Below are positions 1 through 64,000 of a stretch of DNA of 64,000 nt, in pieces. The notes under the pieces were generated by a model that searched no databases, was not told the origin of the DNA, and saw nothing but the letters and a program-made list of their open reading frames with translations. The position numbers were made by a program, and so were the translations under genes. Position 1 is the stretch's first letter, and each line of letters starts with the position of its first letter. This stretch comes from Hypanus sabinus (Eukaryota). The stretch covers positions 163,060,001-163,124,000 of the forward strand of contig NC_082707.1 in the NCBI RefSeq assembly GCF_030144855.1, in the 5' to 3' direction.

Positions 1-85
1 AGCATCAACTATTCATTTCCATGGATGCTGCCTGGTCTGCTGAGTTCCTCCAGCTTTCCATTTCCAGCATCTGCAGACTTTTTTG
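1..85 (+). mobile_element. Penelope-like element 3' terminal fragment (cut by window edge)
   Basis: GATGCTGCCTGGTCTGCTGAGTTCCTCCAGC...TTTCCAGCATCTGCAGA matches the terminal segment that follows the GIY-YIG ORFs elsewhere in the window. Confidence 0.75.
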
Positions 86-579
86 TGATTGGAGTGTTGT
101 CTATGCCTTCCAGGGATAGTGCAGCGATTGGTTGGTGCAGAGAGAAAACCTGCGTAGAATCTGCGTAGACTTTCTTTTTTCTCTTCTTACTGTACTTTGG
201 TAAAAGAGGAGAAAACGTCCTCCATTATTGCAATCATATGAAACCAATGTATTAACTGAACTCTAAATGCAATAGCCATAATCTAATTGTGTAGAAATAT
301 CACATGAAATCATGAGCCATTGCATTGAGTGATCTCATTAAGTGTTCAAATAAATAAATAGTTAACATCTTGTGGAAAAACACATCATGTGAGTCATGCT
401 TGAATCAAGCTGTTAAGATGACCTGCCCTGTTAAGTTCACACTTATTTGGCAGAATTTCTAATTGTTCACATCAATGAAATCATGGGATTTTATCTTGCT
501 TTCCCTTCTCAACAACAATTCTAAACAAACAAAAGCTGTTTTCAGAACAGAGGACTAAATAAGGTTTTCTTTTTCTTAG

Positions 580-636
580 GCTCACGGAAAGGAGTATGAC
601 TGTAGTTTCTCTATGTACGTATAAAGAGAAAGAAAG
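580..636 (+). other. candidate 57-nt spliced exon of unknown transcript
   Basis: Preceded by TTTTCTTTTTCTTAG and followed by GTAAGA; one open frame (LTERSMTVVSLCTYKEKE); no recognisable homology. Confidence 0.25.
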
Positions 637-769
637 GTAAGACAATATTGTGCAGTTCAAGCCATGTCATTTATAAACATGTAAATCCATTTTTTTCTAA
701 ATGAGTAAAGTTATTTGGCCCCTTTAAATCATTATGCACATTAAATGCTGTGTCCATGAAAAGAAAATG

Positions 770-990
770 ACAACCTTGTATTTAGGAAGTACTTCACAGT
801 CCCTTTCAGACACTTCATAGCCAATGCAGTACTTTTGAATTATAGCTACCCTGACTGCAGTAAATGCAACAGCCAATTTTCGTGCAAGGAATGCCCACAA
901 ACAACAATCTATTAACTCGCTTCAAATAGCTTGTTCCTGTAACTGATTGGCGGATAAATAATGGTAGGCCATCTTGAAGGTAAAATATTG
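770..990 (-). mobile_element. ancient Deu-domain SINE remnant (SacSINE1/AmnSINE-like)
   Basis: AGCCAATGCAGTACTTTTGAA...CAGCCAATTTT...CCCACAAACAAC resembles the reverse complement of the DeuSINE central domain as I recall it. Confidence 0.5.
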
Positions 991-1135
991 TGATCATAAT
1001 TCAAGGCTTTTGATCGATTAAATAATTTACTTAAATAAAAGAACATTTTGCAATTTTTAATAGTAACCAAGAAAATCAACTGGGTTGTATATAATAATAT
1101 ACCAGAAGAACCTTAACAGAGCAGATTATTTGCTG

Positions 1136-2020
1136 GCAACACACACAAAATGCTGGAGGAACTCAGCAAGCCAGGCAGCATCTATGGAAAAGAGTATAGT
1201 TGAAGTTTCGGGCCAAGACCCTTCATCAGGCCTGGAAAACAAAGACGAGTCAAAGTTAGACTGTGAGGGGAGGGGCAAAGACAAGCTGATAGGTGAAACT
1301 GGGACACAGTGGGAGTGAAGTAAAGAGCTGGGAAGTTGATTGGCTGGAGAAGGGGGAATCTGATAGGACAGGACAGAAGGCCATGGAAGAAAGAAAAGGG
1401 GCAGGAGCACCAGAGGCAGGTGATGGGCAGGTAAGGAGATAAGTTGAGAGAGGGGAAAGGGGATGGGGAATGGTGAATGGGGGGCATTACCTGAAGTTTG
1501 AGAAATCAATGTTCATGCCATCAGGTTGGAGGCTACCCAGATGGAATATAAGGCGTTGTTCCTCCAACCTGAGTGTGGTCTCAATAGAGGAGGCCATGGA
1601 TTGACATATCAGAATGGGAAGTGGAATTAGAATGGGTGGCAACAGGGAGATTTTGCTTTTTCTGGCAGATGGAGCATAGCTGCTTGGCAAAGCAGTCTCC
1701 CAATCTACGTTGTGTCTCACCCATATACAGGAAGCCACACCAGGAGCACTGGATACAGTAAATGACTCCAACAGACTCAGAGGTGAAGTGTCGCCTCACC
1801 TGGAAGGACCGTTTGGGGCCCTGAATGTTAATGAGGGAGGTGGTATAGGGGCAGGTGTAACACTTGTTCCACTTTCAAGTGCCAAGAGGGAGATCAGTGG
1901 GGAGGGATGAATGGGCAAGGGATTCGCAGAGGGAGCGATCCCTGGGAAAGCAGAAAGTGAGATGTGGGGAAGAGATGAACATGTGTTTAGTGGTGGGATC
2001 CTGTTGGAAGTGGCAGAAGT
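1136..2020 (-). mobile_element. Penelope-like (Neptune-type) retroelement 3' part with decayed GIY-YIG endonuclease
   Basis: Frameshifted ORFs 1581-1799 and 1487-1771 (VIYCIQCSWCGFLYMGET...LRLEEQRLIFHLGSLQPDGMNIDFSNF), followed by the terminal repeat with a hammerhead-like motif at 1197-1234. Confidence 0.88.
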
Positions 2021-2309
2021 TATATGACCCTAATAACTGGGGCACCAATGCTGGGATGAATTGCCCATGCAGCACACATGTTACGTTCACTCTGAGGCAT
2101 GCACGGCGGCCTCTTTTTAGGTGGACACTCAGCCCTGACTGACTTTGGCATAGGAGGCACTTCATCCTCTTCCCCTCCACCTTTTCATCTCCAGTCCCAC
2201 CTCAGTCTCTTAACCTCTCCTCAACACTCCCAATCCCCACTCTCTCCCAGAAGCTGTAATTGAGGTGTTAGCTGCAGTCCTGGATATATGCTGTATCATA
2301 GGAAAACTG

Positions 2310-2990
2310 GGCCAGGGAATGGCTGCCAGATTTAACTCAGATGGGTGAAGTGATGCATTTTGGGAAGTTGAATCAGGACAGAACATAGGGCTCTCAGAAG
2401 TGTTATGGAAGAGCAAGATTTTGGGGTTTCATTGAAAATGGTGACACAGGTAGACAGAGTAGTGAAGGTGTACGATACGCTTGCTTTCATCAGCTGAGGC
2501 ATTAAATATAGGAGTTGGGGGCGTGTCACAGTTATACAAACCTTAGGTTGGGCTGCACTGGGAATGTGCGTGCAGTTCAGATCACCACGTTATAGGAAGG
2601 AAGTGATTAAGCTGGAGAGGCTACAGAAAATATTCACAGGAATGCCACCTGTACTGGAGGGCTTGTGTAGTAAGGAGAGACTGGATAGGCTAGGGTTGAG
2701 AAACTGTAATAATTGAGACAGACTGGTAACACTGGGGCATTTTACAAAATTGAGGTGATCAGACAGGGCAGATAGACCCTTTCCTCAGAGTAGGTGAGTA
2801 TAAAAAATACTGATTTAAGGTGAGAGGGGGAAGATTTAAAGAGGACCTGAGGGCAAGTTTTTCACATAGAGAGTGGGTATGTAGAACAAGTGCCAGAGGA
2901 AGTAGATGAGATGGTTACAATTCCAATGATTAAAAGCTATTTGGACAGCAATAGGAAAGGTTTAGAGGGTATGAGCCCAATGTAGGCAAC
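2310..2990 (+). mobile_element. CR1 LINE 3' fragment (decayed)
   Basis: Aligns by eye with the ORF2 C-terminal region and 3' UTR of the CR1 at 20650-21330 (e.g. TATAGGAAGGAAGTGATTAAGCTGGAGAGG). Confidence 0.75.
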
Positions 2991-3440
2991 CCCCAAGGAA
3001 CTGGCTCAGCATCTTTCATTTTCAGCATGAAAGAGGGGCAACAGTAATGCGATTTTTAGTGTAAATCAAGAAAGATAATTCATTCAAGCTCAGGGATCAG
3101 TTTGTGGAAGAGTGCTTTGTAATCAAGAATTGGTTTTACTCTGAGCAAATTGAATTGGCAATCATTTCTGGGTGAATTCACAGCAACTGCAACAATGATT
3201 CCTGAGTTCCTGATTGTAATTCTCAAAGTGGACCTTTCCACTCATTATGAACCAAGAGCTCATGCGACCATCTTCTCTATCCACAATTCACTTCCATCTC
3301 ATGTTATTTAAAGGGACCCTCTGCTGACTCTGAGAAACCTAGGTGGGCGGGTTCACTGATGAATGGTCTCAGCCTGTTTATTTGCTGTTTATTTCCACAC
3401 TTAGATCTGCCTGACCTGCTGATCTTCTCCAACACATTGA

Positions 3441-4338
3441 CGCTACATCCACACTACACTGGATAAATCCGTAACCGAAGATTTTTCTCTTTGTTTTTAC
3501 CCTCCGTCCACACTAAAATGGCTTTTTCGTCCCCTGAAATTGGAGCTTTTCAGAAACGCTTTCCAGGGTGGGTATTTTTGAAAACGCTGCTTGGGCAGAT
3601 CAGTGTGGACGGGGTAATCGGAGACTTCTGAAAACGCTATCAGATGGCAGCGTGCCATTTCATTGTTTTCTAGAATTCAACCTAACAATTTCAGAACAGA
3701 CGGCAACAAAACTGAAGCCAGAAGAGTTAGAAATATACTCACCAAATACCTTGACCCATAACTTACTGAATAAATAAGTATACTGTACTCACTTTGCCCT
3801 GTTTTCTGTCCTTGCTTGTATAAGGTGGTTTACCTATTTATGCAAGACCTTCTCTGACAGTAGATGTGTAACAGCTTGATGTAACATTGTATGGAAATAC
3901 AAGATAACACTGATGCAGACATGTTTTATATATTTAACAAGGTGCTTTATTAATGCAACAGAGTTAGTCAGTTTTTCAATGTTCGTCGTCAGCCGGGTCA
4001 ATCTGTCCGTGAACTCCCTGTCGGTTGCCTCTGTATGCTCCAGTATTTGTTTTTTTTTAGTTTTACGCTCTCCTGCATGAAAGCCAACAACTGTCTGTCG
4101 TTTTAAGTTTTTCTAGTCTGTAACTACGCAAACGCGCCCTTTTACGATGAGATTCGACACCAAACATGTCGCTTGTTTTCAGTAGATGTGTCCTGCACAT
4201 GCGCAGTAGGAGGAGATTTGCCGAAATCTCTGTTTCAATGTGGATAGAGATATTTTCAAAAACGCATAGTGTGAACGCCAATCGTTTTTATGCGAAACCA
4301 ACTTTTTCAAAATTATCCGGTCTAGCGTGGATGTAGCC
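3441..4338. mobile_element. non-autonomous PIF/Harbinger-type DNA transposon (MITE), ~900 bp
   Basis: TIRs (C)GCTACATCCACACTACACTGGATAA / TTATCCGGTCTAGCGTGGATGTAGCC; 3-bp TSD TGA at 3438-3440 and 4339-4341; inserted into a Penelope terminal fragment; no transposase ORF. Confidence 0.8.
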
Positions 4339-4689
4339 TGAGTGTATTACAACTTACTATTACCTGCTTAAACACCTTATAAAGTCTGCCTAAACGATGA
4401 CACTCTTGGCAGCTCTTCATTGCTAAGTACTGGGTGTGTCAGGTGATCCAGGGAGGTTTGAGTTCCCAGGGCAGGAGACAAAGTTGCATGAGAAGTGCCT
4501 CACAGCTGACTCAGGGATTATCAGGGATCATCAGGGATGCCAAAAGTCATCTGGCCTTTTGCATATACAATGCTTAGGGTTTCTTTATCATCAGAGATAA
4601 GTGACATTCTGCTCTCAATCTCAAGCTGCTCCCTCCGTTGAGATAAATGTGATAGTGATTTTCAGTGGAAGAAATTCATGCCATATGAT

Positions 4690-5380
4690 TTGGAAAAATA
4701 GGTGGAGAATTTGTTACATGTACACAAGATTAAAAAAAATATTGGTCTTCTGATGAACAGCTTGCATACAAATCACTTTAACATGCAGGTTCAAGAATTT
4801 AAGAAGACAAGCAGTATACCTATGTTGCAACAGGCTGTGAGTACAAGAATAGAGGCATTTTGTTCAAGCCTTTAGTGGGACTGCATATGGAATATTATAT
4901 ACAGGTTTGCTCTCCATTCCCAAATAAAAATATATTACCTTGGAATGCTATGACAATTCGCCATATCGAACTTTGGGATGGCTGATATATTGGATGAAGA
5001 GAAGTTAGCAGACTGAGCCTATATGCTCTCAGGTTTAGAAAATTCAGAAGTGTTGTATTGCAATTCTAATAAAATTCTTCTGGGGCTTGTCAAGCCAGAG
5101 TTGCAGCAGAGGCAAGGGTATTTAGAACCAAAGAGTGCAGCCTCAAAGCAGGGATCCAGCTTCTCAGAACAGTGAAGAGCTTTCTTCATGCAATGGATGG
5201 TGAATTTTTGCAACTCTCTACCCAAGAAGGCAATGAAGATCCGGTCACTAAAATTGTTGAAAAAACAGACTGATAAATTTTTAGTTATTGAACAAATCAA
5301 GGAAAATGATGTGAAGGAAAATGGTGCTGAGTTAAAAGATCACCCATGTGAGGAACCAAGTAGCCTTTCCGATTCTTAGT
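4690..5380 (+). mobile_element. old CR1 LINE 3' fragment
   Basis: Degenerate similarity to the CR1 ORF2 C-terminus and 3' UTR (TTTCTTCATGCAATGGATGGTGAATTTTTGCAACTCTCTACCCAAGAAGGC). Confidence 0.55.
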
Positions 5381-6414
5381 CTCCTTCTAGCCTGAAGGTC
5401 ACTCCAAGCATTAGCAACATATCTATATCTATATCATTTAGGCTTTTTGTGACTGGCAATCCCAGTTCCAATTTCCTGATCGAGTTAGTAATGCCAGCCA
5501 GCACTGCACCATGGGATGGATCATGGATCAAGGAAATGGGCTATATTTGGCTGGATTTACACCCACAGGTTCAACAGTAAACGGGTATCATGGAACTCAC
5601 TGTTGTAACTGCAGCCCCAACTTGTGCTTCTGTGGCATTATTAATGTACTGACAAAAGTGCATCGTGTTTGATGGTTTTGATAAAGGCCAATCAAAGCAA
5701 CAAGGTCAATGTATAAAATGTACAGTACATGGCTAATTTAATGCAAAATATGTATGTCTGATAACAGTTTAATATTGTTAATAGTTATTCTGAATTGCAT
5801 TCTTTAGTAAACGTTTGAGTGGATTGTTTTCTCAATTGTTGAATAATTTAAAATCCAGGTGGCAAAAACACAAATGGCTAAGGAGAATAATTTTCAGAAC
5901 TACAAGCACCACCTGTTAGAACGGATGACATATCCTAGGAATGTGAACAGGGAAGAGATGGAGAGTGAAGTGATACGATTTCTTCCTGATAATTCCTGCT
6001 AGTGACAAAAGGTGGGTGATTGAATGACACAGAATTGTGAGAAAGGTTAATTGTTTCAAAAGATTTTAAAAAAAGCCAAGAAACATCTCCAATGTTGACT
6101 TATTATCAGCCAAGCCAGTTCTGATGGTGAATGATCTTGCTCAATAATCAACCAGGAACATGAAGTGAAGCCTGATTTAAAATAAGTATACCTGTATCCA
6201 AGCTATGGAAGAAAAAACAGAAGATAAACAAAAATCTTAAACATACATGTCTGTTGACTGAATTAATTCAATAAGTGCATGCAAGTAAATTTATTGAAGA
6301 GGATATGTAAAATTAAACAGCATTAAAATATTTACATAGTGGAGTAATATAAATTACACACCAATTAAACTCTTGTTTGCATTTTGAATTGGCACTGTGT
6401 CCTGAGAATTATAA

Positions 6415-7985
6415 CAATCCATCACAGGCAAAGCCCTCCCCACCATTGAACACATCTGCACATACCACAAGAAAGAGCATCCATCAACTAAGTCTCCCCC
6501 AATCCAGGCCATGCTCTCTTCTTGCTGACAGTGATGCAGGTGGATGCTTCCCTGGTGTCATGGATTATTGATTACCTGACTGGCAGACCACAGTATGTGC
6601 GCTTGCAACACTGTGTGTCAGACAGACTGGTCAGCAGCACTGGGGCTCCACAAGGGACTGTCCTGTCTCCCTTTCTCTTCACCATCTACACCTCGGACTT
6701 CAACTACTGCACAGAGACTTGCCATCTTCAGAAGTTTTCTGATGACTCTGCCATAGTTGGGTGCATCAGCAAGGGAGATGAGGCGGAGTACAGGGCCACA
6801 GTGGGAAACTCTGTCACATGGTGTGAGCAGAATCATCTGCAGCTTAATGCGAAAAAGACTAAGGAGCTGGTGGTGGACCTAAGGAGGGCTAAGGTACAGG
6901 TGACCCCTGTTTCCATCCAAGGGGTCAGTATGGACATGGTGGAGGATTACAAATACCTGGGGATACGAACTGACAATAAACTGGACTGGTCAAAGAACAC
7001 TGAGGCTGTCTACAAAAAGGGTCAGAGCTGTCTCTACTTCCTGAGGAGACTGAGATCCTTCAACATCTGCCAGACAATGCTGAGGATGTTCTACTAGTCT
7101 GTGGTGGCCAGTGCTATCATGTTTGCTGTTGTGTGCTGGGGCAGCAGGCTGAGGGTAGCAGACACCAACAGAATCAACAGACTCATTCGTAAGGCCAGTG
7201 ATGTTGTGGGGGTGGAACTGGACTCTCTGATGATTGTGTCTGAAAAGAGGATGCTGTCCAAGTTGCATGCAATCTTGGACAATGTCTTGCATTCACTCCA
7301 TAATGTACTGGTTAGGCACAGGAGTACATTCAGCCAGAGACTCATTCCACCGAGATGTAACACTGAGCGTCATAGGAAGTCAGTCCTACCTGTGGCCATC
7401 AAACTTTACAACTACTCCCTTGGAGTGTCAGACACCCTGAGCCAATAGGCTGGTCCTGGACTTATTTCCACTTGGCATAATTTACTTATTATTATTTAAT
7501 TAGTTATGGTTTTATATTGCTATATTTCTACACTATTCTTGGTTGGTGCAACTGTAATGAAACACAGTTTCCCTCGGGATCAATAAAGTATGTCTGTCTG
7601 CCTGTCTGTCATTGGGAAGGGAGTACAGAAGTTTTGTGTCCCACATCACCAGGTTCAGGAACAATTATTAACCTTCAGCCATCAGTCTTCTGAACCAGCA
7701 TGGATAATTTCACTCACCTCTACTCTGAGTTCACAACCTATGGACTCATTCTCAAGGACTCTACAACTCAATGCTCTCAGGTTTGTTTGTTTAATGTTAT
7801 TATTATTTGTGCATTTGCAATTTGTCTTCTTTTGCACATTGGTTGTTTGTCAGTCTTTGTTCTTGTGTAGTTTTTCATTGATTCTATTGTTTTTCTTTGT
7901 TCTACTATGAATGCCTGTAAGAAAATGAATCTCAGGGCAGTATACAGTGACATATACACACTTCGATAATAAATTTACTTTGAAC
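6415..7985 (+). mobile_element. older Rex/Babar-type LINE 3' end, split by a younger Rex1 insertion
   Basis: 6415-6524 continues at ~7606-7985 and matches the minus-strand copy at 22848-23420; ends in AATAAATTTACTTTGAAC. Confidence 0.75.
6525..7607 (+). mobile_element. Rex1/Babar LINE, 5'-truncated, RT C-terminal half
   Basis: ORFs 6522-7097 and 7101-7448 share a frame, separated by one TAG; motifs GAPQGTVLSPFLF, KFSDD, YKYLG; tail AATAAAG(TCTG)n. Confidence 0.92.
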
Positions 7986-8059
7986 ATATTTATGCTACTC
8001 TATCAATGCCTTCTGTATTGCTTACTTGACTTGTAGTAAGACAATATGTCGACAGTTTG

Positions 8060-8265
8060 TTAATTTGTCATGCTGAAGGGTTTCAGCCCAAAACATCAAC
8101 TATACTTTTCTGCATAGATACTGCCTGGCCTGCTGAGTAGCTCCAGCATCTACAGATGTTCTCGTTTGTTCATTTCCATAGATGCTGCCTGACTCGATGA
8201 GTTCCTCCTGCATTTTGTGTGCATTACTTTGGATCTCCAGCATCTGCAGAATTTCTTGTGTTTAT
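8060..8265 (+). mobile_element. two tandem Penelope terminal fragments
   Basis: TAGATACTGCCTGGCCTGCTGAG and TAGATGCTGCCTGACTCGATGAG in tandem; degenerate hammerhead near 8070-8102. Confidence 0.7.
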
Positions 8266-8339
8266 CTATAATTATTTTTAACTTTTGAATATGTTGAATG
8301 ATTTGTCATCCTTCATCATCCACATTTCACTTTCAGTTT

Positions 8340-8887
8340 GGCTGACGATGAACATTGAAAAACTGACTAACTCTGTTGCATTAATAAAGCACCTTGTTAA
8401 ATGTATAAAACATGTCTGCATCAGTGTTATCTTGTATTTCCATACAATGTTACATTAGGCTGTTACACATCTATTGTCAGAGAAAGTCTTACGTAAATTG
8501 GTAAACCACCTTGAAAGGAGCAAGGACAGTAAGCGGCAAAGTGAGTATACTTATTTATTCAGTAAGTTATGGGTCAAAGTATTTGGTGAGTACATTTCTA
8601 ACTCTTCTGGCTTCAGTCTCATTGCCGTCTGTTCTGAAATTGTTAGGTTGTGTTCAAGAAAACAATGAAATAGCACGCTGCCGTCTGGCAGCATTTTCAG
8701 AAGTCTCCGGTTACCCCGTCCACACTGATCTGCCCGAGTAGCATTTTCAAAAATACCCACCCTGGAAAGTGTTTCTGAAAAGCTCCAGTTTCAGGGGACG
8801 AAAATGCCGTTTTAGTGTGGATGGAGGGTAAAAACGAAGAGAAAAAGCTTTGGCTACAGATTTATCCGGCGTAGTGTGGATGTAGCC
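8340..8887. mobile_element. one-ended second copy of the Harbinger-type MITE, inverted relative to 3441-3994
   Basis: Reverse complement of the first ~550 bp of the 3441 element (compare ORFs 3568-3777+ and 8551-8760-); ends GTAGTGTGGATGTAGCC followed by TTA. Confidence 0.85.
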
Positions 8888-9524
8888 TTAGTTGCTTCAT
8901 CAAGACTGTCAACCCTGAAGTAAATCAGACTGAAGCCATGTGGATAGAGAATTGGCTAAGTGAAAGGAAACAGAGAATAGTGATGAATTATTAGCATAAG
9001 TAAAGTGAACAACTGTTTTTCTGACCAGAGGGAACTGTATGGAGCAGTTTCCCAAGGAAACTGGAACATCCAGCAAGGGGAATATAGAAAGTTCACACAA
9101 ACAGCACCCAAGAGCAGGAATGATCCAAGGAGCCTGGAGTTGTGAGACTTCAACATTAACTATTGGACCACCATGTCACCTTTGTGATGAGGAGTTGTTT
9201 GTAATCTTATAAAATTAAGTGGTCATGTCAAATCTACTGATAACTGACTTAAAAGGAAGAGGTTTACATTCATAAAATTACTTAGAATATACATACACCA
9301 TGAAAATTTCTCTGGCCAGAAAGTATAGCGATACATTAAACAGGTTTGGATTACATCTTACTCTGTTTCTAGTGAGATGTAATTCCACTGCAAAAGAACA
9401 AATGTATGATCTAAAATAGAATCTAACAGCAAAACACTGCAGATATTGGAAATCAAAAATAGAAAGTGATCTAGATACTTAGCATGGTAGGCAGCTTCAA
9501 TGGGAAATATAAAGTATTAACAGA

Positions 9525-10925
9525 TCAAGTTCAAGGTTATTGCCATCTGACCATACATATACACAACCAAATTAAACAATGTTCAGCTGGACGATGGTGC
9601 ACCCACAAAACATGTATCACACACAGCATATAAAACAAATTACTACAATAAATACATTAATAAGATATAATTCAAAATGTATGTAGTGTGCAGCCCAGGT
9701 GAACAGTATACAGCACAGTAACCATCTTGCTGTCATCATGAAGAGACATTGGTGGTGGCAGGCTATTCGTTAGCTTAAGCCCAAGGGAAGAAGCTGTAAC
9801 CCATTCTGGCAATCTGAGTCCTGATGCTTCTGTACCTCTTTCCTGATGGTAGTGGGCTAAAGAGATTGTGGGACCTGTGGCAGGAATCCTCAACAATATC
9901 TCGGCCTCTTTGTCTGCAATGCTTCCAGTAAGTGACACAAATGGGGTGAAGGAGGCCCCAGTAATCGTCTCAGCAGTTTTTACCATCTTCTGTAGGGTCT
10001 TGTGGTCTGGTGCCTTACAGCTTCCGTAGCACACAGTGATACAGCCAGGCAGCACGTTCTCCATTGTGCTCCTGTAGAAAGTTGTTAGAATGAGAGCAGG
10101 GAGCTTTGCACGCCTCAATCTCCTCATAAAGTATACATGCTGCTGTGCCTTCTTGACTGATGAGGAGGTGATGTGGGCTCAGGTTAGATCATCTGTTACG
10201 CGCGCACTAAGAAACTTTGTGCTCTTCACTCTCTCCATGCCAGAACCATTGATGTGCAATGGACAGACGTTGACCTATGCTTTTCTGAAGTCTACAGTCA
10301 TCTCTTGTCTTGCCCAGGATGAGACTCAGGCCCCATTTGAAAAGCTCCTGTCTCTCCTCTTTATATGCTTTATTGTTGCTGATGAGGCCAGTATCATTGG
10401 TGAACTTGATAATGTGGTTTGAGCTGGATCTGGCACAGCAGTCGTGAGCCGGCAGTGGGAACAGCAGGGAGTTGAGCACACAGCTCAGGGGGACACCAGT
10501 GCTCAGCGTGGTGGATCTTGAGATGTTGCTACCAACTCAGACTGACTGGGACCTTTCCAAGATCCAGTTACAGAGAGGGGCATAGAGTCCCAACAAGCCT
10601 CTGAGGGACGATCGAGCTAAAGTCAATGATCCTGGCATATGAAACATTGTTTTCCAGGTGGGACAGGACAGAGTGGAGGGTCGAGGCTACGGCATCATCA
10701 GTGGACTAGCTTATGTGGTAGGCAAACTGGAAAGGGTCCAAAGAAGCTGCAAGGTGGGATTTTATATGATGCAGTATCGGCTGCTCAAAGACACTGGGCA
10801 GTAATTCTTTAGGCTAGTTACTGTTGCTCTCTTGGGCACTGGGATGATGGTGCATGCCTCGATGACTGTTTCAAAAAGATATTAAAGATGCCTGTTAGCT
10901 GGTCAGCACCTGACCCCCGCAGCTT
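9525..10925 (-). mobile_element. Rex/Babar LINE, decayed RT and 3' end, inserted in an old Penelope fold-back
   Basis: ORFs 9672-10127 and 10207-10479 (HIIKFTNDT, LRRAKLP..ILTTFYRSTMENVL); Penelope-like arms in opposite orientation at ~9430-9520 and ~10940-11020. Confidence 0.8.
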
Positions 10926-12524
10926 TGCAACAGCTCACCACCTCTGAAATGTTAACTTGTTTCTCCCTATATAGATGTTGCCTGATCTATTATGATTCTC
11001 CAGTATTTTTTTGTTTTGCTTTACGTTTATGATTTCCTTGGGTATGTTATCCTTGGAGTGCTGGCCTTTTTTTTCTTTAATTGGATTCTTTCAGGTTTCT
11101 TGCTTTGTGCCTAGCACAAGCAAATCTCAAGTTTGTATAATTTATATATTCTTTGATAATAAGTGTAGTTGAATTTTGAATCAAGAGAAAGTTTCACTGA
11201 TATAGCTATGCACAGAAGAAATGATTGCTGAGATCAGAGTACAAATGATCATTTGAGCCAAGCTTTTTTGTATGTTTGCCAATTAAATGCAAACATTGAC
11301 TGATACTTCCAAATTAATAATCTATTTCCCAGACAAGTAGGGAGAGGAGCTTTAAAAACATTAAGAAGATGCCTGTTATTACTGGCAGCAAAAATTTCTG
11401 GGCTGTAACAACCAAATTCCTTGCTGCAAAGGAACAATGCACTCTTTCATTAAATGGCAGCATCTGTCTCACCCTGTGTAATGTCACCTTACTCTCTAGC
11501 TCATTTCTCTGAGTGATTAACGCAAATACTAAAGAAGTAGCTGGTGCTACTAGACATAAATGGACAAAGAAATGTAAATGTACATATTTTTTAAGATACT
11601 GTATAATTAAATATTTATTGCTGGTATTTAAATTTCCTTTCCATCAAATTGCAGTCTTCCTCCCTTAGATTTGATAGAGTGGTTTTGCAAACAAATATTT
11701 GAGCCTTTCTATTTATTTACAATTCTTGTTATATTGGAACTGTACCTCTGCCAATGGTAAAGATAGTTCTCCTTACAGTGTCCCACAACATTGATGTTTT
11801 AGAAACATTAACTGCTTCCCAGAAAGATTTATCTGTACAGGCAAACTGTGCAGTTTTGGCATAGGATGGTGCTGCAGCAAACTGCATCAGTATATCATGT
11901 GGTGATGAGGCCAGGGATTTATCCAAATAATGACCTTTGAAAACGTTGTACTCCTGTTCTTGCTTATATGCTAGACAAATGACACTCTAAAGTAAATAAA
12001 TCATTGTCCTCATTAAATTCATGTCTAACCCACTCCACTTTGCTTCACTCTTTGCTAGAGATTGCATTAAAATAACAGGGTGTGACTGAAATATTTATTG
12101 CCACCCTTCACTTTAAATGCAGAAGCTGACTTGCTTGACTTCACAATAATAAGATTGTTATTAAAAGACATGCATTTTTTACAGAAAAATGTCATTTGTA
12201 AAATAAGCCAGCTTTAAGAGTGTTATGTTCACATGATGAAATCCTGTAATTTGGAGAAGAGATGCCATAATCCTTGTAGCAGAAGAGACAGCCATTCAAC
12301 CCATCAAGTTCATGCTGACTCAAAGAGCAGTTTCATTCCCTCACTAATTTTTTCCATAACCCATTATCTCCATGTTCCTGTCAATTCTACCAACCCCCAA
12401 AATGTGGAAAGAAGCTAGAATATCAGAAGAAGCCAGGTAGTCAGACAGAACATGCAGACTCCATACACAGTATCGCAGAGTGCAGTTCATTCAGGTCAGA
12501 AAATCCTTTCCCCACTTTCCCATT

Positions 12525-12708
12525 CAGCTAGTGGTGTAGTGGCACCAGCACCAGACTTCAAGGCAAATGGTCTCAGGTTCGAATCCAGCTGGCCCCTTGC
12601 ACACTTTCCATCCGTGCTGAGTTGACAGTCCAGCTAGCAACTCATGGCATTTGTCTGTAAAAAAAAATGCCACCCAGTATGCCACAAGGTCTGAAAAAAG
12701 GAACAACA
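12525..12708 (+). mobile_element. tRNA-derived SINE with RTE-like tail
   Basis: A-box TGGTGTAGTGG, B-box GGTTCGAATCC, (AAC)n tail, 11-bp TSD ACTTTCCCATT at 12514-12524 and 12709-12719. Confidence 0.85.
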
Positions 12709-13303
12709 ACTTTCCCATTACACTGACGTTGTGTTCATTCCAATACTGGGGAATAAAGTCAATCATTATAAATATTTATAAATATAGGGTTTTTTTTACA
12801 TATTGCTGCATTTTCTCTGCCAACCACACACCCCTAGCCCCCACAACCAAATATTTGGAGGCCTATGAAATATTTCCAGTAACCTTTTTTGATCCTTGAC
12901 ATCAATTGAATAGATTCTTTCTTTGCACCATCAAGGACAGTATTCCTATTCCATTGGTCTTTTCTCCTTCTCTGCCTCTTCCAAACACTTTGTATCCATG
13001 AATACTAAGTGTGGTTCTCACCATTTTAAGCCTTGTTTTTATTGTCTCCACCACATCTTTTCATTGGACTGTATCTGCCTGTACTGAATCAACCATATTC
13101 ATTACACTTTCTGCACTAAAATACTATACATGCATTCCAGGTCTATCTGTACTATGTTTTTCTTCTTAGTTAGCTTTTATCTGATATGATGTGATAGTTC
13201 TTTCTTTTGTACTATCAAACACTCTATTCCTTTATGCACTTTATTCCACATTTCTACTTCTTTTTGCTGGTAGCCATCCTCATACCAATTCAGATTTTTG
13301 TTT

Positions 13304-13515
13304 TGAGATACAGCATGGTAGCAGATCTTCCTGGCCAAATGAGCCTACACTGCCCAAATACACCCATGTCCTTGGGGTTTGGAAAGAATCCAGATTACTC
13401 GGAGGAAACCCACATGGTCACGAGGAGGAAGTGCAACTCAATAGAGACAGAGGTGTAATGGAATCCGGGTCACTGACAGTGTAATAACATTACACTAACC
13501 ACTACACTACCATGG
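13304..13515 (-). mobile_element. tRNA-derived SINE (HE1/V-SINE-like)
   Basis: GGAGGAAACCCACATGGTCAC core and tRNA-like head; same family as 56630 and 57995. Confidence 0.7.
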
Positions 13516-14544
13516 CAAACCAAAGTTTAAACCCTCCTTTTGTAGGGTCCCTATCCAAAAGTGAATACATAAAAATTGTGGTCTCCCATTTATTCCCCAA
13601 GTTACATATAACAAAGCAATTTGGAAGTCTTTAAAACTTCACCTGCATTGTAATTTTTAAAGTAGTATCTTTGCTATAAGGTTTAAAAATGCTTTCATTT
13701 TGCAAGGTGGAAAGTGACAATGTAATAAAAAAGACATTTAGTTTGCTGGAACTGGGTATCTGGATGGCATGGAGGGGAGTTCAGGAGTGCGAGGGCAATT
13801 AATCTGGGTTGGGGGGGAGCTGGAGTGTGTGGGTGGAGGACATGGAGAGCACCGAGGGAGTGGCAACATGGGTGAGGGCAGAGGTGGAGGCACAACAAGA
13901 TGGGGGGTAAGAGGTCATGAAGGACGAAGGGAACCTTCATGGAAACCATAACCTCACCAGGATCCTGTCGTTCGGAGCCCTGTTGGTTGCTGTCCATGAA
14001 GTAGTGATGCACTTGGGTCTGGTTTAAATGAGAAGTGCTGTTATTAGAATCAGTCAGTCATGAATATTTAGGATCGGTGACAGTGGGAAGATGAAGCAGT
14101 GGGCTGGCTGCAGACAAGTAGTTTCTTTCAGTGCTCACTGTGACTAAGAGGCAGCAGTCAACAACAGATTGCATCCTTGTTCCACAGTCCTGTTAAAGTT
14201 TTGCTGTTAGGCATTAAATGCCCCCAGAACAGGACGCTGAGGCAAGCAGATCTAAATTGCTGAATGAAATCCCCATGTTGCCTCTGTGAGATTTGATAGG
14301 TATCCATATAAGGTGTAGAAGTGTGGCTTAAATAAATTTTGTCTTTATATAACTGTGAAATAGAATAATAGTAATCATACAGTGGTTTATTTTATTCAAA
14401 ACTTTCATTGTAGAGTATTTATAGAATGGATCAATGCACTGTCTGCACAAAATATTTTGTTGTTTCAATGAGGAAACAATCTGTTGGTTAAATCCTCTTG
14501 TTCGATATTTTTTGTCCTAAGTTTTCATGTTGTTTGCAATGATG

Positions 14545-14887
14545 TTCCTTCCCAGAGGACCACAACCTTGTCTTAGGGTTTGGAGGTTTGCCTGCCTCAA
14601 TGACCTGGAGAGCTATGTTGGCTGGAATCAGGGCTTTCTGATTTGGTTCTTGGTAGGGTCATCCATGCCAAACAGGTCAAAGGGTAGAGGCCAGACTAAG
14701 AATTGTCCACGCACCCCCTCCAGGTTTGGGGGCTCAGCTCAGGGCTAAAAGCCCTGACTGGTCAAAAAATATTGCAATGGAAACAGCTGTGAGGAATCCT
14801 TCTATATCTTTGTGCAAGGGTATGGACAGACAGATGGAGGACCCTCATTGCTGCCCTAAACACCCGCAGCTTAACGGGTGGTAAGTA
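14545..14887 (+). mobile_element. bipartite non-autonomous RTE (Expander/Rex3-like) element
   Basis: 5' part resembles RTE 5' UTRs (CCTTGTC...CAATGAC...GAGCTATGTTG...GGTAGGGTCA.CCATG.CAAACAGGTC), fused to an RTE-like 3' end (TGGAGGACCCTCATTGCTGCCCTAAAC...GTAAGTA); no ORF. Confidence 0.65.
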
Positions 14888-14899
14888 TATAATATTCAA

Positions 14900-16680
14900 T
14901 GATAAATAAGAGAAAATCTGCAGATGCTGGAAATCCAAGCAACACAAACAAAATGCTGGAGGAACTCAGCAGATCAGACAGCATTTATGAAAAAGAATAA
15001 ACAGTTGACATTTTGAGTTGAAACCCTTCATCAGGACTGGAAAGGAAAGGGCAAGACACCAGAATAAAAAGTTGGGGGAGGGCAGATGGAGTGGAGGCAC
15101 TTAACAAAATTGTCCCCCAATTTATGATGGGTCTCACCAATGTAGAGGAGGCTGCATTGAGAGCACCAGATACAATAGACGACTCCAGCAGATTCGCAGG
15201 TGATATGTTGTCTCACCTGGAAGAACTGTTTGGGACTCTAAATGGAAGTGACAGAAGAGATGAATGGACAGGCATATCATTTCTGTGGCTTACGGGGATA
15301 TGTGCCAGGAGGGAGGTTAGTGGGGAGGGATCAGTGGGCAAGGGAATCATAGAGGGAGTAATCCCTGTGGTAAATGGAGAATTGAGGGGAAGTAAGGATG
15401 TGTTTGGTGGTATAGCCCATCCGAAGATGGTGGAGGTTACACAGAATAATGTGTTGGATGCGGAGCCTATCCCTGTTGAATTGATGGGAAGATGGGGTGA
15501 GCGCAGATGTCTGGGAAACAGAGGAGATGCGGGTGAGGGCAGCATCAATGGTGGAAGAAGGAAAACACCATTTTTTGGAGAAGGATGATATCTCTGATGT
15601 CCTGGAAAGGAAAGCCTCATCCTGGAAACAGATGAGGAAGAGAAGAAGGAACTGAGAAAAGGGATAGCATTTTTACATGAGACAATGTTTGAATAGATAT
15701 AATCAAGAAAGCAATGGGAACTGGCAAGTTTATAAAAGATGTCAAAAGACAGTTTTTCTCCAGAAATGGAGACAGAGAGGAAGTGTCAAAAATGGACCAA
15801 GTGAATTTAAGGGCAGGATGGAAGTTGATGAAAATGATGAGCCCAGCATGAATGCAGTCATCAATGTAGCCAGGGAAGGACTGAAACATGGACTGATCCA
15901 CAGAGCCAATGAAAAGGCTGACATAGGTGGGGCCAATGGCTCCACCCTCCAGTTTGAAGGAAGTGGGAGGAGTCATAGGAGAGATTGAGAATCAGTTTTT
16001 CCAGATGGAGGACGGGAACTGGTTGGGTCCTTTGTCGAGAAAGAGGCGGAGAGCTTTAATGCCTTCTTGATGGGGTATAGAAGTGTATAAGTACTGGATA
16101 TCCATGGTGAAAATGAAGTAGTCAGAGTCATGGAATTGAAAGTTGGTGAGGAGATCCAGATCATGTGAAGTGTCATGGATGTAGGTGGGAAGGGACTGGA
16201 TAAAGGGGGATAGTCTGCATTTTCTATTCCTGTTAGACTGGAAATACTAAAATAGATATCAAATTGATCTATATATATACAGCTATGCCTTTCTTTTGAC
16301 TTTTATGTGAAGGCATATTGGATCAATAGATGTGGAAGAGAAGAAGTACTGAGAAAAGGGATAGCATTTTTACATGAGGCAATGTATAATCAAGATAGCA
16401 ATGGGAATTGGCAAGTTTATAAAAGATGTCAAAAGACAGTTTTTCTCCAGAAATGGAGACAAAGTGTCAGAAATGGACTAAGTGAATTTAAGGGCAAGAT
16501 GGAAGTTGATGAAATTGATGAGCCCAGCACTGATAAAGGAACCTGATGAAGGGTGTCAGCCCGAAAAGTTGACTGTTTACTTTTTTTCCACAGATGCTGC
16601 CTGGCCTGCTGAGTTCCTCCAGCATCTTGTGTGTGTTGCTTGGATTTCCAGCAGCTGCAAATTTTCTCGTTTTTACTCAC
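14900..16680 (-). mobile_element. rearranged Penelope-like element with RT and GIY-YIG remnants, internal duplication and inverted terminal arm
   Basis: ORF 15031-15216 (VVYCIWCSQCSLLYIGET) and 15617-15976 (YIDD, FHPALKFTW); 15628-15848 repeated at 16327-16528; inverted terminal at 16542-16675. Confidence 0.85.
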
Positions 16681-16974
16681 TGATAAGTAGTTTATAAGAA
16701 CACATTACTTCAAAAATCACCCTCGAAACCTTCCATGCATTGGCCTGGTACCAGAAATGATGTTGGCAGGAAAGATTCAAATGGAATCAGAGATAAAGTC
16801 AACATCTTAACGCAGCAAAATTTTGCAGATATTGTATAATTTAAAAACTCATTGACAGACAAGATTACAATGCTGCAATAAGATGGATAGGTAACACCTT
16901 CCTGTTAGCATGCTGCACGAGTGACACCATTAACAGGCTTAGTTTATGTTAGGAAACAATAAACTGCTGTCATC

Positions 16975-17530
16975 TCTAACAAAAACAGAAATGCTGGAAG
17001 AACTTCGCCAGTCAAGCAGCCGTTTTGCAAAGAGGAATCAGTTGATGCTTTGTGTCAAGGACCCTTCCTCAGAACTGAGAAAGAGAGAAACCAAATTGGT
17101 CAAAGTAACAGAAAAGGTGAGGAAGGCCAGGGTATGCCAAAGAGAATATCAGTAACAGGAGGAAATGATGAGTTATAGTTAAGTTCTTAATTGTTTGTAA
17201 TGTGCTGCCAACATTGTAAAGTCTGGGTGATGTTGTATAGTCTGGTCTAGTTAGATGACCTCAGCAGGTCAGGCTATGTAAATGCAAATAAAATGAAGAT
17301 GAGAATGACATATACAAGTAGTCAGTCCTGATACACACAAGAAGAAAAAGCAAATGATCTGAAATTGGAGAATTATGTTTAGCAGGCTGCAGCCTACTCA
17401 GATAAAAAAAAAATAGGTGTTCCTCCTTGAGCTTAGTTTGGACCTCATCGTAATTGCACAGGAGGCGATGGATATAGAGAAATTGGAGTGGGAGTGGGAT
17501 AGTGAATTAAAATTGCAGACAACTGGAAGG
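16975..17530 (-). mobile_element. old Penelope-like 3' fragment
   Basis: Degenerate terminal repeat (AATGCTGGAAGAACTT...) and GIY-YIG C-terminal remnant near 17360-17530. Confidence 0.55.
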
Positions 17531-18351
17531 GGCTCTGCACTTAACAAGAAGCAGGATAATATAACAAATTACTGAAAAATAAAAAATGCTGAAGAAGATA
17601 TGTAGAGTGCATATTGTTGATCAAAACAGATTATTTATGGAGAGAAGCTGCAGGAGTTGAAGTGTAATAGAAGAGATTACTTTGAATTATTTAGTACTCT
17701 CCCTCCTTCAGGTTAAAAGCATGGTTTCAGGACAAGCCAGAACACAGTTGTTCGATTCAGCTGGTGAATTCCATCATTAGTATCAGCAGGGTATAAGCTA
17801 AGAGCTACTGAGTATAATACTAATTCAGTCTTTACTGTCAAAGTGTAGGGTAATTTGCTTTGAACAACCAAGCTTACACATGCATGGTTAAAGGGCATAA
17901 ACAGAATCTTGTGTCAGTCAACTGAACTCATTAACCACTTGCAAGAAATTTTATCCTTATATTTAATAGGTTTGCTTTATAGGACTGATAACCATTATTT
18001 AGACCTTAAGACCATAAGATATAGGAGCAGAATTAAGTCATTTGACCTATTGAATCTGCTTCGCCATTTTATCATGGCTGATCCAATTTTCCTCTCAGCC
18101 CCAATCTCCTGCCTTCTCCCCATATCAAGAATCTAACAACCTCTGCCTTAAATATAAAGACTTGGCCTCCACAGGTGCCTGTGACAACAAAATCCACAGA
18201 TTCATCATTCTCTGGCTAAAGAACTTCTTTCTCATCTCCATTCTCAAAGCACACCCCTCTATCCTGAGGCTGTGCCCACTAGTCTTAGATACTCCCACCA
18301 TAGGAAACATCCTCTCCACATCCACTCTATCAAGACCTGTCATCATTCGAT

Positions 18352-21300
18352 GGAAAGAATGTGTGTGAGGCCGGTTTTCTGTGCTCAGTGTCAGATGTGG
18401 GAAGTCCTAGAGACTTCCAGCCTCCCGGATGGCCACATCTGCACCAGGTGCCTTGAGCTGCAGCTCCTTAGGGACCAGGTTAGGGAACTGGAGATGCAGC
18501 TCGATGACCTTCGTCTGGTCAGGAAGAGTGAGGAGGTGACAGAGAGGAGCTATAGGCAGGTAGTCACCCCGGGACCACAGGAGACAGAGAAGTGGGTAAC
18601 AGGCAGGAGAGGGAAGGACAAGAAGCAGGTGTTAGAGAGTACCCCAGTAGCTGTCCCCCTTAATAATAAGCACTCCTGTCTGCGTACTGTTGGGGGGAGA
18701 CAGCCTACCTGGGGAAAGCAACAGTAGCCACGTCTCTGGCACAGAGTCTGTCCCTGTGGCTCAGAAGGGTAGGGAAAAGAAGAGGATGGCAGCAGTGATA
18801 GGGGACACTACAGTTAGGGGTTCAGACAGGCGATTCTGTGAATGCAGGAATGAAACGTGGATGGTAGTTGGCCTCCCAGGTGCCAGGGTCCAGGATGTTT
18901 CTGATCGAGTCCACGATATCCTGAAGTGGGAAGCAGAACAGCCAGAGGTTGTGGCACATATTGGTACCAACGACATAGGTAGGAAAAGGGAAGAGGTCCT
19001 GAAAACAGACTACAGTGAGTTAAGAAGGAAGTTGAGAAGCAGGACCTCAAAGGTTGTAATCTTGGGATTACTGCCTGTGCCATGCGACAGTGAGTATAGG
19101 AATAGAATGAGGTGGAGGATAAATGCGTGGCTGAGTGATTGGAGCAGGGGGCAGGGATTCAGATTTCTGGATCATTGGGACCTCTTCTGGGGCAGGAGTC
19201 ACCTATACAAAAAGGGTGGGTTGCACTTGAATCCGAGGGGAACCAATATCCTGGCAGGGAGGTTTGCTAAGGTTATTGGGGAGAATTTAAACTAGAATTT
19301 CTGGGGGATGGGAACTTGTAAACATAAACTGGAAACAGATGTTCTCAGGGAAACGTATGGTAGAAATGTTGCAAATGTTCAGGGGATATTTGCGTGCGGT
19401 TCTGTGTAGATATGTTCCAGTGAGACAGGAAAAGGATGATAGGGTACAGGAACCGTGATGTACAAAGGCTGTTGTAAATCTAGTCAAGAAGAAAAGAAGA
19501 ACTTACAGAAGGTTCAAAAAACTAGGTAATGATAGAGATCTAGAAGATTATAAGGCGAGTAGGAAGGAGTTTAAGAATGAAATTAGGAGAGCCAGAAGGG
19601 GCCATGAGAAGGTCTTGGTGGACAGGATTAAGGAAAACGCCAACACATTCAACAAGTATGTGAAAGGCAAGAAGATAAGACATGAGAGAATAGGACCAAT
19701 CAAGTGTGACAGTGGAAAAGTGTGTATGGAACTGGAGTAGATGCCAAAGGTACTTAATGAATACTTTGCTTCAGTATTCACTATGGAAATGGATCTTGGC
19801 AATTGTAGGGATGACTTGCAGTGGACTGAAAAGCTTGACCATGTAGATATTAAGAAAGAGGATGTGCTGGAGCTTTTGAAAAGCATCAAGTTGGATAAGT
19901 TGCCAGGACCAGATGAGATATACCCCAGGCTACTGTGGGAAGCATGGAAGGAAATTGCTGAGCCTCTGGCAATGATCTTTGCATCATCAATGGGGGCGGG
20001 AGAGGTTTCAGAGGATTAGAGGGTTGTGGATGTTGTTCCTTATTCAAGAAAGGGAGTAGAGATAGCCCAGGAAATTATAGACCAGTGAGTCTTACTTCAG
20101 TGGATGGTAAGTTGATGGAGAAGATCTTGAGAGGCAGGATTCATGAACATTTGGAGAGGCATAATATAATTAGGAATAGTCAGCATGGCTTTGTCAAAGG
20201 CAGGTCGTGCCTTACGAGTCTGATTGAATTTTTTGAGGATGTGACTAAACACATTGATGAAGGTAGAGCAGTAGATGTAGTGTATATGGATTTTAGCAAG
20301 GCATTTGATAAGGTACCCCATGCCAGGCTTATTGAGAAAGTAAGGAGGCATGGGATCCAAGGGGACATTGCTTTGTGGATCCAGAACTGGCTTGCTCACA
20401 GAAGGCAAAGAATGGCAGATGGGCCATATTCTGCATGGAGGTCAGTGACCAGCGGTGTGCCTCAGGGATCTGTTCTGGGACCCCTACTCTTTGTGATTTT
20501 TATAAGTGACCTGGATGAGGAAATGGAGGGATGGGTTAGTAAGTTTGCTGATGACACAAAGGTTGGGGGTGTTGTGGATAGTGTGGAGGGCTGTTGGAGG
20601 TTACAGCGGGACATTGATAGGATGCAAAACTGGGCTGAGAAGTGGCAGATAGAGTTCAACCCAGATAAGTGTGAGGTGGTTTATTTTGGTAGGTCAGGTA
20701 TGACGGCAGTAATGGTAAGACTCTTGGCAGTGTGTAGGATCAGAGGGATCTTGGGGTCCAAGTCCACAGGTCACTCAAAGCTGCTGTGCAGGTTGACTCT
20801 GTGGTTAAGAAGGCATACAGTGCATTGGCCTTTATCAATCATGGAATTGAATTTAGGAGCCAAGAGGTAATGTTGCAGCTATATAGGACACTGGTCAGAT
20901 CCCACTTGAAGTACTGTGCTCAGTTCTGGTCACCTCGCTACAGGAAGGATGTGGAAACCATAGAAAAGGGTGCAGAGGAGATTTACAAGGATGTTGCCTG
21001 GATTGGCGAGCATGCCTTATGAGAATAGGTTGAGTGAACTCGGCCTTTTCTCCTTGGAGCAACGGAAGATGAGAGGTGACCTGATAGAAGTGTCTAAGAT
21101 GATGAGAGGCATTGATCGTATGGGTAGTCAGAGGCTTTTTCCCAGGGCTGAAATGGCTAGCATGAGAGGGCATATTTTTAAGGTGCTTGGGAGTAGGTAC
21201 AGGGGAGATGTCAGGGGTAAGCTTTTTACACAGAGTGGTGAGTGGGTGGAATGGGCTGCTGGTGGCGGTGGTGGATGTGGAAACGACAGGGTCTTTTAAG

Positions 21301-21445
21301 AGACCGTTGGATGGATACATGGAGCTTAGAAAAGTAGAGAGTTATGGGTAAGCCTAGGTAGTTCTAAGGTAAGGACATGTTCAGCACAGTTTTGTGGGCT
21401 GAAGGGCCTGTATTGTGCTGTAGGCTTTCTATGTTTCTATGTTTT
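18352..21445 (+). mobile_element. CR1 LINE with ORF1 remnant and RT, endonuclease domain deleted
   Basis: ORF1 at 18359-19295; RT motifs SQHGF, YMDFSKAFDKV, GVPQGSVLGP, KFADD in 20085-20870; (TTCTATGT)n tail; multiple stops and frameshifts. Confidence 0.93.
18359..19295 (+). pseudogene. CR1 ORF1: zinc finger + coiled coil + SGNH esterase (one frameshift near 18690)
   Basis: CAQCQMWE...HICTRC, heptad stretch LQLLRDQVRELEMQLDDLR, SGNH blocks IGDT.VRG, PGAR, HIGTND, GLHLN. Confidence 0.88.
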
Positions 21446-21639
21446 TTCAATAAGTTTCAATTAGGTTACCCATCACTCTTCCGAATTCTAGTGAATACAG
21501 GCCCAGAGCCATCAAACGCTCTTCATATGACAAGCCATTCAATCCTGGAATCATTTTCGGGACCTCCTTTGAACCCTCTCCAGTTTTACCACATTTCTTA
21601 ATCTTGTCCTATGTATCTTGTAAAGATATATAAATTATA

Positions 21640-22408
21640 TTGGTATTTTTATCACTAATTTTTATTGCAACACCAACAAATTACATTCAATACAACCAGT
21701 TACCAATTACGTTTTAATTGTTTAACCCAGCCACCCCCCAACCCTCATCCCCACCCCCCTCTCCCCTCTACCAACTAACTGAATAGTAGTGCATACACAG
21801 ACAGAGCATTCCTTTTTTAACAGAAGATCTTTTAAGTTAGATATCAAATTTGTCCACATTAAGATTGTGTTTGATCATGCATCATTTCCTCTTGCTGATG
21901 ATAATTCCAGGTAAGAAATGTTCAAAAAGCACTGAAGCCAGTGAGTACTTGAAATATCATGAGGAGGTTTCCAATGCTGGACTACAATCTTCTTAGCTGC
22001 AGTCAGGCCTGCCAGCCAGCGTGATTTTTCTGTGAGGGAAAGGTGGGAGTCATCATTTAGAAGATGTGCAGCGGGGTCCATTGCTAATTGTACCCCTGTT
22101 AGTTCTGTAAGAGTATTGATAACCTTCCCCCATAAACGAAAAACCTTTGGACATTCCCATACAACTTGTATAAAAGAGCCAACGGTTCCGTGGGGGCAAA
22201 ATGAACAATATGGGTCAGGAACCAGTCCAACTTGATGTCTAATTCTCGGTGTTAGATATGCTCTTGGGCAAAATTTCAAGAGTATATAACAATGATTTGG
22301 GTTTTTCGAAGCAGCGGCAGCATTATCCCAAATCACATCCCAGTCTAAGTCTTGTCCCAATTCACATATGTATAAATTATATAGATATTTTTCAAGATCC
22401 ACTGACAT
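21640..22408 (-). mobile_element. L1/Tx1-clade LINE 3' end (ORF2 C-terminal zinc knuckle)
   Basis: ORF 21875-22408 with RAYLTP...CSFC...VVWECP...AAKKIVVQHWK; G-rich 3' UTR and AATAAA. Confidence 0.85.
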
Positions 22409-22847
22409 TTAGGATATTTAAAAAGTGATGCATATTTAACTACTAACTCATATAAGTCTCTCTTTGGAACAAGATGGATACAGGAATTTACAGCATGAAC
22501 TTTAGGGACAGTCAATTTCCAGACATACAGTACACCACTGAATTATTGATAATTGATTGCTTCTTTATTGGTATTCCGGTTATCTGCTTTGGCCTGCCAG
22601 TTAAAGCACACAACTGAGTATGATAAACTGTGCTCAATTTGTCCCACCTCCTAACTGACATTTGCATCTGTGTACGCAGTTTATTAACTCTGTGCTTTTC
22701 AAATTCTATAATCTGAAAAAAAATCAACATGCCAATCTAGATGCATTAACAGCCAGTTAGATTAATGCGTTTGGAAATTCTTAAACTTAAAAGTGGCAAA
22801 TGTAAAAAAAATTACAAATTGTAATTTTGCTTTGTTTAAAGTTCATA

Positions 22848-23943
22848 AGTTCAAATTTCAATGTAAATTTATTATCAAAGTGTATATAACCTTGATAATC
22901 ATATTCTTGTGAGCAATCATGGTAAATGGACAACAGAATCAATGAAAGACTGCACCCAACAAGACCGCCAACAATCAATGTGCAAAGATAAACAACAAGC
23001 TGTGCAAATACAAAAAGAAAGAGAAAAAAAGAAATAATAATGATAATAATAACAATAACAATAAACAAAAAAGCAATAAATATTGAGAACATGAGATGAA
23101 GTGTCCTGGAAAGTGAATCCATGGGCTGTGGGAACAGTTTAGTTTAGTGTAGTTTACAAGTGTAGTTTAGTGAAATTATCCCCTTTGGTTCCAAAACCTG
23201 ATGGTTGAGGGGTAATAACTGTTCCTCAACCTGGTGGTGTGGGTCCTGGGGCTCCTGTACCAGCTTCCTGATGGCAGCAGTGAGAAGAGAGCATAGACTG
23301 GATGGTCGGGGTCCGTGATGATGGATGTTACATTCCTGTGACAGTGCTCCATGTAGATGTGCTCACTGGTGGGGAAGGCTTTACCCGTGATGAATTGGGC
23401 CATATCCATTACCTTTTGTAGACTTTTCTGCACCAGAGCGCTGATGTTTCCATACCAGGCCATGATGCAACTAGACAATACACTCTCCACCACACATCTC
23501 ATACATCTATAGAAGTTTGTCAAAATTTTAGATATCATGCCAAATTTTCACAAACCTCTAAGTAAGTAAAGGCACTGCCCTGCATTTTTAAATTGCCCTT
23601 ATGTGTTGGACCCAGGATAGATCCCTTGAAATGATAACACCAAGGAATTTAAATTTACTGACCCTCTCCACCTCTGACTGATTCATGGACTTCCGGTTTC
23701 CTCCGCCTGATGTCAATAATTATCTCCTTGGTCTTGTTGACATTGAGTAAGAAGTTGTTGTTATTGCACCACTCAGCCAGATTTTCAACCTCCCTCCTAT
23801 ATACTGATTGGTCATCACCTCTGATTCAGCCAGTGATGAGAGGTGTCATCAGCAAACATAAATTTGGCATTGGAGCAAGCTCTGCTTAGCCACACAGTCA
23901 TAAGTATAAAGTGAGTGGAGCAGGAGGCTAAGCACACAGCCTT
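22848..23943 (-). mobile_element. Rex/Babar-type LINE 3' ~1.1 kb
   Basis: ORF 23176-23538 (LTNFYRC..VESVLSSCIMAWYG...TTRLRNSYYP) plus the family 3' UTR. Confidence 0.85.
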
Positions 23944-24759
23944 AACAGTCTGACCAAAAACTTTAACCTCACTGAACATCAAAGCAATTTAACACAACAA
24001 TTGACAGCATGTCAAAATTCAAACTACCTCAACACTTCGATTACAGATTTCCCAGTTCTAGAAGTCAATGGCTGTGGCTAAGAATCATCAAGACGACATA
24101 CTGCCCAGGTGTGATGATTTGTACATCACCCTCTTTAAAAATGCAATAATATAAAACAACACAGATAACAATATTTTATTTTAATTACACAAGAGAAAGA
24201 AATGCAGAAAATTGCAATTCACTTTGGCATGTTGGGCAAAAAATCTTGTAAAATACCCTAAGGATTAAGACAAGCAAAATAAACTTTCGTAAGTAAGCCT
24301 TGCAATAAATTATTACCATTTTGGTAGCTCTTATATCTCTAAATCTGACCTTCAAATAAATTAGTTATACTAATAAAACACTTGATATAACTAAAGGCAT
24401 CAAGATGACTAGCAGGAATCTACTTTTTCTGCAAAAAGAAAGAGATTCTTTTGTAACCTTATCTTCAGATCATGAAGTATACCAGCTAAAAATATATGTA
24501 TTAGGTTTCCATAGACTACGTTCACAGAAAAATATTAAGGAAAGCTTATCTGACATATTCATAAAATATAAAGCGGGGGATGGGCGATTAAAAAATAATG
24601 GAAGTTTAAAGCAGATCAGCATGCTATGTGCTGAGAAAGGACAATTACAAAATAGACTAGAGAAATTAAAATTGAACCACTTCAAAAAGGTATAGAAAAA
24701 ATAAGTGGGAGGCAAACACACACACATTTATGTGTGCATGTGTGCAAAAGGCGAAAATT

Positions 24760-25985
24760 GCAGGAGATAGTACCAAAGCAGTCACTGATGTTGCGGCTGA
24801 AGTCAGGAAGTTGTGCCAAATCTACCTTCACTACTTTTCCTTTCACCTGACCTCTTGTAAGGACACCTCTCCCCCAGGTTCTCTCTCTCTCTCTCTCCAC
24901 AAGATCTGCACTCAATATGAGACTTTCTGTTGCAGGACAACTGAAAGGTGTTCCTTTATCTGGAAAAACTGATTCTTCTCTACTGTGGTTGATGGAGACC
25001 TTACCCAAATTTCCACCATTTCCCACCTCTCCGCAGGCAGGATAGAATTTCCTTGGTCTTTACTTTTCATCCTATCACCCTCTACCTCCAACAGAACATC
25101 CTTGTCATTTGGAAGAGAATATAAAAGCAGGATTTACTGCTGAGATTTTGAAAGACGTTGGTCAGACCCCTGTTGGAATATTGTTCACAATTTTGGGCCA
25201 CATATCTGAGGAAGAAATGCTGACACTGGTGAGGATCCAGAGGAGATCACAAGAATGATCCTAGGAATGAAAGACTTAATGTATGAGGAGCATCTGATAT
25301 CTCATGCCCTGTAAATGATGGAGTTCAGAAGGATGTGGGGGATCTCATTCAAACCCACTGGATACTGAAAGGTCTGGATCAAGTGGACGTGGAGAGGATA
25401 CTTCCATTAGTAAGACAGTCTAGGATCTGAGAGCACAAATGTCAGAATAAAGGAATGTCTCCTTAAAACTGAGATGAGGAGAAATTTCTACAAGTAAAGG
25501 ACAGTGAATCTGTGGAAACCATTGCTACTGAAGGCTTTGTAGGCTAAGTTACTGGTGGTGTTTAAGGCAGAAATTGATACATTTTTGAATGCTAAGGGGA
25601 AAAACAGGAGAATGAAAAAAATCAGCCATGATTGAATGGCAGAGAAAACTTGATAGGCTGAATGGCTTAGTTCTATACCTATTTCTTATGGTGTTATTTC
25701 CGTTCGGTGTAATTAGATCCAACCACCAGTGACACCTTCCCCTCCCCTGCAGGGAGCAATCTCACTGTGACCCCATAGTTTAACATCCCTACCCACCCTC
25801 ACCTCACTGATCCTGAGTACTTTCTTCAGCAAGGATTGGAAGTGTGGCATTTGTCCTCACCACCACCCATGGACCTAAACAACACTTTCAGTGCACCTTC
25901 TCCAAGCTTGTCTGCTGTATTTGGTGCTTGTAATGTGGCCTCCTCTTTATTGGCAAGACCAAGCACTGGTTAGGCAAATTCTGGA
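24760..25985 (+). mobile_element. old Penelope fragment interrupted by a CR1 3' fragment (25105-25695)
   Basis: Penelope-like RT/linker sequence on both sides; central block matches the CR1 3' end and finishes with TTCTTATGGT. Confidence 0.6.
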
Positions 25986-26189
25986 TTCTGGCAGTCTGCA
26001 CCCTGTAATGAGTTGATCTGCATGAATAGCATACAAGACAAGCCTTTCATGGTACTTTAGTACATGTGACAATAATAAACCAATCCCAAAATAAAGGGAA
26101 GTTATTAAAATTGGTCAGAATTGCCTTTAGCCAGGTGTGCACTGAATTCCATGTCACTCCTGACTTACTTTGCAATAGGGGGTGTGGAC

Positions 26190-26400
26190 TTTTCCTTAAC
26201 ATTGTGGAAAGTTGCCCAGGTTCCTCTTCTGTAGAAATCTGGAAAAATCCATCAAGAAACCCGTCAACTAACAGTGCTCCTAAGTAGAACTCATTCACAG
26301 ATATCTTGCTCACTGATGCTCAGTTTGAATTTGCTGAATCGCACTATGACCTTGGTCCAAACATGGACAAAAGTGATTAGTTCCAAAGTGTTTGCTCTTG
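26190..26400 (+). mobile_element. very old CR1-group RT remnant
   Basis: TGGAAAGTTGCCCAGG (WKVAQV), CTCACTGATGCTCAGTTTG (LTDAQF), TTGGTCCAAACATGGACAAAA (LVQTWTK) in the expected order. Confidence 0.6.
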
Positions 26401-27129
26401 GCATTTTAGCTTTTAGTTGAACTCATAAAGCCTCAAAAATTGAAATATGGGTGAATTAGGAAGGTGATTTGCCATCAAATGCCCCGGAGAAGTGATTTAG
26501 TTATTTCTGGGTGGAGGTGGTTATTTTCTCATATTAGTGTGACATACTAGTTACCTGTTAGCCCACTTCTGGATAAGGTCTTGCATAATACAGGCAAAGA
26601 CTGCTTCCTTATTTGAGCTGTTCCCAATTAAACAGAACATTATAAGAATCATCAGACATTCCCAGTAATGATCTCATTATGAAGTGATTTAACACCTGAA
26701 GTTGAATGGGACAAAGACACTGTCAGGAAGGAATATTTACACGGATGTCCTGGGACAGAGCTAAATGGTATCCAAATACCACAACTTTCCTTCTTTATTA
26801 TCAAGTTCACCTGCTAAAAATTTTTCCCTGACTCATGATTAGGAGTAGGCAGACAGAGAAGAAACTGGCTAAAGTTGATTTATTTTGCTTTTGTGGCACA
26901 AGACATGCCTTTTCTTTCCCAGGCAAATTTTGTTCTGGAGGTTTGCATTGAATTGCTCGCCCAAATTGCTGAGCAGATGTCAATTCTGCAGGCACGCCTG
27001 ATTTGTGTCGGTAGTATAAGTCTCCTCCATTTTAGCAACAATGTTGGATTTTCTGCATCCAGCTTATCTACCCATTTCTTAATGTCAGGCATAGCGAACT
27101 GAACTGGAAGAAGGGAAGCTTCTAAACTA

Positions 27130-27322
27130 TGTAGTGGCAACAGCACCGGACTTCGAGGGGAGTGGTCCTGGGTTCGAAGCCGGCGGTTCCTCTCACACTC
27201 TCCATCCGTGCTGGGTTGAGGGTCGAGCTAGCAACTCGGCCTCGTAAAAACAGACAAATGGTAATGAAACAGCAAGTTTGCCACCCGAAGCGCCACGAGG
27301 TGCGGAAAGGAACAAGAAGAAA
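27130..27322 (+). mobile_element. tRNA-derived SINE, same family as 12525-12708
   Basis: TGTAGTGGCAACAGCACCGGACTTCGAGG...GGTTCGAAGCC...CCATCCGTGCTGGGTTGAG...GGAACAAGAAG. Confidence 0.85.
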
Positions 27323-28093
27323 AGGAGGCAATTTCAGCTTGGTCTAAGAATTGCTTACTAGTTACTCGTGTTGTTGTCAATACGAAAAAACTAGAGAAAA
27401 TGCTTAAACCAGAAACCATACTTTGCTTGCAGAGGTAATAACTCCGGAAAAAAAAAGACAACCTGGAACAATATCAAGGTACTCCCGAGGTAGTCTTAAC
27501 ACGTGGCTTGTCCACAAGCAAAAAAAAATTAGATCATGCAGCAAAGAGGTTGTTAACGGAGCTACTGACATTAGTTTCTTCAGCAGGCGGTTTAAATGTC
27601 TGGTCGCGCCCGGATGCTGAAGCAGCGCCCTGCGGTTGCTCAAACAGAAACGTGTAATTTACCTCGTCCGCTGTCTGCAGAGGCATCGCTGGTCCATGGA
27701 ATAGAAAGGGTCAATGACTTGCAAAATATTACGTAATGATTGTCAGAGTAACAATTCTTCAATCCTTCAAGATGATCAGTCTCCTGTGACCTGATAGAGC
27801 ACATTTAATATCGGATCAGTTTTCTAGAGAAATACAAACCAATCCTCTACTTTTGCACATCACACTTTCTTGCTCGGGGTTCCAGTAAGCAGCAGTAAGC
27901 TGAAATTTAGCACGGTCCTTTTATGCTGACATGTACTCATGCAGCGTCCTTCAGCTATTCGCCTGATTCCCGAATATGAAGTTCTAGCCGCTAATAGCTG
28001 GGGGCTTCATCATTTTCCAAATGCACAACCATTGAAAGGGCTTTCATAATTATATGTTCCAAAAATAATGAAAAGCCACATTGTAAATGGGAG

Positions 28094-28668
28094 CAACGCA
28101 CACAAAGTGCTGGAGGAACTCAGCAGGTCGGGCAACATCTGTGGAAATAAATAAACAGTCGACATTTCGAGTCGAGACACTTCATCAGGACTGGAAAGAT
28201 TCACTTCATTTCCAGTCCCCATTCCCATTCCGACATGGCCGGTCCATGGCCGCCTCTTCTGCTACTACGAGGCCACTCTTAGGTTTGAGAAAGAACACCT
28301 TTTATTCCGTTTAGGTAGCCCCCAAACTGATGGCATGAAATCGATTTCTCCACTTCCGGTAATTTCCCGTTCCCCTCACCATGGCCACCCTGTTACCTCT
28401 TCTCCTCACCTGCCTATCCTTTCTCTATGGTCTCCTCTCCTCCTTCTCTAGCCCTTTAACTTTCCCATCTATGGAGCCCCAACTTCACCCCCTCCTTTTC
28501 ATCATTCCTTTTCTGTTATCTATCCCCCCGTCCCTTTCCAGTCCTGACAGAGGGGCGCTGCTCCACATGTCGAAATTCAGGTCATTATTCATTTTCATAG
28601 ATGCTGCCTGAACTGATGAGTTCCCCAGGTCAGGTTTTCTAGCATCTGCAGAATCTCTTGTGTTGTTT
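28094..28668 (+). mobile_element. fold-back Penelope insertion (inverted arm 28094-28198 + GIY-YIG C-terminus and 3' end)
   Basis: 10-bp TSD TAAATGGGAG at 28084-28093 and 28669-28678; terminal repeats in opposite orientation. Confidence 0.85.
28156..28193 (-). ncRNA. minimal type-I hammerhead ribozyme motif (Penelope-borne)
   Basis: Minus strand reads CAGTC-CTGATGA-AGTGTCTCGACTC-GAAA-TG-TC-GACTG: intact core, perfect 5-bp helix I, weakened helices II and III; activity untested. Confidence 0.7.
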
Positions 28669-29959
28669 TAAATGGGAGTTGTTTTGATTCTCCATGTCAG
28701 TTCTGGACTGTCGGTGACTATCTCCAATATTCTCTGGAAGAGTATTTCGCAGGATCCCATCTGGTGTAAATAATTTTCCTGCGATCGCTCCTAAACTTAC
28801 CCTCTACAAATCTCGCTTGAAGGCAATTGTTCTTTAAAACAATATTCCTATTTAATTGCTACTTTTTCTTAATATTCATGTTATTTTTAATTTTAAGGGC
28901 ATGTCCTAATTATCTCCTCAACCATCACAAGAATGTGTATCTGTTGCTGAGCGACCCGCCGCCAGTCTTTGGTTTTGGCCGTGTATCCGAACGCGTTTTT
29001 CTTTGTCCCCTTTAGAAGTCATGCGTTTGGTTCTGAAGATCGCCGTTTTTCAGTAGATAAGCACCTTTTGTTTATAAACTACCAAAAAGAACTGACTCTT
29101 TCATAAAACATATGCCTTAACCTTCAATCGAGTTAGAACATAGGCCATTACAGCAGGTCCTTCGGCCCATGGTTTTGTAGACTAAGATCGATCTAATCCT
29201 TTCCTCCTACAAATCCCCCCATTTTTCTAACATTTATGTGCTTATCTAAGAGTTTCTTAAACATCCGTAATGTATCCGCCTCTGCCACCACCCCGGCAGG
29301 ACGTTCCACGCACGCATTGCTTGATCCCGGTGTGCCATCATACTGAAGTCCACATACTTCACGTTCATCCACGCATATCAATACTGGCGCGGAACACTTT
29401 TATAAAAATACCAAAAAAAAACGTGCGAAGAGTGATCGAACCTCAGGCTTGTAGTTTGATTTTCGTATTTAGACAAATGATAGTCTCCATCTAACACGCA
29501 CGATGTGAATTGGTGACTGGTATGCGTTCTGCTACGCGGTTAAATACAAATACAAGCGCTTATTTTCCCATACTCCGTATGTAAGATTTCGTTCACGTTT
29601 CTTGGAAGCAATTTGAAGAACACGAAATCGCCTAGAAGCCAGGTTTTGAACACTGCTACAGTATTAAAACCTTACTAGATCATAGACACACACCAAAACC
29701 ATATTGTGCAATTTGAAGACCTGGTAAACTAAATAAACAGAAAATTATTCTTTGAAGTCCGCTTTTACTCACTACATCAGATTTGTTTCATAGTTTCACT
29801 GCAGAGCCAAAAACCATTTAACCTCTTTCCTGTAGTTTAATTCAAATATGTACTACCTAGTGAAACACAGACGAGTTTTTCCTTAATGGTTGATCATCTG
29901 TTATATATTCCACAGAGCCGAAACGCCACATTTTCAGGACATGACAATCAGATTATAAT

Positions 29960-30315
29960 CATGTTCTCTTCTCGCCACAGGACTCACATTACCAGGTTCA
30001 GGAACAGCTATTGCCCCTCAACCACCAGACTCATGAAGAAATCTTCATTTGCCCCATTATGGAAATGTTCCCACAATCTATGGACTCACTATGTACTCAT
30101 TATCTCAAGCTCTCGATATTTTTTGTTTATTTTTAATCATTCTTCCTTTTTGTATTTGCGGTTTGTTGCCTTTTGCACACTGGTTGAACGCCCAAGTTGA
30201 CGCAGTCTTTCATCGATTCTATTATGGATTTATTGAGTATGCCCACAGGAAAATGAATCTCAGGATTGTATATGGTGACATATATGTACCTTAATATTAG
30301 ATCTATTTTGAACAG
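29960..30315 (+). mobile_element. Rex/Babar-type LINE 3' end
   Basis: RTHITRFRNSYCP and family 3' UTR (GAAAATGAATCTCAGG.TTGTATATGGTGACAT). Confidence 0.75.
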
Positions 30316-31756
30316 TGAAATTTAAATGGAATGAACTGTTACCCTGTTGTATTCACTCAGTGGTATTTCAAGTTAGTAGGTTCAAGTAAATAGTTACTAA
30401 AATGAACTAGTTTTGCCTTTTTTTTAAGAGGAAGGGGGAATGTTAAGCTCTCTTTATTGCTATCGTCTTGCTTTATCAATAATCATTTCTAACGGTTATT
30501 CAAAACCTAAACAGTTTCATACTTCAGCGAGCCTGAGAGATTGGCACAGCTCAGTCTCTCAGAAATAGGCGCCTATGCAGAATAGCACGAATTTCACCGG
30601 CTGTGAGAGTCGATAACGATACGACAAATAAGTAGTTCTGACTAGCGTACCGGCCAGGTTCTATTTTCTTTCACATTTTAACAAGATTTGATCTTTGCTG
30701 ACTCAAAACAAGGTATTACTATTAAAATCATACCGGCTACTCGGGATGAAGCGTATTCCAAATTAAAATCTTAAATATTTTTCATTTTTTATTCGAAAAC
30801 GCCGTCCCCTCACGCGAATGTAATTTATGCTTAACGCCCCTTTGTTACTAGAATATTGCTTACTTCGGTAAAATATGTTCGATTTTTTTCTGCATTCAAA
30901 CACCAAATTTCTGTGCATATAAAATAATGAAGATTGACTTGCAAACGTTCAAATTGCAATGGTATTTTTCTTCTCCATCAACATGAACAATCCTCGCAAG
31001 ATGTTTTAGTAAAGGCATTTTTAAGCTAATGTTTATAAAGGAATATAATATCTGTTCTAGCAATATTTAATGTACCCAGACTGAGAGAGCTCCTTGACCT
31101 TTTATTTTTTTAAAATCAACTGCTATGTAAAAAAATACAGATTTTCGAGGCATCGTTTACAGACTATTTCCAAGTTAAGTTTTATAAAATCTACCATTTT
31201 TAAAATATACAACAGTTCTAGACGGCATGGGAACACAATTTTCCTAATATTCATAATGTACTAAATCATGACCTCTAAATGTGAATTGAGCTGGAGAAAT
31301 GTGTTTCTTTGCGCGACTTGTTACAACACAATGTATTTGGATCAAATACGCAACTACCTTAATGTGAATAAATTATCTCGATCAATACCACCCCCGATTA
31401 GAAAATAGATGATAATTTCCTCCACTGCTCAAACTCTGTACTTCGAGCAGGTTTGATGCAGCATATGAGTTAATAGGTATTTTGGCATGTTTCTCTGCAA
31501 AGTTCTGGGCGTCCTCTGCAGAGCTGATCAAGTGGCTATAATGGATTTCAAAGCGGACCTGGATAATTTGGCTACCGCCTAGGGACCCGTATTGAGTGAT
31601 GCAGGGATTCCGGACAGTGTGTCAGCATCTTTCACTCTGACTGTTAAGATGTTGTGCCTGGACATTGCAAGCTAACAGCTCGGCGCTGAGTATCGCTTTT
31701 TCTAATTCCAGGCTTGTCTGAACTGTGGAAAGCATTGAGATCGGGACTCCGACAAG

Positions 31757-31811
31757 ATGTGCGACTGTTTTCATCTGCCCTTTCCAAACTGGCGAGGAGA
31801 TCCGGCCAGTG
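31757..31811 (+). CDS. AHNAK2: AHNAK2 first coding exon (55 nt, phase-1 donor)
   Basis: ATG at 31757 (AAGATGT context) encodes MCDCFHLPFPNWRGDPAS+G, then donor GTGGGC; matches the recalled human N-terminus MCDCFHMVLPTWPGTPGS without gaps; lies in the CpG-rich region; too short for the ORF track. Confidence 0.82.
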
Positions 31812-34118
31812 GTGGGCTTCTTATCTATGCTTTATAACCTGTTCCTGATGCTTTGCTTCGCTTCGCTCTGCATACGCAGTCCTCGCTTCCCTGCGGCTGT
31901 AGGGCGTGGTCGATGTTTGCATGAACGAGACAGTACAGGTCTAAGAGAGAGAGAAAAAAAATGGGGAATTAAAACAACGTCTGCAATATTTAGCTGCTTA
32001 CATTATGGCTGTCGTATTGCTATACGCTTTTGTATAACACTAATTTAATGTTTTTGATTCTTATTGTGCGGTGAACTAATGATCCAATCCATGTTTGCAT
32101 GCAAGAATTATACGACCTGCGGCTCCAGGCAGAACTGTTTCTGTGACTTTGGAAGTAATTGTTTTGTGCGGAGTTTGTTTTTTGTTATTCACCATACACG
32201 TTTTCGCTGGATAAAAGCCGTTGTTGGGCGTACGGTGGAGACCGTAAACGAGAAACAATTATGGGCGAAACCCTGCGAAGTACATCTGTTTGCTTAGTGT
32301 TTGGTTAACCGGCCACTAATTAGTCAGGGAGGCAACAGGCTGTATCATTTACTGTAATCGCCTGCGGTGGGGTATGAAGATTAACCACACCCTGCGCTCT
32401 TTAAACATGTGCTTTAGCAATACTGTGTACTGTTAATAAACAAATCAAAATTCATCACCAGGATGCGCCGCGATTGTGGTTGCTGCCAACAAGTGATTGA
32501 AATGCTTTTTTTGAGGGAGACGGGTCTGCCCAGGTGGCAGTAAATGCAGTGAGCAGGCTGGAAAAAGTTAGCTCCACAGGATTGAGTGGAATTGAACGGG
32601 AGAGATGGATCTGCATCCACCATCCTACGTCACGCATCAGCATCCCAAACCTCCGTCAAGGTCATCTTCAGCTCCCATTCTCGGGCAGGTCACTGCCCAG
32701 GCCCGCAGAAAGCTACCCTGTCGATTTGTCAGGGAAGAGAATTCAGTTTAATACTAAGTCGTGCTATCTTTCCTTTCGAGTAGGGCTATCTCACTTTGAT
32801 TTATTTCACAGGCTTTGTATTGAAGTTTGATTTTGCAGTTCATTGTTAAATCCGGACCAGAAAAGGCAATTGTACTGTACAAGTTAATCAATATCGATAT
32901 TTGGGGTTGGGCAATAAATGCTGGCCAACTTAGTATTACCTACCACCCAGGTCCAGAAAATAAAACCCAAATAAATATTAAAAGAAAGGCTTGTAATAAT
33001 ATTTTAAGTTGTAGGGATAAGTAGTGTAAATTGTGTTTGATGTAACATTTGTTATAGTTATTGTGCAGAATTCACACTTAAAGTGTAACATTAGAGAAGA
33101 TTTTGGGTAGGTTAACCATTCAATTTGGCTCTTTTGCCTGCACTGAGTGATTTCTAAGTTAATGGTTTGATTCTGTGATGACACTATTGTGACTGCAGCC
33201 AAGTGAGTCGAGAAGTTAGCATCTTTGCAAACATCTTTATGACATGCGATATAAATTTCTTAGCTCCATTTTGGATGGAAAAATTGTATATTTTGTATAC
33301 TGTAGAACTAATTAGTATGAGCACCAAGTCTCATTGAATGCAATGGCATGGGTTGCTATTTGTGGGCAACTGTGTCTATCTGCATTCTGTCAATGTGCCT
33401 CCATAGCATATGTGGAGGCACCCAAAACAGGACTTAAACAACAAACATTTAGTGAGCTCATCTTAATGCTTTAGTGGAAACACATGTATTTTTTGTCTTA
33501 TGAGTTCTTCCTCTGTCTGAGAAGATAGCATAGACACAAATTTAAGGAAAGTGTGTCATCTTCCTTTGTCAGTATCCCTTGATGTGATTGAAAAGCTTGA
33601 GTGTTGCTGCATATATAAGGGTTATATGCAGGCGGTACAGCCATGTTTCTGATCATAAATATTTACAATTATTTGCAACTTGGAGAAATAGTTATTTAAT
33701 AAAATTAAGCCTGTGCAACTTGTTTTTATTTATGTGGTTTATCTCTTAGTTATCTAATATATGGTGCTAGTGCTAAAGTGAAAAAAAAATCCATTGCTTA
33801 GTGTTACCATCATTCCTTTCACAAGGATAAAATTTAAATTCAAAGCAATTTCAGTGAAATGGAAGGGAAATAGGATGATGCCGTCTGTTTTGCTCAGCCA
33901 TATAGCAGCCTTATAATTTTGTGCTACAGGGTTCTTAAGTATTTATATTTTAAAACAGTCCCAGTACCCCATTTTATTTTTATGATTATTGTTTAAAACA
34001 CATTATCTTTTTGTACATATTTTTGTAAGGTTTTGCAAAATTTCCTCTATGTGAACTTGCCTCATTTGGTTAGGAATGTTTTTCGGTAATTATTAAGTTC
34101 AGGGAAGTGTATAAAATA

Positions 34119-34960
34119 ATGGTTGTAGAAGTGCCATATTCTGCATGGAGGTGAGTGCCTCAGGGATCTGTTCTGGATCATTATTCTTCATGATTTTTAT
34201 AAATGACCTGGATGAGGAAGTAGAGGGATGGGTTATTAAGTTTGCTGATGACACAAAGGTTGAAGGTGTTGTTGATAGTGTGGAGGGCTGTCAGAGTCAG
34301 ACATTGATAGAATGCAAAACTGGGCTGAGAATTGGCAGATGGAGTTCAACCCAGATAAGTATAAAGTGGTTCATTTTGGTAGGTCAAGTATGATGGCAGA
34401 ATATAGTATTAATGATAAGACTCTTGGCAGTGTGGAGGATCAGAGGGATCTTGGGTTCTGAGTCCATAGGACACTCAAAGCAGCTGTGTAGTTTGACTCT
34501 GTGGTTAAGATGGCATACGGTGCATTGGCCTTCATCAATGGTGGAATTGAATTTAGGAGCCGAGAGGTAATGTTACAGCTATATAGGACCCTGGTCAGAC
34601 CCCACTTGAAGTACTGTGCTCAGTTCTGGTCGCCTCACTACAGGAAAGATGTGGAAGCCATTGAAAGGGTGCACAGAAGATTTACAAGGATGTTGCCTGG
34701 ATTGGGGAGCATTCCTTATGAGAACAGGTGAGAGAACGGCCTTTTCTCCTTGGAGCGATGGAGGATGAGAGGTGACCTGATAGAGGTGTATAAGATGATG
34801 TGAGGCATTGATTGTGTGGATAGTCAGAGGCTTTTTCCCAGGGATGAAATGGTTGCCACAAGAGGATACAGGTTTAAGGTGCTGGGGACAGGTTCGGCAC
34901 AACTTTGTGGACCGAAGGGCCTGTATTGTGCTGTAGGTTTTCTATGATTCTATGTTTCTA
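34119..34960 (+). mobile_element. CR1 LINE 3' fragment, same subfamily as 18352-21445
   Basis: KFADDTKV and LEY-type C-terminal ORFs 34145-34393 and 34501-34731; TTCTATG tail. Confidence 0.9.
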
Positions 34961-35604
34961 ATAGATATATAGAGGAAAAGGAAACAAATATTGTTCAGAT
35001 TTCAAATATCAGATTTTGTGAAAAGATTTGATGAGGCATGACTACAGCTCTAATTATTGTTGGAATATTACTGTGACCAGGTGATATTCTTGTGATAGAT
35101 TCTGTCACCTGCAGAGATGTGCCACATTGTCATGAGTGTTAAGTGGTGAATATACAATTGTTTGTTAGGAGATTTTCTTGGCAACAATCTCTTTGGTTAT
35201 AGCTCTAAGCAGTATTAATGAAATGCCTACACAATGCTAATAAAACATTCTCCAAAACTATTGTGACAGTGCAGATTCCAAATGGTAGCTGTCATTAAAG
35301 TGGATCATCATTGTGAAACCAGAGGCTTGTGAAGATAAAATTAGTGATTGTATCTTCATATTATTCCTACACAGCTACTTCCAGTAGTTTAAAGACCAGA
35401 ATAAATTATTAGGTCATAAAATTGTGCAGAAAACTGGAGAATCTGAAGATAGAAGGGCAAAAAAAAATTTCAATTAGAAAATCAATGATGATGAAATACT
35501 GACATGGAGTAAATAAACCAGTTGTTCAGAAACGGTGCTGTCACACTGACCCTTCACACTTAAGGTAGCAATGACTTACCCAGCTGTTTTATTTATTAAG
35601 CGAA

Positions 35605-36285
35605 TCAGAATCAGGTTTGTTATCACTGAGTATGTCATGAAATTTATTGCTTTGTGGCAGCAGTGCTGTACAAGATATAAAAATTACTATAAATTACAAA
35701 AATAAATAAATTGTGCAAATGATGAATAACAAGAAAGCATTCATGGGTTCATGGACTGTTCAGCAATCTGATGGCAGAGGGGAAGGAACTGTTCCAAAAG
35801 CAGTGAGTATGAGTTTCAGGCTCCTGTACATTCTCCCCAATGTTAGTAATGTGAAGAGGGCATGTCTGGAATGATGAGTGCCCTTCATAATGGATGTCGT
35901 CTTTTTGCCTCTTGAAAATGCCCTTGCTGGTGGGGAGGTTTATGCTTGTGATGGAACTACCTGAGTCTGCAGCCTCCTTGCGAATCCTGTACATTGGAGG
36001 CTCCATACCAGGCTGTGATGCAATCAGTCAGAATGCTCTCCACCACATATCTTTAACCTTTTCAGTAATCTTTGGTGACATACCAAATCTCCTCAGACTC
36101 CTACTGAAGAAGAGATGCTGGCATGCCCATAAATGTATTGGGCCCAAGATAGATCCTCTGAGATGTTTACATTCAGCAACCTGAAGCTTTTTGCCCTTTC
36201 CACTGCTGACTTTTCAATGAAGGTTGGCAGGTGTTCTTCTAATTTCCTCTTACTGAAATTTACAATCAGTTTCTTGGTCAAAAAT
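35605..36285 (-). mobile_element. Rex/Babar-type LINE 3' fragment
   Basis: ORFs 35749-36006 and 36093-36314 (VERAKSFRLL..ISEDLSW; NSSFPSAIRLLN); GAATCA-type tail. Confidence 0.75.
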
Positions 36286-36359
36286 TCTGGATATTTAACC
36301 AAGAGTGAATGCATGTCAAAACATTTGCCAATGCATTTCCCTCAGTTTTGTGGTGAAAG

Positions 36360-36870
36360 TTTGTCTCTAATACTGGTAGTAGTAATTCTCCAACTTCACA
36401 TGGACTGCTCCCTCTCTGTCCTTTTTTTCTCTCCTCCCAGTTTACCCAGATCCTCCTACACCACCCCAGCCTTTCATCTGGTTCTTTCCCCTCCTCTCCT
36501 ACTTCATCTGCCCATCACCCACTCCTCACACTGGGTATTCTGCCCTCACTACTCCCAAACCCCACTCCAATTTCCTCATTTGACTACATGCTTCACCTTT
36601 ATTTCTACCAGATTCCATCATCTTTGTCGCCTCCATCTATCACCTTTCAGCCTCGGTCACTATTACCACTCTTCTCTTCTTCAACTGCCTTATCACTTTT
36701 CCTCACCTTATTGCTAGCTCTTACTTAGCCCGCGCCTTCACGTCTTCATACTGGTTATCTCCCATCTTTCAGTCCACATGAAAGGTCTGAACCCAAAACG
36801 GTGTCTGCCCGTTTCCCTCCACAGGTGCTGCCTAGTCCACTGAGTTCTCAGCATCTGTAATCTCTCCAGC
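36360..36870 (+). mobile_element. old Penelope 3' UTR and terminal fragment
   Basis: Pyrimidine-rich UTR ending in a degenerate terminal repeat (CACAGGTGCTGCCTAGTCCACTGAGTTCTCAGCATCTG). Confidence 0.55.
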
Positions 36871-36979
36871 CTCCAGCAGTCACCAGTTGGATTCACTTCC
36901 ACTATTAAGATGGCAAATCTTAATAATTTCAATGAACTGTCATCATTTCATGAGCACTGTCGTTAACTGGGGGGGGGGG

Positions 36980-37500
36980 GCATATCAGAACAGTTAATAG
37001 ATCTGCTGCCTCACAGGTTGGTGACCTGGATTTCATCCTCACCTTTGGCGTTGTTGCATGGAGAATAGCATAGATATAGGTCATAGGGTATATTTAAAAC
37101 AGAGGTGGAGAAGTTCTTGATCAGTCAGGTTGTCAAAGGTTATGGGAAGAAGGCAGGAGAACTGGGTTGAGATCAGTCATGATTGAATAGTGGAGCAGGC
37201 TAGATGGCTGAATGGGCTAATTATGCTCCTATGTCTTATGGCCTTATGGAGATTGTGCATTCTCCCTGTGACCACATAGATTTTTTTCAGGTGTTTTGGT
37301 TTTCATCCACATTGCAAAAACATGCAGTTGATGTGTTAGTTGATCACCATAAATTTGCCTCCAGCCGTAGAATCAAGAGGTGTTGATGGGAAAATTGGCC
37401 AAATAAGATGGGTTGGGTCAGGATTAGTGTTAAAAATGGGTGCCTGATGGATTCAGTGGGCCAAAGAGCCTGTATCTGTATGATTCCACAAATCTATGAC
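36980..37500 (+). mobile_element. HE1/V-type SINE interrupted by a CR1 3' tail (37065-37245)
   Basis: TSD ATGGAGA at 37058-37064 and 37246-37252 flanks a CR1 3' end; SINE body resumes TTGTGCATTCTCCCTGTGACC. Confidence 0.75.
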
Positions 37501-38357
37501 TTTAAAAGTATAACATGAAATTAGCTGTTAATTAAAGATCTTTCTCAATTTTCTTTGCATATTTCATTTTAATTATGTAACTGCCAACCAAAAAGCCAAC
37601 ATTTTTATCAATGCATTTGAAAATTTTACAGTAAGTAGACATGGTTTCTGATGTAAGCTAACTAAAATGCCTGACAGTCTGGAAAAAGACAGCTAATCCT
37701 ATGCAGAGAAAGCAATAAACATTTATTAAAGGCTGTACTGACATCTTGTTCTGGGCAGAGTCCCAAATATTGCATTTATGTATTAAGTCTTGTTATTATT
37801 TCAGGTCGATAAGAAATGACTCAGTTTAAATTTTATTTTTAATCTTCAGTCAAACTTGGAGAAGAATTTCTTTCTTGATAGATTTGAAACCGCAAAGGAA
37901 AACAATAGAAAATGGGGAAAAGTTTTCATTATCAGTTTGCTCATCGAGAATTATCCATTCAAAGGATAGATTATTTTTATAATTTCCACCATCTCTGTTG
38001 TATCACATTGCGTGACTTTTGTGCATAACTTAATTCACTTATTTATCTTTCCTTGGCAAAAGCTTCTTTGGCTCCTATACACCTTTTACTAAGTATATAA
38101 ACATCACTTGTTGGCTGATCCTGTTCTGCCTTTGTACAAAATGATTTTACTTAACATATTTTACAGAAAATATATTGACGATGGAGAGCTCCCGAACATA
38201 ACTGACTAAACCCATACAGTGTCAGTGCAGAGTTTGGTTTTTGTTAACTATGCTTAAACTTCCCAGACTTGGGTGAATTCTGATGAGACCCTTAATAGAT
38301 GGTGGAGTAAGCTTCCTAACAGAGAAATAAAAACCTTATGTTGGTGTACAGATACTG

Positions 38358-38598
38358 TACAGATACAGGCCCTTTAGCCCACTGAGTCCATCAGGCACCC
38401 ATTTTTAACACTAATCCTGACCCAACCCATCTTATTTGGCCATTTTCTCATCAACACCTCTTGATTCTATGGCTGGAGGCAAATTTATGGTGACCAACTA
38501 ACACATCAACTACATGCTTTTGCAATGTGGATGAAAACCAAAACACCTGAAAAAAATCTTATGTGGTCACGGGGAGAATGCACAATCTCCATAAGGCC
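38358..38598 (-). repeat. inverted duplicate of 37240-37480
   Basis: About 11 differences in ~240 bp by manual alignment; includes the CR1/SINE junction GGCCTTATGGAGA. Confidence 0.92.
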
Positions 38599-40124
38599 TT
38601 TGAGCTTTCTTGTCTTTTGGGCATTTGTGACTCCAGGGCTTAAGTGTGTGAAATTCATGTGATTGCTAAGTTAGCTCATAAAAAGCGTTACTGCAATTTA
38701 ATTTCACATTGCAACAATAACACAGTTGCCTGGCTCTCCACAACTGTAAAAAAGAACTGGTAAGTGAGGGTCATATGGTGAATCCAGGCAATGGGTTGAA
38801 ACCAGCTACGTGTAATTCAATGGCACTGTTATTGCTATTAAGTCATTACAATATCCTATTTTTATTACTATAACTAAAATGTTAAAAATACTAGATGCAA
38901 CCACGTGTGAGGCATTCCAGAGATTTGTTACTTTATAAGTCACTGTGAAATATAATCTAAAATCTGTTCTATGAAGTCCAAAAATTAATTCTAATCCATT
39001 GCCCAATTTCCTAATAATAGTGAGTATTTTTTTGAAGAAGTGATTTCATACAAGCCCTTCTGGGATGTTCTTTATTTTGGATAAGTCACAAATGCTAATT
39101 TAAATGCAACACCAAGGACTGATACTTTATGGAAGGAAGAATGTGAATAGGCAATATCAAGCTGTAAAATCTCATAAAGGGCACCTCCACTTTAATAACC
39201 CTTTTAATTTACAACTAACCTGCCTTGAAATACCTCTCAGATTTGTCAATGCTTTCATGTTCATATCATGCTGAATGCCATAGCTTTCCTCCACTGTGAC
39301 CTTTTCACAGACCACTATATACAGCAACACCATAAAACCTCACACAAACATCTTCACCCTATGATCACCATCACCACCCATCCTTAACTACCACTCCACT
39401 CCTGGGATCACTATCCACAATCATTCTCCTCACTGACTGCCCTCTCCAGTCCTGCAATCTTTCCTTCCATCTACAACATTTGTCATCCAGGGCTCTGTAT
39501 TCCCTCATATTTCTCTGCAGATGATGACCTTCAACTGTTTGATCATTATCTTATGTCCTGCAATAGTTTCTCCAAAAAACCCATTTCCCCCCTTAATCTT
39601 TTGAAACCAATTACTACCTTTAGTCCAATGGTCTATTTACTGATCATAATGTCTACTTCACCTATCTACCCCAAAGACTATTGTTTCCATAACAATTATC
39701 TCTATCCTTTGCAGTCTTTGCCATGGATTACTATCTCCACTTCACTGTAATTTCTCCTATCCACTGCCACAGTTCCCACTGCTGTACCCCGTCTCTGTTA
39801 TACCACTTTCCTGTAAGACTTTTTGTCTGAAGACAGCTGATCTTTCAATTAAGATGTGTGTTGGGAAAATATTAAATACTTTGAGCCTTATTTGTCTGCA
39901 TTATCCCATCTACAACCTCTATGATTCAAGCTTGAGGAAGATATTTGCTACTGAAGCCTGGGAGACGATGGCTTGACCATTATTTCCTAAAATCTGTATT
40001 GATGACCCATGGTTTCTGATGACTATCTTACTAACTGGAGATTAAAACATGTTGCATTAAGACATGTCTCCTTGTTTCTAAATTCTAGATAATCTCACTT
40101 GACATAACAAAAACTTTAACTCGG

Positions 40125-40365
40125 AATTCATGAAGACACAAGAGACTGTAGGTACTGGAATCCAGAGGTAAAAACAAACTGTTGCTGCAACTCAAGACAG
40201 GCAACATCTGTGGAGGCAGAGAGAAAGTCAGCCTTCTGTGTTTCAGCCCAGATGTAGCATCTCAAACTGAAATGTTGACTATCCTTCTCCCCACAGATGC
40301 TGCCAGCCCTGTTGAATTCCTCTAGCAGTGTGGTCTTTGTCCAACATGTGCTGTCTTCATGAATT
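40125..40365. mobile_element. old fold-back Penelope mini-insertion
   Basis: Degenerate terminal repeats in opposite orientation; ends AATTCATGAAGACA ... TGTCTTCATGAATT. Confidence 0.6.
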
Positions 40366-40828
40366 TGTAGTCACCTGTAGTTACCACGTCTTCATCAATA
40401 CTGAGTTAATGAGTTTAGACTCCTGCTTCCTAAAGTCTGCATTGGTGGGGTATGTTCTTTATTAATTCATCTCACAGTAATCGGGCACTCCTTACAGGAC
40501 CAAGGTTTACTGTCCATCCCTAAATCCTCTTCAGAAGGTGGCAATGAGCTGCTTTTAGAAGTTCTGGAGTCCTCCTAAACAAGGTACTTCTACACTGCTA
40601 TTTGGAGTGTATCTAGGGCTGCCAGAAACTTTGTAATATCAAATGGAATAAATCAAATTTACTGGGGTTTGGCCTCTAAGATGGTGGCAGTTAGTGAAAA
40701 TAATTCCAGTCTACTCTAACCGATAAGATACATGGCTAATGGAAGCAGGTTTTCAGAAGAATGACTAATGACTCTTAAAACCTGGGTTACAGGTTCCTCA
40801 AACCCTGGGTTCCTCAAACCTTTAGACA

Positions 40829-40908
40829 CAGGGGCTCCCAACCTGAGGTCCATGGACTCCTTGGTTAATGGTGAGGCTCCATGGCATAAAAAAGGTTGGG
40901 AACCCCTG
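40829..40908. mobile_element. 80-bp hAT-type MITE
   Basis: TIRs CAGGGGCTCCCAACCT / AGGTTGGGAACCCCTG; no clean 8-bp TSD visible. Confidence 0.7.
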
Positions 40909-41805
40909 CCATAACCCTTGGTTCTGAAAGTTAATGCAAAATAACCTATGACTCTTGAAGCAAGTTAATGAAGAATATCACAGTACTTCTAAAACCCAAA
41001 TTAATAGATATTATTATAGTTTCTAGATCCAGCAAATAATGAGATATGACTAGTGACTTCTGAAGCCTGTGTTAGTGTGACATGACCCATTATTCCTGAT
41101 GTCTTGTTAGAATGACAGGACTCATAACTATTAAAGACTGTGCCACTGTGACGTGACCTACAGCTTCTGTATACTGTGTAAAGCGACATGATACGTGCTT
41201 CCTGATGTCAGTAGAACATGTCCAACAGTTCCATTATCCTGTGTTAATTTTACCTTCTGGTGAAGCCTGAGATATAAAAGAGCGACCACTGGACCCGAAG
41301 TACGTTTTTTTTCTGTGGCATAATGCCTAGTTCCTGATGCCTATGTTAGTGGAGCAGTCCCATGATTGCTAAAGCATGAGATTTACTGAAGCATGAGACA
41401 TCACTACAAATTTAGATTTTGCAATCTGCCAACTTTATGAAAATGCAGATATCAGTTTAAAGTCACAGTCTTACACTCAAATTGAAGTTAAAAGTAACAA
41501 TGCGTTATTTTCTGCTATTTAGCTGAAGAATGCCTAATTAATTTAAGAGTTGATTTCAGCATGTATATTCAGACATCTAAATGTAGTCTGGTGTGAAAAT
41601 TTATCTAAATTTCTCATTCTATATCCATTACATATGTTTTCGCTGTTTATACTCAACAGACAAAATATAACCACCTCACTCTGTATGGGTTCATGCTGTA
41701 GCCTGTCTTTTGAAAATTCCAATAAGAAAACTCACTAACTGCAGAGTAATAAAACAATATACAGGTATTGTTACTGTAAAAAAACAGTTGATTTAGTCTA
41801 GTATA

Positions 41806-42419
41806 TAGTAACAAAATGTAGATGCTTTGCAAGTTTCTGTAAAGTTTCAAAGAAACAATTCAAGCCTGTTCATATAAAGTTATAATTTTTATGAAAATTC
41901 TCAGAAATGACTGTAAAACCCACCTATTAACATTGTGATATATAGTCCAAGACTATGATGTATAATGTTACAAGATATAAGAAAATGTCAATTCTAAACA
42001 CCATTAAAGGTTTGTAAATAGATCTCAACTCCACCAACTGGAGAGGGAGGAAGGGGGTTCAGTGGACAGGTTGGATTAGCACTCATAAAAATAGCCTGGG
42101 GAGGAGGATCAAGTCAGCTCAGTGATTTGGAAAGTAACCGGGGTGAGGGAATAGATTGTAGTGCACCTCCTACTCTGGTAGTGTCCCTGGATTGCACAAT
42201 GTTACCCTGGGCCATGTGAAAATACTTCGGCATATACATGGACAAAGTCTGAAAATGAACTGTAAACCAACAAAAATTGCCATTCAGAATTTAGTTATAC
42301 CTCTTCCAATATTTTAACACCAAAAGTGGTGCAGAATGGAACAGATATTGTGACACCCAGATGGAACAGATGTTGTGAAACTTTACAGAAACTTGCAAAG
42401 CAACTACATTTTGTTACTA
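41806..42419. mobile_element. unclassified non-autonomous TIR element (~44-bp TIRs)
   Basis: TAGTAACAAAATGTAGATGCTTTGCAAGTTTCTGTAAAGTTTCA (41806-41849) is the reverse complement of 42376-42419 with one mismatch; TATA on both flanks. Confidence 0.75.
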
Positions 42420-42529
42420 TATATTATATGCCAGAGATCACTGGCATTTTCCCCTGAATTAGGCTCTTTTTTCAGCATGTTTTGGACTGTCTTAGGCTGG
42501 GAATGCGACAGTGGACTGTGTCCAAAGCA

Positions 42530-43505
42530 CAAACACGAGGAAATCTGCAGATGCTGGAAATTCAAACAACAACAACACACACAAAATGCTGGTGGAACAC
42601 AGCAGGCCAGGCAGCATCTATAGGGAGAAGCACTGTCGACGTTTTGGGCCGAGACCCTTCGTCAGGACTAACTGAAAGGAAAGATAGTAAGAGATTTGAA
42701 AGTAGTGGGGGGAGGGGGAAAAGCGAAATGATAGGAGAAGACCAGAGGGGGTGGGATGAAGCTAAGAGCTGGAAAGGTGATTGGCGAAAGTGATACAGAG
42801 CTGGAGAAGGGAAAGGATCATGGGACGGGAGGCCTCAGGAGAAAGAAAGGTGGGGGGAGCACCAGAGGGAGATGGAGAACAGGTGAACAACTAAATATGT
42901 CAGGGATGGGGTAAGAAGGGGCATTAACAGAAGTTAGAGAAGTCAATGTTCATGCCATCAGGTTGGAGGTTACTCAGCCGGTATATAAGGTGTTGTTCCT
43001 CCAACCTGAGTTTGGATTCATTTTGACAATAGAGGAGGCCATGGATAGACATATCAGAATGGGAATGGGACGTGGAATTAAAATGTGTGGCCACTGGGAG
43101 ATCCTGCTTTTTCTGGCGGACCGAGCGTAGGTGTTCAGCGAAACGGTCTCCCAGTCTGCGTTGGGTCTCACCAATATATAAAAGGTCACACCGGGAGCAC
43201 CGGACGTAGTATACCACATCAGCCGACTCACAGGTGAAGTGTCGCCTCACCTGGAAGGATCCTTTCCCTTCTCCAGCTCTGTATCACTTTCGCCAATCAC
43301 CTTTCCAGCTCTTCGCTTCATCCCACCCCCTCCGGTCTTCTCCTATCATTACGCATTTCCCCCTCCCCCCACTACTTTCAAATCTCTTACTATCTTTCCT
43401 TTCGGTTAATCCTGACGAAGGGTCTCGGCCCGAAATGTCAACAGCGCTTCTCCCTATAGATGCTGCCTGGCCTGCTGTGTTCCACCAGCATTTTGTGTGT
43501 GTTGT
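42530..43505 (-). mobile_element. young fold-back Penelope (Neptune-type) insertion with open GIY-YIG domain
   Basis: 13-bp TSD TGTGTCCAAAGCA (42517-42529, 43506-43518); ~250-bp inverted arms; ORF 42924-43250 VVYYVRCSRCDLLYIGET..RFAEH..HF...H. Confidence 0.93.
43407..43444 (+). ncRNA. minimal hammerhead ribozyme motif (sister copy 42633-42670, minus)
   Basis: TAATC-CTGACGA-AGGGTCTCGGCCC-GAAA-TG-TC-AACAG; sister copy TAGTC-CTGACGA-AGGGTCTCGGCCC-AAAA-CG-TC-GACAG. Confidence 0.7.
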
Positions 43506-44589
43506 TGTGTCCAAAGCATACTGCTCCAATTTAAACAAACAGGACCCCATAATGGTATAAATAACCTGTAAAGATTTTGAGAGGTATTGGCTAAATTTTT
43601 AAGTCTTTCCGTTTTTATTCAAAGCAGTTTCTTTAGATTTAAATTCAACAATTAGACCTTGAACTCAAGAGCTATCACAATGCAGAGCAGAGAATCACTG
43701 TTGCTGCATTCCAATCAGCTGACATTAATCACATGATCTGATCATCTTAGATAAACAGATGAATATCTACTTCATTAGACTGTTTATTTCTGAGAACGGA
43801 CAAGCGAATGTGTTTACCATTATCCAATCAAATAAATAGCAATCAATGCAAATAGTTAATTTATAATAACTGGAGAGCTCACTTTCCACAAAATACCACA
43901 GTAACATTTGCATTAATTTTGAATTTAAAATTAATACACTTTTTACATGGCATTTTTGGAAGAACGTCTAAAATTTTTGACATTTTATAATTTTCACTCC
44001 TAATACTGTAGCTTTATTATATATAAATGTTTTATTTATTCAGGAAACACCATGAATCAAAGAGGACTAATGACAATGTCATCACATTTAAGAAATGTCA
44101 CGGAATCATAGAATAATACAATACTGAACATAGCACATCGTCCTAATTCCTTGGTGCATCTATTTGATCTTATCCAGGGCCACATATTTGTTTTTCTTTT
44201 CCAATACGTATCCAAATATCTTTTGAACATTTCTATTGAATTTGGTCCCATTTGGTCAGTGTATACCAGATCACAACAATTCACCATATAAAATATGTTT
44301 CTCATGTCATCCAAGTGCCAGCTAATTTGTCCTGGTTGTTTCCAAAAGCTTTCCCACACTGATGTAGGCCATTTGCCTATGTTTACCAGGACTATTCTTC
44401 ACTTTTTAAATGGGGGAATAACATTGCAGATATTCTATAAAGAACTAAAAGATTGTGATCACAGCCTCTGCAATTTCCATCTCTTCTTCCTTCAGCTATG
44501 TAGCCTACAATAGACCTAGAATGCAGGTACAATAATGACATTTAAAAGACATTTAGACAGGAATCAGAATTGGAATTATTTTATTGTTT

Positions 44590-47500
44590 ATTATCTTTTA
44601 ACTTTCTAAGTAGTTAAAGGTGTTAGTGAGCTTTCTTGGCTCTCTCGTCAATGTGGGTGGACCACAACAGGCAATTGGTGATGTTCATTCCTTGGAACTT
44701 GAAGCTGTTAACTCTCTCAACCTCAACATTGTTGATGTAGACAGGAGCATGCGCACCATCCTCCTTCCTGAAGTCAATGATCAACTCTTTTGTTTTGCTG
44801 ATATTGAGGGAAAGGTTGTTGTTGTGACACAGGTTACTCTTGGTCTCCTTCCTGTTCTCTAACTCATCATTATTTGTGATACAGCCCACAATGATGGTGT
44901 CACCTGCAAAATTGTAGGGGGAGTTAGAGCAGATTCTGGTCACACAATCTTCAGTGTCCAGGAGGTGGTGTGGCTCTACTAGTAAAGAATGATATCAAAA
45001 CAACAGAAAGGTGTGACACAGGATCGGATGATGTTGAATCCTCATGGGTTGAGTTAAGAAACTGCAAGGGTAAAAGGATGTTGATGGCGGTTATATACAG
45101 GCCTCCCAACAGTGGCTGGGAGGTGGACCACAGATTATAACAGGAAATAGAAATGGCGAGTCAAAGGGGCAATGTTAAGGTAGTCGTGGGAGATTTTTGC
45201 ATGCAGGTTGAATGGGAAAATCAGGTTGGTAATGGATCTCAAGAGAGTGAGTTTGTTGAATACCTAAGAGATGGCTTTTTAGAGCTGTTTGTCATCGAGC
45301 CTACTAGGGGATCAGCTATACTGGATTGGGTGTTATGTAATGAACTGGAGGCAATTAGGGAGCTTAAAGTAAAAGAACCCTTCAGAACCAGTGCTCAAAT
45401 ATGATTGAGTTCAACTTGAAATTTGATAGGGAGAAAGTAAAGTCTGATGTAGCAGTACTTCAGTGGAGTAAGGGAAATTAAAGTGGTGTGAGAGAGGAGT
45501 TGGCCAAAGTAAATTGGAAGGAGCTGCTGGCAGGGATGTCAGCAGAGCAGCAATGGCGTTCATTTCTGGGGAAAATGAGGAAGGTGCAGAACATATGTAT
45601 TCCAAAAATGAAGAAATACTCAAATAGTAAAATTGTACAATCATGGACAACAAGGGAAGTCAAAGCTATTGTAAAAGCAAAAGAAAGGGCATACAACAAA
45701 GCAAAAGTTAGTGGGAAGATAGAAAATTGGGAAGTTTTTAAAAACATACAGAAAGCAACTAAAAATCATTAGAAGGGAAAAGATGAAATATGAAAGCAAG
45801 CTAGCAAATTATAATCAAGGATGATAGCAGAATTTTTTTTTAAGTACTGTATGTTAAAAATAAAGGAGAAATGAGAGTGGACATAGGACCACTAGAAAAT
45901 GAGGTTGGAGAAATGATAATGGGGACAAGGAGATGGCTAATGAACAAAATGAGTATTTTGCATCAGCCTTTACTGCATTAGACACTAGTAGTGTGCCTGA
46001 TGTAGTGTGTGAAGGAAGACATGTAGGTGCAGTTACTATTACAAGGGAGAAGGTGTTCAAAAAGCTGAAAGACCTAAAGGTACATAAATCACCCAGACCA
46101 GATAAACTGCACCCTAGGGTTCTGAAAGAGGTAGCGTTAGAGATTGTGGTGGCATTAGAAATTATCTTTCAAAAATCATCGGACTCTGGCGTGGTGCCAG
46201 AGGACTGGAAAACTGCAAATATCACTCCACTCTTTAAGAAAGGAGGAAGGCAGCAGAAAGGAAATTATGAACCAGTTAGCCTGACCTCAGTGGTTGGGAA
46301 GACGTTAGAGTCGATTGTTAAAGCTGAGGTGATGGAGTACTTGGTGACACAGGACAAGCTAGTACAAAGTCAGCATGGTTTCCTTCAGGGAAAAACCTGC
46401 CCGACAAACCTGTTGGAATTCTTTGAGGAGATTACAATTAGGATATATAAAGGGGATGTAGTGGATGTTGTATATTTGTACTTTCAGAAGGCCTCTGACA
46501 AGGTGCCACACATAAGGCTGCTTACCAGGTTAAGAGCCCATGGTATTACAGGGAAGTTACTAACATGGTTAGAGCATTGGCTGATTGGTAGGAGGCAGCG
46601 AATAGGAATAAAAGGATCCTTTTCTGGTTGGCTGCCAGTGATGAGTGGTGTTCCGCAGGGGCTGGTGTTGGGACCTGTTCTTTTTATGCTGTAAATAAAT
46701 GATTTAGATGATGCAATAGATGGCTTTGTTGCCAAGTTTGCAGATGATACAAAAATTGATGGAGGGGCAGGTAGTTTTGAGGAAACAGGTAGGATGCAGA
46801 AGGACTTAGACAGATTAGGAGAATGGGCAAGAAAGTGGCAAATGAAATTCTGTATAATGTTGGAAAACGCATGGTCATGCACTTTGGTAGTAGAAATAAA
46901 TGTGCAGACTATTTTCTACATGGGGAGAAAATCCAAAAATCCGAGACGCAAAGGACCTTGGGAGTCCTTGTGCAGAACACCTTAAAGGTTAACTTGCAGG
47001 TTGAGTCAGTGGTGAGGAAGGCAAATGCCTTCATTTTAAGAGGTCTAGAATACAGGGGCAAGGATGCTGAGGCTTTATAAGCCACTGGTAAGGCCTCACC
47101 TTGAGTACTGAGAACAACTTTGGGCACCTCATCTTAGAAAAGATGTGCTGGCATTGGAGAGGTTCCAGAGGAGGGTTAACAAGGAAGATTCCAGGAATGA
47201 AAGGGTTATTATACGAGGAACATTTGATGGCTCTGTGTCTGTACTTGCTGGAATTTAGACGGGGGATCCCATTGAAACCTTTCGAATGTTGAAAGGCCTA
47301 GACAAGTTGATGTGGAAAGAATGTTTCCCATGGTGGGAGAGTCTAGGACAAGAGCGCCCAGCCTCAGGATAGGGGGGTGCCCTTTCAAAACAGAGATGCA
47401 GAGAAATTTCTTTAGCCAAAGGGTGGTGAATTTGTGGAATTGTCACATGCAGCTGTGGAGGCCAGGTTATTGGGTGTATTTAAGGCAGAGATTCATAGGT

Positions 47501-47860
47501 TCTTGATTGGACATAGCATCAAAGGTTATGGGGAGAAGGCTGGGAACTGGGTTTGAGGAGGGAAAAAAAAAGGATCAGCCATGATTGAATGGTGGAGCAG
47601 ACTCAATGGGCCAGATGGCCTAATTCTGCTCCTATGTCTTATGGTATAGAAGTAGAGGTCTGAGGACACAGACGTGTATTGAAGATAATTGGGGTGAAAG
47701 TGTTGCTGCCTACGCTTACTGATTACTGATTATTGGTCAGGAGGTCAAGGATCCATTTGCAAAGGGAGGTGTTGAGTACGAAGGTACCTTTGGAAATGAG
47801 TTTGTTTGGAATTCTAGTACTTAAAGTGAAACTGTAGTCAATAAACAATAGTCTGACATG
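44590..47860 (-). mobile_element. Rex/Babar RT fragment (44590-44960 + 47646-47860) split by a CR1
   Basis: ORF 44623-44943 (FAGDTIIVG..LSLNISKTKELIIDFRK); colinear continuation after the CR1 tail. Confidence 0.78.
44961..47645 (+). mobile_element. CR1 LINE, near-complete decayed ORF2 (APE endonuclease + RT)
   Basis: GGGVAL, VIYRPP, VVGDF, PTRGSAILDWVL, then RT 45933-46694 (WKTANITPLFKKG, SQHGF, GVPQGLVLGP), KFADD, CR1 3' UTR; many disablements. Confidence 0.93.
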
Positions 47861-48304
47861 GATAGGAAAAGTTTAGAGCTCCAACACAAACAAATGGGAC
47901 TAGCATATTTTGACAACTTGGTCAATAGGGACTTGAAAAGAAAAAAAAGGCTAAGGGGAAAGAGTGGGATTGTTAGATTAGTTAGTATGTAGTTGTACAG
48001 AGCCAGCTGGACAAAAGGCAATATATTGCCTTCCTTTCCCTTTTTTATGCTGTCTCAAGATAAGAGGGTATGTTGTATATCACAATATCATTCTGATAAA
48101 CTTGTAAATGCTTGTGATTCTCAAAATAGTCATTCAGTCTTGGTGATTATATGTGATTTTGTTTTGTTGATTCAGCTAGAGCAAAGTAAATTGTCTTCTG
48201 TGACACATTAAATAAGATATTAAAAACCAAATTGGACATTAAGACACAATCTAAAATCATTCTACTTTGAACTGTCAAGTCTTCATCATAAATTCTGTAC
48301 TATA

Positions 48305-48854
48305 TGCTCAATGGCCACTTTACTAAGTACAGGATTGGAACCCTGGTATAGTCTTCCGCTACTGTAGCCCACCCACTTCCAGGTCTGATGTGTGGTGCAT
48401 TCAGAGATGCTCCTCTGCACATTGTGACTCTTAATTTTTTGGGTAACTAATGCCTTCCTGTCAGCTTGAACCAGTCTGGCCATTCTCTTCCAAACTCTTT
48501 CATTAGCAAGGCATTTTTGATGATAGAACCACCACTCATTAGACAGTTTTTTTGTTTTTCACATCATCCTCTACCAACTCTGCAGACTGTTGTTCCTGAA
48601 ATTCACAGGAGATCAGCAGGTTCTGAGATACTCAAACCGTCCTGTCTGGCACCAACAATTATGTCATGATCAAAGTCTCTTAAACGATCTTAGTCACTTT
48701 TCTTTCCCTTTTCTGTGTTTGTTCTGAACAAGTGAACCTCTTGACCATGTCTGCATGCTTTTATGCATTAAATTGCTGCCACATGATTGGCTGATTAGAG
48801 ATTTGCAATAATGAGCAGATGTACAGGTGTACCTAATAAGGTAGCCACTGAGTG
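48305..48854 (-). mobile_element. internally deleted Tc1/mariner DNA transposon
   Basis: TIRs TGCTCAATGGCCACTTTACTAAGTACA / TGTACCTAATAAGGTAGCCACTGAGTG, TA on the left flank; transposase N-terminal remnant ARLVQADRKA.VTQ...SISECTT (48286-48483). Confidence 0.85.
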
Positions 48855-49898
48855 TGTAATTATTACTTAAAATGGCTTTACAATGTTGGGATATTACTGC
48901 TTCCATGTTAGTTCAAGAGCACATGTTCAGGTTTGGGCACTGAGTACCCTCTTCAAGTTAAGCTCTTTCAACACCAATAATTATCTTCCTTTCTCATTAA
49001 ACATTTCTTGCATTGACTTCATTTTCTTGAAGCTTTGATATTCAGTACAATTTTTGAGAATATGTTTTACGGGCAAGTCATTGATTACAGAAAATATGTT
49101 AGCCCTTTAGTTTGGGATAAGGTGAATGAGAATAAAAAACAAGGGAGAGGAATAATCTGCATTATTTGGAGGTTTCCTTGCTAAATTGTGGTTGTGATAT
49201 TTGGCTCCTGTCTAAAGCTGGCAATAATATTATTGAAGGAAATTATGCACCAATAGGGATATAGTGTCCATGAGAAGATAAGTGACAGAGGGGAGTGTGA
49301 TAGTGGGGACAGAAAAGGGTAAGCAGAAGCACTGCTCTTGTTAGGGAAGTCGATAAATATTCTGCTTAAGTCCCAGTTGCTTCTCTAGGTTGCCACCCCT
49401 GAAAGAAAACCTTACCTCATACCCTTGCACCTAAGTCTGATTTGTAAAGGTTTATGATTGAAACTGACACACATGACTGCATTTAAGAAATACTCCAGTT
49501 CAATTGACATCAGAGGACCTTGGTGTGAATATTAATGTTAACATATTCTACTTGCTAAAGCTGACAAAATTAAAGTTGGTGAGAGAATATTGAGACTGTT
49601 TTTCAATGCCTTACGACTTCTTCGGTCCACTCCTTTATATTTGCCTTCAGCATAACAACAATGTGACACCTCTGCCCCATCATTGGTGGCCATGGCTTCT
49701 GCTGCCTCAGCCTCCTGCTCTGAAATTTAGACTTGAAAACTCTGCCTCACCAGTTCTCCATCTTTCTCTATGACCGTTCGTAAAACTCAGTGCCTTGGTC
49801 TTACTTTATGCCACCTCTACAAATGTCTCCTCTGACTTGTACTCACTTTATCAGAATATGCATCTGTCAGGCTCCTTTGGTCAATTTTCTCTATTTTA

Positions 49899-51345
49899 TA
49901 TAGATAGATACTTTATTGATTCCAAAGGAAATTAGAGTTGCATTACAAGTGCACAAATATACAAATATTAGAAGAAAAGTTAGAAAGAATAAAAAATAAG
50001 TTACCTCAAGCAATCTAACATGAGGGGGTCATCACTTCCCCGGCTATAGGTTGATTCATCATAGAGTCTAATGGCCAAGGGTAAGAATGACCTCATAGAG
50101 AGCATTTGTCTTAGTCTGTTACTAAAGGTGATCCTCTGTTCAGCCAAGGTGGCATGCAGAGGGTGAGAATCATTGTCCAGAATCACCAGGGTTTTTCATT
50201 GGTCCTTCGTTCTACCACAGCCTCCAGTATGTCCAGTGTGACTCCTATAACAGAGCCAGACCTTCTAACCAGTTTATTGAGCCTGCTGGCATCACCTTTG
50301 TTGATGTCATTGCCCCAGCACACCACTGAATAGAAGATTGCACTGGCTATAACAGACTGGTAGAACGTGTGAAGGAAAGGCCTGCAAATTCCAAAAGACC
50401 TCATTCTACTCAGGAAGTAGAGACAACTCTGGCCCTTCTTGTACACAGCCTCTGTGTTGGTGAGGCACTTTAGTCTGTCGCCCAGGTGCACTCCAGGTAT
50501 TTGTAGACTCTCACCACATCCATGTCCCTACTATCAATAGTAACAGGGAGCAGTGCAAGCTTGGTCTTCCTAAAGTCCATCACCATCTCCTTTGTCTTAT
50601 TGATGTTGAGCTACAGACGATTCAGCTTGTACCATTTGACAAAGTCCTCCATCATGGCCCTGTATTCATCCTCCCATCCTCCCTTTATACACCCAACTAT
50701 CGCTGAGTCATCAGAGAATTTCTGCAGATGGCATGACTCAGTGTTGTATCTAAAGTCCGATGTATACATTGTAAACAGGAAGGGAGCCAATACCGTCCCC
50801 TGTGGGGCCCCTGTTGCTGCTTGTAGCCATGTCTGACACACAGATCTGAAGCTGCACAAACTGTGGTCTGCTAGTCGGGTAGTTCATTATCCAGGATACA
50901 ATGGAGTGCCAATCTGCATTGAACGGAGCTTCTCCCTCAGCAATGAGGGCTGTATGGTAGTGAAGGCACTTGAGAAATCAAAAACCATGATCCTCACAGA
51001 GCTGCCCTGCTTATTCAAATGGGAGTAGGCTCTGTTCATCAGGTAGATGACATCATCATCGACTCCAATGTGCTCCTGGTAGGCAAACTGCAGGGGATTG
51101 AGGCCGGATCTGACCAGGAGTTGGAGGTGAGGCAGGACCAGCCTCTCTAGGGTCTTCATGATCTGTGAGGTTAGGGCCACTGGATGGTAGTCATTGAAGA
51201 CTTTTGGTTGGCCCTTCTTGGGTCCTGGGACCACATGGTGTTTTCTATGCAGTTGGGACCCTTTCTAGGCTGAGATTCAGATTGAAAGTGCACTGGAGAA
51301 CTCCACACAGCTGCTCAGCACACTCTTTCAGGACCTTGGGGTTCA
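49899..51345 (-). mobile_element. Rex1 LINE, decayed RT
   Basis: ORFs 50887-51234, 50611-50859, 50183-50491 (PVALTSQIMKTLERL, FDFSSAF, GAPQGTVLAPFLF, KFSDD); (TATC)n tail. Confidence 0.92.
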
Positions 51346-52751
51346 CATTGCTTTGCTGTGTCTCTGTATCACCAGAGCCCTCTTAACTGCTCTTTGAAAG
51401 TGAGTCCATGACAACTGGGGAGTTGGTGGAAGGTGGGAGCTGGGGGAGGTGAAGATCGGGATGATAGCAGTTGGTATGTGGAGGTGTGAATGGTAGGTTC
51501 AGGGCAACACAAAAATAAGCTGTTAACTTTTGGGTAAAGATGTAGAAGATACAGAAAAGAATAGTTCTTAAACTACTGTGACAACACTTGTAATAAAGGG
51601 ATAATTGATTGACCAGCTTCTGTCTAAATGCAGCAGCCCAGTTGTTACTTGAAATCTGTGGGTTTCAATTTCAAAGGATATTAGTCTTGACAACCCTTTA
51701 GCTTTGGTTAGGCAGCTTGATTAGTGGAAGCACAGTCAAATTTGATTGCAATGGACCGCCCCCAAATCCTTACATAGACAAAGCCAGTTTCACATAACAA
51801 CTTTGCCTAGTTGACACTCATACACTGACAGAACACAGCAGTCAGGCATGGTTTGTTCACTTCAAGACTAGTTTCTGCAAATTCTCAAGATACCAGGGAT
51901 TAGAACTTTACAAGTTTTCTGGTAAGTTTTAACAATCCATTTTTTACTGTATAGAATATGCTAACAGTGTCTAGTAAAACAATTCCTAGCCGAAAATCTT
52001 AATCTTAGATTTGTTGAATTCTGACCTGCTGAAAACTATGATTTATAATTCCATTCTGCACTCGTTGTTATATTTATATCATGAGACGACTTTTTTGAAT
52101 GTGTTTGCCAGTGCCCACGATGTTACCAAAAGAGTCAGCCTGTTACCTCTTAATATGAGTGCAAGATCAAAATACATTGTAATACTTTGTAATTACTTTG
52201 AAAGTATGCCAAGTAAACCTGACTAAGAAAACAAGGGGAGTAACTAACAACTGGAAAAAAAGTGCCTGATCAAGATAGTTGTAAAGAGCAGATCATGCAA
52301 ATGCATTTCTGAAGGGCAAGAACTTCAGGCATTTACCAAATGGTTTTGATTACCATGCTGCCTACATATCACACAAGGTCGGAATTATCAAATGCTGCCT
52401 TTAAATTTTTAATCAGCAGTACAAAGAAAATTTAAGCTGTATATCCCTTTCTTGAAAATTCTGAAATAAAATTAGAAATTAATATTTCTGTGGCTAAAAT
52501 TATTGAAGAGAGAAAATCAAAATAGCAATGCCCGGTCAATTCCAAAATGATCCAGATTACACTGTCTGTCATTCAACATGTAAAATTATATCAAGATCAG
52601 AGAAGAAGCAACAGATGGACTACCCTCATATATGGATTTATTAAATTAATTGTAAAATTCAGACGTTAGGACACTTAGGACCTAATAGGAATAAAGCAAT
52701 GTTTGACAGTCTAAATCCTGGAAATAAGAATTCCAAGTGGTTAACTGGCAA

Positions 52752-52943
52752 CACACACAAAATGCTGGAGGAACAGCAGGCTAGGCAGCATCTAAGGGAA
52801 AGAATACAGTCGAAGTTTTGGGTCAAGACCCTTAAGAAGGACTTGTCTCTTCTCCATAGATGCTGCCTGACCCGCTGAGTTCCTCCAGCATTTTGTGTGT
52901 GTTGCTTAGATATCCAGCATCTGCAGATTTTCTCGTTTATGAT
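52752..52943. mobile_element. 192-bp fold-back Penelope mini-insertion
   Basis: 14-bp TSD TGGTTAACTGGCAA (52738-52751, 52944-52957); two opposed terminal repeats, no coding sequence. Confidence 0.88.
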
Positions 52944-53314
52944 TGGTTAACTGGCAAGCTAGAGTAAAGGTCAACTGTCCATTGCCTGAATAAATTGCTT
53001 GTATTTTGTATACTACTTCAAATAATTTTTCAGTAAGTACTTTCTACAGTGTATAAAAAAATATATTGCCTAGAAGCTAAACTTCATGCTTATTTGATAA
53101 GCTAAGAGGGTCCTACGTTTAACATTATTTGCCCTCTCAAGTGCCAGCCCTAAAAGAAAATGGGAAAAAGTAACATATAAAAACTTGATAGTAATTTTCA
53201 TTCTCATGACTACAATAAGGTTCAGCCACTCCCAGTGGTAGCTGCTGTAACTTTGCACTTGAAAGGTGGGGAAATGTGTCACTGCCTTAAAAACTCTCTC
53301 TACCAATACAGTAA

Positions 53315-54215
53315 TGAATCGGAATCAATCAGACTTATGTTTATTAACACTGCTTTCTAGGACATGAATTTTTTTTTGTTTTGTAGCAGCATTACCATGC
53401 AAAATCAAACAATTACTAAAAATTACAAAAACAAAACAAATAGTGCAGTGAATAAAAAGGAATAATGAGTAAGTATTCATGTTCATTCAGAAATCTGGTG
53501 GCAGAGGGGAAGAAGCTATTCTGACAAGCTGTGTGTAGGTCTTCAGGCTCCAACACCCTTTCCCTGATGAAAGTAATGAGAAGAATGCATGTGTCCCAGA
53601 TGGTGAGAGTCTTAGTGATGGTTGCTGCTTTCCTGAGGCATCACCTCTTGAAATGGAGCTGGGTGAATTGACAATTTTCCACACCCACTTATGATTCTGT
53701 GTATTGGAGTCTCCAAACATGGAACCAGTCAAATGCTCTTCACCATATATTTGGAGAAATTTGGAAGTCTTTGGCAACATACCAAATCTCCCCAAACTCC
53801 TGACAAAGTTGAGCTGCTGGGATGCCTTTTTCATGATTACATCTACGTCAGATGTAAGCCCAAGAAGATCCTCCGAGATGTTGATTGCCAGGAACTTAAA
53901 GCTGCTCACCCTTTTCAATGAGGAATAATGCATGATCTTCTGAGTTCCTCTTCCTGAATTGTATAGTCAGTTCCTTGGTCTTGTTGAGGTTAAGTACAAG
54001 ATTGTTGTTGTGGCACAATGAACCAACTTATCTCACTCCAGTCCACCTTCTTGTCCTCATTGGAGATCTTACCAACAACAGTGGTCACCTGCAAATTTAG
54101 AGATTGCATTGGAGCTGTGTTTAGCCACAGAATCATGAGTGTAGCGAACAGAACAGTGGTCTAAACATGCATTTTTGAGGTGCACCTGTGTTGACTGTCA
54201 GCAAGGAAGAGGTAT
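53315..54215 (-). mobile_element. Rex/Babar-type LINE 3' fragment
   Basis: ORF 53487-53933 (RVSSFKFLAINISEDL...KKASQQLNFVRSLGRFGM). Confidence 0.78.
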
Positions 54216-54249
54216 GCATGTGTATAGTTGAATAACGATAAACTTGAAC

Positions 54250-56620
54250 TCTATATTCTAAAAGGCAGAATGATGCAACTGTGGCTGACAAGAGAAGTCA
54301 AAGCCAACATAAAAGCAAAATGGAGGGCATATAATAGAGCAAAAATTAGTGGGAAGTTAGAGCATTGCGAAGCTTTTAGACACCAATAGAATGCAAATAA
54401 ATAAGCCATAAGGAAGGAAAGGATAAAATATAAAGGGAAGCTAACCAATAATATCAAGAAGAATACAAAAGTTTTTTTCAGATTTACAAACTGTAAAAGA
54501 GAGGTGAGAGTAAATACAGACTGCTGAAAAATGATGCTGGAGAGGTAGTTATAGGGGACAAGGAACTGGCGGGTGAGTTGAATAAGTACTTTGCATCAGT
54601 CCCCACTGTGGAAGACACTAACAGTATGCTGGAAGTTCGAGAGTGTCAGGAGGCAGAAGTGAGTGCCATTGCTGTGACAAAGGAGAAGGTGCTTGGAAAG
54701 CTGAAAGGTTTGAAGGTAGGTACGTCAGATGGACAACACCCTAGGATTCTGAAGGAGGTAGTTGGAGATATTGTAGAGGCATTAGTAATCACTAGATTCT
54801 GGTGTAGTTCTGGGGGACTGGAAAATTGCAAATGTCACTTCACTCTTCAAGAAAGGTGTAAGGCAGATGAAAGGAAATAATAGGCCTGTTAACCTGACGT
54901 TTTGGGGTACTTGGAGACACATGATAAAATAGGCCAAAATCAGCATGGTTTCTTTCTGGGGAAATCTTTCCTGACAGATCTGTTGGAATTCTTTGAGGAA
55001 ATATCAAGCAGGATAGACAAAGGAGAATCAGTGGATGTTGTGTACTTTTCTGATCGTCTGCTGGTGACAAATTGTGCTTCACAGGGGTCAGCGTTGAGCC
55101 CGTTTCATTTTACGTTATATATCAATGATTTGGATGATGGAATTGATGGCTTTGTGGGCAAATTTGAGGATGTTATGAAGATAGGTGGTGGTGTGGGTAG
55201 TGTTGAGGAAGCAGGAAGGTTGCAGAAGGACTTAGACAGACTAGGAGAATGGGCAAAGCGGCAGATGGAATACAGTGTTGGGAAGTGTATGGATATGCAC
55301 TTTGGTAGATGAAATAAAGGCTATTTTCTAAATGGGGAGAAAATTCAGAAATTAGATATGCAAAAAGCCTTGGGAATCCTCATGCAGTATTCCCAAAAGG
55401 TTAAATCGCTGGTTGAGTCGATGGTAAAGAAGGCAAATGCAATGTTAGCATTCGAGAGGCCTAGAATACAAAAGCAAGGATACAATGTTGACACTTTATA
55501 AGGCATTGGTCAGACCGCACTTCAAAGTAAATTTATTACCAAAATACATATATGTCACTAGGTTCTCATTAGGTTTGATTTTATCATTTAAAAAAAAATT
55601 GGATAGGTATATAGACAGGAAAGGAATGGAGGGTTATGGGCTGAGTGCAGGTAGGTGGGACTAGGTGAGAGTAAGTGTTCGGCACGGACTAGAAGGGCAT
55701 AGATGGCCTGTTTCCGTGCTGTAATTGTTATATGGTTATATGTTATCAAACGCAAACATGAGATTCACTTTCTTGTGGGCATACTCAATTAGTCCATAAT
55801 AGAATAATAATCATAATAGAATAAATGAAAGACTGCGCCAATCTGGGCATTCAACCAGTATGGAAAAGACAACAAACTGTGCAAATACAAAAATAAAAAA
55901 TAAATAATAATAATAATAATAATGATAAAATATGCAATGAATGTTGAGATCATGAGATGAACAGTCCTTGAAAGTGAGTCCATAGGTTGTGGGAACATTT
56001 CAGTGATGGGCCAAGAGAAGTTGAGTGAAGTTATCCCCTTTGGTTCAAGAACCTGATGATTGAGGGGTAATAACTGTTCCTGAACTTGATTACCTATGAA
56101 CACTTGGAATAGCATGAGCACTTTTGGGCCCCTTATCCAAGAAAGCATCCACTGGCATTGGAGGAGGTTCGCAAGTTTGATCCTAAGAATGAAAAGAGTT
56201 GATGTATAAGAAGTGTTTGATGGCTCTGGGCCTGTACTCACTGGAGTTTAGAAGAATGAGGGGGGCATCCAATTGAAACTTCTCGAATATTGAATGGCCT
56301 AGATAGAGTGGATGTTGAGAGAATGTTTCCTGTAGTGGGGGAGTCTGAAACTAGGATGTCACTTTAGAACAGTGATGTGGAGGAATTGCTTTAGCCAGAA
56401 ACTGGTGAATCTGTGGAATTCATTACCACAGACAGCTGCAGAGGACAAATCATTGGGTATATTTACAGGAGGTTGATAGGCTGTTGATTAGTAAGGGCAT
56501 CAATAATTACAGGGAGAAGGCAGAAGAATGGGATTGAGAGGGATATATCTGTCTTGATGGAATGGCAGAGCAGAAATTCAATGGGCTGAATGGCCTAATT
56601 TGCTCCTATGCCTCATGGTC
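54250..56620 (+). mobile_element. internally deleted CR1 containing a nested Rex/Babar 3' end (~55520-56090, minus), which itself contains a CR1 tail (~55575-55742)
   Basis: CR1 ORFs 54578-54880 and 54902-55312; CR1 sequence breaks at CAGACCGCACTT and resumes at CACTTGGAATAG (~56100). Confidence 0.8.
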
Positions 56621-56629
56621 TTTTGGAAA

Positions 56630-56876
56630 GCATTGTCTGCATCAAATCAAATCAATGACGATTGCCCTGGGTAGCTCGCAAGTGTTGCCACTCTTCTGAT
56701 GCCAATATTGTATATCGACAATTTACTCACTAATGGTAACGGATATGGGAGGAAACCAGAGCACCCGGAGGAAACACACATAGTCACAAGGACAATGTAC
56801 AAACTCTTTACAGACACAGATCTTATGTCAGGGTTCTGTAAACAGTGGCTCTAACTGCTATACTACCATCCTGCCC
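56630..56876 (-). mobile_element. tRNA-derived SINE (HE1/V-SINE-like)
   Basis: GGAGGAAACCAGAGCACCCGGAGGAAAC core; matches 57995-58270. Confidence 0.75.
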
Positions 56877-56884
56877 AAACCTCA

Positions 56885-56956
56885 CGTCCAATGTGGAGCT
56901 CAAACCCATGACCCTGCGATTAAGAATCTCATACTCTACTGATGGGGTAGCTGGGC
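56885..56956 (-). pseudogene. tRNA-Lys(CTT) pseudogene
   Basis: Minus strand GCCCAGCTACCCCATCAGTAGAGTATGAGATTCTTAATCGCAGGGTCATGGGTTTGAGCTCCACATTGGACG is colinear with vertebrate tRNA-Lys-CTT with ~13 changes (several CpG transitions, damaged T-loop); no CCA. Confidence 0.85.
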
Positions 56957-57994
56957 AGTGAGCCGAGTTAGTATTTACTCAATACATATTGAATACTAAG
57001 GTATAATATTAATTTCTGGGCAGTTGCATTCATAAGAATTAGGAGCAGGAGCAAGCTATCTAGCCTGTTGAGCCTGCCCCACCACCAACAGTAAAACCTG
57101 GAGCCAAGTCAGGTTATTTTGTTTCCCAATCCCTGTTTCATTAAGTAGTAACATCTTATAAATATGGTCAATTTGCATGACTTTACATTTCTGCCTCTCC
57201 ACTGCCTCTTTACTGCCAGAAAATTTATCCAACACCAATTCCAAATGAGTCATAATTTCCTTCAAACAAACGTTGGAGACTGGTGGTCCTATCACAGAAT
57301 GCCTCCCATTTACCAATTCCAAGTACCTCCCTAGTTCACATCTCAGTTCACAACCTCTGACCCCTGGCTGAGTTTCCAGACCAAACCAATATTCTCCATG
57401 TTATAGAGAGCATCTCTAAATTATAGATAGCTATAATTTCTTCCCTGTAATATTATGTTAATTTTCCATTTGTGTTATAACACACGCTTTTGCTGCCTTA
57501 AGAAAATACTATTCCAATGTTCTCCTGACATGCTTTCCAATTCCTAATCCTTCCAATCTGTAACCTGATTGCCTGTATTCTAACCTCTACCAAATCCCTC
57601 TTACCTCTGTGACAGCCAATTACACTGGCCGTCATCCTCATATTTAAATAATTTATGGTCTCTCACGTTCTATATCTGTAACATTCTTCTGAGCTCCAAG
57701 AATCCTGATTTCCTGCAACCCTTGCTGCAAGTACATACCTACTGTAATTGCCTTAAGCCAGGTAGGTCCTACTGTAAATCTGCCTTTCATCTTTCAGTTC
57801 AAAACACAGCTTAAAATTGTTCTTTTTGCCTGGCTTTTAGTCACCCAATCTGGCCTTTTTCAGCTTTGTTTGATTACACCTCTATTTTACTACATAAAAG
57901 ATACATTACAAATACCTATTTTTGCTGTACTTACACTCCCATGTTTTAGAGAATCAAATGCATATGTAATGTATGTAAAGAAAACATTTAAAAG

Positions 57995-58270
57995 ATTAGT
58001 TTTATTTGTCACATGTACATTGAAACATCTAAGCATACAGTGAGATCTGACATCTGCGTCAAATCAAATCAGCAAGGACTGTGCTAGACAGCCCACAACT
58101 GTCTCCACATTTCCGGTGTCAATGTTGCATGCTCACAACTTCCCAAATCTAACCATACATCTTCAGAATGTGGGAGGAAATCGAAGCTCCCGGAGGACAC
58201 CCACGCAGTCACAGGAAGAACACGCAAACTCCTTACAGACAGCGGCAGGAATCGAACCCCAATTGGTAAT
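57995..58270 (-). mobile_element. tRNA-derived SINE (HE1/V-SINE-like)
   Basis: GGAATCGAACCC (B-box, reverse), CCCGGAGGACACCCACGCAGTCAC core, LINE-like tail. Confidence 0.78.
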
Positions 58271-59812
58271 CATTTCAATCAACCCTTGTTCAAAATATTT
58301 AACTCTGACCTTACTTGTGCTTTGTTAAATGCAACGTCGCAGGCGCAGTCTAAATAATACACAGAAATGAATATTACATGATTGCACAAACTGCAATCGC
58401 ATTAAAAAGATGAACGAATAGCCCACTTGTGCAGCTAATTCTTCCTAAATGTAGAATCAGACGAGAAAGTTTCCTCAGTTAAATATGACCACATTGATTA
58501 AGCGTTGTAGTATCAATCGGTTCCCTATTCCAAACCAACCGATAAAAATAGCCGTTTTAAAGCCTTTTTTTCTGAGTGTAATCCAATGGACAATGAGTTA
58601 AGGACATTTTAATTTATAATGATGTGTATTAGGTGAATTAGGTTGATAGTATAAATTATCATATGAATTAAGGGCAAAATGCAGTTTAAAATCAGATCAC
58701 TATTTTGTTTCTTTGTATTAAAAAGATGAACTCAATCTAAGTGTACGAATTTCTATTTTCTGAGATGAACTCAGTCTAAGTGTATATATTTTAAGTCATG
58801 TCTGTGCACCAACTTATAGTGAATTCAGCCGTTTTATGGAAAGTTAAGATTTATAATTGAGGAAGCAATGAATGCTTCAGAGTATTTTTCATTTGCGATA
58901 TTTTGTAATACATCATTTGGAACCAAGAGCCAAAATAGAATTTCAGCATTGACCCCTTTACATTGTTTTTCTGACTGTTGAATCTTGAAAGTCACTTCAT
59001 TCTTCTTGAAATATGTGACATTGATTTTAGTTTTGATAAAAAATATTCTTTCTTTGATGCCTTTTCATAGTAATGAAGCAGTTAATCAGATACCTGTATT
59101 TAATTAGAATGATATTCTTCAAATCATCTCATCAATTAATTGTATTACTTTTACTGCATTTGTTTTGAACTGATGAAAATAATGACAGCATAGAACCACT
59201 AGGCTGATATAGAATGAAGATTGTATTGCTCTGAACTGTTTGCTGCTGTTGATAAACTTGGCAACTCTGTTGAGCAACTATAGGTGTTCAATATTCTTTC
59301 GGGATTCCAACCCACTTCTGTATTTGACAGCTTGAATCATGCATTTAATATAACCCAGATGTAGGAGAAGCACCTAATGTGCAAGAATGGGCTACTAGTC
59401 CCTGTTATAAGAAAAAAACTAAGCTTCACTTTACTGTAGATTCATGTCATACACCAATGTTATTGCAGTAACAACACTTCGAAAACATTTCTTTGGCTCC
59501 AGATGTTTTAGGAAGCTGCTGGAAAGGGGTTTTTTTTAAATCTAATGCATTGTTTTAAGAACTAACTTTTTCCTCATTTTACTGTAAAGAGAATTTATCA
59601 GCAAAGTAGCATATTTCAGAATTATAGAGGCAGAAATTTGAACATAAATTCTGCATCACGGATTTTGTAAAATTAAAGAAACTGAGCCTGTATAAATTAC
59701 AATGAATCAAGTTCCTAATGAAGTGAGAACATAAGAAGTAGTGAACAATCCTCAAACCATACCTTATTGTATTGGTAACACCACAGATATTGCACAATCC
59801 ATACTAATCCAA

Positions 59813-60852
59813 AGTTCAAAGAACATTCATTATCAAAGTATGTACAGAATACTTAATGCAACCTTGAGGTTCGTCTCCTAAAAGGCAGTCACAAAACAAA
59901 GAAACCCAATAGAACACATAAAACAAAAGACCATCACACACCCAACCTAGAGAGAAAACAAAACAAATTGTGCAAACAATAAAAATAAGCAAATAACATT
60001 CAGAACTGAAGTTCATGAAGCCAAGCATCACTACAGCCAATTCAGAATTCCATTAGTTGCGTGTCACAATTAGTGATGTGTAAACCTCATGGAGCAGTGA
60101 GTTGATCTGGCTTGTGCCTTGCCTGAACCCTGATACCCTGACCATTTCTGACCTGACCTGGCCTGCTGGTTAAATTATCCAAATCTCATACCATTCCTCG
60201 CTCTCAGACCTGGGCCCTGTCTCTTTGATACACTTTTGGGTCCAGGTGCTGCTGTCTCGATTCAGTCCATACCTGATCTTTCCGGTTCAACTCAGCACTT
60301 AAATTGATCAAACCTCAGGCCTTTGCTCACTCACAGGCCTGGACCTTGTCTTGACTCCGCCTCACCTCGTTTCTGCCGCACTGAATTGCCCCATGTCTGC
60401 TCCAGCAACGACCATACATCAGTTCATTCCCCGCTCTCTGGCCCAGACTAGTCATAACTGTCCTATTCCTCCGGGATTTCAGTTCACATCACAAAAATGC
60501 CACATCGTACTGGCCGTTCAAAAGTTCAATTCCGACAGGGAAGTTATAGGCTATTGTTTGCAATGATCGTTTACCAGAAATAGTGTAATTAATAAAGTAT
60601 TTAGAAAACACAGACAAAATGCTGGAGGATCTCAGCAGGCCTGGCAGCACCTATAGAAAAAAGTACAGCCGAGACATTGATTGTATTTTTTTCCCATTGA
60701 TGATGCCTGGCCTACTGAGTTCCTCCAGCACTTTGTGTGTGTTGCTTGGATTTCCAGCATCTGCAGATTTTCTATTGTTTGTGAAAGTATTTAGATGTTT
60801 GCTTTAGTTTTATTGGCCACCAGCAAACAGTCACTGAGATTCACCTGCGCCA
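59813..60852 (-). mobile_element. non-coding repeat with Rex/Babar-like 3' tail (probable non-autonomous retroelement)
   Basis: Plus strand begins AGTTCAAAGAACATTCATTATCAAAGTA, like the other Rex/Babar tails; body lacks RT similarity; 5' boundary uncertain. Confidence 0.45.
60606..60783. mobile_element. 178-bp fold-back Penelope mini-insertion
   Basis: 12-bp TSD AAAGTATTTAGA (60594-60605, 60784-60795); opposed terminal repeats. Confidence 0.88.
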
Positions 60853-60879
60853 CATAGGTATTAGATTTTTCTTAAAGAA

Positions 60880-61265
60880 GTGATCACGATTCCAGTGGCC
60901 CAATTTCAATCCTGACCTCTGAGGCTGACTGTGTGGGAGTCCCGTGACAATATGGGTTTACTCTTGGAGCTCTGCTTTCATCCGGCATTCCAAAAACATT
61001 TAGTTTGCAATTGTAAATTGCTCTTAATGAGTATGTGAATGGTAACACGAGTGAATCTGCAGATGCTGGAAATAAATAAAAACACAAAATGCTGTCTGGC
61101 CTGCTGAGTTCTGCCAGTATTTTGTATTTTTATGTTGAATGGTAAAATCTCTTTATGGGAATGTGATAAGAATAAGATGGCATCAATATACATGTGTGCT
61201 TAATGATTGACAGAACTCAATGAGCCAATGACCATGTTTCTGTGCTGCACATCTCTGACTCTAAT
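60880..61265 (+). mobile_element. HE1/V-type SINE carrying a 90-bp Penelope fold-back (61046-61135)
   Basis: SINE body is continuous across the insert; 10-bp TSD TGAATGGTAA (61036-61045, 61136-61145). Confidence 0.75.
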
Positions 61266-61269
61266 AACT

Positions 61270-61600
61270 TAAATTCTGAAGACCAAGTGAGAGGGAAGGT
61301 AGGTGGGTGGGGGGGGGGGGGGGGAAGGAACTTTGTAACAAGCTGGGAAGTGATAGGTGGAAGAGGTAAAGGGCTAATAGGCGAGGACAGAGGACCCTAT
61401 AATAAAGGGAGGAGGTGGGGAACCAGAAGGAGTGATGGGCAGGGAAGATGGGGTGAGAGGGGAATGGAAAAAGAGAGAAGAAGATGATGGGGATAAAAGA
61501 GAGGTGAGTGGTTACTGGAACCTAGGGAAATTGATGTTCATGACGTCAGGTTGGAGGCTACCCAGACAGAGTATGAAGTGTTGCTCCTCCAATCTGAGTT
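61270..61600 (-). mobile_element. Penelope 3' UTR and GIY-YIG C-terminal remnant
   Basis: TTGATGTTCATGACGTCAGGTTGGAGGCTACCCAGAC matches 1510-1540 and 42945-42980. Confidence 0.75.
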
Positions 61601-63154
61601 TGGGTGTTTCTCCAGAAGTTTGTATTTTGAACAAATTATTATCTCTGCTTACACACTTCTTCATTACCTATTTTTAAGGGCACCATCAGCCTAAAAAAAT
61701 ACATTAATTCTGGGTTTGTAGAACACTCAGATGAAATGTGCATCAAATTTTAAATTAAAAACAGAACATACTGAAAACACCCAGCAGGTCAGGCAGCATT
61801 GTGTATAATGTTAGAGAGTTAATCTCTCATGCTCAGAACGTTAAATCTGTTTCTTTTTCCACAGATGTTGGCTAACCAGCTGTGTGTTTATTTTGTATGG
61901 GCAGATTTATTTTTTGTTTCTATTTTAGATTTTAGCTATTTTAATATTTTCATTGATTAATATGCACTATGGTAATTATGTGCATGTGATTTGATGTGAC
62001 TAATATCCATGTTTTGTTTTAATCATAAAATTATGATTTAAATTATTAAGAACTGAATACTGGCATCTAAATGGGCTTGATCATGCTGCATCTGGTCTGC
62101 TGGCCAGGCTTGCTATGTGCAATGCCTGTCTGCTCACATTTTTTGGATGTGGAAGGCTGAAAGAATTGACCCAGTGGATCCAAGAAGAGTCTTGCAGTGA
62201 AGAATAGGGTGCAAGGGACGTGAGTAGATTTGGAGCACCAATCCCAAGGCTCTACCCTCAAAACAGCTTGACGGCTTTCTGCTGCACAAAGGATTAAAAG
62301 ATATCTTTGATCATGGAAAGGATTTAAAAAATTAGTCAAATGGACTGCAATAATTAAAAATAAAAACAATTAAAACCAGAGTAATTAAAATTACAAAATA
62401 AAACAAATAACTAAAGAGAGTAAAATAACACAATGAACCTACCATTTCCCACAGAGTTGGCAAAAGAAATCTCCAAACTATTTTGCTAATGCGCTGGCTT
62501 CCACTCTATGACTCACATGGGCTTCTAATTATTTTTAGCTTGGTATGTGCTTGGCTGCCCAGTGAGAAATCTGTAAGAACAGGATACTTTCCCATGAGTT
62601 ACTCATTGGTTTTATGTCAGTGGAACGTACGCCTCTAGGTTTGAAACTAAGAACACAACATCAAATCCTTTTAAATATTTTTAAAAGATTTTTCAATAAA
62701 GCCATTATTATGTTGATAATGATGCCATTATGTTGCTCTGTAGTGATTCACATTATCAGAAATCAAATTTTTGCAGATTCTGATCAAGACATTTTTTAAA
62801 GACTTTTTATTCACTGCAATATTAAATCAATGTGGCTGGAAGAGTAGCCATTTAAAGCAATGAAGTGCCACACCATCAAATCACCATCATGAGTGCCCTT
62901 GCCAGAAGTTCAACAGATTAAGAGTTGATGCCTACTACTCTCCAGAGGACGAAGTTCTGGTCCATGTGGAGTGATTAATGACTGCCAGAGATATTATGTT
63001 CTTTCACACAAATGAAAAGGAAAATCTCCAGGATAAACTGATAAACCTTTCCCCTCTCATGAAATGTTGCTTTACAATGACAAACTGAAAGTTTAAAAGC
63101 AGGTTACTTAACTTGTGTATATTGTTTGCTGTAAAATTTGACCTAAAATTAAGT

Positions 63155-63780
63155 TACAGAGCCATACAGCACAGAAATAGGCCCTTCAGCCCAACTGATT
63201 CATGTTAACCAAGATTTCCATTTCAGTTAGTCCCGTTTGCCTGTGTTTGGCCCACATCCCTCTAAATCTTTCCTACCTGTGTACCTTCTAAATATTGTTA
63301 ATGCATTTGCCTCCACCACTTACTCTGGAAGCTCATTCCATATACTGACCGTTCAGTAAAAGAATTCCCCCTCGGCTTCCTCCCTGTCACCTTAAACCTA
63401 TGCCCACTAGTTCTTGATTTCTCAACCCTTGGAGTAGATAGAGTGCATTTGCCCCATCTATGGCCCTCATAATTTTATGCATCTCTATAAAATTATCCCT
63501 CAGTCACATTTGCTTCGGTGAAACAAGACCCAACTGGCTCAACGCCTCTCTGAGATCCTTTCAGTCACAGCGGCATCCTCATAAATTTCCTCTGCACTCT
63601 TTCCAGCTTAATGGCATCTTTCCTTCAGAGGGTGACAAAAACTAAAAACAATATTCCAAATACAGTCTCACTACTGTCTTATGCAGCTGCAACATAGCAT
63701 CTCAACCTCTGCTCTCAGTGCCCTGACTGATGAAGGCCAGCATGTCACAAGCCTTCTCGACCACCCTGTCTATCTGCATG
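63155..63780 (-). mobile_element. CR1 LINE 3' fragment
   Basis: Reverse-complement CR1 3' UTR and ORF2 C-terminus (ACAGCACAGAAATAGGCCCTTCAGCCCAAC...CACCTTAAACCTATGCCCACTAG). Confidence 0.78.
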
Positions 63781-64000
63781 GTGGAAAAAAAACGTATCAA
63801 TAGAGAAGGTGATGAAAATGGAGATTGTGATGAATAGAAAATTGCTCCCTTACCCAATGCTCTTTTATTGCTATACCTAAATATGCATTTTCATTAAAAC
63901 CTATGGAAAAAGAACATGCATTTTCACAGATGAAAATCATAGAGGCAAAAGTTACTACAGACATCCCACCCTGCAAAAACTCATTTCAGGGAGGTAGCAC

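What the first reader, a model, noticed from the sequence alone, without database searches (positions are those of the whole stretch)
28084..61145. At least five TSD-flanked fold-back Penelope insertions with one shared asymmetric architecture (90-976 bp)
Seen in sequence: inserts at 28094-28668, 42530-43505, 52752-52943, 60606-60783 and 61046-61135 each have a clean 10-14-bp TSD. Each consists of two element 3' ends pointing outward. One arm carries the full terminal tail (...AATCTGCAGATGCTGGAAAT...); the other begins ~30-40 nt further in, at the CAACACACACAAAATGCTGG motif. The internal junction differs in every copy, and some TSD ends overlap the element start (GCAA at 52748-52751). Established: Penelope elements can have inverted pseudo-LTRs and a short 3' tail. 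Inference: these look like MITEs but are independent retro-integration products, with both target nicks priming reverse transcription (one at the tail, one at a fixed internal site) and the two cDNAs then joined. The size series down to 90 bp would be a natural record of that mechanism. Older examples lie at 40125-40365, 61760-61900 and 9430-11020.
Basis: partly seen in the sequence, partly recalled or inferred. Interest (0 to 1): 0.72.

Follow-up and report, generated by a model that had tools for sequence, protein, structure and literature searches.

The report
Penelope insertions primed from both strands
These mirror-image inserts are real stumps of a very common Penelope-type jumping gene in a layout already described for this class, and nearly all pair one tailed end with one tail-less end, which suggests both cut DNA strands start copying, likely on the same RNA.

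Summary
All five insertions and their 10-14-bp TSDs are exact. They are 5'-truncated ends of an endonuclease-bearing Penelope-like element (RT plus C-terminal GIY-YIG). The 'inverted pLTR, tail on one side' layout is published (PMC3846280, PMC8557442), and this scan noted it before in at least six other genomes. They are not MITEs: 111 different junction pairs in 125 copies, and the window's 976-bp junction is unique genome-wide. An empty site with one TSD is inferred in another organism. The added value is mechanistic. Tail-plus-core fold-backs number 2,024, tail-plus-tail only 11, although single-arm copies use both starts (29 tailed, 18 not). Either arm can be longer (22:22). Both ends show primer microhomology and the same target motif outside each nick. 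The two arms share template variants without conversion. Best reading: twin priming at two start windows (about 0.75), likely on one RNA (0.5). This fits in vitro data (PMC11167929), which found no coupling between strand and start site.

The parts
28084..28093 (.). Left TSD copy (10 bp; right copy 28669-28678) of insertion 1
28094..28197 (-). Insertion 1, tail-less arm (older subfamily); element sense on minus strand, 3' end at 28094
28202..28668 (+). Insertion 1, tailed arm, degraded, reaching into the GIY-YIG-coding end; 3' end at 28668
42517..42529 (.). Left TSD copy (13 bp; right copy 43506-43518) of insertion 2; single copy inferred at the empty site in run X6
42530..43259 (-). Insertion 2, tailed arm (young subfamily): tail, pLTR with hammerhead-like core, GIY-YIG C-terminus at 42927-43256
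43258..43505 (+). Insertion 2, tail-less arm; 2-nt overlap at the junction; junction unique in the genome
52738..52751 (.). Left TSD copy (14 bp; right copy 52944-52957) of insertion 3; last 4 nt match the template upstream of the arm start
52752..52833 (-). Insertion 3, tail-less arm
52847..52943 (+). Insertion 3, tailed arm (about 13-15 extra nt at the junction)
60594..60605 (.). Left TSD copy (12 bp; right copy 60784-60795) of insertion 4
60606..60668 (-). Insertion 4, tail-less arm
60669..60783 (+). Insertion 4, tailed arm
61036..61045 (.). Left TSD copy (10 bp; right copy 61136-61145) of insertion 5
61046..61094 (-). Insertion 5, tailed arm, ending just past the internal start site
61089..61135 (+). 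Insertion 5, tail-less arm; 5-6-nt overlap with the tailed arm
40127..40363 (.). Older fold-back with exact 8-bp TSD; right arm found by blastn, left arm by eye only
61747..61931 (.). Older probable fold-back, both arms weak, borderline 10-bp TSD
9430..11020 (.). Old tailed arm and tail-less arm around a nested RT fragment of another element; no TSD found
14903..16675 (.). Old copy with tail at both ends and RT-coding interior; borderline TSD; exception to the one-tail rule

Best explanation
These are single-event, TSD-flanked insertions of a Penelope-like retrotransposon, likely made when both target DNA ends prime reverse transcription on what is probably one RNA, one end at the tail start and the other about 40 nt further in. 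Shown: one 9-18-bp TSD, arm geometry, near-strict tail plus no-tail pairing, shared template variants, microhomology and a common flank motif at both ends. Inferred: (1) the GIY-YIG endonuclease, probably as a dimer, nicks both strands about 13-14 nt apart, leaving two 3' overhangs; (2) each overhang anneals by 0-4 nt to one of two start windows, each used once; (3) the RT at the inner site would run ahead and the RT at the tail would displace its cDNA; (4) each cDNA stops on its own, often near position 135-139, the likely RNA 5' end; (5) host end-joining links the two cDNA 3' ends with microhomology or short fillers. If only one end primes, an ordinary single-arm copy results.
For: Genome-wide, in matched size windows: core-core 2,165, tail-core 974+1,050, tail-tail 11. 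Single-arm copies in the core-selected sample are 29 tailed and 18 tail-less, so independent start choice would make about 40% of tailed fold-backs tail-tail. In 50 fold-backs chosen without regard to tail: 45 TN, 5 NN and 0 TT by script; three of the NN carry partial tails by eye. TSD found in 125 of 142 young TN pairs and 0 of 13 young TT pairs. Tailed arm longer in 22, tail-less longer in 22, of 47 pairs sampled without a size limit; lengths not correlated (rho 0.19, p 0.19). Primer-template microhomology: mean 1.41 vs control 0.42 (95 tailed ends) and 1.55 vs 0.47 (103 tail-less ends), no shuffle of 1,000 reaching it. The same bias lies outside both nicks: T at +3 in 77 and 72 of 125, G at +5, T at +6 to +8. 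Arms share minority alleles 56 times vs 11 expected, rare ones 14 vs 2.2; haplotypes agree in 73 of 93 vs 37 expected, while CpG decay is not shared (7 vs 6.6; 4 vs 5.2), which argues against later conversion. Tail-less arms end at 135-139 more often than tailed arms (31 vs 15, p 0.026). In vitro, a Poseidon protein cleaves and extends both strands from two start sites that bound the tail, and is predicted to be a dimer (PMC11167929).
Against: One RNA needs strand displacement over up to about 1.3 kb (L303), untested for any PLE RT here. 20 of 93 pairs disagree at two diagnostic sites, against roughly 6-7 expected from background transition rates (my estimate), although several of these share other rare alleles. 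For 7 long tail-less arms, the own partner was not the closest relative by identity (lengths differ, inconclusive). Few tailed arms stop at the inner start (5 of 125 end by position 66). PMC11167929 saw no start-site difference between strands. Shared alleles are also predicted by the hairpin model and by two RNAs from one locus. Window copy 14903-16675 has two tails and a borderline TSD. Two copies prime about 250-280 nt beyond the tail (L289, L290). Most fold-backs came from one contig and 78 of the 125 were size-selected.
Confidence: 0.5

Rival explanations
1. Both target ends prime, but on two RNA molecules from the same source locus held in an asymmetric dimer that imposes one tail start and one inner start. 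This is still the first reader's dual-priming model.
For: No strand displacement needed for long overlaps (L303, L151, L031). Excess haplotype discordance, 20 of 93. Predicted protein dimer (PMC11167929). All dual-priming evidence applies equally.
Against: Needs an extra rule to forbid tail-tail pairs (11 vs 2,024). Rare alleles are shared between arms, so both RNAs must nearly always come from one locus. Does not predict that tail-less arms reach 135-139 more often.
Confidence: 0.25
2. One cDNA or antisense template folds back and primes itself to make a hairpin; the endonuclease then trims the tail from one side on integration (ideas raised in PMC3846280 and PMC8557442).
For: Explains shared alleles and junction overlaps (>=4 nt in 26% vs 11% simulated). 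True hairpin products exist (L130, L201).
Against: A hairpin grown from the tail-primed cDNA cannot make the tail-less arm longer, seen in 22 of 47. The two true hairpins run through the tail into inverted flank and lack a TSD. Tail-less starts spread over about 12 nt with primer microhomology, not one cut site. Random trimming does not predict the 31 vs 15 asymmetry at 135-139.
Confidence: 0.15
3. A master copy with an inverted 5' pLTR is transcribed as one hairpin RNA and RT jumps across the stem, so the tail-less end is simply the RNA 5' end.
For: Many pairs have similar arm lengths near 110-140; one pair of copies 32 kb apart shares a junction (L219, L220).
Against: Arm lengths are not correlated; tail-less arms reach 1.5 kb and more (L303) and occur alone with TSDs; the same nick motif and microhomology mark the tail-less end.
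Confidence: 0.06
4. An amplified MITE-like or SINE-like fold-back family that moves as a unit.
For: 8 junction pairs recur, up to 6 times; L219/L220 share junction and rare alleles.
Against: 111 distinct pairs in 125; recurrent ones sit on palindromic microhomology and span different subfamily alleles; window junction found once with up to 2 mismatches; TSD 9-18 bp; sizes 90 bp to 4.3 kb.
Confidence: 0.03

Closest known systems
EN+ Penelope-like insertions with inverted pLTR and one-sided tail (Pen2a_Av, PMC3846280; overview in PMC8557442; D. virilis Penelope in PMC2377424)
   Same: Inverted 5'-truncated copy, 30-40-bp tail at one end only, one TSD around the unit, RT plus C-terminal GIY-YIG, partial tandems.
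   Different: Here most units are doubly truncated stumps near 200 bp and number in the thousands, which allows counts. Those papers suggest self-priming or endonuclease resolution; the counts here favour priming from both target ends.
Poseidon of Anolis (PAc) in vitro TPRT, PMC11167929
   Same: Both strands nicked and extended; two RT start sites bounding the tail; starts internal to an RNA that continues into the ORF (seen here in tandem copies).
   Different: The paper reports no strand difference in start site and no primer homology, and does not model inverted copies. Here the starts are near-strictly paired and show 0-4-nt microhomology. The first in-frame ATG here lies about 40 nt past the tail, whereas in PAc the starts lie inside the ORF.
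L1 twin priming (as described in PMC2912911)
   Same: Both target ends prime, microhomology at both ends and the inversion junction, normal-length TSD, two cDNAs joined.
   Different: The second primer site is confined to a window about 40 nt from the first, and both arms copy the same RNA segment; in L1 the second site is variable and the segments mostly do not overlap (non-overlap recalled). About half of sampled arms are in such pairs (51 of 100) against about 30% of L1 insertions in that paper; the units differ.
MITEs
   Same: Short, palindromic, TSD-flanked, very numerous.
   Different: Asymmetric ends, variable TSD, variable size and centre, retro-element coding sequence in long arms.

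Membership tests
EN+ Penelope-like elements (C-terminal GIY-YIG) | RT followed by C-terminal GIY-YIG endonuclease | tested here: met
   L073 and L074 carry RT then GIY-YIG frames, broken by frameshifts; Pfam RVT_1 E 1.3e-5 and GIY-YIG E 1.7e-4 (window arm), both just under curated cut-offs.
EN+ Penelope-like elements (C-terminal GIY-YIG) | DKG motif upstream of the RT core | tested here: met
   ADKGG seen in the L073 frame; motif named as diagnostic in PMC8557442.
EN+ Penelope-like elements (C-terminal GIY-YIG) | pLTR from partial tandems, tail continuing into the ORF 5' end | tested here: met
   L289-L292 show pLTR, tail and ORF start in one piece.
EN+ Penelope-like elements (C-terminal GIY-YIG) | Inverted 5'-truncated copy with 30-40-bp tail at one end and a TSD | tested here: met
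EN+ Penelope-like elements (C-terminal GIY-YIG) | Hammerhead ribozyme in the pLTR | tested here: inconclusive
   Core boxes and a palindromic helix III seen by eye at about 43410-43445 (core motif recalled; helix description from PMC4209133); no Rfam match; cleavage not testable.
Penelope/Poseidon clade | RT phylogenetic placement | not tested
   No tree was built; the clade name is a recalled resemblance.
MITE (DNA transposon derivative) | Symmetric terminal inverted repeats | tested here: not met
   One arm is about 40 nt longer in nearly all copies.
MITE (DNA transposon derivative) | Fixed TSD length and uniform size and interior | tested here: not met
   TSD 9-18 bp; 111 junction pairs in 125; window junction unique.
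L1-type twin priming | Microhomology at both target ends and at the inversion junction | tested here: met
   junction overlap excess is moderate and 28 of 125 junctions hold 6 or more extra nt.
L1-type twin priming | Second primer anneals at a variable internal site, giving two largely non-overlapping segments | tested here: not met
   Second start is confined to about 12 nt and arms overlap in template; the non-overlap feature of L1 is recalled.
L1-type twin priming | Both cDNAs copied from the same RNA molecule | tested here: inconclusive
   Same source haplotype favoured; one molecule vs two from one locus cannot be told.

The most novel reading that the evidence does not exclude
Penelope-like elements use a programmed, ordered twin-priming reaction: a dimeric RT-endonuclease cuts both strands at mirror-image sites about 13-14 nt apart and launches two RTs in tandem on one RNA from two built-in start sites, the rear RT peeling off the front cDNA. 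The inverted pLTR and the one-sided tail, unexplained hallmarks of the class, would be the direct product of that one reaction.
Probability: 0.45. Interest if true: 0.62.

Novelty: new member of a known kind. Interest (0 to 1): 0.38.

Why it matters
How Penelope-like elements form inverted pLTRs with a one-sided tail is called an open question in PMC8557442, and the in vitro paper PMC11167929 leaves the later steps unvalidated. Thousands of short copies in this 4.04-Gb genome give counts that separate the models and yield one sharp bench test (two barcoded RNAs). For annotation, these palindromes should be filed as PLE stumps, not MITEs. The architecture itself is not new, and this scan has reported it and the dual-priming reading in other genomes.

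Tried and rejected
DNA-similarity search of the own genome returned nothing because the query is too common; patterns were used instead. Pfam found nothing in three degraded window frames. Rfam gave no hit in the window or the pLTR. RNA folding of the pLTR-tail region was only weakly better than shuffles (z -1.98) and was not used. Post-insertion conversion between arms was rejected because CpG decay is not shared. The idea that single-arm copies hide tiny partner arms held for only 1-2 of 34 with TSD, plus L301. An earlier AI note's claim that junctions mark the hammerhead cut was not reproduced: 13 ends at positions 105-108 vs 13.3 under a uniform null, but the sample is size-selected, so this is inconclusive. 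Nine of the 11 tail-tail hits were extended: 3 resolve to outer tail plus no-tail ends with a TSD, 2 to a tail arm plus a start inside the ORF with a TSD, 4 have no TSD. Arm-to-arm identity of long copies was uninformative. The nick motif in 34 single-arm copies looked similar but was not tested statistically. Three further runs did not bridge the site. The empty-site joint was not seen as a listed joint. Paper searches: Penelope + twin priming gave 3 papers, none on PLE mechanism by title or abstract start; searches found no paper stating a coupled dual-priming model. Subscription papers (e.g. [quoted passage not shown]
Full report
OBSERVATION. The five inserts, their coordinates and exact TSDs of 10, 13, 14, 12 and 10 bp are in the sequence. 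Random position pairs reach such a TSD score in 1 of 150 trials. Each has a tailed arm and a tail-less arm pointing outward. Of the older examples only 40125-40365 has an exact TSD; 61760-61900 is borderline and 9430-11020 has none. A copy at 14903-16675 has tails at both ends and a borderline TSD.

IDENTITY. The window lies in a 4.04-Gb genome, probably a cartilaginous fish (recalled, untested). The long arm of the 976-bp insert encodes a GIY-YIG C-terminus. Long copies elsewhere carry an RT frame with the DKG motif followed by GIY-YIG (Pfam scores just under cut-off). L073 is a 4.3-kb unit (with a nested LINE) with the same layout and a 13-bp TSD, so the series runs from 90 bp to near full length. 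In tandem copies the tail continues into the ORF start, so both starts are internal to the RNA. A 32-nt tail word of the young subfamily has 11,318 exact hits and a 37-nt core word 10,082.

SAMPLE. I parsed loci from these searches, mostly from contig C1. One search found 212 adjacent inverted pairs in 289 sequences: 174 tail plus no-tail (140 with TSD), 16 tail-tail (0 with TSD), 15 no-tail pairs (3 scored, two being repeat artefacts and one a tail with a deletion) and 7 ambiguous. This mix is shaped by my searches. Most statistics use the 125 young TN pairs with TSD; 17 young TN pairs without TSD and 15 old TN pairs with TSD were left out (the old ones were used only for TSD length and the flank table). 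Two of the 125 (L130, L203) proved complex and were removed only. 47 of the 125 were sampled without a size limit.

NOT A MITE. TSDs span 9-18 bp, 76 of 140 being 13-14. There are 111 junction pairs in 125 copies; the 8 recurring ones sit on palindromic microhomology and mix subfamily alleles. The window's 976-bp junction occurs once with up to 2 mismatches. One exception: L219 and L220, 32 kb apart with different TSDs, share junction and rare alleles, and only these two hits exist. In run X6 one contig piece starts at 43509 after 120 unplaced letters, and variants of the same depth (6.4) delimit 42400-42519; the skip of 989 equals insert plus one TSD. This empty site is inferred from tables 2, 3 and 8; the joint itself was not listed.

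COUPLING OF STARTS. In matched size windows the genome holds 2,165 core-core, 2,024 tail-core and 11 tail-tail fold-backs (exact-match counts). Among 50 core-core hits: 45 TN, 5 NN, 0 TT by script; three NN have partial tails and one TN call (L155) is doubtful. Of 100 core-selected arms, 51 are in inverted pairs, 47 are single (29 tailed, 18 not) and 2 ran off the locus. Independent choice would give about 40% tail-tail. Nine of the 11 tail-tail hits were extended; none proved a simple two-tail unit with a TSD.

BOTH ENDS BEHAVE AS PRIMERS. The tailed arm is longer in 22 and the tail-less arm in 22 of 47 (54 vs 64 in all 125). Microhomology between TSD end and template is about three times the control on both sides, though a third of ends have none. 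Just outside each nick the same bias appears: T at +3 (77 and 72 of 125; background 0.30), G at +5, T at +6 to +8. Junction overlaps of 4 nt or more occur in 32 of 125 vs 11% simulated, and 28 have 6 or more extra nt, several looking templated. Two true hairpin products run through the tail into inverted flank and lack a TSD.

ONE TEMPLATE SOURCE. Arms of one insertion share minority alleles 56 times vs 11 expected and rare alleles 14 vs 2.2 (0 of 2,000 shuffles). CpG decay is not shared, so this is inherited, not converted. Against a strict one-RNA reading, 20 of 93 pairs differ at two diagnostic sites, more than background rates predict, and long arms gave no support. Inner ends pile up at 135-139 (46 of 246 arm ends) and 118-124; tail-less arms reach 135-139 more often (31 vs 15). 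A tandem copy begins at 138, which suggests the RNA 5' end (inference; the same idea is in an earlier AI note).

MECHANISM. Dual priming has my confidence at about 0.75 (one RNA 0.5, two RNAs 0.25); hairpin self-priming 0.15; template jump 0.06; MITE 0.03. All enzyme steps are inferred.

LITERATURE SEEN. PMC11167929: main text and part of methods (parts 1-2 of 4); supplements not read, and its Fig. S1-S2 on cut and start sites may bear on coupling and on the target motif. Passages only: PMC3846280, PMC8557442, PMC11722881, bioRxiv 2024.12.14.628481 (73), PMC4209133, PMC2377424, PMC9977147, PMC2912911. Search listings only. The architecture is published; I found no coupled dual-priming model in these searches, but key subscription papers are not held.

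EARLIER SCAN NOTES. Nine notes in at least six genomes describe the same layout, several with the dual-priming reading (8 shown). They are not independent support; my reading was recorded before I saw them.

VERDICT. Real feature, known architecture, new member of a known kind. The near-strict start pairing, symmetric nick motif and shared template make a standing question testable. Interest 0.38.

Noticed in passing
G000:C1:74.26 and 74.30 Mb (L219, L220): Two fold-backs 32 kb apart with different TSDs share the junction and rare alleles; only these two in the genome. Local re-mobilisation of a whole unit or conversion between copies.
   Followed up: partly
L130, L201: True hairpin products: the inverted arm copies through the tail into an inverted duplicate of the flank, no TSD.
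   Followed up: partly
L289, L290: Fold-backs whose second arm starts about 250-280 nt beyond the tail inside the ORF 5' region, with exact 12-bp TSDs: rare use of other start sites.
   Followed up: partly
L301 (G000:C1:1.45 Mb), L039: Long tail-less arm (near full length in L301) joined to a tailed arm of only about 9-15 nt before the TSD; extends the size series of single arms far below 90 bp.
   Followed up: partly
L016 (G000:C1:4.667-4.670 Mb): Head-to-tail array of about 11 copies of a 57-bp piece of the pLTR core.
   Followed up: no
window 37240-38598: Another long inverted repeat (arms about 360 bp, 92-96% complementary), not matched to the Penelope references; perhaps a DNA transposon remnant.
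   Followed up: no
window 41799-42426: 51-bp inverted repeat pair, 96% complementary, 526 bp apart, next to insertion 2.
   Followed up: no
window 3431-4348: Degenerate inverted repeats about 850 bp apart, MITE-like.
   Followed up: no
window 1137-2025 and 8064-8263: Further Penelope arms: a 0.9-kb tail-less arm without a visible partner, and two same-strand pLTR pieces in tandem.
   Followed up: no
window 42530-42600 and tandem copies L289-L292: The tail is an imperfect duplicate of the inner start (both begin CAA(A)CAC and lead to ATGCTGG), and its sense strand holds GTTT tracts resembling the target flank bias; untested.
   Followed up: no
window 18651-20870, 45903-46694, 54497-55312, 6492-7097: Fragments of other non-LTR retrotransposon ORFs (CR1/L2-like RT and esterase-like ORF1, names recalled).
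   Followed up: no
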